Below are positions 1 to 64,000 of a stretch of DNA of 64,000 bases, one piece after another (position 1 is the first letter of the stretch; each line of letters begins with the position of its first letter). The stretch is from NCBI GenBank assembly GCA_036679645.1, contig JAZDCY010000035.1, positions 42,253-106,252 on the forward strand, given 5' to 3'. Origin of the DNA: Gemmatimonadota bacterium (GTDB lineage: Bacteria; Gemmatimonadota; Gemmatimonadetes; Gemmatimonadales; GWC2-71-9). Below the pieces are notes generated by a model, which had not been told where the DNA came from, ran no database searches, and worked only from the letters and a program-made list of their open reading frames with translations. A program made the translations under genes and the position numbers.

Positions 1-1302
1 GGCCCAGGTCGGGCGGCGAAAGACGATCCACGCGGCGCCTGACACCAGCACGAACCAGGGCAGTGCGAAGCCCACGCCTGGGTCCCCGCTCAGATGGCCC
101 CCGGGGATCGCCGCGCCAAGTGCCGCGACACGCTCGATTCCCGTCAACGCCAATCCGGCGCCGCGTGCCAGGGTGCCGCCTGCGACGAGGCTTCCGAAGA
201 CGGCAGGTACCGCCACGCCTGCAAGCGGAATGGCAATGAGGTTAGCGACGATGCCAACCGGAGCCACCGACCCGAACGTGAGTGCCGTGATGGGAGCCGT
301 CGCCACCGTCGCTCCGACCGATGCCACCACCAGCCGCGCCACCCCGCGGGCGCGCGGCGCCAGACGTAGCGCGGATGCCGTGCCCCACAACGCCCCGCAG
401 GAGAGCCACGCCCCGACACTCGTGACGGCGCCGGGCGTCACGGCGACAATCGCGAACACTGCCACAGCGAGAATCGTCGTGGGTGACGGGTGACGCTGTC
501 GGACACGCGCGGTGCCATAGAGCGTGATGAACCAGGCCGCCCGGAACGCGGGAGCGGGGAATCCCAGCACAGCTACGTAGATCCACACACCCACGGCAGC
601 ACAGGCCCACGCGTGACGTCCGGCTCCCACCAGGCGCGCGACAAGAGCGAGCCAAAGACTCAGGATTCCAACGTGCAGACCGGAGATGGCCAACACGTGC
701 GCCAGCCCGCTCTCCACAAAGCGAGCACGGAGCGCAGGAGAGATGTCTCCCCGACGGCCCAGAACGAGCGCCGCCACAAGACCGCTACGTGGCCCATACA
801 ACGCGTCGATCCGACGCGCGACGCGGTCGCGTATCCGGTAGCGCAGCCCGGGACGCCGGTCGAGTACCCGGAAACGATCGACCGCAAGGATATTGCCCCA
901 CCGGACGACGCCCACCGCGACGATAGTAGCTCCCGACCTCACATGTGCTTCACCAACACCAATGCGGACCGTGCCCGAACAGCCGGCCGGACTGTGTATC
1001 ACGGTAGCCTGTGCCCTACCCCGTGTATCGGGCGCGTCGTGAATCCGCAGGATCGCCGCCTGTTTCCCGGGTCTCCACAACGCGGCGCACCCAACTCGCC
1101 GTTCTTGCGCGGTCACCGAACCGACCGATGTGCCAATCGCGAAGGCCACCAACATCGTGCCGTGCGTCCGCGATCCGCGCGCGGTCACTACGACCGCCAC
1201 GCCCACGAGAAGCACAACCACGCTCACGGGTACCAAAACAACGAGGCCGGTCACGAGACCGGCCCCGAAGATGATCGTAAACAAACGAACGGGCGGTCTC
1301 AC
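1..1302 (-). CDS. comEC: ComEC/Rec2 DNA-uptake competence protein (runs off the window start)
   Basis: Not in the ORF track; segments translated by hand from the minus strand give FVESGLAHVLAISGLHVGIL and TAPITALTFGSVAPVGIVANLIAIPLAG, typical of the ComEC competence domain. GTG start at 1302 with GGAG upstream. Confidence 0.88.
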   Translation of the reverse strand, partial: MRPPVRLFTIIFGAGLVTGLVVLVPVSVVVLLVGVAVVVTARGSRTHGTMLVAFAIGTSVGSVTAQERRVGCAALWRPGKQAAILRIHDAPDTRGRAQATVIHSPAGCSGTVRIGVGEAHVRSGATIVAVGVVRWGNILAVDRFRVLDRRPGLRYRIRDRVARRIDALYGPRSGLVAALVLGRRGDISPALRARFVESGLAHVLAISGLHVGILSLWLALVARLVGAGRHAWACAAVGVWIYVAVLGFPAPAFRAAWFITLYGTARVRQRHPSPTTILAVAVFAIVAVTPGAVTSVGAWLSCGALWGTASALRLAPRARGVARLVVASVGATVATAPITALTFGSVAPVGIVANLIAIPLAGVAVPAVFGSLVAGGTLARGAGLALTGIERVAALGAAIPGGHLSGDPGVGFALPWFVLVSGAAWIVFRRPTWA

Positions 1303-1315
1303 CGCCCGCACTCCG

Positions 1316-2884
1316 CTACAAAGGCGCTTCCGGTACATCGTGTCCGGGTCGCGGGGATGCCCTGACGACTCGCAAACCGTTGAGCAGCGCGACCGACACG
1401 TCCGCGGTCTGTTGGTCCGCCTGCATTGCCACGTGTTGCAGCACGCCGCCGCGTCGCTCGGTGACGTAGTGCGGCGGGAGCCGATTCAGCGCGTACACGA
1501 TAACGTCGTCGCGGCACCGCTCGCATCCGCAGAACTCGTCTATCGTCCCCACCATGCGGTCGTACTCGCGTAGAGCCAAAGCTCGCACCGCCTGCGCGGG
1601 CACACCAGTGAACGTCGACCCCGTCGTTCCGGAAAGTCTGACGTCGATGTACCGACCAATCCACTCGCGTGGCCCGTCCACGAGGACGACCTTGTTGGTG
1701 CGCGACCGCGCCTGCAGCAGGCCGCCCCGCTTCGCGACCTTCTCCACCAGCACCTCCATGACGGACCCGACGAGCGCCATGTTCCGCCGCCGTGCTGTCT
1801 GGCGCACGACGCGAATGAGTCGCTCGAGCCGGGCCGCCGCAATGTCGTCGGGCACGGGACTGGGCAACCGCAGTGCACCCGTACCGTCTCGCGGCGAGTA
1901 GCGGAAGGTGTACGCGTCGTCGAATCCGACTTCACACACGAGATCTTCGGTGGCCGTGTAGTCCTCCTCCGACTCCCCCGGGAACCCCACGATGATATCG
2001 GTGGTGATGGCAAGGCCCGGAAGGGCCACCCGCAACCGCTCGACGCAATCGAGGTACTGGTCGCGGTCGTAGCGGCGCCCCATGCGTTTGAGCAGCCGTG
2101 ATGACCCGCTCTGTACGGGGAGATGGACGTGCTCGCACACGGCGGGCTCGTCGGCCATTGCCTCGATGACATTGGGTGTGAAGTCGGTAGGATACGGGCT
2201 CGTAAAGCGGAGCCGTCGAATACCCTCGACGCTGCCCACCGCGCGCAGCAGCGCAGCGAAATCGTGCTCGCCATCGTGATAGCTGTTGACCGTCTGCCCG
2301 AGGAGCGTGACTTGGGTAATGCCCCGCCCGGCCACCTGTTCCACTTCCGCAACGACATCCTGCAGTTTGCGACTGCGTTCGCGACCGCGCGTCATCGGAA
2401 CGACGCAGAACGAGCACCTATAATCGCATCCGCGTTGCACCGTGACGAAGGCCCCGACACCTTGGGTATGTTCCTGGGGGATATCCTCGTAATGCTCCCA
2501 GGGCTTGAACTCCACGTCGACGGCGCGCGTACCCGCCTGCGCGCCGGCAATCAATTCCGGTAGCGCGCGATATCCGTCGGGACCGACGACCAGATCCACG
2601 TGTGGAGCTCGGTCGAGGAGCACGGGACCGAGCCGTTGCGCCATGCACCCGACGACCCCGAGGATCACGCCAGGGCGCTTGTGCCGCTTCAACTCGCCTA
2701 TCCGGCCCACGACACGCTGTTCCGCGTTCTCGCGAACGGCGCACGTGTTAACGAGCATCACGTCCGCAGTTGCAGGATCGTCGGTGGGCACAAAGCCATC
2801 CTGTCCCAAGACCCCTAAGATGAGATCGGAATCCGCGACGTTCATCTGACAGCCGTAGGTCTCGATGTAGACGCGTTTGCTCAT
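1316..2884 (-). CDS. miaB: tRNA-i6A37 methylthiotransferase MiaB with a C-terminal ComFB-like domain
   Basis: TYGCQMNxxDS, NTCAVRENAE, radical SAM motif CDYRCSFC and a TRAM domain. The last ~85 aa (CGCERCRDDVIVYALNRLPPHYV...SPRPGH) resemble ComFB. Confidence 0.93.
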   Translation of the reverse strand: MSKRVYIETYGCQMNVADSDLILGVLGQDGFVPTDDPATADVMLVNTCAVRENAEQRVVGRIGELKRHKRPGVILGVVGCMAQRLGPVLLDRAPHVDLVVGPDGYRALPELIAGAQAGTRAVDVEFKPWEHYEDIPQEHTQGVGAFVTVQRGCDYRCSFCVVPMTRGRERSRKLQDVVAEVEQVAGRGITQVTLLGQTVNSYHDGEHDFAALLRAVGSVEGIRRLRFTSPYPTDFTPNVIEAMADEPAVCEHVHLPVQSGSSRLLKRMGRRYDRDQYLDCVERLRVALPGLAITTDIIVGFPGESEEDYTATEDLVCEVGFDDAYTFRYSPRDGTGALRLPSPVPDDIAAARLERLIRVVRQTARRRNMALVGSVMEVLVEKVAKRGGLLQARSRTNKVVLVDGPREWIGRYIDVRLSGTTGSTFTGVPAQAVRALALREYDRMVGTIDEFCGCERCRDDVIVYALNRLPPHYVTERRGGVLQHVAMQADQQTADVSVALLNGLRVVRASPRPGHDVPEAPL

Positions 2885-4137
2885 GCCGCTGCTACCGGTT
2901 CCGCCATGAGGCCATCACCCACCCTGCGCAATCGACCCCGGAATCTGTCCGGTGGCGGTGACGCTTTGGTGGGAAGGTAGACCGGCAGGTAATCCTCCGT
3001 GAGACCTTCGTATCGCCCACCTCGCCGTTCCAGGAGCACGATGTCTGCCATTCCGCCATCGCGCGCAGCACGATGCGCCGCTGTCTTCTCCGCCACGAGC
3101 CGGCGGAGCGCTTCCGCCCGTCGGCGCGCCGTCGGCGGAGGCGCCGGCGGGCCGAGATGACGGGCCGCGGCCCCAGGGCGTTCTGAGTAGGGGAAGATAT
3201 GAGCGTAGGTGAAGGGCAGCGTGCGGACGACCGCCTCGGTTTCCCGATGATCTCGCTCGGTTTCTCCGGGAAACCCGACGATTACATCGGCGCCCAGACC
3301 GAAGGTCGGCAACCTGCTTGCGAGCCACTCGAGCCGCGCGCGGTATGCGCGCGCGCTGTACCAATGGCGCCCCATGCGCTTGAGCACGCGATCGCTGCCC
3401 GACTGGAGGGGCGCGTGAATATGCGGCGCTAGTCGATCCGGCATCTCGATCATGAGTGCCGCGAGCTGGTCGTCCACTTCGGTCGCCTCGATGGACGACA
3501 ACCGAAACCGTACGCCGGGTATCTCGCAGATCAACCGTTCCATGAGCTGGCCGAGCGTAGAGGCAGTGCCCCGGTCGCGGCCGTATGTACCAATGTGCAC
3601 GCCCGTGATCACGATCTCACGTGTCGTCGTGGCGAGCTGCCGCGCCTCCTCCACCAGGTCGGCGACGAGCCGCGACCGGTTGTCACCCCGAGCCAGCGTG
3701 GTCGCGCAGAACGTGCAGTGCTCATCGCATCCGTCCTGCACCTTGAGCCATGCGCGTGTGCCGCGTGTGAATCGCCGCAGCACGCGATCGATTGGCGTGG
3801 AGGCAAGATCGAGCGCATCCAGAACCGCCGCGGGGTCGGCCGCTCCGACCACCCGCCGCACGCCAGGGAGAGCGGCAATCGTGCCGTCATCCAGCGCCGC
3901 AGCGCATCCCATCACGACTGTGCGGATGCCCGGCCGCGCACGGGCGAGGCGCCGGACGAGCCCGCGCATCTTGGCTTCGCCGGTGTGCGTTACGGTACAG
4001 GAGTTGACGACGGCGGCATCGGCCATTCGCGGGTCGTCCACTACCGACGCCCCCGCCGACTCCAGCGCCTGCCGGACCGTCTCGGTGTCGTATTGGTTGG
4101 CTTTGCAGCCGAAGGTGTGGAGGTAGACCGCCGTCAT
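2881..4137 (-). CDS. mtaB: MiaB/RimO-family methylthiotransferase, MtaB-like
   Basis: TFGCKANQYD, NSCTVT, KVQDGCDEHCTFC. ATG at 4137 overlaps the upstream stop (ATGA). Confidence 0.85.
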   Translation of the reverse strand: MTAVYLHTFGCKANQYDTETVRQALESAGASVVDDPRMADAAVVNSCTVTHTGEAKMRGLVRRLARARPGIRTVVMGCAAALDDGTIAALPGVRRVVGAADPAAVLDALDLASTPIDRVLRRFTRGTRAWLKVQDGCDEHCTFCATTLARGDNRSRLVADLVEEARQLATTTREIVITGVHIGTYGRDRGTASTLGQLMERLICEIPGVRFRLSSIEATEVDDQLAALMIEMPDRLAPHIHAPLQSGSDRVLKRMGRHWYSARAYRARLEWLASRLPTFGLGADVIVGFPGETERDHRETEAVVRTLPFTYAHIFPYSERPGAAARHLGPPAPPPTARRRAEALRRLVAEKTAAHRAARDGGMADIVLLERRGGRYEGLTEDYLPVYLPTKASPPPDRFRGRLRRVGDGLMAEPVAAA

Positions 4138-5276
4138 GGACGGACGGTCATGCCGACCGAGATCTGCCATACCCGTTCGCGCACGCCGGTACCGTCGCGC
4201 AGCACGCGCTGCACGACCACGTCGAGCAACCCGCGACTATTCGCGAAGGCCACGCCGGTGCCGAACGAAAAATCGAGTTCCCGCGGCCGGCGGGCGTCGG
4301 GCGCAAAGGGAAGCTGCGCGTAACGAAACCCGAGCCGCAGTGGGATGCGCGATGTGCCGGTTGCGGCACCGCCGAGTTCCAGACCGGTCCCAATCTCCCA
4401 AGTATTGAACGCGGTCGTGCCTGCCGCGACGACGTCCGCTGCCGCATCCGACCACGATCGCCATTGCCCCGTTACCGTCAGGCGCAGGGCCGGGAAAGGC
4501 GCGAGTTGAATACCCCCCGTGATGGTGGCCGGGAGATCGAATTCCCCAACCTGTACCGAGTCCAACGTCACCTCGAGGTCCCCGTCAATGCGCACGGCGC
4601 CGCCAATATCCATACCGGGCAGAGCGTTCCACAGGAAACCAACGGCGGCTCCCACTCCCGAAAAACTCGATCTCCCGTCCTGCCGGAACGACCGGAACGA
4701 ACTGTCCTCAAACGTCCGCCGGACCTCGAGCTTGGTCGATCCGCTCAGGAGATGGACGGAAACGCCCACCGACAAGCGATCGGAGGCCGCCCACGCAAGC
4801 GCCCCCCGGATGTCCGCGATGCCCCCATCCGACATGATCCGGTCTTCCACGCCGACCGCCGTTCCGCGCAAGATCATCGTGTCACTGGCGGTGATATCGA
4901 AGGTGCGTTCCGCATAGGTCGCCATACTAATCGCAAACGCCATCCGTCTCGATAACCGCCCGCCCACCAGGGCCAGAGGGAACCGTGTGCTCCGTAGTCC
5001 GTCTGCCGCCACGCCCGCGACTTCATAGGAGCGTAACTCGGTTCCCGAAATCGCCATCGCCGTGGGGCGCCGGAATCCGATAGGAGCCGCCGGGTTGATG
5101 GCCGACGCCGGGTCGAAAAGCGCACTACCCCCGCCAAGTGCCAGCGAGCGAGCGCTCAGCGGCCGGCCGGGAAACCCGATCCCGTGCACGGCGTACACAG
5201 ACACCTGTGACCGGAGCTGGGTCGGGACCGCCAACGCGACTAGCAGCAGGGACACGATACTCGCGGATCGCATCAT
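4134..5276 (-). CDS. Outer-membrane beta-barrel protein, FadL/PorV-like
   Basis: Signal peptide, N-terminal ARSLALGG...INPAA plug-like motif, alternating amphipathic beta-strands. Confidence 0.65.
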   Translation of the reverse strand: MMRSASIVSLLLVALAVPTQLRSQVSVYAVHGIGFPGRPLSARSLALGGGSALFDPASAINPAAPIGFRRPTAMAISGTELRSYEVAGVAADGLRSTRFPLALVGGRLSRRMAFAISMATYAERTFDITASDTMILRGTAVGVEDRIMSDGGIADIRGALAWAASDRLSVGVSVHLLSGSTKLEVRRTFEDSSFRSFRQDGRSSFSGVGAAVGFLWNALPGMDIGGAVRIDGDLEVTLDSVQVGEFDLPATITGGIQLAPFPALRLTVTGQWRSWSDAAADVVAAGTTAFNTWEIGTGLELGGAATGTSRIPLRLGFRYAQLPFAPDARRPRELDFSFGTGVAFANSRGLLDVVVQRVLRDGTGVRERVWQISVGMTVRP

Positions 5277-6502
5277 CGGAAGAAGTCCACTGGAGGAACG
5301 AACGTTATGTGGAGTACGGGTCGTGTGGCAGCGTTTGCGGTCGATCCAAAACGCGCCTCCACGAACGAGGCCCCTTCCGGGACGGCTCGGAGAACGACGA
5401 CCCGTGGTCGCTCGGGATCGAGCTGGAAATCGGTCAGGAGATCGGTGATGTCGATGCGCACCGTGTCCGTCGCACCCGCTGTCACCAAGGTTGACCGAAA
5501 CGGGATCGAGTCCGCCCGCACCGTGACGAGCGGCGACTTCGCCCCGACATCGGCCGAGACGCGCTGAACGAGGATACGCGCAGAGTCCGTCGGAGCGCCG
5601 AGGACGGCTTCGGTGAGTACCAGGACCAGTGTCGCGCGCACGATCTTGGCCGAGTCGAGGATCGACGATGGGATATCGAGCCGCAGCACTGCGCGCGCGG
5701 CAGGTACGCCACCGACGCGCAAGACATCGGCGGCCGGCAGTGGCAGGGGCGCCGCCACGAAGGTATCGAAGTCAGGCTGTCGCGCGTCGGAAACCTCGAC
5801 CTCCCCCGCACCCGAATCGACGCGCGCGAACCTGGTGAGGATCGCCGCATTGCCGACTTCGATTGCCCCTAGCGTCAGGAATGCGGGTTCTGGGCTCCGC
5901 AGCACGACACCAATGGAAGCGCGGCGCCCGTCGCTATCGAACGTAGGGAACGCGCTATCGGGAAGGACCGTACTGATGGTGTCCGCGGTAAGGCTGTCCG
6001 GGATCGGTAGCACCATGAGCAGTGTGCTGTCCGCAAAAAACGGTTCGAGCGATGCGAAGCTAGCCGTCGTATCGATATCGGCTGGGAGACGATGGAGGGC
6101 CAGCTCCAGACCCGCCACACCTTGGCTCCGGAGCACGACCGGCAGGGTCACCGCGAACGAATCGATACCCACAACGGCACCCGTTACGGTGTCGGTAGCG
6201 GCGACCGGCAAGCGATCGGGAAACGCGATGAAGCGGATGACGCTACGGCTCTGCGTGACGCCACTCGTTGCACCGGTGTCGTTGACCAACTGCATGCCCG
6301 CCGCTTCGGACCCGTTCACGAAGCCAATGAATGTCGAATCACCAACTATGCCCTGACCCAAGACCGTATCCACGAGCTGCACCGATGCGGGTGGACAGAA
6401 GTCCGGGCAAGCCCCTGGTGCCGTGGTGGCCTCGCGGCATCCCGCGAGAGCGAGTGCGGTCGCGCCGAGCGATACGGCCCATGCGCGCGAGGCGCGCGTC
6501 AT
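5273..6502 (-). CDS. Uncharacterised lipoprotein
   Basis: Lipobox ([22 protein letters not shown]), a CPDFCP motif and a beta-rich mature part. ATGA overlaps at both ends. Confidence 0.7.
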
Positions 6503-6798
6503 GTTAGATCCTCCGGCCCGAATTTGTGCGGGAGGAGCTCGCTGAGGCTCCACCGCAGGGCACCGGTGGGGCCAACCGCTTCCACCGTGAGACCGGCTCC
6601 GAACTCCGCAAGCACCTCGGCACAGTTGCTGAGTCCGTACGACGCATTCTCGACGTTCGCGCCCACGAACACGCGGCCGTCGTCCGCCTCGAGGGCAGCG
6701 CCGACGCGGAATCCGCTGTACGGCGCGTACGCCTCGGCCTGTGCCGCGCGCGCGGCGGCGAGCAGTCGTTTGTCTGCACCCTTCAGAGGCTCAACCAA
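6499..6798 (-). pseudogene. cdd: Cytidine deaminase with an in-frame internal deletion (lacks the PCxxC zinc motif)
   Basis: [14 protein letters not shown] and [16 protein letters not shown] are joined directly to VLAEFG...LSELLP. 99 aa from TTG 6798 (GGAGAG RBS), versus ~130 aa for tetrameric Cdd. Confidence 0.7.
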
Positions 6799-7948
6799 GT
6801 ATCTCTCCCAAGAACGAATCCCCCACAGATGGCTGAATACCAAAGTAATCAGCCACCGTCGCGCCGATGTCCGCAAAGCTGGATCGGGTGCCCAGATCCA
6901 CCGCGCGCACGCCCGGGCCAACCGCTAGAAGCGGGACCGCCTCGCGCGAATGGTCGGTCGAATCGGTCGTCGGATCGGTGCCGTGATCGGCCGTGAGGAG
7001 CATCAGATCGTCGGGCTGGAGTAGGTCGATCAGCCTCGGCAACTCGCGATCGAGCTCCTGAAGCCCCTGATAGAACCCCGCAACGTCGTTGCGGTGCCCC
7101 CAGCTCTGATCGAATTCGATCACGTTGACGAACAACAGCCCCCGATCCATCGAGGTGAGCGCCTCAGCAACGAGCACATACGCGTCGCGGTTCGTGGGCG
7201 TGTGCCGGCTCGTAATCGACCGAGCGGCGAAGAGGTCATCGACCTTGCCCACGCCCACCCGCGGCACGCCCGCTTCTGCCAGCCGGTCCAGCAGCGTCGG
7301 ACCAGCCGGCGGGAGCGAGAAGTCCCGTCTATGCGCCGTCCGGTGGAACGCGCCGGGCTCGCCTCTGTAGGGTCGGGCAATCACCCGTGAGACCCCGTGC
7401 TCCCCCTGGAGCATCGCGCGAGCGGATTGGCACGCCGCGTACAGTTCATCGAGCGGAATGACCTCTTCGTGCGCGGCGATCTGAAAAACCGAATCCGCCG
7501 AAGTGTACACGATCCATGCGCCGCTCCGCATCTGCTCGGCGCCGAACTGCTCGATGATCGCCGTTCCCGATGCGGGCCGGTTGGCGAGCACGCCGCGTCC
7601 GGTCCGCCTAGCGAACGTCTCCACGACATTGGGTGGGAAGCCGTCCGGATACACCGGGAACGGCTGCTCGACCAACAGCTCGCAGATCTCCCAATGACCC
7701 GTCGTGCTGTCTTTCCCCTTGGACCGGGGCAACGCCACTCCATACGCCGCCCGGGGATCGGTACAGGCGAGCCCGGGAATGGGCCGGCAGCACCCCAATC
7801 CGAGCGCCGCGAGGAACGGTGTCTCGAGCCCGCCGACGGCACGCGCAACGTTCCCCAGGGTGTCGCTCCCCCCGTCTCCGTACTCCTCCTGGTCGGGACA
7901 CGCCCCAATACCGAGTCCGTCCAGGATGATCAAGGCGACCCGCCCCAT
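6791..7948 (-). CDS. deoB: Phosphopentomutase
   Basis: [46 protein letters not shown]...DHSRE. Confidence 0.95.
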
Positions 7949-8997
7949 TACGTGACGTATCTCCGCACCAATCGCGGACCGAGCCGGGCGATGACCTCGT
8001 AGGAGATCGTCCCCGCCCACTCGGCGACATCGTCGATCGTGATCGCCTCTGGGCCACTTGTCCCGATCACCGTAGCGACGTCACCGACCCGCACTGGCGT
8101 ATCCACACCGACATCGGCCATGATGAAGTCCATCGTTACCCGCCCGACCACTGGGTAGCGTGCGCCGCTCAGCAACACGTGGGCGCGGCCCTGCCCCGCC
8201 CGGAGAACGCCATCGGCGTAGCCGATCGCGAGCGTCGCGACCCGCGTCACATGCGGAGCGCGCCACTCGGCCCCATAGCTCACCGTGTCGCCCGGCTCGA
8301 GCGTGCGGACACTCACTACGGCAGCGCGAACCGACACCACGGGCAGCGGGTCGGCGAGTCCGTCACCTGCTTTTCCACCGTAGAGGAAGATCCCGGGACG
8401 GCAGAGATCGAGACGATCGTGCATGCGCCACGCACCCGCACTGTTGGCCGCATGCAGGAGACGTGGGCGCGTGGGAAACTGCGCCGCGGCAGTGCGAAAC
8501 CGTTCCTCTTGCTCCGCGGTCGCGGCGGGATTTGTGTCTGCCGCGTAGAAGTGCGTGAAGGCCCCCTCCAGATGTGCACCGGCACAGGCGCGCAAGGCAT
8601 CGGTATCCGACCAGCGTACACCGCACCGGCCCATACCCGTGTCGATCTCGACGTGATAGGGGAGCGTCCAGCCGCCCGCTACCGTCGGGTCGTCGAGCAC
8701 CGCCGTGAGGCTGGATTGCCGGTACACGTCGAGCTGATCCGGGACCGGGGGTGTGAAGACGAGGATCGGTCGGGCAATGCCAGCAGCGCGAAGTTCGAGC
8801 CCCTCCGGCACGGTGGCGACGCCATACCCCCACGGATCGACCGCCTCGAGCGCCCCTACTGCCTCGAGAACTCCCAGCCCATAGGCGTTGGCTTTGACCA
8901 TGGGGAGCAACGAGATTCCACCCGCCGCCGCTTGCACGGTGCGCGCGTTTTCGAGGAGGTTGGCGAGGTTGATCTCAACCCACGCGCGCTGGCTCAT
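7948..8997 (-). CDS. alr: Alanine racemase
   Basis: AWVEINL, VKANAYGLG (PLP lysine), DTGMGRCG, VSYG, GYADG, GRVTMD, TISYE. Confidence 0.95.
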   Translation of the reverse strand: MSQRAWVEINLANLLENARTVQAAAGGISLLPMVKANAYGLGVLEAVGALEAVDPWGYGVATVPEGLELRAAGIARPILVFTPPVPDQLDVYRQSSLTAVLDDPTVAGGWTLPYHVEIDTGMGRCGVRWSDTDALRACAGAHLEGAFTHFYAADTNPAATAEQEERFRTAAAQFPTRPRLLHAANSAGAWRMHDRLDLCRPGIFLYGGKAGDGLADPLPVVSVRAAVVSVRTLEPGDTVSYGAEWRAPHVTRVATLAIGYADGVLRAGQGRAHVLLSGARYPVVGRVTMDFIMADVGVDTPVRVGDVATVIGTSGPEAITIDDVAEWAGTISYEVIARLGPRLVRRYVT

Positions 8998-9005
8998 GAT
9001 TCGCG

Positions 9006-9035
9006 TTGACAGGTCCACAACGGGGTCGGTATTGT
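9006..9035 (+). promoter_or_regulatory. Sigma70-like promoter for mazG
   Basis: TTGACA (9006-9011), 18-nt spacer, TATTGT (9030-9035). Confidence 0.55.
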
Positions 9036-9059
9036 ACCGGCCCAAGGCCCCAAATGCAA
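9031..9059 (-). promoter_or_regulatory. Sigma70-like promoter for the alr...comEC operon
   Basis: Minus strand TTGCAT (9059-9054), 17-nt spacer, TACAAT (9036-9031). Confidence 0.55.
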
Positions 9060-9857
9060 GAACCATCAGCGCTTGGACGCATCGTCGAACTGGTACGGGA
9101 CCTGCGCAGCCGCTGTCCGTGGGACGCCGCGCAGACGCCTGAGACGCTTCGTCCGTATCTCATCGAAGAGGTCTTCGAGCTGGACCACGCGATCGCCAAG
9201 CTCGAGCCGGAGGCAATCAAGACGGAGCTGGGAGATCTTCTGCTGCACCTCGCCTTCCAGATCGTCCTGGCCGAAGAGCAAGACAAGTTCGGCGCCGAAG
9301 ACCTCACGCGCGCGGTGGAGGAAAAGATGTGGCGGCGCCACCCGCACCTGTTCCCGGAACACGCGCCAGCTCCGTCCGGGGAGGCCCCGGAAAACGACAA
9401 GCTTTCGCCTCAAGAAATGTGGGAGCGTCAGAAGCTGGCCGAGCGTACGGACGACCGTCCGTCGGTGCTCGACGGGCTCCCGCCCACGATGCCGGCCCTG
9501 GTCATGGCGTACCGCCTCCAGGAACGGGCCGCCGGGGTGGGATTCGACTGGAAAGACGTGCGGGGCCCACTGGACAAGGTGCGGGAAGAAACCCTCGAGC
9601 TGTCCGCCGAACTCACCGATGGCGCGCCGGCCCGGGTGGAGGCGGAACTCGGCGACCTCCTCTTTGCCGTCGTTAACCTGGGCCGGAAAGCGGGCTTCGA
9701 CCCGCGTGCGGCACTCGAGAAAGCCAACGACCGGTTTCGCGACCGTTTTTGCGCGGTCGAGGCACTGGCAGCCGAGCGCGGCATCGAGGTTGGACGTGCC
9801 GACCTCGAGACGTTGGATGCGTTGTGGGATGAAGTGAAGGGACGCGCGGAGCGCTAG
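9054..9857 (+). CDS. mazG: Nucleoside triphosphate pyrophosphohydrolase MazG
   Basis: CPWDAAQT, EEVFE, ELGDLL, RRHPHLF, second domain with GFDW and ELGDLLFAVVN. Confidence 0.93.
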   Translation: MQEPSALGRIVELVRDLRSRCPWDAAQTPETLRPYLIEEVFELDHAIAKLEPEAIKTELGDLLLHLAFQIVLAEEQDKFGAEDLTRAVEEKMWRRHPHLFPEHAPAPSGEAPENDKLSPQEMWERQKLAERTDDRPSVLDGLPPTMPALVMAYRLQERAAGVGFDWKDVRGPLDKVREETLELSAELTDGAPARVEAELGDLLFAVVNLGRKAGFDPRAALEKANDRFRDRFCAVEALAAERGIEVGRADLETLDALWDEVKGRAER

Positions 9858-11152
9858 GGATACAGCCGAGTCATCATGCGGGGGAAGGCAATGGCCTCGC
9901 GGATGTGTGGGATTCCGCAGATCCAGGCGACGGTTCGTTCGACCCCGAGCCCGAACCCCGAGTGCACAAACGTCCCGTATCGCCGCAGATCGAGATACCA
10001 CTCATAGGCGTCTTCGGGCAGTTTCTCCTCGCGTATGCGCGCCAGGAGTTTGTCGTGGTCGTCTTCCCGTTGGCTCCCGCCGATGATCTCGCCGTAGCCT
10101 TCGGGGGCCAGACAGTCATTGCACAGCACCGTGCGCGGATCGTCCGGATTCTCCTTCATGTAGAAGGCCTTCACGTTTCGCGGGTAATTGTAGACGAGCA
10201 CCGGCCGGTCGAATTGCTCGGCCAGCAGAGTCTCGTCATCCGCGCCCAGGTCGTGGCCCCACTCGACGTCGCTGTCGAGCGTCTGGAGCTTGGCCACGGC
10301 ATCGGTGTAGGAGATGCGGTGGAATGGTGGGGTCACGCGTTCGAGCGGCGCGGGGTCCCGCTCCAGCACCTCGAGATCCGTCTTGCGACGGTCGAGGCAT
10401 CTGGCGACGATGTACGAGACGAAGTCTTCTTGGAGCCGCATGTTGTCGTCCGACGTATGCCAGGCGACCTCCGGCTCGACCATCCAAAACTCGGTGAGAT
10501 GGCGACGCGTCTTCGATTTTTCCGCACGGAACGTAGGCCCAAAACAGTAGACCTTGCCCAGCGCAGCGGCGGCGGCCTCGACGTAGAGCTGACCGGTTTG
10601 CGCAAGGTAGGCCTTGCCCATATCGAAGTACTCGGTCTCAAACAGCGTGCCCGCGGTTTCGCCGATGGACCCGGTCAGCAGCGGCGTATCGACCAGCGTG
10701 AAATCGCGCTCGTAAAAGAAGTCACGGATCGCCTGCACGACCTCGTGCCGGACACGCATGATCGCGACCTGTCGTCGGCTGCGGAGCCAGAGGTGCCGGT
10801 GCTCGAGCAGGAACGCGGTGCCGTGCTCTTTGGGAGAGATGGGGTACTCGAGACTTTCTCCAAGGACACTGATGTCGGTGACCGACAATTCCACGCCGCC
10901 GGGCGATCGTTCATCGGCCCGCGCCTCGCCGGTGAGCGACACGGCCGTCTCCTGGGTCAACGACTTGAACAGGTCCCACACGGGTTCTGCCACCTCTTTG
11001 CGAAGCAGGACACCTTGCAGGTAACCGGTGCCGTCGCGGACGGTGACAAACCCGATTTTCCCGCTCGATCGGCTCGTCATCACCCACCCGCGGACCGTGA
11101 CACGATTGCCCGCACGCTGCGGCAGCTCAGAGATGGACGCTGTATCAGGCAT
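9854..11152 (-). CDS. asnS: Asparagine--tRNA ligase
   Basis: OB fold (VRGWV, RDGTG), YLAQTGQLY, FRAEKSKTRRHLTEFWMVEPE, EIIGGSQRE, GFGLGVER. Confidence 0.95.
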   Translation of the reverse strand: MPDTASISELPQRAGNRVTVRGWVMTSRSSGKIGFVTVRDGTGYLQGVLLRKEVAEPVWDLFKSLTQETAVSLTGEARADERSPGGVELSVTDISVLGESLEYPISPKEHGTAFLLEHRHLWLRSRRQVAIMRVRHEVVQAIRDFFYERDFTLVDTPLLTGSIGETAGTLFETEYFDMGKAYLAQTGQLYVEAAAAALGKVYCFGPTFRAEKSKTRRHLTEFWMVEPEVAWHTSDDNMRLQEDFVSYIVARCLDRRKTDLEVLERDPAPLERVTPPFHRISYTDAVAKLQTLDSDVEWGHDLGADDETLLAEQFDRPVLVYNYPRNVKAFYMKENPDDPRTVLCNDCLAPEGYGEIIGGSQREDDHDKLLARIREEKLPEDAYEWYLDLRRYGTFVHSGFGLGVERTVAWICGIPHIREAIAFPRMMTRLYP

Positions 11153-11161
11153 GCGGCGGGT

Positions 11162-11190
11162 ATGCTAGCCATAGCCTTGGGGGGTGTCAA
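11162..11190 (-). promoter_or_regulatory. Sigma70-like promoter for asnS (near-leaderless)
   Basis: Minus strand TTGACA (11190-11185), 17 nt, TAGCAT (11167-11162), then 9 nt to the ATG. Confidence 0.65.
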
Positions 11191-12259
11191 CGCGGCATGC
11201 GGCGCCGCCGCACGACGCGCTCCGTCTTCCGACCCGGCACAATGGGTCAGCTACCTGGGTAACCCGCGGCACGCCACGTCTGCCAACGAGCACCTCGCGG
11301 CAGAACTCGTCCCGTCCTGGCACGTATCGATAGGCAAGGCCGCTTCCGGCCCGCCCGCCATCGGGGACGAAGTGGTGGTCATCCTGGGTTTTAATCGCGC
11401 GCTGCAGCTCTTCGACCGACAGAGCGGAGCGCGTGCGTGGCGCGTGCGCCTCAACACCGCCGGCGTCGGTGGGCCGCTGCTTGCGGGAGACCGCATCTAT
11501 GCGGCGACCGGCGGCCGTGAGGGCCGCGTGTACGCCCTGCGGCTCGCCAACGGCTCCCGTATCTGGCGTCGCGACATCGGGGCCGTGAGCCCACCCATCG
11601 CGACCGCGACCGATCGCGTCCTCGCCGTTACGGAAACGGGACGCGTTGTGGGACTCGACGCCACTGACGGCGAGGTTGTCTGGCGCCAACGCCTCGGCGG
11701 CCCGGTTCGCGCGGGCGTCATGGTGGTGGGCACCCGCGCCATCGTCGCCACGGACGACTCGATCTTCGTGCTCGCACCCGCTGACGGCGAGATCCTCACT
11801 CGGGCATCCCTGCCGGGCGCGCTCATTGCCCCGCCCGCCGCGGTCGGAGACACCCTTATCCTCGCCTCGGCCGGTGGGTTCATCGCGGCCATGTCAGTCC
11901 CCGACCTGGAGATGCTCTGGCGTGTCGAATTGGACGACCCCGTCTTTGCGAGCCCTGCGGTGGCGCGGGACACGATCGTCGTCGTGACGCTCACGGGGAA
12001 GCTGTGGCACATCCCGGTCGCCGACCCGGAGTCGAGGCGCGTATTAGACTTGGAGGCGCCGGTGCGCGCCGCTCCGGCACCCATTGCCAACGGGGTGCTC
12101 GTCGGAACGATTCAGGGCGAGGTCCTATTCGTCCCGGCGGGAGGCGGCAGCGCCGTCACGCGCGTTCGTGTCGAGGGACCGATCGAACAGCAGCCCATCG
12201 TGCGTGACGGGACACTCTTTGTCGTAGACGGCGTTGGAGGGATGCACGCGTGGAAATAG
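11162..12259 (+). CDS. PQQ-like beta-propeller repeat protein (BamB-like), possibly a lipoprotein; start uncertain
   Basis: WVSYLGNPRH followed by repeats such as VYALRLANGSRIW and VGLDATDGEVVW. The upstream part of the 784-aa ORF is only the antisense of asnS. Confidence 0.8.
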   Translation: MLAIALGGVNAACGAAARRAPSSDPAQWVSYLGNPRHATSANEHLAAELVPSWHVSIGKAASGPPAIGDEVVVILGFNRALQLFDRQSGARAWRVRLNTAGVGGPLLAGDRIYAATGGREGRVYALRLANGSRIWRRDIGAVSPPIATATDRVLAVTETGRVVGLDATDGEVVWRQRLGGPVRAGVMVVGTRAIVATDDSIFVLAPADGEILTRASLPGALIAPPAAVGDTLILASAGGFIAAMSVPDLEMLWRVELDDPVFASPAVARDTIVVVTLTGKLWHIPVADPESRRVLDLEAPVRAAPAPIANGVLVGTIQGEVLFVPAGGGSAVTRVRVEGPIEQQPIVRDGTLFVVDGVGGMHAWK

Positions 12260-12798
12260 CGGACAAGTACAGAAGGTTTCGCGCGTTGCGCACACGACCG
12301 TCATGGAGCCGTACGGCGGCGACAAGCGCCCTCGTGTTCCTTGCGGCCACGCTCCCCCTCTCCTCGTCCGCCACGGCACAACAGCCTCCCGACACGCAGA
12401 CCCACCGTCCATGGGTGATTTCGTTTGCCCAGTGGGCAAAATGGGGCACGTTGGCGTCTGCCGTAGGGCTCGCCGCGGTCGCGATCTTTCGCAACGACGA
12501 CGCCAACGAAGTGTTCCGCGGCCTGAACCGGTTCTGTGCCGCCGCGCCCGATGCGTGTTTCCTGGGTGATGACGGCCGATACGTCGATGCGAGCGCCGAG
12601 ATCCTCTACGACGAAACCCTGCGGATCGATCGTCAGGCCCGGGCGTGGATGGTGGCCGGCCAGGTGGTGCTCGCCGCCTCGGGTGTCCTCTTTTTGGTCG
12701 ACCTGGTCACCGGTGACGACGGACCGAGGAACATCCCCTTCGCGCCGCTCGAAGTGTTCACGACCGGGCACCACACCGGGTTCCGCGTCCGCTTCTAG
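12250..12798 (+). CDS. Hypothetical exported/membrane protein
   Basis: Signal-like segment ending ATA-QQ, two hydrophobic segments, terminal Phe. Overlaps the upstream stop. Confidence 0.6.
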   Translation: MEIADKYRRFRALRTRPSWSRTAATSALVFLAATLPLSSSATAQQPPDTQTHRPWVISFAQWAKWGTLASAVGLAAVAIFRNDDANEVFRGLNRFCAAAPDACFLGDDGRYVDASAEILYDETLRIDRQARAWMVAGQVVLAASGVLFLVDLVTGDDGPRNIPFAPLEVFTTGHHTGFRVRF

Positions 12799-12834
12799 TC
12801 GGGCGGAGCGCCCACAAACACAGGAGCAGTCTCG

Positions 12835-13167
12835 ATGTCGAGTTCTCTCGCCGACAAACAGTGTGTGCCCTGCCGCGGCGGCGTACCGCCGCTAGCAGGC
12901 GCGGAGCGCGATCGGCTCCTCGCAGAGTTGGGTGGCAACTGGCAGGTGCAGGACGATCATCATCTGTACAAGGAGTTCCGGTTCGAGGATTTCCAGACCG
13001 CGCTCGACTTCACGAACCGGGTTGGTGCGGTGGCAGAGGCACAGGGCCACCACCCGGACATTTTTCTCTCGTGGGGCAAGGTGGGGATCAAGATCTGGAC
13101 TCACGCGATCGACGGACTCACGGAGAGCGACTTCATTTTCGCGGCAAAGGCGGACGCGATCGATTAA
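12835..13167 (+). CDS. phhB: Pterin-4-alpha-carbinolamine dehydratase
   Basis: CVPCRGG, AEAQGHHPDI, WTHAIDGLTESDF. AGGAG RBS. Confidence 0.92.
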   Translation: MSSSLADKQCVPCRGGVPPLAGAERDRLLAELGGNWQVQDDHHLYKEFRFEDFQTALDFTNRVGAVAEAQGHHPDIFLSWGKVGIKIWTHAIDGLTESDFIFAAKADAID

Positions 13168-13262
13168 GGCATATCTCGGCGCTCTCCGCGTTCTATCGGT
13201 AATTCATCTCCGCTCTTCGAGCGCCAGCAGGGATTTCGGACATGACGTGGGTTGCGCAGAGC

Positions 13263-13291
13263 TTGTCGGGCGTGGAGTATGGCCATATGTT
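13263..13291 (+). promoter_or_regulatory. Sigma70-like promoter of the vapBC module (leaderless)
   Basis: TTGTCG (13263-13268), 17 nt, TATGTT (13286-13291), then 5 nt to ATG 13297. Confidence 0.55.
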
Positions 13292-13306
13292 TGAGTATGG
13301 CCATAC
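13275..13306. repeat. Two GAGTATGGCCATA copies, each containing the palindrome TATGGCCATA; probable TA operator
   Basis: Copies at 13275-13287 and 13293-13305 (18-bp period) overlap the -10 element and the start codon. Confidence 0.75.
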
Positions 13307-13572
13307 CTCGCGTGAAGTCGACTTACTCGCTTGATCTCGAAACCGCGGCGGCGCTAGACGACCTGGCGCGCCGCTGGGGCGTATCTAAGTCGGAGGTGCT
13401 GCATCGTGCCATCCGGGCGGCGGCAAAGGCCGAGGAGCGTGGCGCCGGTGGTCCGGTCGGCGCACTCGATGCGCTGCAGGCGTCGGCGCACCTGACGCGT
13501 GCGACGGCGGACGCGTGGGTCCGTGAGGTCAGGGCCGAGCGGCAAGCGACCGCCCGCAAGGGGAGGCAGTGA
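13297..13572 (+). CDS. CopG/ribbon-helix-helix antitoxin (VapB-like)
   Basis: KSTYSLD strand plus LDDLARRWGVSKSEVLHRAI. GTGA overlap with the PIN gene. Confidence 0.82.
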   Translation: MAIPRVKSTYSLDLETAAALDDLARRWGVSKSEVLHRAIRAAAKAEERGAGGPVGALDALQASAHLTRATADAWVREVRAERQATARKGRQ

Positions 13573-13949
13573 TTCATCTGGACACGAGCTTTCTGATTCG
13601 CGCGTTGGTAGCGGGGTCGGGGGAAGACCGCCGTCTGCGGAGCTGGCTCGAGCGGAGGATCCCGTTGGCGGTGAGCGCCATCGCGTGGGCTGAATTCTTG
13701 TGCGGGCCGATCTCCTCGGCCCAGCAGACGCTCGGCGCCCGGGTGGTGGGCGCGCCGGTGTCCTTCGGTGCCTTGGACGCCCGCCTCGCCGCGTCGCTGT
13801 TCAACGGGAGCGGCCGCCGCCGCGGGACGCTCGCTGACTGCATGATCGCCGCGGTCGCCATCCGGGCCGAAGCACAGCTCGCGACTGCAGATCCCAGAGG
13901 TTTCGCAGGATTCCAGGCGGAGGGGCTCGACCTAGCGACTGACGAATAG
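13569..13949 (+). CDS. vapC: PIN-domain toxin (VapC family)
   Basis: IHLDTSFLI, WAEFLCG, LADCMIAAVAI, LATAD acidic PIN residues. Confidence 0.88.
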   Translation: MIHLDTSFLIRALVAGSGEDRRLRSWLERRIPLAVSAIAWAEFLCGPISSAQQTLGARVVGAPVSFGALDARLAASLFNGSGRRRGTLADCMIAAVAIRAEAQLATADPRGFAGFQAEGLDLATDE

Positions 13950-14035
13950 CTCCCCGCACATCCGTTCCGCCACTCCTATTCCAGATCGCAGTTCGGAGAA
14001 GGGCTAATGGCGATCTGCGATGGCCCAGCCTTCAC

Positions 14036-16135
14036 TCACCCGACACGAAACAGCTCCACGCCCCGCTCATAGCGACGCTCGATCCGCTTCCGAAGCGGAC
14101 GGTGCTCCGATAGCTCCAGGCCGGGATCGCGGTCCAGCACGCGTCTCGCCTCGCGCCGCGCGATCCGGATGAGAGCGGCGTCAGTCGCAAAGTCCGTGAA
14201 CCGCAGCGCAATGCCACCCGACTGGCGCGCGCCAGCCAGTTCACCCATGCCGCGCTCCCTGAGATCCATCTCGGCGATTTTGAAACCGTCGGTCGTGCGC
14301 GCGAAGCTGCGCACCCGATCCCGTGCCTCCCAGGCGTCGGTCAGGAGAATGCAGTGGCTCTCTGCGGCGCCCCGCCCCACTCGGCCACGCAGCTGATGGA
14401 GTTGGGCGAGGCCAAACCGCTCGGGGTGCTCGATCAGCATCACCGTGGCATTCGGAACGTCGATACCCACCTCGATAACCGTCGTCGCCACGAGCACATC
14501 GAGCGCGCCGTCGCGAAACCGGCGCATCACGTCGTCGCGGTCGTCGGCCGGCATGCGGCCGTGCACAAGATCGACACTGGCCGGCGCGAGCGTCTTGGCC
14601 AGCTCAGCGGCCATCTTGGTTGCCGCCCGCAGATCGAGTTGCTCCGATTCGTCAATCACAGGATAAACCACGTATGCCTGGCGGCCACCTGCGCACTGGT
14701 CGCGCAGAAAGCCATAGACCTGCGCGCGGTCTTTCCCCGTGCGGACGCCCGTCTTCACCGGTGTGCGGCCCGGGGGCTTGTCCTTCAGCGCCGAAATATC
14801 GAGATCGCCGTAGAGGGTCAGGGCGAGCGTCCGCGGAATCGGTGTCGCCGATAACAGCAGGACATCGGGTGCCTCACCCTTCTCGATGAGCGCGGCACGT
14901 TGCTCCACACCAAACCGGTGTTGCTCGTCAATCACCACCAGTCCTAGACGCTGGAACGCGGTGGTCTCCTGGATCAACGCGTGCGTGCCCACGACGAGTG
15001 CCGCTTCACCTGCGGCGATGCGCTCCCGCGCTGCGCGCTTAGCTGCGCCGCCCTGCTTCCCGAGCAGCAGTGTGGGCTCGAGACCGAGCGGCTCGAGCAG
15101 ATCCGTGAGCGTGCGCGCGTGCTGCTCGGCGAGCAGCTCGGTGGGAGCCATCAGAACAGCCTGGTACTCGTTCTCAAGCGCGAGCAACATCGCAAAGAGT
15201 GCAACGACCGTCTTCCCCGCCCCGACATCACCCATGAGCAATCGGTGCATGCGCGCATCCGACGTCATATCCGCGGTGATCTCGCGGACCGCCTTCTTCT
15301 GGCCGGCGGTGAGCGCAAAGGGCAGTGCGTCTTTCAACGCTGTAGTGAGACGTTTGTGGTTGACGAACTGCGCGCCGCGGCGGGCGTGTTTAGCGAGATG
15401 GCGGGCACGGGCCACGACGAGCTGCAAGTCGAACAGCTCATCGAAGGCGAGACGGCGGCGGCCGGCTTCCCCTGGCCTCGACTCGTCCTGGCCGGCTCCG
15501 GCGCGAGCGGGGCCGGGACGGTGGAGCACATCAAATGCCTCGCGCAGCCCCACGACCTTGGCAGCTGCGCGTATGCGATCGGGCAGAATGTCCTCGACCG
15601 TTTGCAGTATTGCGTCCAGGTTCAGCGAGACGATCCGTCGAATCACGCGGTGGCTCAGGCCTTCTGTCGCCGGATAGACGGGAATGACGATGCCCTCTCC
15701 ATCCGCTTCGCCACCACTTTCTTCGCCCTCGTCCAGGATGATCTGCTCGCGCGGTGAGAGCTGCCGCCCATGGTAGTGCTTCACCGGACCGGTCACGAGC
15801 AGCAACTGTCCGACCTTGATCGTCCGATCGAGAAACGCCTGACCCGGCCAGGCACACTCGATGACCCCGGACCCGTCGCGCAGGATCACTCGGAAAATGC
15901 GCAGCCGGCGTCGAGTCGGCAGCACGCCCTTCGAGACGACGCGCCCGACCACGGTCACATCCGACCCGACTGTCGCCTGCGCTATGGGCGTGATCGCCGA
16001 CGCATCGATGTAGCGGTGCGGAGTGTGATAGAGAAGATCCTCGACCGTGCGCACGTCCATGCGCGCAAACACCTCGGCCCGGCGTGGTCCCACCGACTTG
16101 AGGAACTGAACGGAGGTGTCGAGGCGGATCGCCAT
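14036..16135 (-). CDS. recG: ATP-dependent DNA helicase RecG
   Basis: Wedge/OB domain, GDVGAGKT, DEQHRFG, SATPIPRT, QLHQLRGRVGRG. Confidence 0.96.
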   Translation of the reverse strand: MAIRLDTSVQFLKSVGPRRAEVFARMDVRTVEDLLYHTPHRYIDASAITPIAQATVGSDVTVVGRVVSKGVLPTRRRLRIFRVILRDGSGVIECAWPGQAFLDRTIKVGQLLLVTGPVKHYHGRQLSPREQIILDEGEESGGEADGEGIVIPVYPATEGLSHRVIRRIVSLNLDAILQTVEDILPDRIRAAAKVVGLREAFDVLHRPGPARAGAGQDESRPGEAGRRRLAFDELFDLQLVVARARHLAKHARRGAQFVNHKRLTTALKDALPFALTAGQKKAVREITADMTSDARMHRLLMGDVGAGKTVVALFAMLLALENEYQAVLMAPTELLAEQHARTLTDLLEPLGLEPTLLLGKQGGAAKRAARERIAAGEAALVVGTHALIQETTAFQRLGLVVIDEQHRFGVEQRAALIEKGEAPDVLLLSATPIPRTLALTLYGDLDISALKDKPPGRTPVKTGVRTGKDRAQVYGFLRDQCAGGRQAYVVYPVIDESEQLDLRAATKMAAELAKTLAPASVDLVHGRMPADDRDDVMRRFRDGALDVLVATTVIEVGIDVPNATVMLIEHPERFGLAQLHQLRGRVGRGAAESHCILLTDAWEARDRVRSFARTTDGFKIAEMDLRERGMGELAGARQSGGIALRFTDFATDAALIRIARREARRVLDRDPGLELSEHRPLRKRIERRYERGVELFRVG

Positions 16136-17028
16136 CACCCCGCGAGGACGCGATCGGCAAACCGCACCGGATCGAAGGCCTCGAGATCGTCGAGGCCTTC
16201 ACCCACACCGACGAACCTGATGGGTACACCCAGCTCACGACCGATCGACGCCGCCGCCCCACCCTTGGCGGTTCCGTCGAGTTTGGTGATGATCAGCCCC
16301 GTCACCGGGACCGCCTCGATGAACGATCGCCCCTGCTGGATGGCATTCTGCCCCACCGTCCCGTCCAGCACGAGGAAAGACTCGTGGGGAGCACCCGGAC
16401 ACCGTCGCTCGATGACGCGCACAACTTTGCGTAACTCATCCATCAGATCGCCGTGTGTGTGCAGCCGACCTGCGGTATCGACAAGGGCCACATCAATCTC
16501 GCGCGCCTGTGCGGCGGTAACGGCATCGAACGCGACTGCCGCCGGATCGCCTCGCGCGGTTCCCACCACACAGGGAACGTCGAGCCGCCGGGCCCAGACT
16601 TGCAGTTGCTCACTCGCGCCCGCGCGGTACGTATCCGCCGCGGCCAACAGCACGCGCTTCCCCTCACCGATCAGACGGTGCGCGAGTTTCGCGATCTGCG
16701 TCGTCTTGCCCACGCCGTTCACCCCCAGCACCACGATCACCGCCGGAGGTGTGGTGCCGAGGTTCAGTCCGTCCGGTGCTCCTACTTGCGTGAACTGTTC
16801 CGCTATCTGGTCGCGCAGCCAGTCACGCATGGCAGCCTCCGAGCGCAGATCACCGCGACGCAGTTTGTCGTGCAGCGATTCGGTGAGGTCGAAGGCGGCG
16901 GCACCAAAATCCGCTTCGACCAAGACGCGCTCCACCCGATCGAGCGCATCGCGATCCAGCCCTTTGGCCAGCACGGCAACATCGGTGAGGGCCAGTCGCT
17001 TGATCTTGGACCAGACCCCACCGCTCAC
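16135..17028 (-). CDS. ftsY: Signal recognition particle receptor FtsY
   Basis: GVNGVGKTT, DTYRAGA, DTAGR, TKLDGTAKGG. GTG 17028 overlaps the upstream stop. Confidence 0.95.
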   Translation of the reverse strand: MSGGVWSKIKRLALTDVAVLAKGLDRDALDRVERVLVEADFGAAAFDLTESLHDKLRRGDLRSEAAMRDWLRDQIAEQFTQVGAPDGLNLGTTPPAVIVVLGVNGVGKTTQIAKLAHRLIGEGKRVLLAAADTYRAGASEQLQVWARRLDVPCVVGTARGDPAAVAFDAVTAAQAREIDVALVDTAGRLHTHGDLMDELRKVVRVIERRCPGAPHESFLVLDGTVGQNAIQQGRSFIEAVPVTGLIITKLDGTAKGGAAASIGRELGVPIRFVGVGEGLDDLEAFDPVRFADRVLAG

Positions 17029-18845
17029 GGAAGCCCCCGGCGCGTGCGCCATGCCCACTCGCCAACCAGCGCCGCGACGGCAAGCACATACACCCACCAG
17101 AATTCCCGCGCGTTGCGGAGCAGCGTGTACCCGCTACCCGCCGCAGCGGACGCAGCAACCGTCACGGGACCGGGCGGATACTCGTCGGAGAACGCCTCTA
17201 CGACCGTCATCCCCTGTGCGCCGGATCTCCCGTCGATGCGCCACCGATACACGCCCGGATCGAGACGTAGACTCGCACGCCGCTGGTCGTCGAACACCAG
17301 CGGGACGGCGTATGTGGAATCGGGTCCCGTCAACTGCACGAGCGGCTCCGCCGGCGGGTCTCCCGCCCACCAGCTGAACACGACGGGCACACCTCGCGGC
17401 ACGACCGGTGTCGCCGTGACGGTAACCCCCGGGGCCGCGCCGGTACCGCCAAGCAGCCAATCAACCCCGGCGGCCAGGAGCGCACGGTATGCTTCCGCAG
17501 AGGCTCCACCCCGCAACGACCAGCGCCACAGACCGCCTGCGGCGATGGTCATCTCGCGGATCCCGGCGGAATCCCGACCGACGAGAACGGGCCGCTCGGC
17601 GCCGCGCCGCCCGAGGCGCCCCGATAACGCGATCCACTCGCCTTCAACCGGAGCAATCGGCACGATGCCGGTGAGCGGCGGGAGCGAATCCCACTCGATT
17701 GCGCCCAGCAGCCCTCCCAACGGTGAGGCGGGAACGGTCCCAACCGGGTACCAATCGCCTGCCGTGAAGCGAACGGTCGCGCTCGCGCTGGGCCACCGCC
17801 ATCGGGGCTGCCGGCTCGCAGTTGCGGGCCAGTCGCCACGGACGATGAGAAGCGCCGCACGCCGCGCGGCACGCCGCACCCGGTCGACCGTAACCGGCTC
17901 TAGCGACTGCATGTCGATCCACCGATCCTCGACAATTTGCGCAAAACCCCGAATCGTCGCCTCGGTGACGTCGCGCAGTGTCGTCATGAGAAACCGGCTC
18001 TCCCAGTCAGCGGGCCGGGCCACGAGAACGATTGCGGGAAGTGCGGATACGGTGACCATGCGCTCCCGCCGGTCGTCCGCCGGCTCCTGATCACCCGCCG
18101 TGTTGAGTGCGATGGACAGCACGTGTTTCCCCGCGTCCAGGGCACCCTGCGGAATGCGGAGGGTACGCCGCCCGACACCAGGTGGCGGCGGCAACCGAAC
18201 GGATTCTCGCGCGATGACACGGCCCTCGTCGGTGATTTCGACCCATGCGGAATCCGTCGTCAACGCGCCCCACGTGCCAACTTCCAGCGTGACCGTGATC
18301 GAGTCCTCGACCCGCACGCGCTCCGGCAGCGCCGCATCGAGCAGCGCGGCGTTCGGCACTGTATCGCGGGGGAACACCACGACAGTGACGTTTTCGCGCA
18401 AAGCCGGTGGCAGCGCGTCGAAGTCGCTCAGCTCGCCATCGGTCAGGAGGTACACGGGGCCGCCCCGTCCAGCGGCCGCCTGGAGACCAGCCCGCGCCGT
18501 AGAGATACCTGCGGTAGGGGGGGACGAATCGAACGGGGCGACCCCGTCGCCGACACGAAGAATGACGCCACGGTCGCCGGCGATCGCCCTGGCGGAATCG
18601 CGCGCAGCGGCCCAGTGTCCTCCCTCCACCGAGAGAGAGAGAGAGGCATCGAGTAACACGGTCGGTGGGCCGGCGTCCGCCGACCGCTCACCCATCGGAT
18701 TCACCAACAGGATCAAGAGCGCGCCGAGGGCGGTCGTGCGCAACGCCGCCATCCCGACCCCCTGCACACCGAGCCGCTCCCGCACGAGGTATACGAACAC
18801 GGCGCCGCCCGCCACGACGAGAGTCGCGACGATCACGCCAAACAT
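17025..18845 (-). CDS. Membrane protein with a vWA-like (DASLS...TDG) region and Ig-like domains
   Basis: Two N-terminal TM segments (LR...LLLVNP), LLDASLS and LLTDG, C-terminal TM ending EWAWRTRRGLP. Confidence 0.65.
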   Translation of the reverse strand: MFGVIVATLVVAGGAVFVYLVRERLGVQGVGMAALRTTALGALLILLVNPMGERSADAGPPTVLLDASLSLSVEGGHWAAARDSARAIAGDRGVILRVGDGVAPFDSSPPTAGISTARAGLQAAAGRGGPVYLLTDGELSDFDALPPALRENVTVVVFPRDTVPNAALLDAALPERVRVEDSITVTLEVGTWGALTTDSAWVEITDEGRVIARESVRLPPPPGVGRRTLRIPQGALDAGKHVLSIALNTAGDQEPADDRRERMVTVSALPAIVLVARPADWESRFLMTTLRDVTEATIRGFAQIVEDRWIDMQSLEPVTVDRVRRAARRAALLIVRGDWPATASRQPRWRWPSASATVRFTAGDWYPVGTVPASPLGGLLGAIEWDSLPPLTGIVPIAPVEGEWIALSGRLGRRGAERPVLVGRDSAGIREMTIAAGGLWRWSLRGGASAEAYRALLAAGVDWLLGGTGAAPGVTVTATPVVPRGVPVVFSWWAGDPPAEPLVQLTGPDSTYAVPLVFDDQRRASLRLDPGVYRWRIDGRSGAQGMTVVEAFSDEYPPGPVTVAASAAAGSGYTLLRNAREFWWVYVLAVAALVGEWAWRTRRGLP

Positions 18846-19516
18846 GCCATCGCCTCTTCCAGCGAAAAACGTCCATCGTGGATGGCCCGACCCACGAGGA
18901 CGGCACCAATTCCCGCGGCATCCGCCCGCCGCAGCTCCTCGAGCGACGCAATCCCGCCTGCCAGTACCACCGACGCGCCGCGGCCGACCAGCGCGGTCGC
19001 CCCGGCGAGATCGGCGCCGTCTAGTTGACCGTCACGTGCCAGATCACGGTAGACGACGGTCCGCACCCCGGCCGCAACGGCGAGATCGACCAGCTCCGTC
19101 GGCGTCGTTTTGGGAGACTCACCACCCGTCCTGGCGGAGACCCTCCCGTCCCGCACGTCGATACCGGCCGCGAGACGGTCCGGACCGAACGTCGCTGCCA
19201 GCTCGTGCATGGTAGTCGCCACGGCGCTTGCGCCGATAACGACGCGATCGATCCCCCATGCCAGCGCCTCGCCAATCGAGTCCGTGTCTCCTAGCCCGCC
19301 CCCGAGCTGCACGTGAACGCCATCGAGAGCAGCCACTCGCTGGACCGTGGGCGTGTTGTCTCCCCTTCCAAACACCCGATCCATGTCGACCACATGGATC
19401 CACGACACGCCGGCTGCCCGCAGGGCACGCGCTTCCGCAACCGGATCGCCGGAAGTCCCGCGCGAGCCGCGCGCGAGCTGTCCGCGCTCAATATCGATCG
19501 CCGGAAGAATCAGCAC
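18833..19516 (-). CDS. HisA/HisF-family TIM barrel protein (divergent HisA-like)
   Basis: LPAIDI, IHVVDMD, QLGGG, GIDVRDG, RDGQLDG, AGGIAS, VGRAI. Confidence 0.8.
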   Translation of the reverse strand: MLILPAIDIERGQLARGSRGTSGDPVAEARALRAAGVSWIHVVDMDRVFGRGDNTPTVQRVAALDGVHVQLGGGLGDTDSIGEALAWGIDRVVIGASAVATTMHELAATFGPDRLAAGIDVRDGRVSARTGGESPKTTPTELVDLAVAAGVRTVVYRDLARDGQLDGADLAGATALVGRGASVVLAGGIASLEELRRADAAGIGAVLVGRAIHDGRFSLEEAMACLA

Positions 19517-19549
19517 GGCTATGTATACCCAGAAGGACAGCGGTGTGAT

Positions 19550-20812
19550 TCAGTCGACGCGCGAGACGGTGTCGCGCGCCGCGGGGTGCCCCATGAGACG
19601 GTCGAAGTAGGCTCGCACCGAGTCGAATGCGGCGCGCTGGGAGGACGGGACCGGGTCACCGCCGCCGAGATCGACGCGGCGCGGGTTCAGGTGCCGCCCA
19701 TTCTTGATGAACTCGTAGTGGACGTGCGGCCCGTTGGCGACGCCAGTCATTCCCACGTAGCCGATGATGTCCCCCTGCCTCACGCGAAGCCCGCGTCGAA
19801 TGCCTCGCGCCAGCCGGCTCATGTGCGCGTAGCGCGTCTCGATCTGCTTGGGATGCCTAATGGAGACCATGATCCCGTACCCACCCCAACGGCCTGCCCG
19901 CGTGATCGAGCCATCTCCCGTCGCCTCGATAGGCGTGCCTGGATTCGCGGCGTAGTCGGTGCCGAGGTGCGCGCGCCGCGTCCGGAGCACCGGGTGATAC
20001 CGGGATCGGCTGAAGTTCGATGAGATCCGGCGAAACCTCACCGGATAGACCTTGAACGCCCGTCTCAGCGAGAGGGCGCCGGCATCGTAGTACGCATTGC
20101 TTCCGTCACTATCCTCCAGGACGTAGGCGGTGTTTTCCGACCCGCGGGTCTCTATGCTCGCCGCGACGACCCGCCCATAGCGCACTTCGCCCAGCGACGA
20201 CGTGAGCCGCTCGTATAGCACGACGAAGGCATCACCTGGATAGAAGTCGCGCGTGAAATCGATCTGCCAGGCAAAGATGCCGTCAGCGAGGTCCCAGACG
20301 ATCGCATCGCGCGCCACGGCCGGCAGAATGGAATCGGGAATGGCAGCGCGGATGTCGTCGTAGAGCGACGTCTCGATCGCCCCCGACACCCGCTCTGTGT
20401 GCACCGTCCACGTGACCACCTCGGTCTCGGGAGACCACACGCCGCCGGAGTCACGATCCAGCCGGAGGAAGGCGTCATCGCTCATCCGCACCCGTACCCG
20501 ATCGGGCACCGGGTCGCCGATGGTGTATCGGAACTCGAAGACCGTGTTCGGCCGGACACGGCGAGGGTTGATACCGTCCATCTGGCTCAGCACGTCCAGG
20601 AACGTGCCGCCCACGATATGTTGCCGGGCGAACAGCTCCGAAAGCGTCTCGTTGCGGCGTACCGTGTCTGCGACCTCGATGAACGCACGCGTCACGACGA
20701 TTGCCGGTGCCACGGGAAGACTATCGGACGACCAGGCACGCCCACCCAGCCATGCGAGGCTGCCGACCGCCAAGAGGCCGACCGCGACGAAACGCCACCC
20801 AGCCCGCACCAT
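19550..20812 (-). CDS. M23 peptidoglycan DD-endopeptidase (MepM-like)
   Basis: N-terminal membrane anchor, HLGTD, YAHM and GPHVHYE zinc motifs. Confidence 0.9.
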   Translation of the reverse strand: MVRAGWRFVAVGLLAVGSLAWLGGRAWSSDSLPVAPAIVVTRAFIEVADTVRRNETLSELFARQHIVGGTFLDVLSQMDGINPRRVRPNTVFEFRYTIGDPVPDRVRVRMSDDAFLRLDRDSGGVWSPETEVVTWTVHTERVSGAIETSLYDDIRAAIPDSILPAVARDAIVWDLADGIFAWQIDFTRDFYPGDAFVVLYERLTSSLGEVRYGRVVAASIETRGSENTAYVLEDSDGSNAYYDAGALSLRRAFKVYPVRFRRISSNFSRSRYHPVLRTRRAHLGTDYAANPGTPIEATGDGSITRAGRWGGYGIMVSIRHPKQIETRYAHMSRLARGIRRGLRVRQGDIIGYVGMTGVANGPHVHYEFIKNGRHLNPRRVDLGGGDPVPSSQRAAFDSVRAYFDRLMGHPAARDTVSRVD

Positions 20813-21963
20813 CAGTCCATCTGTCGCCGGATGAACGTTGGGATCTCCATTTCGCTGACGTTTTCCGCCTCTTCCGTCGACGTCGGCGCGGCAGGAGGTG
20901 GCGTGACGAGACGTGCACCCGACGAGCGCGGGTGCGAGTGCCGCTCCGGGAACTGCAGCACGCCCGGAGGCGTCCGCGCGAAGGGACCCTCCCCCCTGGC
21001 GGCTTCCCTGTCAAAACCGGTCGCGATCACGGTCACGCGGATTTCGCCGGCCATCGCCGGATCATGCACCGCCCCAAAGATGATCTCTGCCTGATCCCCC
21101 GCCGCTTCGTGGATCACCTCGCTGATCTGATTGACCTCACCGAGCGTGAGATCCTCGCCGCCGGTGATGTTGACTAGGACGCCGGTGGACCCGTTGATCG
21201 ACACGTCGTCGAGTAGTGGGCTCGAAATGGCCTGCTGCGACGCATCGAGTGCCCGATCTTCGTTACGCCCAATACCCGTCCCCATGAGCGCGGAGCCGCC
21301 GTTTTGCATGACCGTGCGGACATCAGCGAAATCGACGTTCACCAGACCTGTGACGCTGATCAGGGTCGAGATACCCTGGGTCGCATGGAGCAAGACCTCG
21401 TCGGCCTTCTTTAACGCTTCCTGGAACGGCACGTTCTTGCCAACCACCGACAGAAGGCGCTCGTTTGGCACGACGATCATCGTATCGACGTGCTTGCGCA
21501 TTTCTTGTATGCCGATGTCGGCTTGCCGCATTCGCTTCTTGCCCTCGAAGAGGAACGGCTTCGTGATGATCCCGACAGTGAGTGCGCCCACGTCACGAGC
21601 CAGCTGGCAGATGATGGGGGCCGCACCCGTGCCGGTGCCGCCGCCCATGCCGCACGTGACGAAGACGAGATCGGCGCCCTCGAGAACGCGCAAGGCGTCG
21701 TCGCGGTTCTCTTCGATCGCCTGGCGCCCAATTTCGGGCCGGGCGCCCGCGCCGAGTCCCCGCGTGAGCTTCTTCCCGATCTGCACCTTGATGTCGGCCT
21801 GATTGTTGATCAGCGCCTGTGCGTCGGTGTTGACCGAGATGAACGCCACCCCACTCAGGCGTTCGTCGATCATCCGATTGACGGCGTTCCCGCCGCCGCC
21901 ACCCACACCCACGACCTTCATGTGGGCGTTCTGGGACGTGGTTTCCTCGAGCTCAAAGACCAT
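20812..21963 (-). CDS. ftsZ: Cell division protein FtsZ
   Basis: GGGGGNAVNRM, GGGTGTG, NVDFAD, C-terminal peptide EIPTFIRR. Confidence 0.98.
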   Translation of the reverse strand: MVFELEETTSQNAHMKVVGVGGGGGNAVNRMIDERLSGVAFISVNTDAQALINNQADIKVQIGKKLTRGLGAGARPEIGRQAIEENRDDALRVLEGADLVFVTCGMGGGTGTGAAPIICQLARDVGALTVGIITKPFLFEGKKRMRQADIGIQEMRKHVDTMIVVPNERLLSVVGKNVPFQEALKKADEVLLHATQGISTLISVTGLVNVDFADVRTVMQNGGSALMGTGIGRNEDRALDASQQAISSPLLDDVSINGSTGVLVNITGGEDLTLGEVNQISEVIHEAAGDQAEIIFGAVHDPAMAGEIRVTVIATGFDREAARGEGPFARTPPGVLQFPERHSHPRSSGARLVTPPPAAPTSTEEAENVSEMEIPTFIRRQMD

Positions 21964-21982
21964 AGGTCGTCCTAGACCCCGC

Positions 21983-23212
21983 TTAGAAGAAGTCCTGGAA
22001 CCACCGTTTCACCGGCCCCAAGAGGCGCTCGGTGGCTCCGCCGCCCTGCACTCCCTGAAGGCGCTCGCGAGCGGCCCACAACGCCAGCCCGACGGGAACC
22101 GCGTACCGCGGCGCCTGGACACTGTCGACCAACCCACCGACGTCCCGGTCCGGCGGACCCAGCCGAACGGGGATAGCGAGCACTTCACGGGTCAACTCGA
22201 CCGACCCGGCCAGCTGAGCGCCGCCCCCGGTCAGGATTGCCCCCGCGGGCAACCGGCCGCCGAAGCCGGTGCTGTCGATGGCCTGCTGGACCAACCCCAG
22301 GATCTCGTCGATCCGCTGGTGAATGATATGTGATAACAGTTCGCGTTTTGCACGCCTGGTGCCCTGGCCGGGCGTGCCGGGCAGATCGATCACCTCGTCC
22401 GGGTCCACCAGAGGCGTGAATGCGCACCCGTACCGCTCCTTCAGCCGCTCCGCATCGGACTGCGTGATACCGAGTCCCTGCACTATGTCGTTCGTCACAT
22501 GGGAGCCGGCAAAGGGCAACGACGCGTAATGCCGGATCTTCCCGTCTTTGAAGATGGCCATGTTGGTCGAGCCCCCACCCAACTCCACGAGGACGCACCC
22601 GAGTTCCCGCTCCTCGGCGGTCAAAACAGCGAGTGCAGCCGCCAACGGCTCCAACACCAGCCCCACCACTCGATATCCTGCGCGCTCGACGGCGCGCCGC
22701 ACGTTCTGCGCGGCCGTGGCCTGCATCGACACGAGATACATGTCCACCTCGAGCCGCAGACCCGTCATGCCGACCGGATCGCTGATGCCACCCTGCCCGT
22801 CGACCTTGTACTCCTGCGGGATCGGATGCAGCAACTCGCGGTCGGCGCCGAGGCTCACCGCCCTGGCCACGTCGTCGACGCGCTTGACGTCGGCACGTGT
22901 GATCTCGTCGCCGGTCACCGAGGCGAGTCCACCCTCGTTGCGCGTCTGTACGTGCTCGCCTGCGATGCCGCAATACGTGCCGGCGGCCTGGACGCCCGCC
23001 ATCCGCTCGGCGTCGCGCATCGCCGCCTCGATCCCGCGCATCGTCTCCTCGATGTCGCGCACCATCCCCCGACGCATCCCAGCGGTCTTGGCCACCCCAA
23101 CGCCCAGGATCTTGACCCCGGGCATTCGCGTGTCTCCGGTTGCCTCGGCGATCACCGCGCACGCCTTGGAGCTCCCGAGATCGAGACCCGCCACGATCTG
23201 CCCACGCTTCAC
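21983..23212 (-). CDS. ftsA: Cell division protein FtsA
   Basis: GLDLGSSK, ELGGGST, ILTGGGA, C-terminal amphipathic VKRWFQDFF. Confidence 0.96.
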   Translation of the reverse strand: MKRGQIVAGLDLGSSKACAVIAEATGDTRMPGVKILGVGVAKTAGMRRGMVRDIEETMRGIEAAMRDAERMAGVQAAGTYCGIAGEHVQTRNEGGLASVTGDEITRADVKRVDDVARAVSLGADRELLHPIPQEYKVDGQGGISDPVGMTGLRLEVDMYLVSMQATAAQNVRRAVERAGYRVVGLVLEPLAAALAVLTAEERELGCVLVELGGGSTNMAIFKDGKIRHYASLPFAGSHVTNDIVQGLGITQSDAERLKERYGCAFTPLVDPDEVIDLPGTPGQGTRRAKRELLSHIIHQRIDEILGLVQQAIDSTGFGGRLPAGAILTGGGAQLAGSVELTREVLAIPVRLGPPDRDVGGLVDSVQAPRYAVPVGLALWAARERLQGVQGGGATERLLGPVKRWFQDFF

Positions 23213-23877
23213 GTGCCGCTCCGCCGCGCAACCACCCATCCGGCAAACCGTCCGTCGAGTAACGACACGCGCACACCCGCGTCGGCGAGGTAGCGACGTA
23301 CCGTGACCACGGCGCGGATCTCGGCCGGCGACGGATAGCTGCGGACCACGACTCGCTGCGCTGCCACGTTCAACGTCACTGCGTCTTCACCCCCATATGC
23401 GAGGTCCACCGACTGATACAACAATGTATCTGCCGCACGCACCGCACAGAGCGTCCCCAGCACCGCGCGATCGGCCCGCCGCGCTACGGGCAGATCGAGG
23501 CCACCCCGCGTCGGGTCATACGGGAGCGGCCGGGCGTTGCAATCGAGCGCGACCATCCCCTCCGGACCGGACACGAACGCCACCGGCGAGCGTTCCACCA
23601 CCCGAACCCGGAGCGTGGCCGGCAGCCGCCGGTCCACCTCCGCTCGTAACACGCCCGGCAGACGTTCCAGTCGCTGCCTGAGCGGCCGCACCCGGTCGAA
23701 GACGTTCTGTGACGCCTTCAGGTCCAGTGCGGCGAGCACCCGCTCGGGGGCAAGGTACCGCACGCCCACCAACTCGACCTGCCGCACACGAAAGAACGGT
23801 ACCCAACGGAGACTCACCACCCCAGCCACGATCACCATTGCCGTGGAGCCGCCGATCAGCAGCGCGCGTCGAGTCAT
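23209..23877 (-). CDS. ftsQ: Cell division protein FtsQ/DivIB
   Basis: Single TM, POTRA domain (FRVRQVELVG...RRLPATLRVRVVER), located between murC and ftsA. Confidence 0.85.
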   Translation of the reverse strand: MTRRALLIGGSTAMVIVAGVVSLRWVPFFRVRQVELVGVRYLAPERVLAALDLKASQNVFDRVRPLRQRLERLPGVLRAEVDRRLPATLRVRVVERSPVAFVSGPEGMVALDCNARPLPYDPTRGGLDLPVARRADRAVLGTLCAVRAADTLLYQSVDLAYGGEDAVTLNVAAQRVVVRSYPSPAEIRAVVTVRRYLADAGVRVSLLDGRFAGWVVARRSGT

Positions 23878-25253
23878 GCCGCCCGCCCGTTCAGGCGGTC
23901 CAGCAACTCGCGTCCCACCGCCGTGATGTCGCCTGCACCCAACGTCATGACAACGTCACCCGTTCGCGCGATCCCGGCCACGACATCCGTCACGTTCGCG
24001 CGGTCATCGACCCAGTGTGTATCCGCACCCGCTCGCTTCGCCGCATCCACCACACGCTTCCCCGAGACGCCGGCGATGGGGCGCTCGCGTGCGGCGTATA
24101 CCTCCGTGACAACAACGACGTCCGCGAGCGACAGCGTGATCCCAAGTGCCTCCCCGTGTACCTGGGTCCGCGAGTACAGATGCGGCTGGAATACTGCCAC
24201 CAACCGGGCGCGCGGGAACCGCTGACGCGCCGCCGCGAGCGTCACGGCCACTTCGGTCGGGTGATGGGCGTAATCGTCGACGATCGTGATCCCGGCCGTC
24301 TGCCCCACAATCTCGAATCGTCGCCCAACTCCACCGAACCGCTCCAGAGCCCCCGCCGCCGCTGCCACGTCACGCTCCCGTACGGCCACCACCGCGAGCG
24401 CCATAGCCGCGTTGCGCAGGTTGTGGATCCCCGGGACCTGCAGTCGCAGTGTCACCGCCCCCATCCCACCAGGTAGCGCGACCCTGGCCGTCGTGTGCTC
24501 GGCACCCGTCTGGATGTCCGTCACCCGCACGTCAGCGTCGTCCGCCATCCCAACGGTCCACACATTCGGCACGCGTGCCGCCACGCGCCGCGCGCCCGCG
24601 TCGTCCGCGCCTGCGAGGACACGCGTCGCGCGCGCCGCGAACGTGACAAACGCCTCCTCGAGCGTCGCGACGTCACCGTAGCACTCGAGATGGTCCGCCT
24701 CGACATTAGTGACGACCGCCACGTCGGGCCAGAGCGACAAGAAGGCGCGGTCGTACTCATCCGCCTCGACGACGTATACCTCGTCGCCGTCGAGCAGTGC
24801 ATTCCCATTCCACGCCGCCACACGACCCCCGACCAGTCCTGTGGGCCGCTGACCGACGGCTCTCAGCGCCTCCGTCGTCATGACGGACGTCGTCGTCTTC
24901 CCGTGCGTCCCCGCCACCGCCACCACCACACCTTCGGCGATCGCCTCGTGCAACGCGTCGGCACGCCGCATCACCGGAATGCCCGCAGCCCGGGCCGCGG
25001 TCAATTCCGGGTGTTCGGGTCCCACCGCCGCAGTGTACACGACTCCCCGCACACCGGTCACGTGCGCTGGATCATGCCCTGAGAAGATGTCGGCGCCGGC
25101 GCGCGCCGCGTCCGACGCGCCGCTCGGTTCGATGTCGCATCCGGTGACCGCCACACCCCGATGGCGCGCCAGGAGCGCCAAGGCACTCATCCCCGCACCG
25201 GCGATTCCAAGGAAATGCACGGGGCGAGGATCGTCCGGGGTGAAAAGCGGCAT
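23874..25253 (-). CDS. murC: UDP-N-acetylmuramate--L-alanine ligase
   Basis: GIAGAGMS, GTHGKTTT, EADE, DDYAHHPTE, FQPHLYSRT. Confidence 0.96.
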   Translation of the reverse strand: MPLFTPDDPRPVHFLGIAGAGMSALALLARHRGVAVTGCDIEPSGASDAARAGADIFSGHDPAHVTGVRGVVYTAAVGPEHPELTAARAAGIPVMRRADALHEAIAEGVVVAVAGTHGKTTTSVMTTEALRAVGQRPTGLVGGRVAAWNGNALLDGDEVYVVEADEYDRAFLSLWPDVAVVTNVEADHLECYGDVATLEEAFVTFAARATRVLAGADDAGARRVAARVPNVWTVGMADDADVRVTDIQTGAEHTTARVALPGGMGAVTLRLQVPGIHNLRNAAMALAVVAVRERDVAAAAGALERFGGVGRRFEIVGQTAGITIVDDYAHHPTEVAVTLAAARQRFPRARLVAVFQPHLYSRTQVHGEALGITLSLADVVVVTEVYAARERPIAGVSGKRVVDAAKRAGADTHWVDDRANVTDVVAGIARTGDVVMTLGAGDITAVGRELLDRLNGRAA

Positions 25254-25308
25254 TGGTTGGGCAGCTAATATAGTGTCAACTCGAAATTTACGAAAGACTT
25301 ACGGCCCC
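25254..25308 (-). promoter_or_regulatory. AT-rich murG-murC gap, possible internal promoter
   Basis: Largest gap in the dcw run (55 bp). TATATT (25272-25267) lies 13 nt before the murC ATG; the -35 is weak. Confidence 0.35.
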
Positions 25309-26391
25309 TCAGAGCAGCTCGATCAGATGCGAGGCAATTGCCCGCGCGGCCTGAGGTTGACCCCGCGCGCGTGCCTGCCCTGCCATCGCGGTGAGCCGTA
25401 CCCTGTCCCGCAGTAACGCCGTGAGTTCGCGTTCCATCACATCCGGCCCGAGCACCGACTGTGGTAGGTGGACCGCCGCTCCGGCAGCGGCCATTGCCGC
25501 GGCATTCGCCGACTGGTGATCGGCGGCGGCGGTGGGAAGGGGCACGAGCACCGACGGCAGGCCCCAGGCCGCGAGTTCCGCCACTGTCATTGCCCCCGCC
25601 CGGGCAACCACGAGGTCCGCGGCCGCGTATGCCTCGGCAATCGGATCCCAGAACGGACGGACCTGAACGTCGGGCGGCCGGTCGAACGCCCTTAAACTCT
25701 CAAACGCCCCGGGGCCCGTACTCCAGAGCAGCGCCATCCGTGGCAGCGTGTTGCTGGCCACCATCTGCGCGACCGCGTCGTTTACCGCCTGCGCCCCTTG
25801 GCTGCCGCCGGTCACGAGCACCACCGGGACATCTGGCGTCACACCAAGCCGGCGTTTGGCTTCTGCCTGGTCCGCGGCACCCGGCGGCGTGATGGGGTTG
25901 CCAAGCGTGAACACCGCCGTGTCCGGTCCGGGGCGGAGGTGCGATTGCGCCTCGGCAAATCCCAGGTGGAGCTGCGCGGCTCGGCCCGCAAGGCGTCGTG
26001 TGGTGATGCCCGGCATCGCATTTTGTTCTTGCAGCGCAATGGGGATTCCACGCCGGTCGGCGAACCACAGCAGCGGGCCGGCGGCGTAGCCTCCAGTGCC
26101 AACGACGAGCCGGGGCCGCTCTTCGGCGAGCACGCGCCGACATTGGGCCGCGAGACGCAGCGCGAGTCCGAGCCAGCGGAGGTTGCGCCACCACGTGCGT
26201 CGATAAATCGGTTCCGCCGAGAGCAGGTGATATCGGTAGGGCCGGTGCGGCAAGATGCTCGCCTCTACCCCGCGGCGGGAGCCCACGATTACTGGCTCGA
26301 TGTCGGACTGTACCGCGACCAACGCATCGGCCAGTGCCAGCGCGGGCATGAGGTGCCCGCCGGTGCCTCCACCGGCGAGGACGACGATCAT
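25309..26391 (-). CDS. murG: Lipid II GlcNAc transferase MurG
   Basis: AGGGTGGH, GTGGY, EQN, GNP, GGSQGA, RAGA, HQ. Confidence 0.96.
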   Translation of the reverse strand: MIVVLAGGGTGGHLMPALALADALVAVQSDIEPVIVGSRRGVEASILPHRPYRYHLLSAEPIYRRTWWRNLRWLGLALRLAAQCRRVLAEERPRLVVGTGGYAAGPLLWFADRRGIPIALQEQNAMPGITTRRLAGRAAQLHLGFAEAQSHLRPGPDTAVFTLGNPITPPGAADQAEAKRRLGVTPDVPVVLVTGGSQGAQAVNDAVAQMVASNTLPRMALLWSTGPGAFESLRAFDRPPDVQVRPFWDPIAEAYAAADLVVARAGAMTVAELAAWGLPSVLVPLPTAAADHQSANAAAMAAAGAAVHLPQSVLGPDVMERELTALLRDRVRLTAMAGQARARGQPQAARAIASHLIELL

Positions 26392-27521
26392 CGGCGCGTG
26401 CGGGAGGTGCACCGCCCGATGTTGATCAGTACGCCCGTCGCAAAGATGGAGACGAGCAGGTTAGAGCGCCCGTACGAGACAAAGGGAAGCGGAAGGCCCG
26501 TGGTTGGAATGATGGCGAGTGTGACCGCAATATGTAGCAGGGCGGTCAGCACGACCAACGAAACCAGTCCGACGGCCAGTAGGGCGCCAAACCGGTCCTC
26601 CGCATCGCGCGCGATACGCAGGCCGATCCAGAGGTACGACCCAAACGCCAACAGGATCACGACACTACCGAGGAATCCCCACTCCTCACCGATCGTGCTG
26701 AATATGAAATCCGTATATGCATCGGGAAGGAAACCGAGTTTCTGAGACCCTTCACCGTAGCCCACACCAACCAGGCGACCCGACCCGATACCGATCAACG
26801 ACTGCTGGATCTGCCAACCGGTCTCGGACGCCTCGCCGCCCGGCGATAGGAAAGTGACCATACGCGCCAAGCGGTATTGCACCGAGACGAGCTGCTGCCA
26901 GACGATGGGGATCGCGAGCACGAGGAGGACGAGGAAATGCCCGATCCGCGCGCCGGCGGCGAACATCACGACACCTAGCAACAGGGCGGCTAGCACGGCT
27001 GTCGACAGATTGGGCTGGAACAGGATGAGCGCGCACACCGGGAAACCGATCACCAGAAACGGTAGCACGCCCGTCTTGAAGTCGCGTACGCCGTCCCCCT
27101 TTCGGGTTGCGAGCATCGCCGCCCACACGATCACCGCGAACTTGGCAAACTCCGACGGCTGCAGGGACAGGGGCCCGAGCACCAACCACCGCCGTGCATG
27201 CCTGATCTCCGGTGCAAGAACCCGCACGACCGGGAGATAGGGAACGGCCAGAACGGCGAGCGTTCCCAGCATTAGGGGCCATGCCAGCCGTTGCCACACG
27301 TGGTAGTCGAGCCGCGCCGCTACGAGGAGCCCTATCCCCCCCACCACGACCCCCACCAATTGTCGCAACGCAAACGCCGATCCAGGTTCGCCACTCTGTA
27401 CGGCCACGATGCTCGAGGCCCCATACACGGCGGCGACACCGAACACCGCGAGCATCGCTGTCACCGCACCGAGCATGCGCCCCTGCCAGTTGACCCGAGA
27501 GAGCGTCACGCGCGCGCTCAC
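26388..27521 (-). CDS. ftsW: SEDS peptidoglycan polymerase FtsW
   Basis: ARRW, QPSEFAK, YTDFIF, GEEWG, GLPLPFVSYG. Confidence 0.95.
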   Translation of the reverse strand: MSARVTLSRVNWQGRMLGAVTAMLAVFGVAAVYGASSIVAVQSGEPGSAFALRQLVGVVVGGIGLLVAARLDYHVWQRLAWPLMLGTLAVLAVPYLPVVRVLAPEIRHARRWLVLGPLSLQPSEFAKFAVIVWAAMLATRKGDGVRDFKTGVLPFLVIGFPVCALILFQPNLSTAVLAALLLGVVMFAAGARIGHFLVLLVLAIPIVWQQLVSVQYRLARMVTFLSPGGEASETGWQIQQSLIGIGSGRLVGVGYGEGSQKLGFLPDAYTDFIFSTIGEEWGFLGSVVILLAFGSYLWIGLRIARDAEDRFGALLAVGLVSLVVLTALLHIAVTLAIIPTTGLPLPFVSYGRSNLLVSIFATGVLINIGRCTSRTRR

Positions 27522-28861
27522 AACGCCTCCACGAGACGGCGGAACGCGTCGCCCCGCGCCGCGAAGTTCTCGAACTGATCGAAGCTGGAGCAGGCAGGGG
27601 AGAGCAGTGCCACATCGCCGGTCTGCACCATCCCTGCCGTATCGTGCACCGCCTCGGCAAGAGTACCGACCCGCCGAACGGACACGACATCAGCGAGATC
27701 CTGGACAATGATGGACGCCGCCTCACCGTACGCGACCACGCACCGGCACGCTCCCAGTACCTGGCCGAGACGCGAATAGGGCTCGCCCTTGTGCCGGCCA
27801 CCCATCATGAGCACGAAGGGACCTTCCATGGCGCGAACGGCCACGGAGGTAGATGCCACGTTCGTCGCCTTCGAGTCGTTGATCCATTTTACGCCTTCGA
27901 CGTGGCGCACGACTTCCAGACGGTGGACTAGACCGCTGAAACTCGCCAGCCCGTCAGCGATCTGCGTATCATCGAGACCTACGCACTCCGCGACCAGCGC
28001 GGCCGCGAGAGCGTTCTCGACGTTATGGTCACCCATCAGGCGAAGGGCTTCACGTCGTACCAGATCACGCGCCCCGAGCTTGAGCTGTCCGCCAACGCGG
28101 TCCCACCACGCGTCCGCTGGTCCGCTCAGGCGCCACAGCTTGCGCGTTCCGGGTGCGGTCCCCGCCAACTCGAGCACCGCGGCGTCATCGCCGTTCAGAA
28201 TCCACTGCGATTCCTCGTCCGCGTTGGTGAAGAGCCGTGCTTTGTCTTCGTAGTACGCCTCTACCGATCCGTAGCGGTCGAGATGGTCCGGCGAGAGATT
28301 GGTGACAACCCCAATGCGGGGTCTCAGCGATGGCGCATCGTGCAACTGGTAGGACGACACCTCGACCACAGCCCACGTCGGTGCCTGCGACTCCGCGGCC
28401 AGCGCGATGAGCGGCCGTCCAATGTTGCCCGCCGCTTCCGCACGGATGCCCGCCCTCGAGAGGATGTGCGCGACCAGTGCCGTCGTCGTGGACTTACCGT
28501 TCGTCCCCGTCACGACAATGAGTCGCGTCGCCGGCAGCACAGTGGCCGCAAGATCCAACTCCGCGCGCACGGGCACGCCGGCCCGGCGTGCGGCCAGGAC
28601 CGCGGGCGCCGATGGGGGCACCCCCGGCGACACCACTACGGCCGCGGCACGTGTGATTCGTTCGAGGTCGTGGCGCCCTTGTTCGACCGCTATGCCCCGC
28701 GCCTCGAGGGTCGCCGCCGCCGCCGCAATGTGTTCGCCCGTGGAAGCGTCGGACGCGTAAACCCGGACTCCCTGATCGGCGAGGAAAAGGCTGACGGCGG
28801 TCCCTGTGCGCGCCAAACCCAGAACCGCGACCTCGCCACGGCGCCACGCAGGCGGGATCAC
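27518..28861 (-). CDS. murD: UDP-MurNAc-L-Ala--D-Glu ligase
   Basis: SPGVP, TGTNGKSTT, GNIG, EVSSYQL, DHLDRY, NDSKATN, LSPACSSFDQF. Confidence 0.96.
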   Translation of the reverse strand: MIPPAWRRGEVAVLGLARTGTAVSLFLADQGVRVYASDASTGEHIAAAAATLEARGIAVEQGRHDLERITRAAAVVVSPGVPPSAPAVLAARRAGVPVRAELDLAATVLPATRLIVVTGTNGKSTTTALVAHILSRAGIRAEAAGNIGRPLIALAAESQAPTWAVVEVSSYQLHDAPSLRPRIGVVTNLSPDHLDRYGSVEAYYEDKARLFTNADEESQWILNGDDAAVLELAGTAPGTRKLWRLSGPADAWWDRVGGQLKLGARDLVRREALRLMGDHNVENALAAALVAECVGLDDTQIADGLASFSGLVHRLEVVRHVEGVKWINDSKATNVASTSVAVRAMEGPFVLMMGGRHKGEPYSRLGQVLGACRCVVAYGEAASIIVQDLADVVSVRRVGTLAEAVHDTAGMVQTGDVALLSPACSSFDQFENFAARGDAFRRLVEAL

Positions 28862-29979
28862 CGAATCTTGAGCGTCGAAAGCGCGATCAGCGCACACAGC
28901 AACCCGAAGATGTAGAAGCGGGTTACAACCTTCGACTCGGCCCAGCCGATCTTCTCGAAGTGGTGGTGCAGCGGCGCCATGCGAAAGAGGCGATGCTGTT
29001 CGGCGTAGGCTCGACCGCGGCGACGGCGACGCCAGCGGAAGACGGAGGTCTGGAGGATCACCGAGAGCGCTTCCGCCACGAACACGCCACCGATCAGGAG
29101 CAGCAGGAACTCCGACTTCAACAGAATGGCCACGGTCCCGAACGCCCCGCCGAGCGCGAGGCTCCCGGTATCTCCCATGAACACCTGTGCTGGGTGCGCG
29201 TTGAACCAGAGAAACCCCAGCGCCGCACCCGCCACACTGGCGCAGAAGATCGTCAGTTCTCCTGCCCCAGGCAGGTAGTAGATCTGGAGGTACCCCGCCC
29301 AGTCCACCCGGCCAAAGAGGTACGCGAAGATGGCGAACGCCGCCGCCGCAATCATCGAAAGCCCAATGGCCAAGCCGTCCAAACCGTCGGTGAGATTGAC
29401 GGCGTTGCTGGTCGCCGTCACGACCAGTGAGACGAAAACTACGTACGCCGCGGGGGCAAAGATCACCAGAACGTACTTGAGAAACGGTAGCGTCGTCGCA
29501 CTCGCGGGCACGTTGTCGGCAATGGGAAACGCGAGCAGGTAGATACCCAGCGCGACACCAAAAGTCGTCTGACCCACCAGTTTGTAGCGTGCAACGAGCC
29601 CCCGCGATTTACCCTGCACCGTCTTCAGGAAATCGTCGACGAAACCGATCGCGCCCGTCCAGAGTGTCGCGAGCACGGCGACCCAAACGTACCGGTTGTC
29701 GAGCCGTGCCCAGAGCAGCGTGGGAACGAGGGCCGCAATGAGAATGATCAGCCCACCCATGGTGGGTGTGCCGCGCTTGGCCTGGTGGCTGGCAGGTCCT
29801 TCAGCGCGCACGATCTGTCCCACTCCGCGCCGTTCGAGCTGGCGAATGATCGGTGGGCCGACGAGGAACGCCAGCGCCATCGCCGTTGCGGCGGCCCCGG
29901 CCGCGCGAAACGAGATGTAGTTGAAGAGGTTGAGCCCGAAGTAACGGTCCGCGAGCGGCGTCAGGAAGTGGTAGAACAC
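28858..29979 (-). CDS. mraY: Phospho-MurNAc-pentapeptide transferase
   Basis: GTPTMGG, NAVNLTDGLDGL, FMGDTGSL, MAPLHHHFE. Confidence 0.97.
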   Translation of the reverse strand: MFYHFLTPLADRYFGLNLFNYISFRAAGAAATAMALAFLVGPPIIRQLERRGVGQIVRAEGPASHQAKRGTPTMGGLIILIAALVPTLLWARLDNRYVWVAVLATLWTGAIGFVDDFLKTVQGKSRGLVARYKLVGQTTFGVALGIYLLAFPIADNVPASATTLPFLKYVLVIFAPAAYVVFVSLVVTATSNAVNLTDGLDGLAIGLSMIAAAAFAIFAYLFGRVDWAGYLQIYYLPGAGELTIFCASVAGAALGFLWFNAHPAQVFMGDTGSLALGGAFGTVAILLKSEFLLLLIGGVFVAEALSVILQTSVFRWRRRRRGRAYAEQHRLFRMAPLHHHFEKIGWAESKVVTRFYIFGLLCALIALSTLKIR

Positions 29980-31325
29980 GGCGCCTCGCGGTCGGGAAGG
30001 AGATGGGGGATGGCACGTTCGAGTCGCATGCCACGCGACGCTTTCAGCAATATGAACTCGTTGCCCCTGAGCCGGCCGGCAACCGCGCGCCCCAGGTCGT
30101 CGGCGTCATCCGCCACGATCAGTCTGTCACCGAGGGCCGACCGATGCCGCTCGAGTGCGGGGACGAAGGCCCCGACGGCGCCAATCAGCATTGGGTCCGC
30201 CGCGAGAATCAGATCCGCTACCCGGTCGTGCTCCGCCTGAGAGGCGGACCCCAACTCTAGCATCGTCCCGACGACGACCACCAGCGGGCGGTGGCCGCGC
30301 AGGGATTCCACCGTCGCGAGCGCGGCCTCGACCGAGGCCGGGTTCGCGTTGTACGTGTCGTCGAGCACAACGCGCTCGCCGGCGCGCAGCAAATCACAGC
30401 GTCCGGCCGGAAGCCGCACGCCCTCTAGCGCGCCCGCTGCACGCGCCACATCCACGTCGAGCACCCGGCCTGTGGCGAGCGCGAGCATAGCGTTGTCCCC
30501 TTGATGGCGCCCGATCGCCGGGATTGTGGCGCGCGCGCCCGCGACCTCCAGCACACAACGTCCGTCGGGATCGAGGTGCCATGCGTCTGGATGGACATCC
30601 GCATTCGGCTCGAGTCCGGCAGTCACCACCCGTTGGCTCGAGGCTCGGGCACGCGTCACGAGTTCGGGGGGCGTCGTCCCAACAATCGCCACCGGCACAC
30701 CCTGGAGCAGTGAGACCTTCTCGTCCAAGACGCCGCGTTCGGATCCGAAGCCCTCTACATGTCCCCGCGTGACGTTCGTGATCACACCAATGGTCGGTGC
30801 GATCACTTCACGCAACCTGCCGATCTCGCCGAGTTCGCTGGCTCCTGCTTCGACGACCAGCGCGTCGGTACTTTGCGGAGCACCGAGGATCGTGAGGGGG
30901 ACACCGATCTCGTTGTTCAGATTCGCTCGCGTGGCATGGACTTGCCAGGACGTCCCCAAAACGGCTGCGATGAATTCCTTGGTAGACGTCTTCCCGTTCG
31001 TCCCGGTGACGGCGACAACTGGCCCGGCAATCTGACGCCGACGGTGGTGCGCCAATCGGCCGAGCGCACGGAGGGTATCGTCCACCACGAAGAGGGTGAG
31101 GTCGGGAACGTCGGGAGTGCCTCGCCTCACGACCGCGCCCGCCGCCCCGCGATGCCGCGCGTCGTCCAGGAACGCGTGGCCGTCGTACCGGGCTCCTTCG
31201 AGCGCTACATACAGCTCACCGCGCCCAAGCGTTCGCGTATCGGTGGAAACGCCGGTGAAGCGCCCCTCGTTGGGAGCGCTCGTGCCGAGTGCCTCCGCGA
31301 CGGCCGCAGCTGTCCACGTGGTCAC
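29961..31325 (-). CDS. murF: UDP-MurNAc-tripeptide--D-Ala-D-Ala ligase
   Basis: TGTNGKTSTKE, NLNNEIG, DTYNANP, MLELG, KASRG. Confidence 0.95.
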   Translation of the reverse strand: MTTWTAAAVAEALGTSAPNEGRFTGVSTDTRTLGRGELYVALEGARYDGHAFLDDARHRGAAGAVVRRGTPDVPDLTLFVVDDTLRALGRLAHHRRRQIAGPVVAVTGTNGKTSTKEFIAAVLGTSWQVHATRANLNNEIGVPLTILGAPQSTDALVVEAGASELGEIGRLREVIAPTIGVITNVTRGHVEGFGSERGVLDEKVSLLQGVPVAIVGTTPPELVTRARASSQRVVTAGLEPNADVHPDAWHLDPDGRCVLEVAGARATIPAIGRHQGDNAMLALATGRVLDVDVARAAGALEGVRLPAGRCDLLRAGERVVLDDTYNANPASVEAALATVESLRGHRPLVVVVGTMLELGSASQAEHDRVADLILAADPMLIGAVGAFVPALERHRSALGDRLIVADDADDLGRAVAGRLRGNEFILLKASRGMRLERAIPHLLPDREAPCSTTS

Positions 31326-32785
31326 GCGGCGGCCCCTCCCAACGCCTCGTGCACGATACTGCGCTCATCGAAGGGCAGTTTCTCGGTCCCGATGATCTGG
31401 TAGGTCTCATGACCCTTGCCAGCCAGCAGAAGACAGTCGCCCGGTCCAAGAAGCGTGACAGCTTGACGAATCGCATCGCGGCGGTCGACGATCCGCATGT
31501 GCGAGGCGTCGCCCATCCCCGCCTCGATCTCGTCCACGATTGCACTTGGATCTTCTGTGCGCGGATTGTCGGAGGTCACGACGGCAAGGTCGGCGCCGCG
31601 AACGGCAACCGCTCCCATGAGGGCCCGTTTCCCCCGGTCACGGTCACCACCGGCCCCGAAGAGCACGATCAGACGCCCGCCGGTCAGCGGCCGTAACGCG
31701 CCCAGCGCTCGCTCCAGGGCGTCGGGCGTGTGCGCGTAATCCCGCAAGATCGTGAATGGCTCACTCCGAATGCGCTCCATGCGACCGGGTACCTGAGGCG
31801 CCGCGGCCAGCGCCACCGCGATCGCTTCGGACGAGCTGCCAAGGGCCCACGCGGTAGCTGCCGCCGCAAGCGCGTTGTGCACGTTGAATGCGCCGAGCAG
31901 CGGCAGCCGGACGTCTGCCGCCACGCCATCGAAGGACGTGCGGAAGGTACTGCCTGCAACGGAACATGCGACGTCGTCCGCGCGCACGACTGCACCAGCA
32001 CCACGCCCATACGTCACGCGGCGGATGCCTTGCCGGATTGGCAGTGACACCCACGCCGGGTCATCGACATTCACGATTTCAACGCCGTCGTCGCGCAGCA
32101 GGTGGGCTAGTCGGAGCTTCGCATCCCGATAGGTGTCTTCGTCTCGGTGATAGTCGAGGTGATCGCGGGTCAGGTTTGTGAAGACAGCTGCGCGCATGGA
32201 CACGTCCGCGACGCGCTGCTGATCGAGCGCATGCGACGATACCTCCATCACGACCGTCTGCGCGCCGCTACGCAGTATCGTGGCGAGTGCTTCCTGAACC
32301 ATGAACGGACCGGGAGTCGTGAGACCGGCGTCGTCGGGCAACGCGGCTCCGCTGCCGTCTATGCCTCCCAACGTGCCCAACGCCCCAACACGTCCACCGG
32401 CGTTCAAGAGATGGCGGATCAGGGTCACGGTTGTCGACTTTCCGTTGGTGCCCGTGACGCCAACCACTGTCAGCGCGTCGGCCGGCCGTTCGTACCACGC
32501 GGCGGCTGCGACCGAGGCGGCAACGCGGGAATCGCGCACGAGCAGCTGGGGGAGTGCAACGTCGAGGCGCCTCGCGACCACCAACGCCGCCGCACCGCGG
32601 TTGGCGGCATCCGTCGCGAAGTCGTGCCCGTCGGCCACGCTGCCCTCGACAGCGAAAAAGACCATCCCCGGCCGCACGAGACGAGAGTCGTCGGTCGCAC
32701 CTGTGACTGTGGGCATGGTATCGGGCCGCCCGATGAGTTGTCCCGCCCCTTCCAGCGCGTCCACCACCGCATGGATGGTACTCAT
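31322..32785 (-). CDS. murE: UDP-MurNAc-dipeptide--meso-DAP ligase
   Basis: TGTNGKST, MEVSSH, DHLDYH, DYAHTPD, DNPR (DAP-type motif), AGKGHE. Confidence 0.96.
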   Translation of the reverse strand: MSTIHAVVDALEGAGQLIGRPDTMPTVTGATDDSRLVRPGMVFFAVEGSVADGHDFATDAANRGAAALVVARRLDVALPQLLVRDSRVAASVAAAAWYERPADALTVVGVTGTNGKSTTVTLIRHLLNAGGRVGALGTLGGIDGSGAALPDDAGLTTPGPFMVQEALATILRSGAQTVVMEVSSHALDQQRVADVSMRAAVFTNLTRDHLDYHRDEDTYRDAKLRLAHLLRDDGVEIVNVDDPAWVSLPIRQGIRRVTYGRGAGAVVRADDVACSVAGSTFRTSFDGVAADVRLPLLGAFNVHNALAAAATAWALGSSSEAIAVALAAAPQVPGRMERIRSEPFTILRDYAHTPDALERALGALRPLTGGRLIVLFGAGGDRDRGKRALMGAVAVRGADLAVVTSDNPRTEDPSAIVDEIEAGMGDASHMRIVDRRDAIRQAVTLLGPGDCLLLAGKGHETYQIIGTEKLPFDERSIVHEALGGAAA

Positions 32786-34710
32786 CGGGTTTCCTGCGCG
32801 ACCAATCGAACGATGGTTCCGGGAGGCAGGCTGTCTCCCGATGACGGATCTACCCGAGTCACGCGACCCCATCCATCGACGCGCGCACGGAGCCCTGCGT
32901 CGTGCACCCGGCTGAGCGCGGCGCGGAGCGTCAGGCCAACCACCTCGGGTACGACCCGCGTGCCGCCAACGGGCCGGGTCCCGCTACCGGGCCACGCGAC
33001 CACGATGCGCGTTGCGCCACGGACGGGCGGGGCGGCGACGCGTGCCGGCGGTGCGACGCGACGTGGGAGCCGACTGCGATCGAGGGCTCCGGTTTGTGCG
33101 CCGAGGATCTGCTCGAGCATCAGCCGCGTGAGCGGGGCAGCCGTGAGCGTCGCATAGGTGCCCGCGGGATTCTCCAGTTTCACTACCATCGCGAGCTGCG
33201 GATCCTCAGCCGGAAAGAGCGACGCGAAGACCGCGATGTGCGAGCCCGCTACGTACCCGCCCGGGCCGGCGACTCGCGCGGTACCGGTCTTTCCCGCTAC
33301 CTCGTACACGCTAAGCGCTGCGGTCGCACCCGTCCCTCCCTGCGCCGTCACACTCCGCAGCATGCCGCGCAGCCGCAGCGCCACATCCCGCGAGACGGCA
33401 CGGCGAATCGGTTCGGGCCGCATGTCATACACGACCGAACCGCCCGCATCCCGGATTTCGCGAACCAGTCTCGGGCGGAGCATGACACCGTCGTTGGCGA
33501 TCGCCGCATACGCCAGGGCGAGTTGGAGTGGTGTGACCGCAACTTCGTACCCGATCGAGAGCGCCGTTGCCGTTGTGCCGCTCCAGTTTTCGGGACGCTT
33601 GAGGATGCCACGGGATTCCGACGGGAACTCGACACCGGTCGGGGTGCCGAAGCCGAACGCCCGCAGAAACCGAAAACGCTCGGCGGGTTCGAGGCGTGAC
33701 GCGAACTTCACGGTGCCGATGTTGCTGGAGACTCTAATTGCCTGTTCGAGCGTCATCCAGTCGAAGTCGAGTTCGTGATCGTCCTCGAGCACGCGGTACG
33801 GCAGCACCCAACGGCCGCCCTCCCCGTAAACGGAATCCGACAGCCCGACCAGGCCCAGGTCGAGCAGTGCGGCGGCGGCGAAGATCTTTGCCGTGGATCC
33901 CGGTTCGAATACGGACGTGAATACGCCGGACGTACGCCGGCCGTCTGCGCGGAGCGACATGGCCGCGAGGATCTCGCCGGTGTGCGGCGCCAGCACAACG
34001 ACATCCCCCCCATCCGCCCCGTAGCGGGCCACCGCCTCGCGCAGCACGGTCTCGACGATCTCTTGGACAGCGGCATCGATCGTGAGCCAGATATCGTGGC
34101 CGGCCACCGGGAACGCATCCCGCCGCGACGGCGATTCGTACACGCGACCCCGACCGTCCCGAATCTCGACACCTCGTCCCGGTCGGCCGGTGAGCAGGGA
34201 GTCGAACACCCGCTCGATACCGCTTGCGGGACGCCCGTCGGCCGCGGGCCGCCCAAGGAGCGCCGCTGCGAGGTCGGGATCGGGGTAGAAGCGACCGAAC
34301 TCGCTCAAGAGATGAACTCCACGTATGCGCCGCAGCGGGTGCACCTGGGCAGACGTGAATGTGCCGTGGTAGTACACCCACGGTTGTCGGAAATCACGGC
34401 GCAACTGGTTTTCGGGAATACCGAGCGCCCGGCTGATCAGGGAGCGATCGGCATCGGGCGTGAGCAGCTCGCCCGGCGCAATGCCGACGTGGAAGCTCTC
34501 CTGTGTAACCGCCAGCGGTACCCCATTGCGATCGTACAACGCGCCCCGCGGCGCCGGCAACGCGACCGAGTCAGTGCGCTGGCGGGTGGCACGGCGAGCA
34601 TACACCGCCCCCTGCGCAAGCTGGACCTGGGCCGCGCGCACCAGCAACAGCGCGAACGCCATTGCGAACGCGGCGGCCAAGACCGTGAGGCGAACCTCGA
34701 GTCTGGCCAT
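32782..34710 (-). CDS. ftsI: Class B penicillin-binding protein FtsI with a PASTA domain
   Basis: RGALYDRNG, EPGSTAK (SxxK), SSN, KTGT, C-terminal VPEVVGLTLR. Confidence 0.93.
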   Translation of the reverse strand: MARLEVRLTVLAAAFAMAFALLLVRAAQVQLAQGAVYARRATRQRTDSVALPAPRGALYDRNGVPLAVTQESFHVGIAPGELLTPDADRSLISRALGIPENQLRRDFRQPWVYYHGTFTSAQVHPLRRIRGVHLLSEFGRFYPDPDLAAALLGRPAADGRPASGIERVFDSLLTGRPGRGVEIRDGRGRVYESPSRRDAFPVAGHDIWLTIDAAVQEIVETVLREAVARYGADGGDVVVLAPHTGEILAAMSLRADGRRTSGVFTSVFEPGSTAKIFAAAALLDLGLVGLSDSVYGEGGRWVLPYRVLEDDHELDFDWMTLEQAIRVSSNIGTVKFASRLEPAERFRFLRAFGFGTPTGVEFPSESRGILKRPENWSGTTATALSIGYEVAVTPLQLALAYAAIANDGVMLRPRLVREIRDAGGSVVYDMRPEPIRRAVSRDVALRLRGMLRSVTAQGGTGATAALSVYEVAGKTGTARVAGPGGYVAGSHIAVFASLFPAEDPQLAMVVKLENPAGTYATLTAAPLTRLMLEQILGAQTGALDRSRLPRRVAPPARVAAPPVRGATRIVVAWPGSGTRPVGGTRVVPEVVGLTLRAALSRVHDAGLRARVDGWGRVTRVDPSSGDSLPPGTIVRLVAQETR

Positions 34711-34714
34711 GGGG

Positions 34715-35002
34715 TCAGCGTGTATCGGGCACGGGCACCTGCAGAATGATGATCTCCGAGTCGTCGGGCAAGCGGAGTCCCAGGGATTCCGCCCGGGGCA
34801 CGAGCACCGAGAGACCGGTGGCTTCCCGAATTCGCCGTTGGAGTGCCGATTTCTCCGCTTCTGCAGCCGATCGATCTGACCGCATCTCCCGTAATTTCGC
34901 TGCGAGCACAACGCTCGCGGTCTGTCGCGTCGTGACCCATGCCAGAACTCCCAGCAGGAACACGAGCCAGAGCACGAACATGTGCCTTCCTCTAGCCGCC
35001 AT
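34715..35002 (-). CDS. ftsL: Cell division protein FtsL-like
   Basis: TM followed by a coiled coil and AESLGL; lies between rsmH and ftsI. Confidence 0.7.
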   Translation of the reverse strand: MAARGRHMFVLWLVFLLGVLAWVTTRQTASVVLAAKLREMRSDRSAAEAEKSALQRRIREATGLSVLVPRAESLGLRLPDDSEIIILQVPVPDTR

Positions 35003-35907
35003 TATTCGTGCTCGAACACACGCAGTCGGGCGCTGCGCGCCCGTGGGTTGTCTGCCACCTCGGCGTCATCCGCCATGATTGGTCTTCGCGTCACGAGCCG
35101 ACCTAGGGCGTGTCCTCGGCATCGACAGACCGGAAACTCCGGGGGGCAGACGCATGTACGGCACCATTCGCGAAAGGTGTGCTTCACGATTCGATCCTCG
35201 CCCGAATGATACGCGATCACCGCCAGCAACCCCGCCGGACGCAGGGCATCCCGGAGCAGGGGTAATCCCCGCTCCAACTCCTCGAGCTCGCGATTGACCG
35301 CTATGCGCACTGCCTGAAACAGTCGCGCGAAGTCTCCGGGCCCCGACCGCGGTCCCAGCACCTGCCGGATGGCGTTCACGAGGTCGTCACTGATGGTGAA
35401 CGCGTGCCGGGCCCGGCGGGCCACGATCGCCCGAGCCAACGGCCGTGCCCGCCGTTCGTCCGCATGTGTCCGGAACAGAATGGCTAGGTCCTGCTCGGAC
35501 ATCTCGTTGAGGAGATCCGCTGCCGAGGGTCCCTTCCCGGACATACGCATGTCCAGCACGACGCCGGGTCGGAACGAGAACCCGCGGACATCGCAATCGA
35601 TTTGGTGGGAGGAGACCCCGAGATCGAGCAATATGAAGTCGGGACCGAACCGGGCGATAGCGGCGAGGATCTCCGGGGCCGCAAAGCAGCCACTGACCCA
35701 TGTGGCGCCTTCGGTGGCTAGCCGCGCCCGCGCAGCCGTCACCGCCTCGGGATCCCGGTCGATGGCGAGCACTTCGGCACCGGCATTCCGGAGAATGGCG
35801 GTGTGGCCACCGCCCCCGGCGGTCCCGTCCACGGCGCGCCGCCGGCCCCGAGCGAGCCGGGCGATCTGCTGGGCAAGAACTGGGGTGTGAAAATCGGCGC
35901 GCGTCAT
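35002..35907 (-). CDS. rsmH: 16S rRNA m4C1402 methyltransferase
   Basis: HTPVL, DGTAGGGGH, DLGVSSHQ, FQAVRIAVNRE, YHSGEDR, NPRARSARLR. Confidence 0.96.
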   Translation of the reverse strand: MTRADFHTPVLAQQIARLARGRRRAVDGTAGGGGHTAILRNAGAEVLAIDRDPEAVTAARARLATEGATWVSGCFAAPEILAAIARFGPDFILLDLGVSSHQIDCDVRGFSFRPGVVLDMRMSGKGPSAADLLNEMSEQDLAILFRTHADERRARPLARAIVARRARHAFTISDDLVNAIRQVLGPRSGPGDFARLFQAVRIAVNRELEELERGLPLLRDALRPAGLLAVIAYHSGEDRIVKHTFREWCRTCVCPPEFPVCRCRGHALGRLVTRRPIMADDAEVADNPRARSARLRVFEHE

Positions 35908-36067
35908 GGGGAATCGAGGTAGCGGCGGACGATCCGGAGCACCCTCCCATCGCCTATCCGGTTCTGCAGCTTTCCCACTGAGCGCCACCATGACGTTCTC
36001 GCGCGCAACCACCTGCTCCATCAGCGGGGGATTCCCAACCCCAAGTCACCATCCATGCTGGGCACAC

Positions 36068-36102
36068 AAACAAAGGGCCCCGCCGGCGATGCGGGCGGGG
36101 CC
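36068..36102 (-). terminator. Rho-independent terminator downstream of tRNA-Asp
   Basis: GGCCCCGCC, 9-nt loop, GGCGGGGCC, followed by CTTTGTTT. Confidence 0.7.
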
Positions 36103-36128
36103 ACTCGACCTGCCTTGGCGCGGAACGA

Positions 36129-36203
36129 CGGGGCTGACGGGGCTCGAACCCGCGACCTCCGGTGTGACAGACCGGCACTCTAACCAAGCTGAGCTACAGC
36201 CCC
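36129..36203 (-). tRNA. tRNA-Asp(GTC)
   Basis: GGGGCTG/CAGCCCC acceptor stem, anticodon arm CCGGT-CTGTCAC-ACCGG, GGTTCGAG T-loop. CCA not encoded. Confidence 0.97.
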
Positions 36204-36220
36204 CTGATCATGAACCTTGA

Positions 36221-36249
36221 AAGCTAGAGAGATCCATCCGCGGATTCAA
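36221..36249 (-). promoter_or_regulatory. Sigma70-like promoter for tRNA-Asp
   Basis: TTGAAT, 17 nt, TAGCTT, ending 17 nt upstream of the tRNA. Confidence 0.5.
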
Positions 36250-36259
36250 GCAATGCAGC

Positions 36260-38050
36260 TCACGGGCATTCCCAGGCCGGTCCGTATGTCTCCACAGCCC
36301 CCTCGTACCGCCCGACGAACTCCAGGATTTGGGTCGCGGTCTGCTCGCTGACGCTGCGCCCTGCTTCCATTGCCGCACGCGCCTTCGCGAGGCGCTCGGC
36401 CTCCAAGGTGGCCATCTCGCACGACTCCGACTCGCGGACCTGAGTATCGAGTTCTGTGACGTTGAAGAAGTACGCAAGTCCTAGGAAGAAATTCGCGGGC
36501 GTAGCGATGCTCCCCCGGAAGACGCCGGCCGAATCCGGCCGAGCTCGCAGGTCGTGCGCGATTGCCTGCTCCAACAGATGCGCCCCTAGCAGCAGGTGGG
36601 GCAGCAACCGCGCCTGGGCGATCCGGGATCCTGGGTTGTAGTACAGTGCAGCCACGTTCATTGACGTCGCGGTGTCGGTCGACCGGGCCGAGACTAGTTG
36701 CAGCAGCACATCCGCCCTCAGCAAACGGGCCGTGTCGAGTGGCGTGATCGTGTCGATGAGGAGCGTGCTGTCCAGCAGCAACTGCGCGGCGGCGAGTGCG
36801 CTCCCGATCTGTGTCGAATCGATCCCGATGATACGATCATATGCGTCGAGTGCGCCGTCTCGATCGTCTACCGCCTTGAGCGACGCTGCTCGCGCGCGCC
36901 AAAGAGATACCACATTGGAGAACCTCTCGACGGCCTCACCCGTCCACTGCAGCATCGCTTCATGATTCTCCAGCGCCTGCGCCGCGCCGATCACCCGCTG
37001 GAAGAACACCGTATCACCAGCGAGCGACGAATCGATGGGGTACTCCTCACTCAGCGCATCCAGCGCGCACTGCCAGATTGCACCCTCGACGCATGCGCGC
37101 GCCTTTATTTGCAGCGTTGGGAGATCGAGCGGGTTCCGATCGAGCGCGTACTGGAGCAGGTCCGCCGCTTCCTGGTAACGCCCCGCCTGAATGAACGCAC
37201 CTGCGATCCCGTGGCGCAGCTGGATGTTATTGGGATCTGCTCGGAGTTGATGCTCGAACGCATCCACACCGCGTGCCGTATCGCCCGCATCCAACAGCCG
37301 GCGGCCGAGCATCGCCCAGGCGTCGTCGTTGAGCGAGTCTCCTTCGACGGCACGCTCGAGCGCACCGATCATGCTGTCGCGCGGCTGCTGCTGCGCCTCG
37401 AACAGTAGGGCGAGACACATGGCCGCGGACGGGTGATCGCTGACCAGCGCGAAGGCCTTGTCCGCGCGGTCGTGTGCGCCTCGGAAGTCGCTTCGCTCAC
37501 GACGCTCGTTGCACTGCCGCGCGAACTCGGCGGCCTTTATGTGATCGTCGAGTCCGTCGGATACGTGGCGTGCGAACCGCTCGACACCACGATCACTCGC
37601 CCCGGCGAAACGGATCCAGCCCGAGAGTCCCGAACGCGCATTGTCAACCAGCCGTAGCGTCACGCGCAGGCTGTCGGACGCCCCGAACCACCCGACGATG
37701 TACCCGCTGGCCTGAAGGAACCGCGCCAGCGCGTTGCCGTTCTCGGGCGGCAGAATGGCGTTGCAGTCGAAGCCGGACGCTTCGAGCGCCTCGCAGATCG
37801 TTTCGGTCGGAATAATACGGAGCTTGTATCTATACTTTGATTCCATCCGGTCGCGCAGTTCACTCGCGAAGGCCACCGCGAGCGTAGAGTCGGCCCCGCC
37901 CACCGGAACCGGTGGGAGCACGAGCACGCGTTCATTCGACCGACGGCCCCCGGAGAGTTGCGCATGCAGCTCGCCGGGCGCGGCGGCGAGGACACACATC
38001 GCGACGACGACCAACGCGCCGTGCCGTTTGGAGCTTACCAACTTTCGCAC
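36260..38050 (-). CDS. Secreted TPR-repeat protein
   Basis: GTG after GGAGG, signal peptide ending LHA-Q, an alpha/beta N-terminal domain and multiple TPR-like helices. Confidence 0.7.
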   Translation of the reverse strand: MRKLVSSKRHGALVVVAMCVLAAAPGELHAQLSGGRRSNERVLVLPPVPVGGADSTLAVAFASELRDRMESKYRYKLRIIPTETICEALEASGFDCNAILPPENGNALARFLQASGYIVGWFGASDSLRVTLRLVDNARSGLSGWIRFAGASDRGVERFARHVSDGLDDHIKAAEFARQCNERRERSDFRGAHDRADKAFALVSDHPSAAMCLALLFEAQQQPRDSMIGALERAVEGDSLNDDAWAMLGRRLLDAGDTARGVDAFEHQLRADPNNIQLRHGIAGAFIQAGRYQEAADLLQYALDRNPLDLPTLQIKARACVEGAIWQCALDALSEEYPIDSSLAGDTVFFQRVIGAAQALENHEAMLQWTGEAVERFSNVVSLWRARAASLKAVDDRDGALDAYDRIIGIDSTQIGSALAAAQLLLDSTLLIDTITPLDTARLLRADVLLQLVSARSTDTATSMNVAALYYNPGSRIAQARLLPHLLLGAHLLEQAIAHDLRARPDSAGVFRGSIATPANFFLGLAYFFNVTELDTQVRESESCEMATLEAERLAKARAAMEAGRSVSEQTATQILEFVGRYEGAVETYGPAWECP

Positions 38051-38123
38051 GCTACCGACCTCCGAGATACCACCATCTGATGACGCCACTCATCGACCCT
38101 GGGTCGCCCACATCTCACCTCAA

Positions 38124-38198
38124 TGGGCGAAGAGGGATTCGAACCCCCGACTTCCTGCGTGTAAAGCAGGCGCTCTGGACCAGCTGAGCTATTCGCCC
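38124..38198 (-). tRNA. tRNA-Val(TAC)
   Basis: GGGCGAA/TTCGCCC acceptor stem, CCTGC-TTTACAC-GCAGG anticodon arm, GGTTCGAATCC. CCA not encoded. Confidence 0.97.
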
Positions 38199-38212
38199 GC
38201 AACCAGCCCCCG

Positions 38213-38398
38213 CTACAGCGCGAGGCCGAGCGGAAAGAACACGCAATACCCAAGCACGAGCAAGATCGGAGCCAGCGTCGTGTCCCCACCCGCGAGCAGC
38301 GCATACCCCGCAGCGAGGGACAAGACCGCCGCTGCCAGGAACGCAATGTTCCGTGGTCCGAAGTGCAGCTTGGCGGCCGACGCTCCCTTGTCCGACAT
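38213..38398 (-). CDS. Small two-TM membrane protein (DUF3098-like)
   Basis: LHFGPRN...AGYALL...TLAPILLVLGY pattern. Confidence 0.7.
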   Translation of the reverse strand: MSDKGASAAKLHFGPRNIAFLAAAVLSLAAGYALLAGGDTTLAPILLVLGYCVFFPLGLAL

Positions 38399-38406
38399 AG
38401 ACACTC

Positions 38407-38435
38407 AGGCTAACCGTAGGTTCCAACCCCGTCAA
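38407..38435 (-). promoter_or_regulatory. Sigma70-like promoter (leaderless) for the small membrane gene and tRNA-Val
   Basis: TTGACG, 17 nt, TAGCCT, then 8 nt to ATG 38398. Confidence 0.6.
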
Positions 38436-39430
38436 GCATCGGTACTTGGGGCGTCTGGGGGGAGGACCCAGCCGTCGTCCAGTCGTGCCCGCCGGAGCTG
38501 ATCGTCGCGTCGGCGACGCCACCACAACAGGCCCACCAGAACCACGGTCACGGACCAGAACACGGCAAACGACGTGAATATCTGGAGCCACCCGTAGCGG
38601 CTGCGAAGCTCACGCTGCCACAGCCCTTCGAATTGCGCCAGCGAGACCAGGTGCGTGCGCCGGACCGCCAAATCGAAACTCCGCACATCCCGCAGGTTCT
38701 CGAGGAACGGGGCGAGCCCTCGCTCGCCGCCGATCCGCTCCAGGAATAGAACCGCCGCCGTAGAGAGCGCATAGGCAGCGTGTGCGTGCGCGGGCCCCGA
38801 GCGCAGCTCCCGGTTCAACCGGGCAAACGACGGAATATTCCCTTTGGCCAGTGTCCAATTGACACCGAGCGCGTCGAGCCGACCCCACTCGGCTGCCGCG
38901 CGCGCCGCGTACCCCTCGTCGAACCAGAGCGGAATCTGCGCCCTCGTGGCGCGATGTAGCGCCAGGTGCGCCAACTCGTGCCGCAGCGTGGTCAGGGGAT
39001 CGCCGGACACCCGAAGCACGATCGAGCCCGATCGGGGAAACGCCGCCGCGGCACTCCACGGCGGAAGACGGTGCGCGGTTACCGAGTCAAAACGCTCGCG
39101 CGATCGTGTCACCACCAGCCGGATCGGTAACGAGTCCACGCCGGGGAGACCGGGCCACCGCGCCGGTCGATCTGCAAGCTCGGCCAGAGCGGTGGCGAGT
39201 GCAGCATCACCCGCCCAGTAAACGGCGACCACCCGCCCGACGCGCACCGTCTCCGGCACCTGGGCCGGCAGCGCTACGGGTACGAGGGCCGCTAGGAGCG
39301 CGGCGGCTCTTCCCCCTGGGCCACGAGATCGAGCGTCTCTTTGCAGCGTTTCCCCCAGGGATTGAACTTGTTGGCCGCGAATCCCTTCTCCCAGGTCTCG
39401 TTGGCGCCCTCTCGATCGCCGGAGTACCAA
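38432..39430 (-). CDS. Peptidase MA-like zinc metalloprotease with a C-terminal membrane anchor (true start probably near 39300-39350)
   Basis: HELAH (HExxH) plus PLWFDEG, a signal-like LLAALVPVALPA-Q and a C-terminal TM followed by WWRRRR. Confidence 0.78.
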   Translation of the reverse strand: MVLRRSRGRQRDLGEGIRGQQVQSLGETLQRDARSRGPGGRAAALLAALVPVALPAQVPETVRVGRVVAVYWAGDAALATALAELADRPARWPGLPGVDSLPIRLVVTRSRERFDSVTAHRLPPWSAAAAFPRSGSIVLRVSGDPLTTLRHELAHLALHRATRAQIPLWFDEGYAARAAAEWGRLDALGVNWTLAKGNIPSFARLNRELRSGPAHAHAAYALSTAAVLFLERIGGERGLAPFLENLRDVRSFDLAVRRTHLVSLAQFEGLWQRELRSRYGWLQIFTSFAVFWSVTVVLVGLLWWRRRRDDQLRRARLDDGWVLPPDAPSTDA

Positions 39431-40152
39431 TGGGCCCGGCCTAGCTCGTAGTATGCCTCGATGAGATTCGGCCCCAGCGCAATTGTCTTCTGAAAAAAAG
39501 TCAGCGCGTCTTCGAACATCTCGCGCTCGAGGTAGACGAGCCCAAGATAGTAGTGCGCGTAGAGGGTCGCCTTCTTGTCGTTGTCCAGCCGAATCGCCTT
39601 GGATAGGTGCTCGATCGCCTCACCGAAGATGCGCTTCTTGAGACAGATGAACCCAACGTTGATGCGGGCCAGCGAGTTGGCCGGCTCCTTCATGAGCACT
39701 TTCTGGAAGGTGGCGAGCGCGTCGTCGAAGTCCTCGTGCTTCATCTGCGCCCACCCAAGCAACGACTCCGCCTGCGCATCTCCCGGCGAGTATTGCAACG
39801 CCTTGGTGAGCGCCTGAATGGCACCCTCGTAATCGCCCAGGGAAATCAGGTTCCACCCTTTCTCGATGAGCGTCGAAGCATCGATGTGACTGACGTGCAT
39901 CGCCGGAATCTGGCCAGTGAACTGCGGTACCTGGTCGCTCGAGTCGCCCTGCTGCAGCTGTTTGTACCGGTCAACTAGCACGCGGATGTCTTCCTTCAAA
40001 GCCGTCAGATCGGTGATACCCTGATCGACAGCCTTGAACAACGCGATGATCTCCCGCTTGACCCCCTCCCGCTGCTCACCAGACGACGCCTCGTCGAGGC
40101 GCTGCTGAATCGAGATGTAGCTCGCGCGAAGTGGGGTAACGATCTCACTCAT
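39292..40152 (-). CDS. Coiled-coil plus TPR protein
   Basis: N-terminal helical hairpin, then about five TPR repeats. Overlaps the cheW stop. Confidence 0.85.
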   Translation of the reverse strand: MSEIVTPLRASYISIQQRLDEASSGEQREGVKREIIALFKAVDQGITDLTALKEDIRVLVDRYKQLQQGDSSDQVPQFTGQIPAMHVSHIDASTLIEKGWNLISLGDYEGAIQALTKALQYSPGDAQAESLLGWAQMKHEDFDDALATFQKVLMKEPANSLARINVGFICLKKRIFGEAIEHLSKAIRLDNDKKATLYAHYYLGLVYLEREMFEDALTFFQKTIALGPNLIEAYYELGRAHWYSGDREGANETWEKGFAANKFNPWGKRCKETLDLVAQGEEPPRS

Positions 40153-40627
40153 GACCCGCCTCCACCGTCAGGGCCGCGAGAGCGACCTGTTCGTCGGACG
40201 ACAGGAGCCGTGACACCGCCAGAATCACAATCGTCCTCCCGGCGATCGTCACCATCCCATTGATGAACTGTGCCGCCAACCCTCGCACCAGATCGGGCGG
40301 CAACGTAATCTCCTCCGCCCGCACCTTGCGTACTTCGATGACCTGATCCACCACCACCCCAATCCGCGTGCTCTCCAGCTCCAGCACGATGACCCGCGTC
40401 TCATCACGCACCGTCGCCGGCGCCGTAAGCCGTTTCCGCAGGTCAACGAGTGGAATGGTGCTGTCGCCATACGAGAACACGCCCTCGAGAAACGCGGGCG
40501 CCTTCGGTAACGGCGTGGGTTCACGATAGCGGACGATCCGTTCCGCTTCGAAGACGCTCACCGCAAAACGCTGCGCGCCGACCCGGAACACGACCAACTG
40601 AACGTCGTCGCCCTGTTGTTCAGGCAT
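40145..40627 (-). CDS. cheW: Chemotaxis coupling protein CheW
   Basis: QLVVFRVG, TPLPKAPAFLEG, IPLVDLRKRL, GVVVDQV. Confidence 0.9.
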   Translation of the reverse strand: MPEQQGDDVQLVVFRVGAQRFAVSVFEAERIVRYREPTPLPKAPAFLEGVFSYGDSTIPLVDLRKRLTAPATVRDETRVIVLELESTRIGVVVDQVIEVRKVRAEEITLPPDLVRGLAAQFINGMVTIAGRTIVILAVSRLLSSDEQVALAALTVEAGHE

Positions 40628-41051
40628 CGGCCACCGCCTGTCGCTCGAGTTCGAGCTGATCAATCACCGCTGCGACATCCACCACGGGGATCATTGCCCC
40701 CTCATACCGCGTGACGCCGGCGGCCCATGGCATTTCCCACACCGCCGGAACGGGCTCGGGCGCGTCCGGCAGCAGGTCCGCCGCCTCGTCGACCTCGAGC
40801 GCCAACCGCCGCTCAGCTGCCGCAACGAGCACTGCCGTGTAAGACGTGGCACTCGGCGCCGGTCCGTGCGTGAGCACCGCCCCGAGATGCACGACGGGCA
40901 CCAGATCCCCACTGATGCGCATCACACCGCGAACGGCGGCGCACGCCACGGGCACTGCTAGGACCTGGCCGATCGGCACGATCTGCTCTACGTGCTCGAC
41001 GGCGAGCGCGTAATGCCGCTCTCCGACCCGGACGAGCAGACAGCCACTCAC
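40620..41051 (-). CDS. cheW: CheW-like protein
   Basis: [35 protein letters not shown]. Confidence 0.82.
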
Positions 41052-42121
41052 TCAGCACTCCGTAGCTCGAGCTCGGCGTGCACCTGCGGTCCGATTTCCC
41101 GCAGGGGAACAACGCGGCCCACACCGCCTCGCTGGACCGCCGCCTGTGGCATCCCGAAGATCACGGCGGTCTCCTCATCCTGCGCTAGGCCGATGCCTCC
41201 CGCGTCGTGAATCGCTCGCAGTCCCTCCGCTCCATCCCGTCCCATACCTGTCAGCACGACCCCGATCGCTCGCGGACCAAAGGCACGCGCAACGGAGCGA
41301 AACAACGGATCCGCCGCAGGACGCACACCCCACACGGCGGGCCCCTCATCGAGACGCAGGAGTGGTTCTCCAGCGACCCTATCGACGAGCAAATGATAAC
41401 CGCCCGGGGCGACGTACGCCGTGTCGGCCAGGAACGGAATGCCGTCGTCGGCCTCGACCACGCGAAACGCGCTACCCTGATCCAGGCGCTCGGCCAGACT
41501 CCGCGTGAACTTCGGCGGCATGTGCTGCACGATGACCGCGCCCGCGCCGAGCCCAGGTTGAAACGCCGGAACCACCTCGGCGAGCGCCCGTGGGCCACCC
41601 GTACTTGCCGCAATCGCGACCGCGAGCGTCGCCCGGCCCTGGATGGCATACTCGGGACGCCGGGCCGGTGGTGCTGGCGCCGCGCGCGCTAGCATGGGTA
41701 CGCGCGAAAGATTGGCCGCGACCGCCGCGTCCAGCGCCGCGATCAGCGGCGGACCGATCTGCTCGGCGGCAGCCCGTGTATGCACTTCAGGCTTCGCAAC
41801 GATTTCCACCGCGCCCAGTTCGAGCGCCCGGATCGCGGCCGCGGTGCCCGGCCCTGCATAGGCACTCACCACGACGACCGGCCGCGGTGACTCGCTCATG
41901 ATGTACCCGATCGCGCCGAGGCCATCGAGTTCAGGCATCTCGATATCCATCGTCACGACATCGGGAGTATGTAGATGCACCTTCGCGACCGCGTCCATAC
42001 CATCGCGCGCGGTCCCGACGACGCGGAAGCGCCCGGACGCATTGATGACGTCGCACAACACGCGCCGCATGAGCGCGCTGTCGTCCGCAACGAGCACAGT
42101 GCGAGGGCGCTCAGAGTTCAC
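41048..42121 (-). CDS. cheB: Chemotaxis methylesterase CheB (REC plus catalytic domain)
   Basis: ADDS...MDIEMP receiver; catalytic triad motifs [18 protein letters not shown]. Confidence 0.95.
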
Positions 42122-42602
42122 GCGGCGTATTCCCCACCGACCAAACGACGAGCGTCCCCGCCCCAACATCGAAGCGCAGTGACCGGCCGCGCTCGCCGCC
42201 CAACGCCTCCCCGATGACCGGTACATCCGCTTCATCGAGGGCACGGCGACAGGCGACGGCGTTTCGCTCACCAATATGCTCCACGCCGGGCGCCATCAGC
42301 GCTGCGAACATGCGCGCGCCACCGACCAATCGCGCTGTGAGACGCTCGTACACACCGCCTTCGCGCTCCATCTCGCCGATCAGATGCGGTACGGCGGTCT
42401 CGGCGAACCGCGCCGGATTAGACCGATCGCGGGCAAACTCGGTGGATGGCAGCACAACATGCACCACGCCGCCAACACGCGCGTCGGGATCGTGCAGCAC
42501 CACCGCAACGCAGCTCCCCAACCCGTGGACGGCAATCGTCCGATCCGCACCGACAACCGCTACCCGCCCGAGGCCGACCGGCACTTCACCCCGGTGCTTC
42601 AC
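42111..42602 (-). CDS. cheD: Chemoreceptor glutamine deamidase CheD
   Basis: [30 protein letters not shown]. Confidence 0.92.
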
Positions 42603-43414
42603 GACGCCCGCCGGTAAATTCGCTCGCGCGCGTTGTCCAGCACGAGCCGGTCGCGCGCTTCGCCGAACAGCGTTTCGACCTTCCCGAGCACCAGAATCCC
42701 GCCGGGCGCGAGCGCTTCGGTAAACGCCAGGAACAACCGTTCCTGAGTCGTACGGTCGAAGTAGATCACTACGTTGCGACACAGGATCAGATCGTACGGC
42801 GGATGGGGCGGCGGTTCGCGCAGCAGGTCGTGCCGCCGGAACCGGACGAGCGTACGGACCCCGGCGGCAATCCGCCGGGGTGTGGAGTCGCTGAAATGCC
42901 GCTCCAACAGTGACGGCGGGAGCTCGTCGAAAGCGCTCTCGGGATACGACCCTGTCTCGGCCCGTGCCAGACTCGCTCGGTCGAAGTCCGTCGCGTCAAC
43001 GAATGCCGGAATGGAGGTCGACCAGCCGACCTCGCGCGCCTGCTCCAGCAGCACCATGGAGAGTGTGTATGGCTCCTCACCGGAGGCGCAACCCGCCGAC
43101 CAGCAGCGGACGGCGCCCTGCCGGATGCGCCAGAGATGTGGGACGTGATGCGCGCGGAGCGCGTCCCACGTATCGTGGTTTCGATAGAACTTGCTGACGT
43201 TGATCGTGAGCGTGTCGAGCAAGCGCTCGTATTCCGTGTCATCCTGCGCGAGCAAGCGCGCGTAGTCGTCATACGTATGAACGTTCCGAGCGCGCATCCG
43301 GACGGCAAGACGGCGCCGCAGGCAGCTCTCCTTGTACGCGTCGCATCCGAATCCGCGAGCCCGCGCGACCTGCTCCAGCAGCGCCGCAAGGGCGGGATCC
43401 CCTGCCTCGGTCAC
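42599..43414 (-). CDS. cheR: Chemotaxis methyltransferase CheR
   Basis: TINVSKFYRN, WSAGCASGEEPY, CRNVVIYF, LGKVE. Confidence 0.94.
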   Translation of the reverse strand: MTEAGDPALAALLEQVARARGFGCDAYKESCLRRRLAVRMRARNVHTYDDYARLLAQDDTEYERLLDTLTINVSKFYRNHDTWDALRAHHVPHLWRIRQGAVRCWSAGCASGEEPYTLSMVLLEQAREVGWSTSIPAFVDATDFDRASLARAETGSYPESAFDELPPSLLERHFSDSTPRRIAAGVRTLVRFRRHDLLREPPPHPPYDLILCRNVVIYFDRTTQERLFLAFTEALAPGGILVLGKVETLFGEARDRLVLDNARERIYRRAS

Positions 43415-45030
43415 GCCAGGGCGCTCAGCGTTTCGAGGTTGGTCCGCACGAGTTCGTGGCCCGGGTTCAGGTCGAGCGCCTGTCTCCAGCACGCGCTGGC
43501 CTGCTCGCGGTCGCCGCGCTTGTACGCGATGTTGCCCAACTTGAAGTAGAGATCGTCACCGAGCTGCGGGTCGAGCTTGATGGCGCGCTGGTACGCGGTC
43601 GCCGCATCATCGTATCGGGCCGCGCGATACAGGATATCCCCCAAGTTCTTCGATAGCTGCGGCACGGACGGCTCATCGGCCAGGGCGCCACGCAGGAGAT
43701 CCTCTGCTTCATCAACGGAACCGAGCAACTCGATGAGTGCGGCAAGATTGTTGGCGAGGACGGCGCTCTTGGGATGACGCTCCAGGCCCTCGCGCAGCAC
43801 CGATTCCGCCTCGTCGAACGCTTCCTGCCCGGCCGCTGCGAGGCCACGCGCCCAGTACCACAGGGGAGGGAGGGGCGCATCGCCCGCAACCTCTGCCGCC
43901 CGGTCGAGCCGACCCTCCGCCACCTGGTACTCCCCGCGCTGGAGCGCCGAGATGCCCCACCCCGTCATGATGCGGGCGTCGTAACGGGCGCGACCCGCCG
44001 CATCGCCGTAGGCCGAATCCGCGTGGTCGAGCTGGCCCAGCTGCTCGTACGCCAGGGCGAGATTGTGCAGCACCGCGGGCCGGGCACCCAGGTGCTCGGC
44101 CGCATTGCGGAAAAAACCCGTGGCATCCCGCCACCGCGCCTGCCTCAACGCTACGAGCCCGAGAAAGAAGTGCGCCTCACCATCTGCCGGTCGGAGCTCT
44201 ACCACACGGCGAAACTCGCGCGCCGCCTCGTCGAGCATTCCCGTCCTGTAGAAGGCGATACCCAAGTTGCGGTGCTCCTGCACACGACCCTCATTGACCT
44301 CCGCCACCGCGGGCGCCTGACTGCGCCCCACCCGATGGGCGAACCCGGCGGAGATCAGGCCGTACAACGCCTTCCCAACGTCGAACTCGACGAGCCCTGA
44401 GTCCTCGATGACGCAGGCGACGTCCCGTTCGCCGTCGAACAACGGCAGGATCTGCCGCTGCTGGTCGGTCAGCTCCACGTCCGAGGCCTCGAGACGCCCG
44501 CCGTCCACGCTGAAGATCAGATCGAAGGACGGGACTTTCTTCTCGATGAGGCTCCACTCATCGACGCGGCGCGCTCCTTCGAGCAGAAGCGACTCCGGCT
44601 TGATGGAGACGACGAACTCCTCGCGTTCCGGCCGTACCTCGCTCTCGAAGTTGAACGTTCCCTGCGTCCAGGTGAAGAGATAGTAGACCGCCTCCTGGAT
44701 CTGGACGCGCATGTTGCCCTCGAGATCGTCACGACTTAGGAGCCCGAGATCCACGAGGATCTGGCCGAGTCGCTTGTCGCGCTCTTCCGACTGCTTCTCG
44801 ATGGCCTCGCTCAGCTGATCCTGCGTGATCTTCCCTGCCTTGACGAGCATGTCGCCCAACCGGTCGCGCCGGTTGACGATCGAGGCGTAGGAGATCTGTC
44901 CCCGGTCGAAGTAGATGTAGCCGAAGTTGGAGCGGTCGGCGATTGACAGGCACCCGGTCTTCTGCCCCAGCGCGAGCAACTGCAACACATCGGGGAGTGA
45001 CGCCTCTTTGAGGCTGCCTTTGATCGCCAT
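43411..45030 (-). CDS. DUF4388/PATAN - MshEN - winged-helix-like - TPR protein
   Basis: GSLKEASLPDVLQLL...KTGCL, tandem RLGxxLV motifs, LLLEGARRVDEW, C-terminal TPRs. Confidence 0.85.
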   Translation of the reverse strand: MAIKGSLKEASLPDVLQLLALGQKTGCLSIADRSNFGYIYFDRGQISYASIVNRRDRLGDMLVKAGKITQDQLSEAIEKQSEERDKRLGQILVDLGLLSRDDLEGNMRVQIQEAVYYLFTWTQGTFNFESEVRPEREEFVVSIKPESLLLEGARRVDEWSLIEKKVPSFDLIFSVDGGRLEASDVELTDQQRQILPLFDGERDVACVIEDSGLVEFDVGKALYGLISAGFAHRVGRSQAPAVAEVNEGRVQEHRNLGIAFYRTGMLDEAAREFRRVVELRPADGEAHFFLGLVALRQARWRDATGFFRNAAEHLGARPAVLHNLALAYEQLGQLDHADSAYGDAAGRARYDARIMTGWGISALQRGEYQVAEGRLDRAAEVAGDAPLPPLWYWARGLAAAGQEAFDEAESVLREGLERHPKSAVLANNLAALIELLGSVDEAEDLLRGALADEPSVPQLSKNLGDILYRAARYDDAATAYQRAIKLDPQLGDDLYFKLGNIAYKRGDREQASACWRQALDLNPGHELVRTNLETLSALA

Positions 45031-45031
45031 A

Positions 45032-46999
45032 CTAGACGAGTTCCTCGATGATCCGGTCGTTCGTGTCGGGCCAGCGCCAGATCACCTTTTCCCGACTGCG
45101 CACACCGCCGGCTGGCGAGACGACGATCCCGCTAGTTCGCATGCGGAACGACGAGCGCCGCGGCCGAGCACCGCCATCGAGCAGATCGCGCGCGAAGGGG
45201 ACTGTCAGCACTGCATCGCGGGTCTCCGCGGCATCTACCACGCGCTGCACCGTGCCGATCACCGTTCGCAGACTCTCGGCATTGCGGTCGGCAAGAAACG
45301 CGGCAAGATCCGGATCCGACGTGCCGGTGCGCGTCTCGAGCTCGCGGACGACCAGGGAATACCGCAGGTCTCGATCTGGTGGGTCGATCTCGGCCACGAG
45401 CCCGCCCTCCATACGTGAGATGAGGCGTTCGTGGACGCCGTCCAACTCGCGCGGCGCCACGTTGACCGTGAAGACGACCTGTCGTTCCTGATCGACGAGC
45501 GCATTGAACAGGTGGAACAACTCCTCTTGGGACCGCTCCTTCCCCGCGAGGAGATGGACATCATCGAGCAGGAGGGCCGTCGCGCGGCGATACCGGGACC
45601 GCCACGCATCGACACGGTCCATCTCGATCGCCTGGACCAACTCGTCTATGAAATCCTGCGCGGAGAGACAGGCGACCAGTGCGTCGGGCGCTGCCGATAG
45701 GGCGTGGCCCACCGCATGGAGCAGGTGCGTCTTGCCAACGCCAGTGGGGCCGGCCAGCACCAGTGGGTTGTACGTCGTCGCCGGGTGCTCCGCCACGGCA
45801 CGCGCGGAGGTCAGCGCCAGCTGGTTGGACTCGGCGTCCACGAAATCGTCGAAGGCCCATGCTGCAGAAGGCCCCGGCGGTGGTGCAAGACCGTCCCGGG
45901 CCCGGCTCACGAGCTCCTCCGCGGCCGGCACTTGATCGGGATCGTGAAACACGGCGTCACCGGCGCGCGCGGCATCGAGCGTCGTCATCTCACGCTCCAA
46001 CGCCTGCAGCCGCTCAACATCCGCCCCATATTCCCGCAACACTGCGTCCGCGCCCACGGGCGTATCCTGCTCGAGCAACGTGACAATCCGCGCGGTCCGG
46101 TAGCCCTGACCTTCCCAGAACACGACGGCTTCGTGCAGTCGCTGCCGCCACGCGTCCATCTGCTTGGCGAGCGCACTTCCAACCGACGAGAGGAATTGAT
46201 CGAACTCGTTACCGGCGACCACGCCCTCGCTTGCAGCCGCCGCCAGCTCGGCTGCTGCGTCATCTACCTCCCCAACCGACTCGCCGATCCCCAGCAGCGT
46301 ACGCACACCGTCCGCCGTAATGGCGCCTTCGTTGACGGCCTGAAACGCGATGAGGCGGTTGAGCAATCCAATCAGCTCCCGTACGTTCCGCGCGTCGACC
46401 TCGGCGATCGCCTCGAGCACCGCCCGCTCGAAATCCACGCCACGCTCGTCAGCCTTCCTGCGCAAGATGGCGAGGCGCGTCTCGAACTCCGGCGTACCGA
46501 TATCCACGACCAACCCGCCCGCAAACCGCGAGATGAGCCGCTCGTCCAGATTCTCGATCTCGTTTGGGGGACGGTCGCTCGAGAGGACGATCTGTTTGCC
46601 ACCCTCGAGAAACGCCGTGATGAAACGCAACAGCTCCGACTGGGTCTCCAGCCGGCTTGCGAGGAAGTGGACATCATCGATGAGCACCACGTCGACACCC
46701 GTGAAACGATTGCGGAACGCCTCGCTCTGTCCGGCCGCGACGGCTGCATGAAACGACTCGACGAATTCCTCGAGCGTGAGGTACTCAACCGACAGCGCCG
46801 GACTCACTTCCTTGGCGAGACGCCCGATAGCCATCATCAAATGCGTCTTCCCCAGACCCGACGCCGAGTAGATGAACAGGGGGTTGTACGCAGTACCCGG
46901 ACTCTCGGCAACCGTCCGCGCCGCAGCGACGGCGAGCCGGTTGCTGGGGCCGACCACGAACGCGTCGAAGGAATACCGCGGGTTGAGATCGACGGTCAC
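45032..46999 (-). CDS. Protein with two DnaA/Hda-type AAA+ modules, lacking DnaA domains I and IV
   Basis: Two copies of F(D/E)xFV...N...YNPL...GxGKTHL...DDVH...RLISR. Confidence 0.88.
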
Positions 47000-47595
47000 T
47001 GCGGCGGCTCCTCACTGAGCTTACGGAGGACGCTCTCCGAGATTGCCTTCAGAGTCTCGAACACGCCCGTTCCCGACACCGCCGCGGCGGGAACACTCGG
47101 CACGCTTCGGAAGTTGAGTTGGTCGTCCAGCTCATCGACGGTGAGTATCAGGTCGCGCGGAAGATCCTGCTTGTTGTACTGCAGAACGAGCGGAACGGTC
47201 CGAACATCGATACCCTGTTCCAGCAGGTTGTGCTGGAGGTTTTGCAAGCTCGTGATGTTCTCGTCGAGCTGGCGGGCCTGACTGTCCCCGACGAAGACGA
47301 CGCCGTCCGCACCCTGTAGCACGAGTTTGCGAGTCGCGTTGTAATACACTTGTCCCGGTACCGTATAGAGCTGGAAACGCGTCGTGAAACCTGAGATCGT
47401 TCCTAACTCGATGGGCAGGAAATCGAAAAACAGTGTCCGATCCGTATGGGTCGCGAGCGACACCATGCGACCACGACGCTCCTCAGGTACGCGCTGATAG
47501 ACGTACTGCAAGTTGGTCGTCTTGCCGGATCGCCCGGGACCGTAGTAGACGATCTTGCACGTGATCTCGCGGGTCGTGAAATTGACGAGCGACAT
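46996..47595 (-). CDS. mglA: MglA-family small Ras-like GTPase
   Basis: [35 protein letters not shown]. Confidence 0.95.
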
Positions 47596-47600
47596 GAGAT

Positions 47601-48068
47601 TTACCGAAAAAGGGTCGCGAGGCTCTCGTTGAGATCCCGCTCGAAGTCGGCAGCGAGTACGGCGCGGTGCTCTGGGGGCGGCGGCGCTGCCGCCCGCAGT
47701 TCCTCCACCAGTTCCTCGAAGAATAACTGCACCAGCCCAACGGACGATTCCGCGCCGTAGACCACGAGCACTAGCATCTGGCCGCGCACGCTGTCGAATC
47801 CCGAGAGGAAGATGCCGTGTGACTCACCCTTCTGGTTCAGCGCGCTGAACGGGGCCTGCTCCAGCATCCGCGCCAACTCACTGGTCGACGCTATGATCCC
47901 CGCCCCCAGTGCCGCCGCAGCCATGACATCCACGGCCCTCGCAAAGCCATGCTGCGCGATCACCTGCCCCGACGGCGTCATCACGAGCGTAAGACGGGCC
48001 CCGGCCTCGACCACAAACCGTTCCAGCGGCTCGAGGACCCATGGCTCGATCGCGCGGGTGGACTTCAT
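47601..48068 (-). CDS. mglB: MglB-like Roadblock protein with a C-terminal helix
   Basis: [15 protein letters not shown]...ELARML, SSVGLV, C-terminal [14 protein letters not shown]. Adjacent to mglA. Confidence 0.8.
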
Positions 48069-48415
48069 CCCATCTTCTCCACCGCCCGCAGCATTTCCAG
48101 CCGCGCGAGCCCGACATTCACATCCGCCCCGCCGACGCAGACGAGAAGTGTCACTTCGGGTCCGGGCACCGCCAGCAGCACACCATGATCGGCCTGAAGG
48201 TGGAGGAACTGCGGTGCGCCTATTCCGCTCGAGGCTGATGCCAGCGAAAGCCGATTCGCCAGCGACGCCGCCAACGCGGCCATCGCGTTGCCACGCACGC
48301 CTTCCATCAGCGCGTCCGCCACTACGAGACCGTCGTCCAGGGACACGAGCATCGCCCCCTGCAACCCCCGTACGCGGGTAACGCCATCGAGTGCTCGCCC
48401 GATCCGCGACGTCAT
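48065..48415 (-). CDS. Roadblock/LC7 domain protein
   Basis: VRGLQGAMLVSLDDGLVV, AMAALAA, VNVGLARLEM. Confidence 0.85.
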   Translation of the reverse strand: MTSRIGRALDGVTRVRGLQGAMLVSLDDGLVVADALMEGVRGNAMAALAASLANRLSLASASSGIGAPQFLHLQADHGVLLAVPGPEVTLLVCVGGADVNVGLARLEMLRAVEKMG

Positions 48416-49221
48416 CGCTCCTCCGCCTGCAACCAGGTGCGCGCCGCAGCGGCCGCACGCTGTGCGAGGAGAGCAACCCGCCCGGGCGGAACCGCCCGGT
48501 CTCGCTTGATCAACAGGAAGGTCCCCTGGCGTGGCTGGGATACGTGTAGATGGCCGTCCGGGGCCTCCACCGCGATGGCACGCCACACCCCCAATTCGAG
48601 CAGGCGCGCCGCCCGTTCCGCTTCCTGCGCCGCCCCGGCAAGATACGCGGCCACCTCGGCCGCCACATCCTCACCGGATGCGTTTCGCACCCCACCCCCC
48701 AACACGCGACCTTGCCCATCGACGAGCAGAATGCCTTCCTCGGCGCCGTCGAATCCGGCGAACACGTCGGCCCGGATCTCCCCTGATGCCCGAGCTGCCG
48801 TGATGTCTGCTTCTGACGGCTCGGCGGCCGCACGCACTGTGCGGAGCGCCTGCACGACTGATTCGTCGGTAGGATCGGTCGCGAGGGCCGTCTCTAGATG
48901 GTCCAGGGCGCTGTCCAACTCATCGAGACGGTAGAGCAGGAACCCCATCCCCTTGTGAGCGCCGACGTGCCGCTCTTCCAACTGCAGCGCTCGCTCCCAC
49001 TCCTCATGAGCCGCGTCGAAGTTCCCCGCATCCACGAACACCCGAGCGAGCAAGTCGTGAGCATCCGCGTGATCGGAATGCCGCTCGCACCCGGCCATGG
49101 CCACCTTCACCGCCGCGTCCAAGTTACCCAACACCCTCAGCGCCTCTCCCAACTGGAGGAAGACGAGGCTGTCGGGATCGCGCGCCATCTCGGCCGTCAT
49201 CGCCTTGATGTCAGCGACCAT
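48412..49221 (-). CDS. TPR - Roadblock fusion protein
   Basis: N-terminal DPDSLVFLQLGEALR and TPRs; C-terminal ILLVDGQGRVLGG...AARLLELG...PGRV roadblock-like domain. Confidence 0.75.
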   Translation of the reverse strand: MVADIKAMTAEMARDPDSLVFLQLGEALRVLGNLDAAVKVAMAGCERHSDHADAHDLLARVFVDAGNFDAAHEEWERALQLEERHVGAHKGMGFLLYRLDELDSALDHLETALATDPTDESVVQALRTVRAAAEPSEADITAARASGEIRADVFAGFDGAEEGILLVDGQGRVLGGGVRNASGEDVAAEVAAYLAGAAQEAERAARLLELGVWRAIAVEAPDGHLHVSQPRQGTFLLIKRDRAVPPGRVALLAQRAAAAARTWLQAEER

Positions 49222-50359
49222 TGCCCCCTCGTATGACTCCATCGAGCGTGCGCGCTGCTTCGATCGCCGCCTCGACATCCTCGCGCTCCGTCGCGAGCGT
49301 GTCATCATGGCGTGCTATCGACAACCACCGCTCCCACCACTCGACCGCATCGTGGAACTTCCCTTGGAGCGCGAGTGCATTGCCCAACGCCTGGTGCGCC
49401 AGCGCAAGCATCGGATCGAGCCCAAGCGCCTGGCGCGCCGCCCGTTCCGCATCGCCGGCGCAGTCTCGAGCGAGCGAAACCTGCGCCGCCGCGAGATGCG
49501 CTTCGGCATCGGTCGGGTACGCGGCGACGAGCGCCTCGACCTCGACACGCGCGCTCTCGACGTCGCCGTCCGCCAGGAATCCGTCTACGCTGGCAAGGGT
49601 CCCGGACAGATCGTCTGCATCGCTGGACGACTCCCGCACCGGATCGCGCACTTGCACGATTCCAGCGCTCTGCAAGCCAAAGACCGTGCGCGCCACCTCG
49701 AATTCGGACCGGCCCAACGTTCCCGCAATCAGGCGCAGATCCACCGTCCCGTCGATCATCGCGAGCACTTCCCACTCGGTGGCCAGGAGATCGAGTTCTC
49801 CCTCCTCGGTGCCTTCCGCCAACACCAACGACGGGACCACGCCCAAGTGCGGGATCTGCCGCTCGATGCGCGACCATTCGTCGATCCGCCGAGCGCCCTC
49901 CATCATCAGGGCCTCAGTCGGGATCCGCACGAGCGCCTCTGCCGGCACCTCGCCAATCGGGCCTTCGTTGAACGAAAAGTAGCCCTCGCGCCAATTCATG
50001 ACCTCGAAGATCACCTCCTCGACTTGGAGATGGACCATTCGTTCGAGTTCTCGCTGGCTGATGGCATCGATCGCCACCAGGATCTCACCCAGCCGGCGTT
50101 CGTCGCCCCGTCGCTGCGTCTCCTGCGCGAGATTGAGCTCGGCCTCCGTAATTTTGCCGGCTCGCAACAACAACTCGCCCAGCCGATGGGGGTTGCTGCG
50201 GACTTCCGCAGCGATCACGCCGCCTTTCTCGAAATGGATTGTGCCGTGATTGCGTCGCAGCTGCGACGTCACGCGCAAAACACCGGTCTTGCGTGAGAGA
50301 TCGAGCAACTGGAAGACATCATGGATGCCGAGTTCGCGAAGGGGGCCTTCGATCGCCAC
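49211..50359 (-). CDS. DUF4388/PATAN - MshEN - winged-helix-like - TPR protein (paralogue)
   Basis: GPLRELGIHDVFQLL...KTGVL, tandem RLGE motifs, LMMEGARRIDEW, TPR tail. GTG start at 50359. Confidence 0.85.
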   Translation of the reverse strand: MAIEGPLRELGIHDVFQLLDLSRKTGVLRVTSQLRRNHGTIHFEKGGVIAAEVRSNPHRLGELLLRAGKITEAELNLAQETQRRGDERRLGEILVAIDAISQRELERMVHLQVEEVIFEVMNWREGYFSFNEGPIGEVPAEALVRIPTEALMMEGARRIDEWSRIERQIPHLGVVPSLVLAEGTEEGELDLLATEWEVLAMIDGTVDLRLIAGTLGRSEFEVARTVFGLQSAGIVQVRDPVRESSSDADDLSGTLASVDGFLADGDVESARVEVEALVAAYPTDAEAHLAAAQVSLARDCAGDAERAARQALGLDPMLALAHQALGNALALQGKFHDAVEWWERWLSIARHDDTLATEREDVEAAIEAARTLDGVIRGGNGR

Positions 50360-50360
50360 G

Positions 50361-53045
50361 TCAGGCCGCCTCGGTGCGGAAGATGTGCTGGAGATCGAGC
50401 GCCGTGCGTGCGTGCTTGCGCGCCTTCTGCGCATACGGACCAGCAGGATCTAGCTGCACGACCTGCTCCCACGCGTGCACCGCGTCGGGGTACCGGCGCA
50501 ACCGCGCCAGCGCGACCCCGCGGAAGAAACGCGCGGCGACGTGATCGGGATCGAACGCCGTCACCCGGTCGAACGCCTCGAGGGCTCGATCCAGGCGGCC
50601 GTCGTCCACGAGAGCCTGCGCGAGGGCCATCACCGCTTCGAGATCGCCGGGGTCGTCGTGAAGGAGATCGACCAGCAGGTTGATGGCCTCTCGCGCCCGC
50701 GCCGTCTGCCGGAAGACGCGGGACAGCGGGACCGCGGCTTCGGAGTAGGTCGGCAGCACGTCAAGCGCCGCCCGATACGTCGTCTCGGCGGCCGCCCAGT
50801 CCTCTCTCTCTTCATGCACGTGCCCCAGAGCAACGTGCGCCTGCACGAATCGCGCGTCGAGTTCTAGCGCGGACTCGTAGGCGGCGCGGGCGGCGTCCAA
50901 GTCGCCGGTTCCCGCCGCGATGTCTCCTTCGAGCTTGCGAATGTCTGCGCGTTGCGGTGCACGAGCACGCGCCAGTTTCACCGCATCCAGCGCGCCAGCC
51001 GGATCATGGTCGGCGCGGCGCGCTTCGGCAACTGCAAGGAGCACATCGAGATGTTCCGGCAATTCCGCTGCCAGGCGTTCGGCGTCATCCCGCGCCCCCC
51101 GCGCTTGTCCCAACGACACCCGGGCGCGCACCTCGCCGAGCCGGGCGTCGATCCGATCGGGGGCTCGCTCCCGCGCGGCGCGGAACCTCTCGAGCGCCTC
51201 ACCGTGCAGGCCGCGGCGCCGAAAGATCTCGCCGGCGAGCACCAGCGCTTCCACCTCGTCGGCGCCGCGCGATACTGCGCGGCCGGCTTCGGCGGCCGCC
51301 AACTCGAAGAGCCCCTTCGAGAGATAGTCCCGCGCGAGGGACAGTGGGTCGGTAGGCTCGGGATCCGCCCGCTTAGACGGACGGTCGAGCTCCTGGAAGA
51401 TCTGGTCGAGAACCCCCTGATCGAAATGGAGGCTCTGGGGCGCGATCTCCGTACTCACGTCCGCGGAGATCTCGGGCACGATCGAGATGGTCGGGTCCTC
51501 GTACTGGAGATCGATGGCCAGACGGAACTTCTGCGGCACGTAATAGGGGTCAAGCGTCTGGGCGCGGGTCACCGCACGCAACGCACCGTCATAGTCACCC
51601 ATCGCTGAGAGCGCAAAGCTCAAGTTGTAGTGCGCTTCTGCTGACTCGGGGTCGTTCTCGACTGCCCGGGCAAAAGCGTTGCGCGCGTCCTCCGTCCGCT
51701 GCAACTCGTTCAGCACGAGACCGATCCCATTCCAGGCGGGCGCGGACGCCGCGTTGAGATCGAGCACCTGCCGGTACGCCTGTAGGGCCAGCTGATAGCG
51801 GCCCAGGCGGGCGAGCAGCAGCCCGAGGTTCAAGCGAGGGACCTCCAGGGCTTCGCCGGAACGCATCGCATCGTGGAACTCCTCGATCGCATCTTCGTGA
51901 CTGGACTGATGGGCCAAGCTGACCGCGAGATTGTTGCGCGCGATGGCGTAATCTGATGCGATCTCGACCGCGCGGCTGTAGGACGCGACCGCGTCCTCGG
52001 ATTGCCCTAGCTGGTGCAGCACGACCCCACGCTCGTTCCAGAGCTTTGGGGAGTCCGGCACCTCACGCGTCAGCGTATCGTAGAGCTCGAGCGATGCCGC
52101 GTAGTCCCGTCGCAGCAGGTGGACTTCCGCCATCGCCTGCAGCACCCGGAGGCGCTCTTCGCCCTCATCGAGACCGATGCGATACTCGCGCAGCGCCTCG
52201 TTGTAGTACCCCTTCTGCCGAAATGCCAGCCCGAGATTGAAGTGGGCAAACGATCTCCCCTCTGCCGACTCGAGGGTCGCATCGTCGGGGATCCGAATGG
52301 GCTGCGACTTCCGGTCTCCGATATAGCGTTCGAGGGAGAGGTTGGTTTGCGCGCGCGCAAATGTCGGGTTGAGTCGAATGGCTCTCTTCGTTGCCTCGCG
52401 TGCCTCTTCATGCCGCCGAAGGTCGCCGTAGACGAACGCGATCAGGTAATGCGCGTCCGCGTTCTCCGGGTTCAGCTGCACCGCGCGGGAAAGCGCGGTC
52501 AGGGCGTCGGCGTTGAGACCGCGATTGTAGAGCACCTCGCCCAGGTAGAAATGGACAACGCTGCTGTCGTGATCGAGATCTGCCGCGCGCACAAACCACT
52601 CCGTCGCCTCTTCCAGGCGACCGCGGGTTTTTTCCGCCAGTCCCAGCTGAATGAGAGCCGCCAGATCGCCGGGGTCGCGGGACACGATCTCCTCGAACTC
52701 CTGCACCGCGGCATCGGACTGCCCCAACGACGCATACGCCCGTCCCAACTCCCAGCGGGCCTCGCGGTCTGCGGGCGTGACCCGCAAGCGCTCGTGGAGG
52801 GTCGTGACCCGCTCGTCGTAGTGCCCGGTCTGCTTGTAGGCGATTTCCAGATTCCGCTGAGCGACGAGCATCTTCGGATCCAACTCGAGCGCCCGCACGA
52901 AACACTGGATCGCCTCGTCGGCAAGGCCCTTTTGATAGAAGAGCACACCCAGATTGTTGTGCGCCCCCGAATCCGACTGGTCGATGCGGCGGGCGAAGGA
53001 ACGCAGGACCTGGCGGTCGCGCTCCGAGAGGACCAGAGGGGCCAT
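50361..53045 (-). CDS. Large cytoplasmic TPR-repeat protein (894 aa)
   Basis: Many canonical TPRs (AHNNLGVLF, AHFNLGLAF, AWNGIGLVL); no signal peptide. Confidence 0.88.
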   Translation of the reverse strand: MAPLVLSERDRQVLRSFARRIDQSDSGAHNNLGVLFYQKGLADEAIQCFVRALELDPKMLVAQRNLEIAYKQTGHYDERVTTLHERLRVTPADREARWELGRAYASLGQSDAAVQEFEEIVSRDPGDLAALIQLGLAEKTRGRLEEATEWFVRAADLDHDSSVVHFYLGEVLYNRGLNADALTALSRAVQLNPENADAHYLIAFVYGDLRRHEEAREATKRAIRLNPTFARAQTNLSLERYIGDRKSQPIRIPDDATLESAEGRSFAHFNLGLAFRQKGYYNEALREYRIGLDEGEERLRVLQAMAEVHLLRRDYAASLELYDTLTREVPDSPKLWNERGVVLHQLGQSEDAVASYSRAVEIASDYAIARNNLAVSLAHQSSHEDAIEEFHDAMRSGEALEVPRLNLGLLLARLGRYQLALQAYRQVLDLNAASAPAWNGIGLVLNELQRTEDARNAFARAVENDPESAEAHYNLSFALSAMGDYDGALRAVTRAQTLDPYYVPQKFRLAIDLQYEDPTISIVPEISADVSTEIAPQSLHFDQGVLDQIFQELDRPSKRADPEPTDPLSLARDYLSKGLFELAAAEAGRAVSRGADEVEALVLAGEIFRRRGLHGEALERFRAARERAPDRIDARLGEVRARVSLGQARGARDDAERLAAELPEHLDVLLAVAEARRADHDPAGALDAVKLARARAPQRADIRKLEGDIAAGTGDLDAARAAYESALELDARFVQAHVALGHVHEEREDWAAAETTYRAALDVLPTYSEAAVPLSRVFRQTARAREAINLLVDLLHDDPGDLEAVMALAQALVDDGRLDRALEAFDRVTAFDPDHVAARFFRGVALARLRRYPDAVHAWEQVVQLDPAGPYAQKARKHARTALDLQHIFRTEAA

Positions 53046-53048
53046 GCG

Positions 53049-53669
53049 TCAGGTAATGCGGACGGCGTCGAAGATGGCCTTAAGGGACGCGAGGTCAGGG
53101 AGCAAGAGAAAGTGACCGTTCAACGCCCGGCCGGCTTCGACGAAATGAAAGTCGGTTTCGACGCAGAACACGAAATCACGATCTTGACCGAAGTTGAGAT
53201 ACGCCGTCGTGACGACGGCGCCCGCGAGGTCTACCACCAGACTGGGCACCGAGGGCAAGAGCATCATACCCATGAAATCGGACAGCGCGTTCATGTATGC
53301 GCCACCGAGTATGTTCCCCGCCTCCTTGAGGCTCGACTGCTCCAGCTCGTCAAACCTGTCCGTCGAGCCTGGCGTCCGCTTCAACAGAAGATCACAGAGA
53401 AGCTTGGCGTTCTCTTCCGGCACGAGAAAGAGCGTCCGACCAGTGAGATCGCCGAGCATGTGCATGAGCACGGCCGCGACCACTTCATCCGGATCCCCGA
53501 TCGTCTCGGGCACGTCCTCCAGGCGCGTGATCGTGATCTCCGGCACGTTGATCATGATCCGCCGATCGGTCATCTGCGAAAGCGCCGTCGCCGCATGCCC
53601 CGCGCCGATGTTGGCCACTTCCTTCAGGGCATCGAGCTGTAACGCTTTCAGATCGCGAATGTCTTCCAT
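53049..53669 (-). CDS. cheC: CheY-P phosphatase CheC
   Basis: Two ExxN active motifs: DALKEVANIG and SSLKEAGNIL. Confidence 0.93.
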   Translation of the reverse strand: MEDIRDLKALQLDALKEVANIGAGHAATALSQMTDRRIMINVPEITITRLEDVPETIGDPDEVVAAVLMHMLGDLTGRTLFLVPEENAKLLCDLLLKRTPGSTDRFDELEQSSLKEAGNILGGAYMNALSDFMGMMLLPSVPSLVVDLAGAVVTTAYLNFGQDRDFVFCVETDFHFVEAGRALNGHFLLLPDLASLKAIFDAVRIT

Positions 53670-53679
53670 GAAGCCGTCC

Positions 53680-55548
53680 TCAGACGAGTCCGCCCGCGTC
53701 CAGGATGAGTACGGGCGACCCGTCCCCGAGAATCGTAGCGCCGCCGAAGATCGGGAGCGTTCCTTGCGGCGGGTCGAACGGTTTTACGACGATCTCCTGT
53801 TGGCCAAGCAGGCTGTCGACAACGACCCCTGCCCGCCGGTCCCCTATCCTTACGACGACCACCGGTCGTTTTGGCGGAGCCACCCCTCCGACCCCGATGA
53901 CCTCCCTCAGGTCGACCAGAGGCACTACCTCCTCGCGGAGCCGTAGAGCCTCCCGCCCCTCGAAATCTGCCACCCGATCGGCCGTGAGCTCGACGGTTTC
54001 CGTCACATGGGTCAGCGGCAGCGCGTATTGCTCATCGCCGATCCGGGCGAGCAGCGCCCGAATAATGGCGAGCGTCACCGGAATCCGGAGCGAGAAGGTG
54101 GTTCCCGCCCCCGGTTGGCTCTTGATCTCGACCGACCCACCCAACGCGCGCATGCGGGTGGCAACGACATCCACCCCGACCCCACGCCCCGAGACATCCG
54201 ACACCTCACGAGCCAGACTGAACCCCGAACGGGCAAGAACGCGGAACAACTGGTCGTCACTCAAATCCTCGGTCGACTCGTCCACCGCCCCCAATCGCCT
54301 GGCCTCAGCGAGGATCTTGTCCCGATCGATGCCGCGCCCGTCGTCCTGTACCACGATGACGATGGTTGACCGCTCACGCAGCGCCGCGAGCACGATCTGG
54401 CCGGTGCGGGGCTTTCCAGCGGCCTCACGCTCTTCCGGTTTCTCGATCCCGTGGTCCACGGCATTCCGGAGCATGTGCACCAGCGGATCACTCAGCTCGT
54501 CGAGGATGGCACGATCTACCTCGATCTCCTTTCCCTCGACGCGGAACTCGACGTCCTTGCCCAACTGCCGGCCAAGATCGCGCACGAGACGCGGGAACCG
54601 ATCGAAGACCTGCCACACGGGGGTCATGCGCGCCTGCAAGATCTCCGATTGGAGATCGACAGTGAGGTGCGACACCTTCTCCACCGCGTCAGTGAGGAGA
54701 GGATCGCCCCGTTGGGTGCTGAGGTGATCGAGCCGGCCACGCGCCGTCACGAGCTCGCCGGCAAGGTTCATCAGCCGATCGAGGCGACGCAGATCCACCC
54801 GAATGTGACGGGTCCGCCCGGGAGCAGCGCGCCCCACGGGTGCAGCGACATCCTCGTCGGCATCGACCGCCACACGATCTATGTCACCCGCGGCTCGAAT
54901 CTCGCGTTCGATCGTTTCCCGATCGGTCGTGGTCTCCAGGCGAAAGGCAAAACGGCCATCGAATTCTTCCCGCTCAATCGCCGCCAGTGCCGGTTCGACC
55001 GCGCGCACCGTACCGAGCGCCTCCGCCCGCCGAAGCGCAACCAGCGCGCGCGCTCCCTTGAGCGGACTATCCGCCCGGATCACGACCTGCACCTTGTGCC
55101 CGGCACCGGAGGGCGCGGACACGAACGAGATACGCCGGCGCGGCCGGTCGCGCTGCTCTCCTGGCTCGAGCGCCCTGCTCGCTTCGTCTAGTGCCTCGAG
55201 CAGCGGCGCTACATCCTCGCCCGCAGCCGTCCCCGTGGCGGCCGCCTCCACCAACTCCTCGAGCGCGTCAGCCGTGCGAAAAAGCAGCTCGATCATCTCA
55301 GGCGTAACCGTTTGCTCCTCACGGCGAAACACATCGAGCAGGTTTTCCGCTCGGTGCGCGAGGTCCGCGACCGGTGCATATCCCATGGTCGCAGCCATGC
55401 CCTTGATCGTATGGACCGAACGGAAGATCCCGTGGACGGGCTCGATGTGCTCGGGACGGCGTTCCCAATCGAGCAGTAGCTGATTGAGAGCGCCGAGATG
55501 TTCACGCGCCTCGGCGCGGAACAGCTCGGCGTAGCGGGACAGGTCCAT
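53680..55548 (-). CDS. cheA: Chemotaxis histidine kinase CheA
   Basis: Hpt FRSVHTIKG, P2 domain, HMLRNAVDHG, DDGRG, SGRGVG, C-terminal CheW-like P5. Confidence 0.97.
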   Translation of the reverse strand: MDLSRYAELFRAEAREHLGALNQLLLDWERRPEHIEPVHGIFRSVHTIKGMAATMGYAPVADLAHRAENLLDVFRREEQTVTPEMIELLFRTADALEELVEAAATGTAAGEDVAPLLEALDEASRALEPGEQRDRPRRRISFVSAPSGAGHKVQVVIRADSPLKGARALVALRRAEALGTVRAVEPALAAIEREEFDGRFAFRLETTTDRETIEREIRAAGDIDRVAVDADEDVAAPVGRAAPGRTRHIRVDLRRLDRLMNLAGELVTARGRLDHLSTQRGDPLLTDAVEKVSHLTVDLQSEILQARMTPVWQVFDRFPRLVRDLGRQLGKDVEFRVEGKEIEVDRAILDELSDPLVHMLRNAVDHGIEKPEEREAAGKPRTGQIVLAALRERSTIVIVVQDDGRGIDRDKILAEARRLGAVDESTEDLSDDQLFRVLARSGFSLAREVSDVSGRGVGVDVVATRMRALGGSVEIKSQPGAGTTFSLRIPVTLAIIRALLARIGDEQYALPLTHVTETVELTADRVADFEGREALRLREEVVPLVDLREVIGVGGVAPPKRPVVVVRIGDRRAGVVVDSLLGQQEIVVKPFDPPQGTLPIFGGATILGDGSPVLILDAGGLV

Positions 55549-55551
55549 TCG

Positions 55552-55914
55552 CTAGCCCAGGACCCGTTGAACAGCCTCGAGGACGCGCGATGGTTGAAAC
55601 GGTTTGACCACGAAATCCTTGGCGCCGGCCTGGATCGCCTCCACGACGAGGGCCTGCTGCCCCATCGCGCTACACATCAGAACCCGGGCCCTCGGGTCGG
55701 ACGTGACGATCTCCCGAACGGCGTCGATACCCCCCATGTCGGGCATGACGATATCCATCGTCACCAGATCGGGCTTGAGTTGCTTGTACTTCTCCACCGC
55801 CTGTACACCGGTCTCGGCTTCTCCGACGATCTCGAACCCCGCCTGCGACAGGATGTCGCTGATCATCGTTCGCATGAAGATCGCGTCGTCGCATACCAGC
55901 ACCGTATGGCTCAC
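55552..55914 (-). CDS. cheY: Single-domain response regulator CheY
   Basis: DDAIFMR, TMDIVMP, SAMGQQ, VKPF; Bacillus/Thermotoga-type sequence. Confidence 0.93.
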   Translation of the reverse strand: MSHTVLVCDDAIFMRTMISDILSQAGFEIVGEAETGVQAVEKYKQLKPDLVTMDIVMPDMGGIDAVREIVTSDPRARVLMCSAMGQQALVVEAIQAGAKDFVVKPFQPSRVLEAVQRVLG

Positions 55915-56357
55915 GAACCCTCCCTCAGAGACAGAATCGGGCCGAACAGCACCTCGAGATTGAGCAGCACAAACGGGCGCCCGGCACGCTCACCGACGCC
56001 CCGCACGAGTCGGCGATCGATCCCGGGCAACGCACTTCCCTCCGCCAGCGCGCCCGGCTCGGGCGATATCAGATCGAGGACCTCGTCCACGGTCATGGCG
56101 ACCTGGCGATCACCCAACTCGAGTAGGAGCGTCGACCCACCGTTGCCGTGCGCCTCAACCCCGAGAAGACGGGGGCCATCGACCAGTGTTACCAACTCGC
56201 CACGGACGTTGATGAGACCGGCGACTGCATCCGGTGCACCCGGAATCCGGGTTGCGGGCCGCGGCGGCAAGATCTCCCGAACAGCCAAGACGTCGGCCGC
56301 GCAGACGAGATCCGCCACGCGGAAGATCAGCAAACGGTGCCCCGCCGATGCGTCCAT
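55911..56357 (-). CDS. cheW: Chemotaxis coupling protein CheW
   Basis: TRIPGAPDAVAGLINVRGELVTLVD, MTVDEV. Confidence 0.88.
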   Translation of the reverse strand: MDASAGHRLLIFRVADLVCAADVLAVREILPPRPATRIPGAPDAVAGLINVRGELVTLVDGPRLLGVEAHGNGGSTLLLELGDRQVAMTVDEVLDLISPEPGALAEGSALPGIDRRLVRGVGERAGRPFVLLNLEVLFGPILSLREGS

Positions 56358-56358
56358 C

Positions 56359-57417
56359 TTATTTAAAGAAGCCAAGATAGTCGAGCACAGAGGGTCGAGC
56401 AAGCACGTCCTCGTCGCCCGCAGAGGCAGCCAACGCGGCGTGCAAATCTGCGGGCCAGTCCGAGTGAAAACTGAGCCGATCCCCGGTCTCCGGATGGGTC
56501 AGCGCAAGGACAGCGGCGTGGAGCGCCTGGCGCGGCGCCGCCCGCTCTACAGCGCCCGCCTCCGGCCGCTGGGCGCCCGTCATACGGCGACTGCCTCCCC
56601 CACCATATACCGGGTCTCCGACCACCGGATGACCGATATGGGCCATGTGCACGCGGATCTGATGAGTGCGCCCTGTGGCCAGGCGCACGCGCACGAGATC
56701 GCACACGCCAAACCGAGCCACGGACACCACCTTCGTCTGTGCGGGACGCCCGGTCGCGACGACTGCCATGCGTTTCCGATCGCGCGGGTGACGGGCGACC
56801 GGGGCGTCTATGGTCCGCTCCGCGCCGACATGCCCCCACACGAGCGCGGCGTACAGACGCTCAATGCGCCGGGCCGCGAACTGGCGAGACAGGCCGCGGT
56901 GCGCTCGTTCGGTCTTGGCGACGATGAGTAGACCCGAGGTGTCACGATCCAGCCGGTGCACGATTCCGGGTCGCTCTCCTCCTGCCGTGGCCAACTGCAC
57001 GCCGCGATACGCGAGCGCGTTCACGAGCGTGTCGTCCCAGTGGCCGGGCGCAGGGTGCACGACGAGCCCGGCCGGCTTCTCGATCACGAGCAGATGGTCG
57101 TCCTCAAACCGAATATCGAGAGCGATGGCGTGGGGGGTGATGGTCCGGCGAGGCTCGGCAACGGGAAACCGGACATCGACCTCGTCGCCGCGGGCGAGAC
57201 GTCGTCCGGCGCGACCAGGCGCGCCGTTCACCAACACCGTCCCCAACCCTATCAGACGGCTGGCCTGCGTGCGGGAGAGCGCGAGCTGGTCGGCAAGAAA
57301 CCGGTCCAGACGCTCTGTTTCTGTAGCGAGAACCTGGAAGACGACGCGCGTGGCGTCAACAGACGACTCAGGAGGAGACTTCAGCGGCGTCTGAGCGCTT
57401 CGCGGCTCGCTCCTCAC
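56359..57417 (-). CDS. rluD: RluA/RluD-family pseudouridine synthase with an S4 domain
   Basis: RLDRFLA, KPAGLVVHP, HRLDRDTSG, TGRTHQIRVH, QALHA. Confidence 0.92.
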   Translation of the reverse strand: MRSEPRSAQTPLKSPPESSVDATRVVFQVLATETERLDRFLADQLALSRTQASRLIGLGTVLVNGAPGRAGRRLARGDEVDVRFPVAEPRRTITPHAIALDIRFEDDHLLVIEKPAGLVVHPAPGHWDDTLVNALAYRGVQLATAGGERPGIVHRLDRDTSGLLIVAKTERAHRGLSRQFAARRIERLYAALVWGHVGAERTIDAPVARHPRDRKRMAVVATGRPAQTKVVSVARFGVCDLVRVRLATGRTHQIRVHMAHIGHPVVGDPVYGGGGSRRMTGAQRPEAGAVERAAPRQALHAAVLALTHPETGDRLSFHSDWPADLHAALAASAGDEDVLARPSVLDYLGFFK

Positions 57418-57889
57418 CGCGTCCCTCGTTCCACAGCACGATGGCCAGCGCCACGGCGCCGCAGCTCACCGCCGTATCAGCCACGTTGAACGTCGGCCAA
57501 TGAAAGGACCCTATCCAGACGTCGATGAAATCGACTACCCCGCGGGCGCTGCGGAACCGATCGACGAGATTGCCCACCGCCCCACCGCACACCAGCGCCA
57601 GCGCGGCCAGCCGGAACCGCTCATGCGGCTTGGTCTGACGTACCATTGCCCCCAACACCACCAGCGCAACCATTGCCAGGACGGTGAACACCCATCGCGA
57701 GTGCTCGCCGACGTGGATGCCGAACGCGGCGCCCGGGTTGTAGACCAGTCGTAGGCTGATCCAATCGCCGACGATTCGGACCGGTACCCGCGACGAGAGC
57801 GTCGCGACCGCGATCTGCTTGGTGACGAAGTCGAGCGTGACCGTGCCGACGAGCACGATCCAGAAGAACAGCTGCCTACCGCTTGACAC
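57368..57889 (-). CDS. lspA: Lipoprotein signal peptidase II
   Basis: DFVTK, NPGAAFG, GNLVDR, VVDFI, FNVAD. Confidence 0.94.
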   Translation of the reverse strand: MSSGRQLFFWIVLVGTVTLDFVTKQIAVATLSSRVPVRIVGDWISLRLVYNPGAAFGIHVGEHSRWVFTVLAMVALVVLGAMVRQTKPHERFRLAALALVCGGAVGNLVDRFRSARGVVDFIDVWIGSFHWPTFNVADTAVSCGAVALAIVLWNEGRGEERAAKRSDAAEVSS

Positions 57890-58259
57890 TGTCCTCCTCC
57901 TTGGCCTTGCACTTGATGCAGAGCCGGGCGTGCGGCAACGCGTCGAGACGCTCGAACCCAATTGCGTCACCACATTCGTGACACTTGCCGAATTCCTCCG
58001 GAGCCCGATACAGACGCCGCAGGGCCTCGTTGACGTGCCAGAGATAGCGGCCCTCCTTCGACGCGAACAGGAACTCTTTCTCGCGCTCCATGGCGTCTGT
58101 GCCCTGGTCGGCCATGTGGAACGAGTACGAGGATAGATCCCCGTCACTCGCTTGGAGGGTGCCCGAGAACGACTTCTCGTGCACGCCGATCTCCTTCATC
58201 ACGCGCGTGCGCTCCTCCAACAGGCGTTTTTCGAGATGTGCAAGTCGCTTCTTATTCAT
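57876..58259 (-). CDS. TraR/DksA C4 zinc-finger protein
   Basis: Coiled coil with tip HMADQG; FGKCHEC...ERLDALP...CIKC. Confidence 0.88.
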   Translation of the reverse strand: MNKKRLAHLEKRLLEERTRVMKEIGVHEKSFSGTLQASDGDLSSYSFHMADQGTDAMEREKEFLFASKEGRYLWHVNEALRRLYRAPEEFGKCHECGDAIGFERLDALPHARLCIKCKAKEEDSVKR

Positions 58260-58283
58260 GCAGTCTTCCGTGTGCTCGGGGCC

Positions 58284-61200
58284 TCACGCGGGCGCCGTTT
58301 CGTGTCGCCGAAGAGCGATCACGACGTCGCGACCGTCGATCTGGACCGTTTCTCGTACGTCCGGCGAGTCGAGATCGTTTCCGGTCTCGAGTTGCCGCGC
58401 GAGCGTTTCGCCCGCGATGAAGTCCTCGTAGGCACCGGAGGCATCCAGCACCTCCTGATCACCTGTGATACTCAAGATAATCCGTGTGGTGTATTCGTAC
58501 CCGGCTTCTTTTCTGAGACGCTGGACGCGGTTGACCAGTTCTCGCGCGAGCCCCTCGCTCCGCAGGCTGTCGGTGAGGGTCTGGTCGAGCGCGACCACGA
58601 AGGGCCCGGCGCTGGCGACCAACCAGTCCGTCGTCACGTCGCGCTCGATACGGACGTCTTCGGGCCGGAACCGGAACTCGCGCCCATCGACGTGAACCGA
58701 CGTGTCCTGACCGGCCTCCAGCGCACGGAGGGCGTCGGGGCCAAGTTCTGTCACCGCCCGCGCGGCCTGCGGGGTCTCCTTCCCGTACACCTTGCCCAGC
58801 GTCCGGAAGTTCGGCTTGCCGCGCAAGCGCACGAGGTCTTCGTCGGAGGCGACTGGTACGATCGTCTTGACGTTCACCTCGGCCGCGAGAAGGTCGAGCA
58901 GCGAGTTGAACCACTCGCCGCGCACCGTGCCGGGCACCGCAACCTGCATCGCGGCGAGCGGCTGCCGCACGCGGATCCCTGCGTCATCGCGCACCGATCG
59001 AGCCAACGTGGCCAAGCGGCGAATGGCATCCATTGCCTGGTCGAGGCCGGCATCGCCCGCCTGCCCGGGCTCTGGCATTTCGGCCAAATGCACCGACGAC
59101 CCCGTGAGCCGGCGGTGAATCGCGTCGGACAGGAACGGTGCGGCAGGCGCCAACAGGCGCGTCACGACGATCAGCACCTCGTAGAGCGTCGCCAGCGCGG
59201 CGGGATCTGCTGCCGCATCGGGCGCCCAGAAACGCCCCCGATTGATCCGCACGTACCAATTCGACAGATCGTTGTCGCAGAACTCCAGAAGTGCCCGTGT
59301 TCCTGTGGTCACGTCGTACACATCCCACGCCGACCGAACGTCCGAGATCAGCCGATGCACGCGGCCAGCGAGCCAGCGATCGACGGGCGGGCGCTCCCCG
59401 GGAGGGGGGCACGCATCGGTGGGTGACCAATCCTCCGCATAAAGCGCGAAGAACCCGTATGTGTTCCGCAGGCGCGTGAGCGAACCGCCGGCGGCCTCGG
59501 GGATGGCATCCAGATCGAATCGCTTTGGAAGCCAGACCTGGCTCGACACGAGCAGAGAGAGCCGCACCGTATCCGCACCGAAACGCTCTACCGCCTCCCA
59601 CGGATCGACTACGTTGCCAATGCGCTTGGACATCTTGCGCCCATCGGCGTCGAGCAAGAGACCATTCACGATCACATTGCGGTAGGCGGTCGAATCGAAC
59701 ACGCCGGCCGCAATCGCAAGGAGCGAGTAGAACCAACCGCGCGTCTGATCGAGTCCCTCGCAGATATAGTCGGCGGGGAAATGTCGCTTGAAGTCGGTCT
59801 CCCGCTCGAACGGGTAGTGCCACTGCGCGTAAGGCATCGCACCCGAATCGAACCACGCGTCGATCACTGCCGACACCCGCCGGGCGGAGTAGCCGCAGGA
59901 CGGGCAGCGCAGGACCAACTCGTCAACGCCCGGTTTGTGAGGATCGAAGTCCTCGGGCAACGGCTGCCCACGGAGCGTCGCGAGTTCCTCGTATGATCCA
60001 ACCACGACGATATGATCCGGGTCGGCCTCACACCGCCAGACAGGTAGCGGCGTTCCCCAGTAGCGATCGCGCGACAGCGCCCAGTCGACGTTGTTGTCGA
60101 GCCACTCGCCGAACCGCCCCTCACCAACCTCCGACGGATGCCACCCTATGGCGCGGTTGTGCGCTACCATTTCGTCCTTGTACGCAGTAGTGCGCACAAA
60201 CCACGAAGAGCGCGCGTAGTAGATCAGCGGCGAATCACAACGCCAGCAGAAGGGATACGTATGCTCGAATCCTGCGGGTTCGTACCGACCGAAGACCTTG
60301 TCCTCGTCGGTCAGCCGGTCCGCGATGGTCGGGTTGGCGTCGAAGACGGTCCGCCCATTGATGGCATCCCATGCCGTATCACGAAACGTCCCTGCCGCAT
60401 CGACCGGATTGACGAATGCCAAGCCCTCGCGCTGGGCCGTCGCATAGTCATCCGCACCGAAAGCCGGCGCTATGTGCACGAGACCCGTGCCCTCTTCGCT
60501 GGTCACGAAATCGCCCGATACCACGCGGAAGGCCTGGCCCGGATCTACCGTCACGGCGTCGAGCAGCTGCTCGTAACGTGTACCGACAAGCATCTCCCCA
60601 CTCATCGTGGCCAGCTGCGGAAACGCGCCGAGCGGCTTTCCGTGTGTGCCACCAGGTACCGCCTTTCCCCGCGCGATCCCCTGCTCGACGATGAGCCTCC
60701 GGCCGTCCACGTCGAGCTCGACGTACGTCAGCTCCGGGTGCACGGCGACGGCGACGTTAGACGGAAGTGTCCACGGCGTCGTCGTCCACACGAGGAGATG
60801 TCGGGACCGTCCGTCCGCAGCCGGCTCGGTCAGGCGGAAGAGCACATAGATCGAGGGACTCCTGTGCGTCTTGTATCCCATCGCCAGCTCGTGACTCGAC
60901 AACGACGTACCACAGCGCGGGCAGTAGGGAAGCACCTTATAGCCCTCGTACAACCGGTCGCGCTCGTGCAACCGCTTCAGCAGCCACCAGACCGATTCGA
61001 TGTACTCTTTGGTGTACGTGACGTAGGGCCGGTCGTAGTCGAGCCAATAGCCTATTCGGTTCGATAGCGACTCCCAGTCACTCTTGTAGCGAAACACCGA
61101 CTCGCGGCAACGCCGGTTGAACTCGGCCACCCCAAACGCCTCGATCTCGGCCTTGCCGCTGAGCCCGAGCGCTTTCTCGACCTCGATCTCCACGGGCAAC

Positions 61201-61466
61201 CCGTGGGTGTCCCAGCCGGCGATCCGCGTGACCTGCCGCCCGCACATCGTGTAGTACCGGCAGATCAGGTCCTTGATGGTTCGCGCAAAAACGTGGTGAA
61301 TACCCGGCCGACCGTTGGCGGTCGGCGGACCTTCATAGAACACGAATGCCTCGCCGTCGGCCGTTGCGTCGAGCGTCCGGCGGAAGAGGCCTTCTTCTTC
61401 CCAAACCTCGAGCAGATTGCGTTCGAGATCGTTCGCCGTCGTGTAGTCGAGCGACCGGTACGGCAT
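58284..61466 (-). CDS. ileS: Isoleucine--tRNA ligase, type 2 (GIHH signature)
   Basis: EGPPTANGRPGIHH, GWDTHGLP, WTTTPWT, DQTRGWF, KMSKR. C-terminal EGLARELVNRVQRLRK and no C-terminal zinc finger. Confidence 0.96.
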   Translation of the reverse strand: MPYRSLDYTTANDLERNLLEVWEEEGLFRRTLDATADGEAFVFYEGPPTANGRPGIHHVFARTIKDLICRYYTMCGRQVTRIAGWDTHGLPVEIEVEKALGLSGKAEIEAFGVAEFNRRCRESVFRYKSDWESLSNRIGYWLDYDRPYVTYTKEYIESVWWLLKRLHERDRLYEGYKVLPYCPRCGTSLSSHELAMGYKTHRSPSIYVLFRLTEPAADGRSRHLLVWTTTPWTLPSNVAVAVHPELTYVELDVDGRRLIVEQGIARGKAVPGGTHGKPLGAFPQLATMSGEMLVGTRYEQLLDAVTVDPGQAFRVVSGDFVTSEEGTGLVHIAPAFGADDYATAQREGLAFVNPVDAAGTFRDTAWDAINGRTVFDANPTIADRLTDEDKVFGRYEPAGFEHTYPFCWRCDSPLIYYARSSWFVRTTAYKDEMVAHNRAIGWHPSEVGEGRFGEWLDNNVDWALSRDRYWGTPLPVWRCEADPDHIVVVGSYEELATLRGQPLPEDFDPHKPGVDELVLRCPSCGYSARRVSAVIDAWFDSGAMPYAQWHYPFERETDFKRHFPADYICEGLDQTRGWFYSLLAIAAGVFDSTAYRNVIVNGLLLDADGRKMSKRIGNVVDPWEAVERFGADTVRLSLLVSSQVWLPKRFDLDAIPEAAGGSLTRLRNTYGFFALYAEDWSPTDACPPPGERPPVDRWLAGRVHRLISDVRSAWDVYDVTTGTRALLEFCDNDLSNWYVRINRGRFWAPDAAADPAALATLYEVLIVVTRLLAPAAPFLSDAIHRRLTGSSVHLAEMPEPGQAGDAGLDQAMDAIRRLATLARSVRDDAGIRVRQPLAAMQVAVPGTVRGEWFNSLLDLLAAEVNVKTIVPVASDEDLVRLRGKPNFRTLGKVYGKETPQAARAVTELGPDALRALEAGQDTSVHVDGREFRFRPEDVRIERDVTTDWLVASAGPFVVALDQTLTDSLRSEGLARELVNRVQRLRKEAGYEYTTRIILSITGDQEVLDASGAYEDFIAGETLARQLETGNDLDSPDVRETVQIDGRDVVIALRRHETAPA

Positions 61467-62275
61467 CAGGACATCCGCTCCAGCACGCCGGTGACCAATT
61501 CGGTGAGCGCAGGTTCCGCCTGCATTGCGGTTGCGATGATGGTGGACACGTCCGCGGGTTCGAGCGCGTCTGGGAGACATTGATCGGTGATGATCGAGAT
61601 ACCCAGCACGCTCATGCCCCCGTGGACCGCAACGATGACCTCCGGGACCGTCGACATCCCGACTACATCCGCTCCCATCGTCCGCAGCATGCGATACTCG
61701 GCAGCGGTCTCGAGGTTGGGCCCCGTCACTGCCACATACACTCCCTCGCGCAGCACGATCTGCCGTTCCCGTGCCACGTCGCGCGCAATAGCGCGGAGTG
61801 CCGGATCGTAAGCCGCCGACATGTCGGGAAACCGCGGCCCGACCTGATCGTCATTCGGTCCGATGAGCGGGTTGTCCCCGAGTAGGTTGATGTGATCGGC
61901 AAGCAGCACGAGGTCACCGGGTGCCCAGAGCGGGTGCATGCCACCACAAGCATTGGACACGATGAGTGACGACGCGCCCAACGCCCGCATGACCCGCACC
62001 GGAAATCCAATTTCCCGGAGCGCATACCCTTCATACCGATGGAACCGCCCCTGCATCGCGACGACGCGCCGTTCCCCCAACGTGCCGAGGAGGAGCCGCC
62101 CTTGGTGGCTTTCCACCGTTGGGGCGGGGAAACCGGGGATGTCGTCGTAGCCAAGTTCCGCCTCCACGGCGATCTGTTCCGCAAGGGCGCCGAGTCCCGT
62201 TCCCAGAATGAGCGCGACGTCAGGTGCGAAGGTCGTGACATCGCGCACCACGTCTACTGCCTTGCTCACGTTCAT
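61466..62275 (-). CDS. punA: Purine-nucleoside phosphorylase (trimeric type)
   Basis: ILGTGLG, GRFHRYEG, DHIN, GPNLETAAE, VGMSTVPE. Confidence 0.92.
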   Translation of the reverse strand: MNVSKAVDVVRDVTTFAPDVALILGTGLGALAEQIAVEAELGYDDIPGFPAPTVESHQGRLLLGTLGERRVVAMQGRFHRYEGYALREIGFPVRVMRALGASSLIVSNACGGMHPLWAPGDLVLLADHINLLGDNPLIGPNDDQVGPRFPDMSAAYDPALRAIARDVARERQIVLREGVYVAVTGPNLETAAEYRMLRTMGADVVGMSTVPEVIVAVHGGMSVLGISIITDQCLPDALEPADVSTIIATAMQAEPALTELVTGVLERMS

Positions 62276-62763
62276 TGGGCGGTGGGGGGGCTGCCGTCCT
62301 GGCTCCCGGCGTCGAGGGCGTCAATTTCGGCGAGGTAGCGTTCCAGTAGAGCCCGGAACGACGCGAGGTACGCGATGAAATGCCGTTGCGAGGCCTCGGT
62401 GTCGCGGCGCACATTCACCTCTGATGCGCGCGCTCTAGCAAGGAGATCGTCGGCCTTCTGCCGCGCCTCTCTCACGATCAGATCGGCCTCTTTCCGGGCA
62501 GATATCTCGGTGTCGGACCGGAGCTGTTGCGCGGCCACAAGTGCGTCATTGAGCGCTTTCTCGCGCTCACGGAACGCGCGCAGCTGCTCGCGGAGATTCT
62601 GCACCCGCTCCTCGAGCGTTGCCCGCTCGCGCAGGAGCCGCTCCATCTCTTCGGCCACACGCTCGCGGAAGTCTTCCACACCCGCTCGTTCGTAGCCCAA
62701 GGTTGCGCGGCGAAATTCCTGCGCGCGCACGTCTATGGGTGTGAGATGGAATTCGTCGTTCAT
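62272..62763 (-). CDS. divIVA: DivIVA-domain protein
   Basis: LTPIDVRAQEFRRATLGY...VEDF, then a long coiled coil. Confidence 0.88.
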   Translation of the reverse strand: MNDEFHLTPIDVRAQEFRRATLGYERAGVEDFRERVAEEMERLLRERATLEERVQNLREQLRAFREREKALNDALVAAQQLRSDTEISARKEADLIVREARQKADDLLARARASEVNVRRDTEASQRHFIAYLASFRALLERYLAEIDALDAGSQDGSPPTAQ

Positions 62764-62765
62764 GC

Positions 62766-63446
62766 TCACCGATCTCCGAAGAGGACCGTACCTAGGCGCA
62801 CCACAGTGGCACCCTCCGCCACCGCCGCGCGGTAGTCGCCTGACATCCCCATCGACAACTGCGGGAGGGGCACGTCGGGCGTGGCCATGTCGTCTCGCAA
62901 CTGCCGCAACCGTGCAAACACGCGCCGCTGTTCCCCCTCGTCGTCCGTATAGGGCGCCATAGTCATGAGGCCCTGGACGTCCATACCGGGGAGAGACGCC
63001 GCATATTCCACCAACTCCACGAGTGCCTCCGGCGCACACCCGCTCTTCTGTTCCTCTCCCGCGACGTTCACCTGTATCAGGGCCCGCACACGTGTATCGC
63101 CAGATTCGGCGGCCTGCACCAGCGCGTCCGCAACACGCTTCGAGTCAACCGACTGCACCATCCAGAACCGGCCGGGCACGTATTTCGCCTTGTTCGTCTG
63201 AAGGTGCCCGATGAGGTGCAAGCGTACCGCGACAGCCAGCCCATCCAGCTTCCCCAACGCTTCCTGCACTCGGTTCTCGCCGACATCCTCGAGTCCGGCG
63301 TGCACCGCCGCCTCGACCGCCGCACGCGGATGGCCCTTGGTTACCGCGACGATCCGCACCGGTTCCGTGATCCCCTCGGCAGCCCGGATCCGCGCAATCT
63401 CCTCGCGCACGCGCGCGAGGTTGGCTGGCAAGGCCGCAAAGTTCAT
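62766..63446 (-). CDS. yggS: PLP homeostasis protein YggS
   Basis: VAVTK, GENRVQE, HLIGHLQTNK, GLMTM, LSMGMSGD. Confidence 0.95.
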   Translation of the reverse strand: MNFAALPANLARVREEIARIRAAEGITEPVRIVAVTKGHPRAAVEAAVHAGLEDVGENRVQEALGKLDGLAVAVRLHLIGHLQTNKAKYVPGRFWMVQSVDSKRVADALVQAAESGDTRVRALIQVNVAGEEQKSGCAPEALVELVEYAASLPGMDVQGLMTMAPYTDDEGEQRRVFARLRQLRDDMATPDVPLPQLSMGMSGDYRAAVAEGATVVRLGTVLFGDR

Positions 63447-63454
63447 AGCCTGAA

Positions 63455-63483
63455 AAATTACCGACACTTACGTTGCCCTACAA
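63455..63483 (-). promoter_or_regulatory. Sigma70-like promoter (leaderless) for the yggS operon
   Basis: TTGTAG, 17 nt, TAATTT, then 8 nt to ATG 63446. Confidence 0.5.
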
Positions 63484-63490
63484 GGTAGCG

Positions 63491-64000
63491 CTACTGCTCC
63501 TCCGGGACCGGAATCGCGGTGTCACCGAATGGAATGGTCGGCGCACTTTGGGACAGCATCTGAATCAGGCTGGCCAGGTCGGAATTGGGCGCCAGATGAT
63601 AGCCCCTGCTGAGGTACTCAACGCTCCGCTCGCGGTCGCCCATGACCTCGAACGCCTGACCGAGGGTGAGATAGGGAAGACTGAGATTCGTGGCGATGTT
63701 GCGGGTCGTGGGATCGAGATCCAGCGTATCTGCAGCAAACAGACCGGCGTAGCGGTACACGTGATTCACGAGCCAGTCGGTCCGCGGCACATCGACCGGG
63801 ATCCCGAGCAACGTGCCCGTCACCAGGCGCGACGTGTCGGGCGCCTCGACTGCGTTGACGCGAATCACCAAGGCCTCATTCGTGAGATACTCGTTGAGGT
63901 TCAACCAGTTGCTCGCGCCGGCGGTGACCGAGTAGTAGACTGGGCGACTCTCGACATTCTGGCGCATGAGCAACAGCATGAGCCAGTCTTTCACGTACAT
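63491..64000 (-). CDS. C-terminal part of a larger protein (possibly DUF2723-type); starts beyond the window
   Basis: The open frame continues to the window edge; RPVYYSVT and YRYAGL segments, TPR-like end. Confidence 0.55.
   Translation of the reverse strand: MYVKDWLMLLLMRQNVESRPVYYSVTAGASNWLNLNEYLTNEALVIRVNAVEAPDTSRLVTGTLLGIPVDVPRTDWLVNHVYRYAGLFAADTLDLDPTTRNIATNLSLPYLTLGQAFEVMGDRERSVEYLSRGYHLAPNSDLASLIQMLSQSAPTIPFGDTAIPVPEEQ

Follow-up and report, generated by a model that had tools for sequence, protein, structure and literature searches.

Gene losses among relatives suggest that an 18-gene chemosensory and MglA operon of Gemmatimonadota probably feeds a small predicted hub steering surface pili

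What might be controlled by an operon in which chemotaxis genes are interleaved with a polarity GTPase and a tandem DnaA-like ATPase, and do these parts form one circuit? The window analyzed here, a stretch of 64,000 nucleotides from a Gemmatimonadota bacterium related to Gemmatimonadales, carries such a cluster on the minus strand, from 56357 down to 39292. A preliminary description of this DNA had counted 17 genes, although its own list named 18; all of the listed genes are present, and Pfam backs every gene label. The overlaps or gaps of 10 nt or less that it reported were borne out, the 17 internal junctions measuring -11 to +10 nt after start-codon refinement. The features are as follows.

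56359..57417, minus strand: rluA, upstream flank, outside the system (Pfam); stays in place in cluster-less genomes
55911..56357, minus strand: cheW1, 148 aa (PF01584; start refined)
55552..55914, minus strand: cheY, 120 aa, F1-like single receiver (PF00072)
53680..55548, minus strand: cheA, 622 aa, Hpt-P2-dimer-HATPase-CheW, without receiver (Pfam)
53049..53669, minus strand: cheC phosphatase, 206 aa, two E-x-x-N motifs (PF04509)
50361..53045, minus strand: TPR894, all-TPR protein (TPR families only)
49211..50359, minus strand: DUF_TPR1, 382 aa, PATAN/DUF4388 plus short TPR (PF14332)
about 50024-50185, minus strand: MshEN-type insert of DUF_TPR1 (NF053729 at cut-off)
48412..49221, minus strand: TPR-Roadblock protein, 269 aa (TPR plus PF03259)
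48065..48415, minus strand: stand-alone Roadblock, 116 aa, not clearly MglC (PF03259)
47601..48068, minus strand: MglB-like protein, 155 aa, C-terminal helix (profile match to MglB 6izw_B, residues 16-154, E 1.4e-17)
46996..47595, minus strand: MglA paralog, 199 aa (match to MglA 6hjh_A, E 1.7e-74)
45032..46999, minus strand: DnaA2, 655 aa, two DnaA-type AAA+ modules, helical linker, conserved tail (PF00308 twice)
46151..46210, minus strand: DnaA2 linker helix, about residues 264-283 (by eye; apparently kept in mini-proteins)
45035..45097, minus strand: DnaA2 C-terminal tail motif, residues 635-655 (hhalign probability 91%)
43411..45030, minus strand: DUF_TPR2, 539 aa, PATAN/DUF4388 plus TPRs, proposed hub (PF14332)
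about 44701-44862, minus strand: MshEN-type insert of DUF_TPR2 (NF053729, 55.6 bits)
42599..43414, minus strand: cheR, 271 aa (PF01739, PF03705)
42111..42602, minus strand: cheD, 163 aa (PF03975)
41048..42121, minus strand: cheB, 357 aa, receiver plus methylesterase (profile matches)
40620..41051, minus strand: cheW2, 143 aa (PF01584)
40145..40627, minus strand: cheW3, 160 aa (PF01584)
39292..40152, minus strand: TPR286, conserved TPR protein (TPR hits only)
38432..39290, minus strand: peptidase MA gene, downstream flank, outside the system, start uncertain (PF13485)

Tight packing extends beyond the cluster, as rluA ends 1 nt upstream and, on the downstream side, the peptidase MA gene adjoins or overlaps the cluster; that these housekeeping neighbors are as closely packed as the cluster itself counts against the explanation we favor below. 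Positions 38169-57900 are matched with zero differences by one contig of run X1, which may equal the source sample. The locus is situated between divIVA-ileS and the mur/fts cluster. A chance arrangement is ruled out because the gene order is conserved across relatives. In a gene-neighborhood survey, the 18-gene order was conserved across the class Gemmatimonadetes, the che and mgl/dnaA-like blocks being co-conserved, with all 18 genes in 54 of the 84 spanning loci, and the interleaved order persists in five families and partly also on a 30%-GC contig from a different lineage. TPR286, whose nearest Atlas clusters are from Gemmatimonadota, is full length in 80 of the 84 spanning loci, and both AAA+ modules, MglA and the Che proteins have retained their catalytic residues. 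Every part belongs to a known family, and MglA-PATAN neighborhoods have been tabulated before; no characterized operon of such composition was found in the literature searched, in agreement with the preliminary description. The PATAN-MglA-PATAN core constitutes one supplementary row, Gemmatimonas aurantiaca T-27 GAU_1409, given as PATAN>MglA>-PATAN> (PMC4316618, Table S2). This row of Wuichet and Sogaard-Andersen 2014 has the core order seen here minus the Roadblock genes; it differs in naming neither che genes, a DnaA-like gene nor a function, and the locus is absent from the main-text discussion in the available part of that paper (PMC4316618).

We found that the Che arm, judged by its domains and best matches, resembles F1/Dif and not Frz. 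The five-domain CheA has P2 and no receiver, and CheC and CheD are both encoded; the presence of CheC and CheD is a feature of the F1 chemosensory class, as are 44H-length receptors. The one of the three MCPs that was compared is collinear with 2ch7, presumably a 44H-class receptor, over 300 residues, and shows many gaps in comparison with the E. coli-type 8c5v. CheA P3-P5 scored 313 bits with chains that we take to be of Thermotoga type, as compared with 279 for 8c5v, whose organism is likewise assumed. The nearest matches of CheY, CheC and CheD are Thermotoga-type entries, the best solved-structure match of CheY being 1tmy_A (E 1.6e-50). Among orthologs, H46 of CheA is kept in 99/103, D54 of CheY in 101/102, the E-x-x-N motifs of CheC in 102-106 of 106, the catalytic Cys and His of CheD in 87/87, and D59, S173, H200 and D296 of CheB in 86/86. 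A Tfp/Frz-type class was rejected, as CheA has neither a C-terminal receiver nor multiple Hpt domains, one or both of which mark CheA proteins of that class (PMC10782961, PMC3945109).

The cluster provides the sole CheA/R/B/C/D set found in the genome (92.7% complete), and a whole-genome search placed the three MCPs on other contigs. As the preliminary description had stated, no MCP, flagellar or pilin gene appeared in the window when 29 other long ORFs were scanned with Pfam. Flagellar output, a feature of the F1 class, finds no counterpart in the source genome (G000), where FlhA and flagellin were not found by whole-genome search; a pilB-pilT-pilC locus and pilS-pilR are present. The class sample comprised 56 genomes (55 sampled plus G000), 51 of which carry the cluster (50 by the main search plus G085). 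FlhA was detected in 10 of these 51 and not found in the other 41. An ordinary F1 flagellar chemotaxis operon with an inserted polarity cassette, persisting as a relic in non-flagellated members, would accord with the Thermotoga-type affinities of CheY, CheC and CheD, and with the cluster CheA being the only CheA found in three flagellated genomes (G048, G023 and G052), a finding that also tells against the explanation we favor. However, the catalytic residues hardly vary and receptors persist although 41/51 lack an FlhA match, and 7 of the 10 flagellated cluster-bearing genomes have a second CheA, in five within 60 kb of flhA; we regard this explanation as extremely unlikely. MCPs occur in 48/51 genomes; the three genomes without them, and no others, have lost the cluster CheA or carry it truncated.

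M. xanthus Dif belongs to the F1-type class. It shares with the cluster CheW, a single-domain CheY, a P2-bearing CheA, CheC and a 44H-length receptor, as well as a non-flagellar host with pili, and the cheW-cheY-cheA-cheC order equals what we take to be difC-D-E-G. The cluster differs in that one operon also encodes CheD, CheR, CheB and three CheW proteins, with an Mgl/PATAN/AAA+ block inserted; W, Y, A and C are adjacent here and the MCPs are unlinked. These likenesses, together with the co-loss of cluster and pili described below, which fits equally well, are consistent with a Dif-like pathway acting downstream of pili, in which exopolysaccharide, adhesion or biofilm would be controlled via another response regulator and CheY/CheC would serve as phosphate sink and reset. 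Dif comprises MCP, CheW, CheY, CheA and CheC homologs, with DifD as a phosphate sink and pili acting upstream (PMC4671073); DifE has P2 without a receiver and DifA is of class 44H (PMC3945109), features matched by the cluster CheA and the one MCP compared. On the other hand, the available portions of PMC3945109 and PMC4671073 give no MglA, PATAN or AAA+ partner for Dif, and those of PMC3945109 describe M. xanthus as without CheD. In addition, the cluster CheY reached 60 bits with the EpsW model (cut-off 200), and the cluster showed no polysaccharide gene. Taken together, a Dif-like output appears unlikely.

By sequence comparison, the cluster MglA is a second paralog, a closer match to M. xanthus MglA being encoded elsewhere in the genome (C22 copy, 274.6 bits, versus 252.8 for the cluster MglA); its orthology with M. 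xanthus MglA was rejected by this best-score comparison. R53 and Q82, which have a role in Group 1 MglA, are kept in 113/116 and 114/116 orthologs, the P-loop and G4 motifs are present (G4 as NKQD in 109/116), and a cognate MglB is encoded adjacently, as in Group 1. The Roadblock Pfam match of mglB is 19.6 bits, under the family cut-off, and the stand-alone Roadblock matches MglB at E 2e-5 and MglC 7ct3 only at E 0.29. TPR894, whose C-terminal 412 aa match generic TPR structures only, is a candidate MglA effector on the model of SgmX. The M. xanthus MglA/MglB polarity module, with its TPR effector SgmX, is switched by Frz. The cluster resembles it in an MglA with R53 and Q82, an MglB with a C-terminal helix, a large neighboring TPR protein and a chemosensory system, and the genome likewise encodes type IVa pili. 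Whereas mglA lies apart from its partner genes in M. xanthus (PMC4316618, section 18), here a second paralog lies within a che operon. Further differences are a CheA with P2 and without the receiver that FrzE has, a pair of additional Roadblock proteins, DnaA2, and two proteins of PATAN-MshEN-TPR type. The closer M. xanthus-type mglBA elsewhere could hold the polarity role, a point against the explanation we favor.

DnaA2 resembles DnaA domain III and Hda in its DnaA-type AAA+ fold, Walker A and B, arginine finger and sensor 2; it differs in its tandem modules, the lack of domains I and IV, altered ssDNA-contact residues, and a tail that persists without the ATPase. Neither the DnaA N-terminal domain (domain I) nor the DNA-binding domain IV was found in profile and structure-model checks; the model (pLDDT 83.7, pTM 0.46) matched 8bv3_A in Foldseek with an rmsd of 1.5 over 231 columns. 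Hda is a single AAA+ module with an N-terminal clamp-binding motif. Identity with Hda was rejected, as DnaA2 has two modules and no such motif was seen at its N-terminus; the TIGR03420 cut-off of 194.8 is barely reached (195.7), and only with both modules. The Walker A Lys is kept in both modules of 98/98 orthologs, the finger Arg in 82/98 (module 1) and 95/98 (module 2), and the sensor-2 Arg in 98/98 and 95/98, respectively.

Conceivably, DnaA2 co-assembles with or regulates DnaA, and MglA positions budding or asymmetric division. In line with this, module 1 shows 44% identity to the genome's own DnaA and still has an arginine finger as well as counterparts of R202, K222 and E228, and the locus has the divIVA and mur/fts neighbors noted above. 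Of the ssDNA/DnaA-trio contacts, those equivalent to R202, E228 and I193 are largely kept. However, domain IV is lacking, and B. subtilis N187, changed to E/D in both modules, and I190, changed to H in module 1, are required in vivo in B. subtilis DnaA (PMC10721633). A separate canonical dnaA is present elsewhere in the genome, both ATPase modules are absent in five loci, and the whole cluster is absent in five genomes. An essential role in asymmetric division, one of two outputs offered by the preliminary description, is unlikely because the cluster is gone or scarred, with rluA joined to the peptidase gene, in at least four near-complete genomes (the peptidase MA gene directly follows rluA in three cluster-less genomes). 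We consider cell-cycle control very unlikely.

In the five loci without the ATPase modules, DnaA2 is replaced by a 60-90-aa mini-gene with the DnaA2 tail. The tail motif is kept in the mini-proteins, in a single-AAA+ form and in a natural DnaA2-DUF_TPR2 fusion (P0114); the linker helix, judged by eye, is apparently kept in the mini-proteins too, with weak hhalign support (probability 17%). Because one clade keeps the tail mini-protein alone, the previously suggested AAA+ ATPase output is doubtful. All mini-gene loci belong to a single clade, and the fusion is confined to one species (99.7-99.9% identical); each therefore counts as one event, which weakens the explanation we favor, as does the ease with which adjacent, translationally coupled genes are fused or retained.

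The two DUF4388 proteins are likely c-di-GMP sensors, as suggested by NF053729 (MshE-related c-di-GMP motif, NCBIfam; cut-off 38), through which both show the tandem 24-residue MshEN motif, with 38.0 bits for DUF_TPR1 and 55.6 for DUF_TPR2. The earlier proposal of c-di-GMP receptors thus stands in that both reach the motif, but the motif is well conserved in only one of them: the first motif Arg is found in 104/109 DUF_TPR2 orthologs, the remaining 5 being without the insert, and in only 13/119 DUF_TPR1 orthologs, 93/119 of which have Pro. A search for GGDEF gave 11 matches in the source genome. In the Tax/Pix systems of cyanobacteria, PatA-type (PATAN-REC) regulators likewise combine PATAN/DUF4388 and an alpha-clip insert in a chemosensory locus, with PilB/PilC as proposed output, and yeast two-hybrid assays showed binding of PATAN domains to PilB1 and PilC (10.1101/2021.06.11.447907). 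These regulators differ in that PATAN is here fused to TPRs with CheY separate, no PATAN-receiver fusion being present, and in that CheA is five-domain and not of the multi-Hpt Tfp type.

The preliminary description had proposed a single hard-wired circuit. We found that Che was lost with the Mgl core retained at least four times (L013, L065, L094 and G062 (L125/L126)), and that the Mgl core was lost with Che retained in one lineage (L116, L124); MglA is degenerate in L115, L129 and L130. Because the two blocks were lost separately, the circuit is not hard-wired. The constant parts are DUF_TPR2, present in 82/82 anchor-spanning loci examined, and the DnaA2 tail, whichever arm remains; cheY persists even in the G061 cluster scar, and its retention is therefore no sign of a core partner. 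One possible explanation is that an Mgl/PATAN/DnaA2 cassette within a che operon is only co-located and co-regulated with it, both serving surface life without direct signaling. The loss of each arm without the other, and the presence of MglA-PATAN neighborhoods across numerous phyla (PMC4316618, section 18 and supplement), agree with such a pair of modules. However, the interleaved order across five families and partly another lineage, and the DUF_TPR2 and DnaA2 tail that accompany whichever arm persists, make it distinctly unlikely. The gene losses suggest instead that the parts likely feed one small predicted hub steering surface pili.

We prefer the hypothesis, to which we give slightly better than an even chance, that a predicted DnaA-like/PATAN hub controls pili and is the point where c-di-GMP, an MglA paralog and a Che pathway of F1/Dif-like type converge. 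The three scattered receptors would signal to CheW/CheA, with adaptation by CheR/B/D and reset by CheC. MglB and the two additional Roadblock proteins would govern the GTP/GDP cycle of the MglA paralog, which would mark a cell pole via TPR894; as a precedent, pili are stimulated by MglA-GTP acting with SgmX, a TPR protein (PMC7519303). c-di-GMP may bind the DUF_TPR2 insert, onto which protein the DnaA2 tail would dock, and the DnaA2 AAA+ modules would act as an ATP-dependent scaffold and not as an origin-binding initiator. The PATAN domain may engage PilB/PilC, after the cyanobacterial precedent, the DUF_TPR2-DnaA2 tail hub thereby setting the place and timing of type IVa pilus building, with Che and Mgl as optional inputs.

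Surface motility, the other output offered by the preliminary description, is the best-supported of those proposed. Full type IVa PilB, defined by the TIGR02538 cut-off, was found in 50/51 cluster-bearing and 0/5 cluster-less genomes, counts in which related genomes are not independent; in the exception, G062, the match is interrupted by a contig end. The five cluster-less genomes are 98-100% complete. In favor of our preferred explanation, in G061, where only the cluster scar remains, the canonical mglA is broken and PilM and PilT orthologs were not found. Counting against it, PilM is kept in three of the five, a PilB lacking its N-terminal motif in G074, and pilT-pilC in G079 and G084; these five may also have shed many motility functions together. 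Six sampled genomes of other classes, which have full PilB and no cluster match at E 1e-30, weigh against it as well.

In Myxococcus, with its scattered genes, the routes from chemosensory phosphorylation through MglA to the pilus motor are only partly answered; what this operon provides is a compact inventory of parts, and the naturally occurring losses suggest a core of two proteins. The preferred reading would give a first mechanism of surface behavior in a phylum that has been little studied, as well as an example of DnaA motor reuse outside replication. In a bolder and rather doubtful version, a duplicated initiator AAA+ without DNA binding would be an ATP-driven scaffold that, docked through a short tail onto a PATAN/c-di-GMP/TPR adaptor, joins with it in merging CheY-P, MglA-GTP and c-di-GMP into one signal to the pilus motor, class-wide and beyond. 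The preferred reading gains further support from the 30%-GC contig, which also encodes a relative of a WOR-3-labelled protein: a PilT/PilU gene there lies 0.2 kb upstream of mglA-dnaA2-DUF_TPR2-cheRDB-TPR286.

The gene string occupies one strand of the window and reads as follows.

56357 to 39292, minus strand: cluster of 18 genes in the order cheW, cheY, cheA, cheC, TPR894 (TPR-only), DUF_TPR1 (PATAN/DUF4388, MshEN-type insert and TPR), TPR-Roadblock, Roadblock, mglB, mglA, dnaA2 (tandem DnaA-type AAA+ protein), DUF_TPR2 (built as DUF_TPR1; the proposed hub), cheR, cheD, cheB, cheW, cheW, TPR286 (TPR-only)

We found that the gene order of the preliminary description holds on this strand, as do its overlaps or gaps of 10 nt or less (-11 to +10 nt), and that its count of 17 genes was one short. 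The flanks are equally tight, with rluA ending 1 nt upstream of the cluster and the peptidase MA gene next downstream; the wider window contains divIVA, ileS and rluA upstream, and a mur/fts cluster downstream. A promoter scan was uninformative, giving 0 sites against 2.0 expected and 5 terminator-like sites against 9.3 expected. The host genome, G000, is 92.7% complete, and 77 of the 80 closest public loci carry the label Gemmatimonadota or a rank inside it. In the contig comparison (run X1), joints with a small side were counted as other organisms or repeats.

The conservation analysis covered 20 loci of relatives, 80 public ones and some 30 others out of the phylum sample, with L087 (Rokuibacteriota label, 4-kb contig) left out of the range evidence. 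The cluster order was unchanged in every cluster-bearing locus examined, and all 18 genes were present in 54 of the 84 loci that span both ends, and the neighbourhood survey found the che and mgl/dnaA-like blocks together, as had been proposed. An evenly drawn sample of 70 genomes, with G000 added, was searched five ways; of the 56 genomes in it that belong to the class, 51 carry the cluster. The operon is real, class-wide and uncharacterised, its known families standing in an arrangement for which we found no description. The alternative, a mere co-location of modules, is in our judgement quite unlikely; the constant order speaks against it, and separate losses among relatives for it. In a FastTree phylogeny on rluA plus DUF_TPR2, the che genes were lost or decayed, while the core (the Mgl/PATAN/DnaA2 part) stayed, at no fewer than four separate points (L004/L028; L094 with L058/L111; L064; L013/L065). 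Conversely, L116 and L124 keep cheW-Y-A-C, DUF_TPR2, cheR-B and TPR286 without TPR894, DUF_TPR1, the Roadblocks and mglA; L117 is without mglA, L114 without all three Roadblock genes, and MglA is degenerate in L115, L129 and L130. Since the che and Mgl parts are lost separately, the circuit is modular, and not the single hard-wired circuit that had been claimed. The retention of cheY in decayed loci was considered as a sign of a core partner and ruled out, as cheY also survives in the cluster scar of the genome G061.

DUF_TPR2 was present in 82 of 82 loci selected by the flanking anchors, a count on loci initially picked by other cluster genes, the cluster-less genomes being added afterwards. 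The c-di-GMP motif cut-off was reached by both DUF4388 proteins; DUF_TPR2 conserves the motif well, and in DUF_TPR1 the first arginine is changed to proline in 93 of 119 sequences. The same PATAN type occurs in other architectures (P0098, P0105, P0121, P0120 and P0126), with DUF4388 repeated three or four times in tandem, or with a protein kinase or a carboxypeptidase regulatory-like domain fused on. SopA was considered as a DUF4388/MshEN carrier and ruled out, as section 5 of PMC11580455 matches it to no known domain.

The model of DnaA2 (pLDDT 83.7, pTM 0.46) comprises two AAA+ modules, helices joining them, and a disordered stretch followed by a short tail, and can be superposed on domain III of B. 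subtilis DnaA. Most of 98 sequences retain, in both modules, the Walker A, Walker B, finger and sensor-2 residues; of the B. subtilis DnaA residues N187 and I190, taken from PMC10721633, the N187 equivalent is changed in both modules and the I190 equivalent in module 1. An identity with Hda was rejected. A search with the DnaA2 linker gave 55 hits, in which the named taxa were all Gemmatimonadales and most hits carried no taxon. In five loci the ATPase modules are gone and a short ORF (60-90 aa) stands in their place, as listed below.

L020:9127-9342, mini-ORF, dnaA2 remnant with tail
L021:10527-10745, mini-ORF, dnaA2 remnant with tail
L116:10747-10926, mini-ORF, dnaA2 remnant with tail
L117:2097-2354, mini-ORF, dnaA2 remnant with tail
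L124:5903-6082, mini-ORF, dnaA2 remnant with tail

These mini-ORFs (60-86 aa) hold the DnaA2 tail (hhalign 91%), with weaker support for the linker helix (17%); that of L116 had no Pfam match. Each of these five loci also shows a clean internal deletion in DUF_TPR2, which removes its c-di-GMP insert. Since the four of them included in the tree form one clade, the change was probably one event. L112 has a form with one AAA+ module plus tail, and P0114 and three near-identical proteins, all of one species, fuse DnaA2, tail and DUF_TPR2 in a 1026-aa chain. The retention of the tail together with DUF_TPR2 in the mini-ORF, single-module and fused forms suggests that the DnaA2 tail may bind DUF_TPR2.

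In its protein families, the Che arm resembles the F1 class. CheA is built of Hpt, P2, dimerisation, kinase and CheW domains, with no receiver domain, the best solved match of CheY is 1tmy, and CheC and CheD gave top scores on Thermotogales models, both below cut-off. One MCP tested was collinear with 2ch7, which we take to be a 44H class receptor. Catalytic residues are near-invariant across orthologs; this and the other residue counts given here were made by alignment column, on sets in which close relatives are present, as are two pairs that appear to be duplicates (L004/L028, L058/L111). The cluster holds the sole CheA, CheR, CheC, CheD and CheB methylesterase of G000, and the three MCPs of this genome lie on contigs other than the cluster's. 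One MCP gene comes immediately after a gene for a periplasmic binding protein (PF13458; L106:7096-9914, contig C4), its likely partner for ligand delivery; another MCP has a GAF domain and a long hydrophobic N-terminal region (L107:7295-9505, contig C58). Across the sample, MCPs occur in 48 of the 51 cluster-bearing genomes and are missing exactly in G001, G058 and G062, where the cluster CheA is lost or truncated, which ties the scattered receptors to the cluster CheA. FlhA was found in 10 of the 51; seven of these have a second CheA, within 60 kb of flhA in five, and no CheA but that of the cluster was found in the other three. No FlhA or flagellin was found in the G000 genome search. We regard a relic of flagellar chemotaxis as a most improbable reading of the cluster.

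In the Mgl arm, cluster MglA keeps R53 in 113 of 116 and Q82 in 114 of 116 sequences, and the mglB profile matches solved MglB, C-terminal helix included. A second mglBA pair lies on contig C22, after dnaX-ybaB-recR-like genes, and its MglA scores 274.6 bits against M. xanthus MglA, as compared with 252.8 bits for the cluster copy. This canonical MglA (L104:9216-9884) has an insertion of about 30 aa ahead of the last strand and helix, and mglB is separated from the recR-like gene by an 89-aa gene that belongs to no Pfam family; one more stand-alone Roadblock gene lies outside both mgl loci (G000:C32:40730-41158). Profile comparison did not support the stand-alone Roadblock of the cluster as MglC, nor did a structure-match search with the C-terminal part of TPR894 support this protein as SgmX. 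In L115, L129 and L130 (genus g32), MglA no longer has R53 or the normal switch motifs, shortening or divergence has affected TPR894 and DUF_TPR1, and cheR/D/B are gone; even so, the Roadblocks, DnaA2 and DUF_TPR2 are intact.

PilB was above cut-off in 50 of the 51 cluster-bearing genomes (in G062 a contig end truncates it) and in none of the five cluster-less genomes. A closer reading of the latter gives a mixed picture. G061 retains a scar of rluA, intact cheY, fragments and a peptidase fragment (L139:5604-6523), with the canonical mglA broken into three pieces (L140:5763-6442), and looks as if its entire surface-motility system collapsed recently. PilM and PilT orthologs were not found in G061, and neither is present in G077. 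G074 keeps a pilB whose N-terminal c-di-GMP motif is missing (L147:5659-7851), and in G079 and G084 pilM, pilT and pilC remain, while the stretch fetched contains no pilB. The motif is kept in PilB of G000 and of all six other cluster-bearing genomes inspected. In six genomes from other classes, a full PilB occurs in the absence of any cluster match. The peptidase gene of G077, G079 and G084 comes immediately after rluA. Because the five cluster-less genomes are 98-100% complete, the cluster is inessential for division or replication, and an essential division role is not borne out; control of the cell cycle, for which the mur/fts and divIVA neighbours and the DnaA-type modules could be cited, is very unlikely. 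The canonical dnaA of G000 is on C4.

We narrowly favour a mechanism in which the Che pathway, the MglA paralog and c-di-GMP would act through DUF_TPR2/DnaA2 on PilB/PilC. Receptors would drive phosphorylation of CheA and CheY, and the MglA paralog, with three Roadblock proteins adjusting it, would likely mark the pole via TPR894. DUF_TPR2 likely binds c-di-GMP and receives the DnaA2 tail, DnaA2 serving as a putative ATP-dependent scaffold, and the PATAN domain would engage PilB/PilC. This last step is proposed by analogy with Synechocystis, where two-hybrid tests showed binding of PATAN domains to PilB1 and PilC (10.1101/2021.06.11.447907), and with M. xanthus, where MglA-GTP works via the TPR protein SgmX (PMC7519303) and where SgmX has two co-occurring PATAN proteins (PMC11580455, section 5). 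G000 has a pilB-pilT-pilC locus with pilS-pilR, an MshEN domain in its PilB, and 11 GGDEF matches. A Dif-like output to exopolysaccharide or adhesion is an unlikely alternative to action on the pilus motor. A PilB/GspE-like ATPase also containing a receiver-like stretch (G000:C53:67327-69681) might be a target of phosphorylation close to a pilus or secretion motor.

The cluster would work like Frz-on-Mgl or PatA-on-PilB, yet belongs to neither, because its CheA is not of the Frz/Tfp type, its PATAN has no fused receiver, unlike PatA, and M. xanthus MglA is better matched by the copy on C22 than by its own. Group 1 MglA near PATAN genes is described in PMC4316618, and the G. aurantiaca GAU_1409 row of its supplement file 3 reads PATAN>MglA>-PATAN>, with che and DnaA-like genes not in that row. 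Our literature search, which covered few subscription papers, turned up no account of this operon or of any DnaA-like ATPase in tandem form. The operon offers one odd protein, DnaA2, and a testable two-protein core.

Outside the class, a protein labelled WOR-3 groups with a distant relative of DUF_TPR2. A single 30%-GC metagenome contig, which ends just upstream of the genes listed here and encodes a 94%-identical copy, carries pilT/pilU, mglA, dnaA2, DUF_TPR2, cheR, cheD, cheB and TPR286. No more than about 6 kb separates the cluster from a divIVA gene in the window (62272-63039), and likewise on the 30%-GC contig (L156:14448-15161), there by sequence likeness only. Downstream of the cluster, a conserved 609-aa TPR protein with a signal-like N-terminus (window 36260-38089) is flanked by tRNA-Val and tRNA-Asp (36129-36203, 38124-38198). 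A MiaB-like radical SAM ORF at window 1316-2884 has a ComFB match (PF10719) at its C-terminus.

Follow-up and report, generated by a model that had tools for sequence, protein, structure and literature searches.

A tandem DnaA-type AAA+ protein encoded in a polarity and chemosensory gene cluster of Gemmatimonadota

The gene cluster around the tandem gene

The window is the whole stretch of DNA that was analysed in this work, with a length of 64,000 nucleotides. A gene for a protein with two DnaA-type AAA+ modules is located on its minus strand within a cluster of GTPase, roadblock, TPR, PATAN and che genes. The features of the cluster are listed below, where the parts of the tandem protein follow its gene.

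39292..43492, minus strand: cheR, cheD, cheB, two cheW genes and a TPR gene
43411..45030, minus strand: PATAN (DUF4388)-TPR protein with an MshE-related c-di-GMP motif, directly downstream of the tandem gene and its putative partner
45032..46999, minus strand: tandem DnaA-type AAA+ gene, GTG start, 655 aa by ORF translation
46286..46990, minus strand: module 1 (aa 4-238), DnaA domain III by sequence and fold comparison
46151..46207, minus strand: motif A (aa 265-283), an amphipathic helix and the first one of the bundle region, also present in the mini forms without ATPase
45890..46150, minus strand: helical bundle (aa 284-370), no Pfam match
45164..45859, minus strand: module 2 (aa 381-612), DnaA domain III
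45035..45094, minus strand: motif B (aa 636-655), C-terminal tail
46996..47595, minus strand: MglA-like small GTPase, for which the libraries gave generic GTPase matches only
47601..48068, minus strand: roadblock protein, with a weak MglB match below the cut-off
48065..48415, minus strand: second roadblock protein
48412..49308, minus strand: TPR-roadblock protein, start uncertain
49211..50359, minus strand: second PATAN-TPR protein with an MshE-related c-di-GMP motif, start uncertain
50361..53045, minus strand: large TPR protein, 894 aa
53049..56402, minus strand: cheW, cheY, cheA and cheC

The gene order is cheW-cheY-cheA-cheC-large TPR-PATAN/TPR-TPR/roadblock-roadblock-mglB-mglA-[tandem gene]-PATAN/TPR-cheR-cheD-cheB-cheW-cheW-TPR. 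The GTPase at 46996..47595 is taken by us to be MglA-like from its neighbourhood and general family features. The GTG of the tandem gene overlaps the mglA stop by 4 nt, and an earlier note on this DNA had described the two genes as translationally coupled. The overlap itself stands, but it is not special since several further genes of the cluster overlap by 4 nt or sit 1-10 nt apart. The steadiest neighbour is the downstream PATAN-TPR or TPR gene and not mglA. Of the 69 loci compared (L003-L071), 66 have a PATAN-TPR or TPR-only homologue as the next gene downstream, and the other three are two contig-end cuts and one remnant; mglA is found upstream in 60 of the 69 (eight without, one cut). The emphasis on mglA was therefore misplaced.

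The source genome has three MCP matches and PilB/PilT-type ATPases, and no FliG match was found in it at 92.7% completeness. FliG was identified in 25 of the 99 genomes that are positive for the middle domain of the tandem protein, and flagellar chemotaxis was rejected as the general output on this count. The cluster is mostly not flagellar. PilT was identified in all 99 positive genomes and also in 47 of the 52 others, so it does not discriminate between them. The genome thus combines co-encoded GTPase, roadblock, TPR and PATAN proteins with a type IV pilus motor, as a pilus-polarity module would. Pili are likely the output of the cluster by analogy, because a PATAN protein is described to bind PilB1/PilC in Synechocystis (10.1101/2021.06.11.447907) and because in Myxococcus xanthus the TPR protein SgmX is recruited for pili by MglA (PMC11580455). 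PATAN genes have also been noted near mglA/mglB.

The co-occurrence of GTPase, roadblock, TPR and PATAN genes in one cluster is shared with the MglA/MglB/SgmX system of M. xanthus and the cyanobacterial PATAN systems. Unlike in those systems, the module is nested here in a che cluster and its genomes are mostly without FliG; the portions of the accounts consulted include no DnaA-type ATPase.

The cluster is flanked (window 35002-61580) by ileS-lspA-rluD on one side and by a peptidase gene, tRNA-Val (38124-38198), a TPR gene, tRNA-Asp (36129-36203) and mraW on the other side. The genes rluD, lspA, ileS and mraW are presumed from their motifs. The protein-gene flanks (ileS-lspA-rluD; peptidase, TPR, mraW) recur in many relatives. 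A second MglA-like GTPase, 51% identical, is encoded elsewhere in the source genome (C22:24218-24889).

Two modules of DnaA domain III and their interface faces

PF00308 was matched twice in the 655-aa protein (E 1.8e-107, Pfam), and Pfam gave no match to PF08299 (DnaA_C, domain IV) or PF11638 (domain I). The AAA+ region begins at residue 5. All motifs quoted in the earlier note are present in the translation. Both modules exhibit Walker A/B, an arginine finger (R158 in module 1, R529 in module 2) and a sensor II arginine (R207 and R578), while sensor I is D142 in module 1 versus N513 in module 2. The description as two DnaA-type AAA+ modules lacking domains I and IV is thus borne out. The modules share 33% identity over 231 aa (E 4e-46). 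Their coding parts share just short DNA matches, the longest 97 nt at 69%, and the duplication is therefore old.

The AlphaFold2 model of the protein (mean pLDDT 87.9) exhibits two AAA+ modules whose relative placing is not fixed by the model because its pTM is 0.52. A helical linker of ~130 aa had been claimed between them. A confident helical bundle is indeed found at 265-370, but residues 239-265 are flexible and of low confidence, so the linker is not uniform. The tail is of low confidence, and the monomer model has no helices beyond residue 608. A fold search with the middle bundle returned just common helical bundles (best Z 6.5, rmsd 3.1, 106 aligned), and an ESM Atlas search with residues 255-378 returned no usable match.

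By sequence, both modules belong to domain III of DnaA (PF00308; PDB 8bv3, 8btg, 2z4r, 3r8f), with E 8.9e-62 to 8bv3. The fold of module 1 also agrees with that of domain III in B. subtilis DnaA (rmsd 1.7 over 233 columns). The DnaA of the source genome itself is encoded on another contig (C4), where a full-length dnaA of 483 aa, with domains I, III and IV, is followed by dnaN and holds the sole PF08299 match of the genome. Module 1 and module 2 are 44% and 37% identical to this DnaA, respectively. The tandem protein differs from DnaA in having two copies of domain III, neither domain I nor domain IV, and an added bundle and tail. Its gene is not positioned beside dnaN, and its modules do not group with DnaA orthologues. 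Moreover, each module has lost one interface face, and both modules are absent in some genomes.

The earlier reading of the protein as "not an initiator but a repurposed ATPase" agrees with the missing domain IV, the separate dnaA-dnaN, which had been recommended as something to look for, and the tree described below. The three objections that had been anticipated do not apply. A hidden domain IV was rejected by the absence of a PF08299 match in the protein, a role as the sole dnaA of the genome by the dnaA-dnaN of contig C4, and a misassembly by full-length homologues in many genomes. One contig of sequencing run X1 also covers the whole stretch with zero differences, but it is possibly the assembly's own source and hence not independent; run X2 yielded short pieces only.

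Many homologues are named DnaA or DnaA/Hda family in the databases. The DnaA label is likely due to TIGR00362 (DnaA), whose cut-off is passed (506.8 versus 343.9) by two matched stretches. Such labelling of tandem proteins inflates dnaA counts. TIGR03420 (Hda) is also passed from two stretches, at 195.7 versus a cut-off of 194.8. The tandem protein resembles Hda (TIGR03420; PDB 5x06, 3bos) as a DnaA-type AAA+ protein without domain IV, and its module 2 would be the arginine-finger donor. It differs from Hda in having two modules that are far closer to DnaA (E 1e-61 versus 1e-13 to Hda) and no N-terminal clamp-binding motif. In a pattern scan of 66 homologues for a QLSLF-like motif, taken from PMC5397184, the motif was absent in 65 and the one match was internal. 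IstB and DnaC were not indicated either: the NCBIfam scores are far under the cut-off, and no transposase or helicase neighbour was found among the 20 proteins scanned. Searches of the open-access literature found no description of this protein.

The interface residues were compared using the numbering of B. subtilis DnaA, which equals the module 1 position plus 106. According to PMC6669920 and 10.1101/2022.03.18.484894, ssDNA binding needs I190, K222 and T225, and the filament interface residues are R202, R206, F218, H231, R264, L269, G317 and R321. The sensor roles were taken from PMC4245941. The split into a finger face and a nucleotide face is our reading of the residue order in a figure legend of PMC6669920, combined with general AAA+ geometry. 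Module 1 retains sensor I D142, sensor II R207, F112, G211 and R215, and is without the ssDNA residues and the equivalents of R206 and H231. Module 2 retains the finger-face residues R467, R471, H496, R529 and L534 and the ssDNA positions V455, K487 and S490; the equivalent of F218 is lost and sensor I is mostly lost.

The same division was identified among homologues, counted over 57 rows per module of which 30 are close top hits from one family. The nucleotide face matches at 0.88 in module 1 versus 0.51 in module 2, the finger face at 0.50 versus 0.82, the ssDNA set at 0.08 versus 0.74 and all 68 canonical positions at 0.70 versus 0.58. True DnaAs match at 0.89-1.0 on the nucleotide face, finger face and ssDNA sets. 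The trend persists in 27 diverse rows, where it is weaker for sensor I and for K222, which is retained in 10 of the 27 module 2 rows. The ssDNA binding and both filament faces that DnaA holds in one protomer are hence split between the modules.

Because the modules retain opposite DnaA faces, one composite ATP site is suggested rather than a long filament. The simplest reading of these residues is that ATP bound in module 1 would be completed by R529 of module 2. The lid/sensor II part of module 2 is gone in six homologues, and the finger arginine is still there in five of the six. With its split faces the protein represents a covalent two-protomer model for the mutual completion of ATP sites between DnaA protomers.

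There may also be a second site, or chains formed head to tail, because the finger arginine of module 1 itself is present in 49 of the 57 rows and sensor II of module 2 in 46 of the 57. Both counts, and the Walker A/B motifs of both modules, agree with a polymerising scaffold, a possibility raised in the earlier note. Head-to-tail chains built through both AAA+ interfaces would in that case display the docking motifs along a filament at the cell pole. The loss of opposite faces makes this scaffold less likely, since module 1 lacks the R206/H231 equivalents, module 2 lacks F218 and mostly sensor I, and the module 2 lid is missing in six homologues. The mini forms described below would also be unable to polymerise via AAA+ interfaces. 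We regard a scaffold as very unlikely.

The ssDNA positions raise another reading in which module 2 would bind ssDNA, for example DNA imported by pili, and report to the PATAN-TPR/MglA pathway. Module 2 keeps the I190/K222/T225 positions at the level given above, and archaeal-type single modules keep them at 0.93 despite having no domain IV. However, the near loss of these positions in module 1 means no continuous ssDNA track, K222 is found in fewer than half of the diverse module 2 rows, and the residues sit on finger-face helices and may be kept for the interface. An ssDNA sensor is unlikely on this evidence.

The more degenerate tandem ATPases include those of L049, L050, L064, L065 and L066, all five from genomes with FliG, and that of L035, from a genome without FliG. 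Several FliG genomes show intact motifs.

Distribution, trees and ATPase-less forms

The middle-domain profile matched 99 of 151 genomes of the phylum, including the source genome (Gemmatimonadota by record names), and gave no match in the other 52. Within the family 69 of 71 genomes are positive; the remainder of the order adds 24 of 33 and the remainder of the class 5 of 27, and the other classes have 0 of 19. Record names indicate Gemmatimonadales/Gemmatimonadota. A full-alignment genome scan gave at least 22 tandem-type loci and at least 58 ordinary dnaA-like loci, a scan that does not set the outer limit of the family. Among the matches listed, 21 of the 22 tandem-type loci are named Gemmatimonadales/Gemmatimonadota and one is labelled Acidimicrobiia. 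The latter (L126) has the same gene order and 50% identity, and is possibly mislabelled or from a mixed bin.

Two trees were constructed from 98- and 86-row subsets; both are quick and unrooted with long branches, and no order of module origin is claimed from them. Module 2 and the true DnaAs of the phylum each occupy one side of a branch, and module 1 is placed with single-module forms. These single-module forms with the C-terminal motif were identified in six genomes of two distant families. They retain the tail and a TPR-only neighbour, while motif A was undetected in the six. Their nucleotide face is kept in 20 of 45 cells, versus 102 of 135 in module 1 of diverse tandem proteins.

The alignment of homologues has 66 rows, with four loci dropped beforehand (a remnant, a frameshift and two contig ends). 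F269 of motif A and W643 of motif B are invariant across 134 aligned sequences, and motif B (W/R/EE) is retained in the single-module and mini forms. The mini forms were identified in the order, where ten genomes have neither the middle domain nor the tandem gene. PATAN-TPR is retained in six of these ten, and all six encode a mini-ORF of 60-86 aa directly before PATAN-TPR that consists of motifs A and B without the ATPase. Neither the mini-ORF nor the PATAN-TPR gene was found with these queries in the remaining four. The six mini forms belong to three genera, and two of the six are near-identical, so that they perhaps represent three events. Three of the six genomes have no mglA at the locus.

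At the first Glu position of the tail, all 55 rows having Glu (of 63 rows in total) use the codon GAG, versus 74% in the gene body. The Glu-Glu of the tail likely also serves as ribosome-binding site for the gene that follows, and the conservation of the tail may in part be due to this site. Motif A and the Trp are left unexplained by it, because a ribosome-binding site needs neither. A reading of the tail as an EEVD-type clamp was dropped since the Glu-Glu is confounded by the ribosome-binding site.

These observations bear on whether the partner of the ATPase is another member of the cluster, such that it would act on MglA, MglB, the large TPR protein or Che proteins, and the mini forms would persist mainly for downstream translation. 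This is consistent with the frequent adjoining mglA, the GAG bias of the tail and the stop-start overlap with the PATAN-TPR gene. It fits poorly with the mini forms, which keep motif A and the invariant Trp, and with L051, where the full tandem gene adjoins PATAN-TPR without mglA or che genes. We consider such a partner quite unlikely.

The same genomes bear on a proposed link to true DnaA, in which the finger face of module 2 would dock on ATP-DnaA as a regulator or cap in the manner of Hda and couple replication to polarity signalling. Module 2 has kept the DnaA-like finger face together with K222, E227, F230, F233 and N234, which module 1 has lost. A separate Hda-like gene was not found in the source genome with the tandem protein as query, and in many loci mraW comes shortly after the cluster. 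On the other side, the clamp-binding motif is lacking, the six genomes of the mini forms keep the docking motifs with neither module, and about a third of the phylum genomes (52/151) show no match to the middle domain. Furthermore, the nucleotide face of module 1 decays where module 2 is absent, as expected if module 2 and not DnaA is its partner. The link suggested in the earlier note therefore finds no support here, and a DnaA regulator has a low probability. Nothing found ties the tandem protein to replication in general, and a role there is improbable, even though module 2 retains a finger face like that of DnaA.

Several related forms were observed. In L093, L095, L096 and L097, which have the mini form alone, PATAN-TPR is often shorter and without the c-di-GMP motif stretch and the last TPRs. 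A second gene type combines an N-terminal domain that weakly matches the C-terminal part of the Fe-hydrogenase large subunit (PF02906, E ~3e-5) with motif A and the helical bundle described above, without the ATPase; examples are L098:4363-6360 (G050:C50), P0258 and P0241, with a tail-like motif in L098 and P0258. L066 has motif A and no bundle match, and the end of this locus is cut. The gene is split across two frames in L069 (G127). In L068 (G113) just 85 codons of it are left, located between rluD and the peptidase gene, and the PATAN-TPR gene is absent.

Proposed function and other DnaA cores without domain IV

We propose, with slightly better than even confidence, that the tandem protein works as an adaptor which is switched by ATP, docks on the neighbouring PATAN-TPR protein and takes part in type IV pilus or polarity signalling. 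It likely acts outside replication because it has no origin-reading domain, is encoded in a polarity/chemosensory cluster and has short relatives without the ATPase. Motif A (265-283) and the disordered tail (636-655) would bind the TPR half of the neighbour. The finger R529 of module 2, with R467/R471/H496, would complete the ATP site of module 1 (K51, D108/D109, D142, R207) to give one main composite site, and the reverse site would be degenerate. The closing and opening of the pair would shift the two docking motifs that flank the bundle and module 2, and this shift would alter the state or place of the PATAN-TPR protein. The PATAN-TPR protein would then relay the signal to the pilus motor, as cyanobacterial PATAN domains do. 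The natural series from the full tandem protein to the single module and the 60-residue peptide provides ready constructs for partner finding.

AAA+ domains of the DnaA type are known from replication and transposition, as in DnaA, Hda, DnaC and IstB. A conserved use in motility signalling across the order, if true, would widen this view.

The bundle profile was searched against 1.84 billion representatives and gave 477 matches. The bundle occurs as repeats in 29 of the best 150 of these 477. Several proteins join 4-11 bundle repeats to one intact DnaA core that lacks DnaA_C; zinc ribbons are often present too, and the proteins that are named belong to Thermoplasmatota. The bundle-repeat and DnaA-core proteins are P0126, P0135, P0139, P0141, P0222, P0277-P0293, P0304 and P0306. 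Archaeal origin recognition is performed by Orc1/Cdc6 (PMC3984812). Eight proteins of 1.9-2.0 kaa (P0294-P0301) exhibit the order MshEN-DnaA-long helical region-DnaA. Their two modules are sisters with a support of 97 in a quick tree, and so represent a separate duplication. The second module has lost the finger face (0.35) and retains the nucleotide face (1.0), and this split is a partial mirror of the Gemmatimonadota split.

The Thermoplasmatota-named and MshEN-fused cores resemble the tandem protein in having PF00308 without PF08299; many have bundle repeats and one family has two modules. The Thermoplasmatota-named single modules differ in keeping both faces and the ssDNA residues (0.93-0.97) and in having no tail motif. 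In a quick tree, which is unsure because of long branches, the Gemmatimonadota modules are placed apart from the archaeal-type ones. These cores are database sequences for which no paper was found in the open-access literature.

A more tentative and rather doubtful generalization is that the AAA+ core of DnaA serves as a signalling switch that can be reused outside replication. At least twice, in Gemmatimonadota and in the MshEN-fused proteins, it would have been doubled into a pair that closes on itself and has a single composite ATP site, and the same helical unit would be joined to it in bacteria and archaea. In Gemmatimonadota the pair would be fused to a 60-residue TPR-docking adaptor controlling pili, and the input read by module 2 would possibly be ssDNA or DnaA.

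Further DnaA cores without domain IV occur in fusions with DUF835, with HEAT repeats or with a type II/IV secretion ATPase. The last fusion (PF00437) is exhibited by P0308, which is named Thermoplasmata archaeon.
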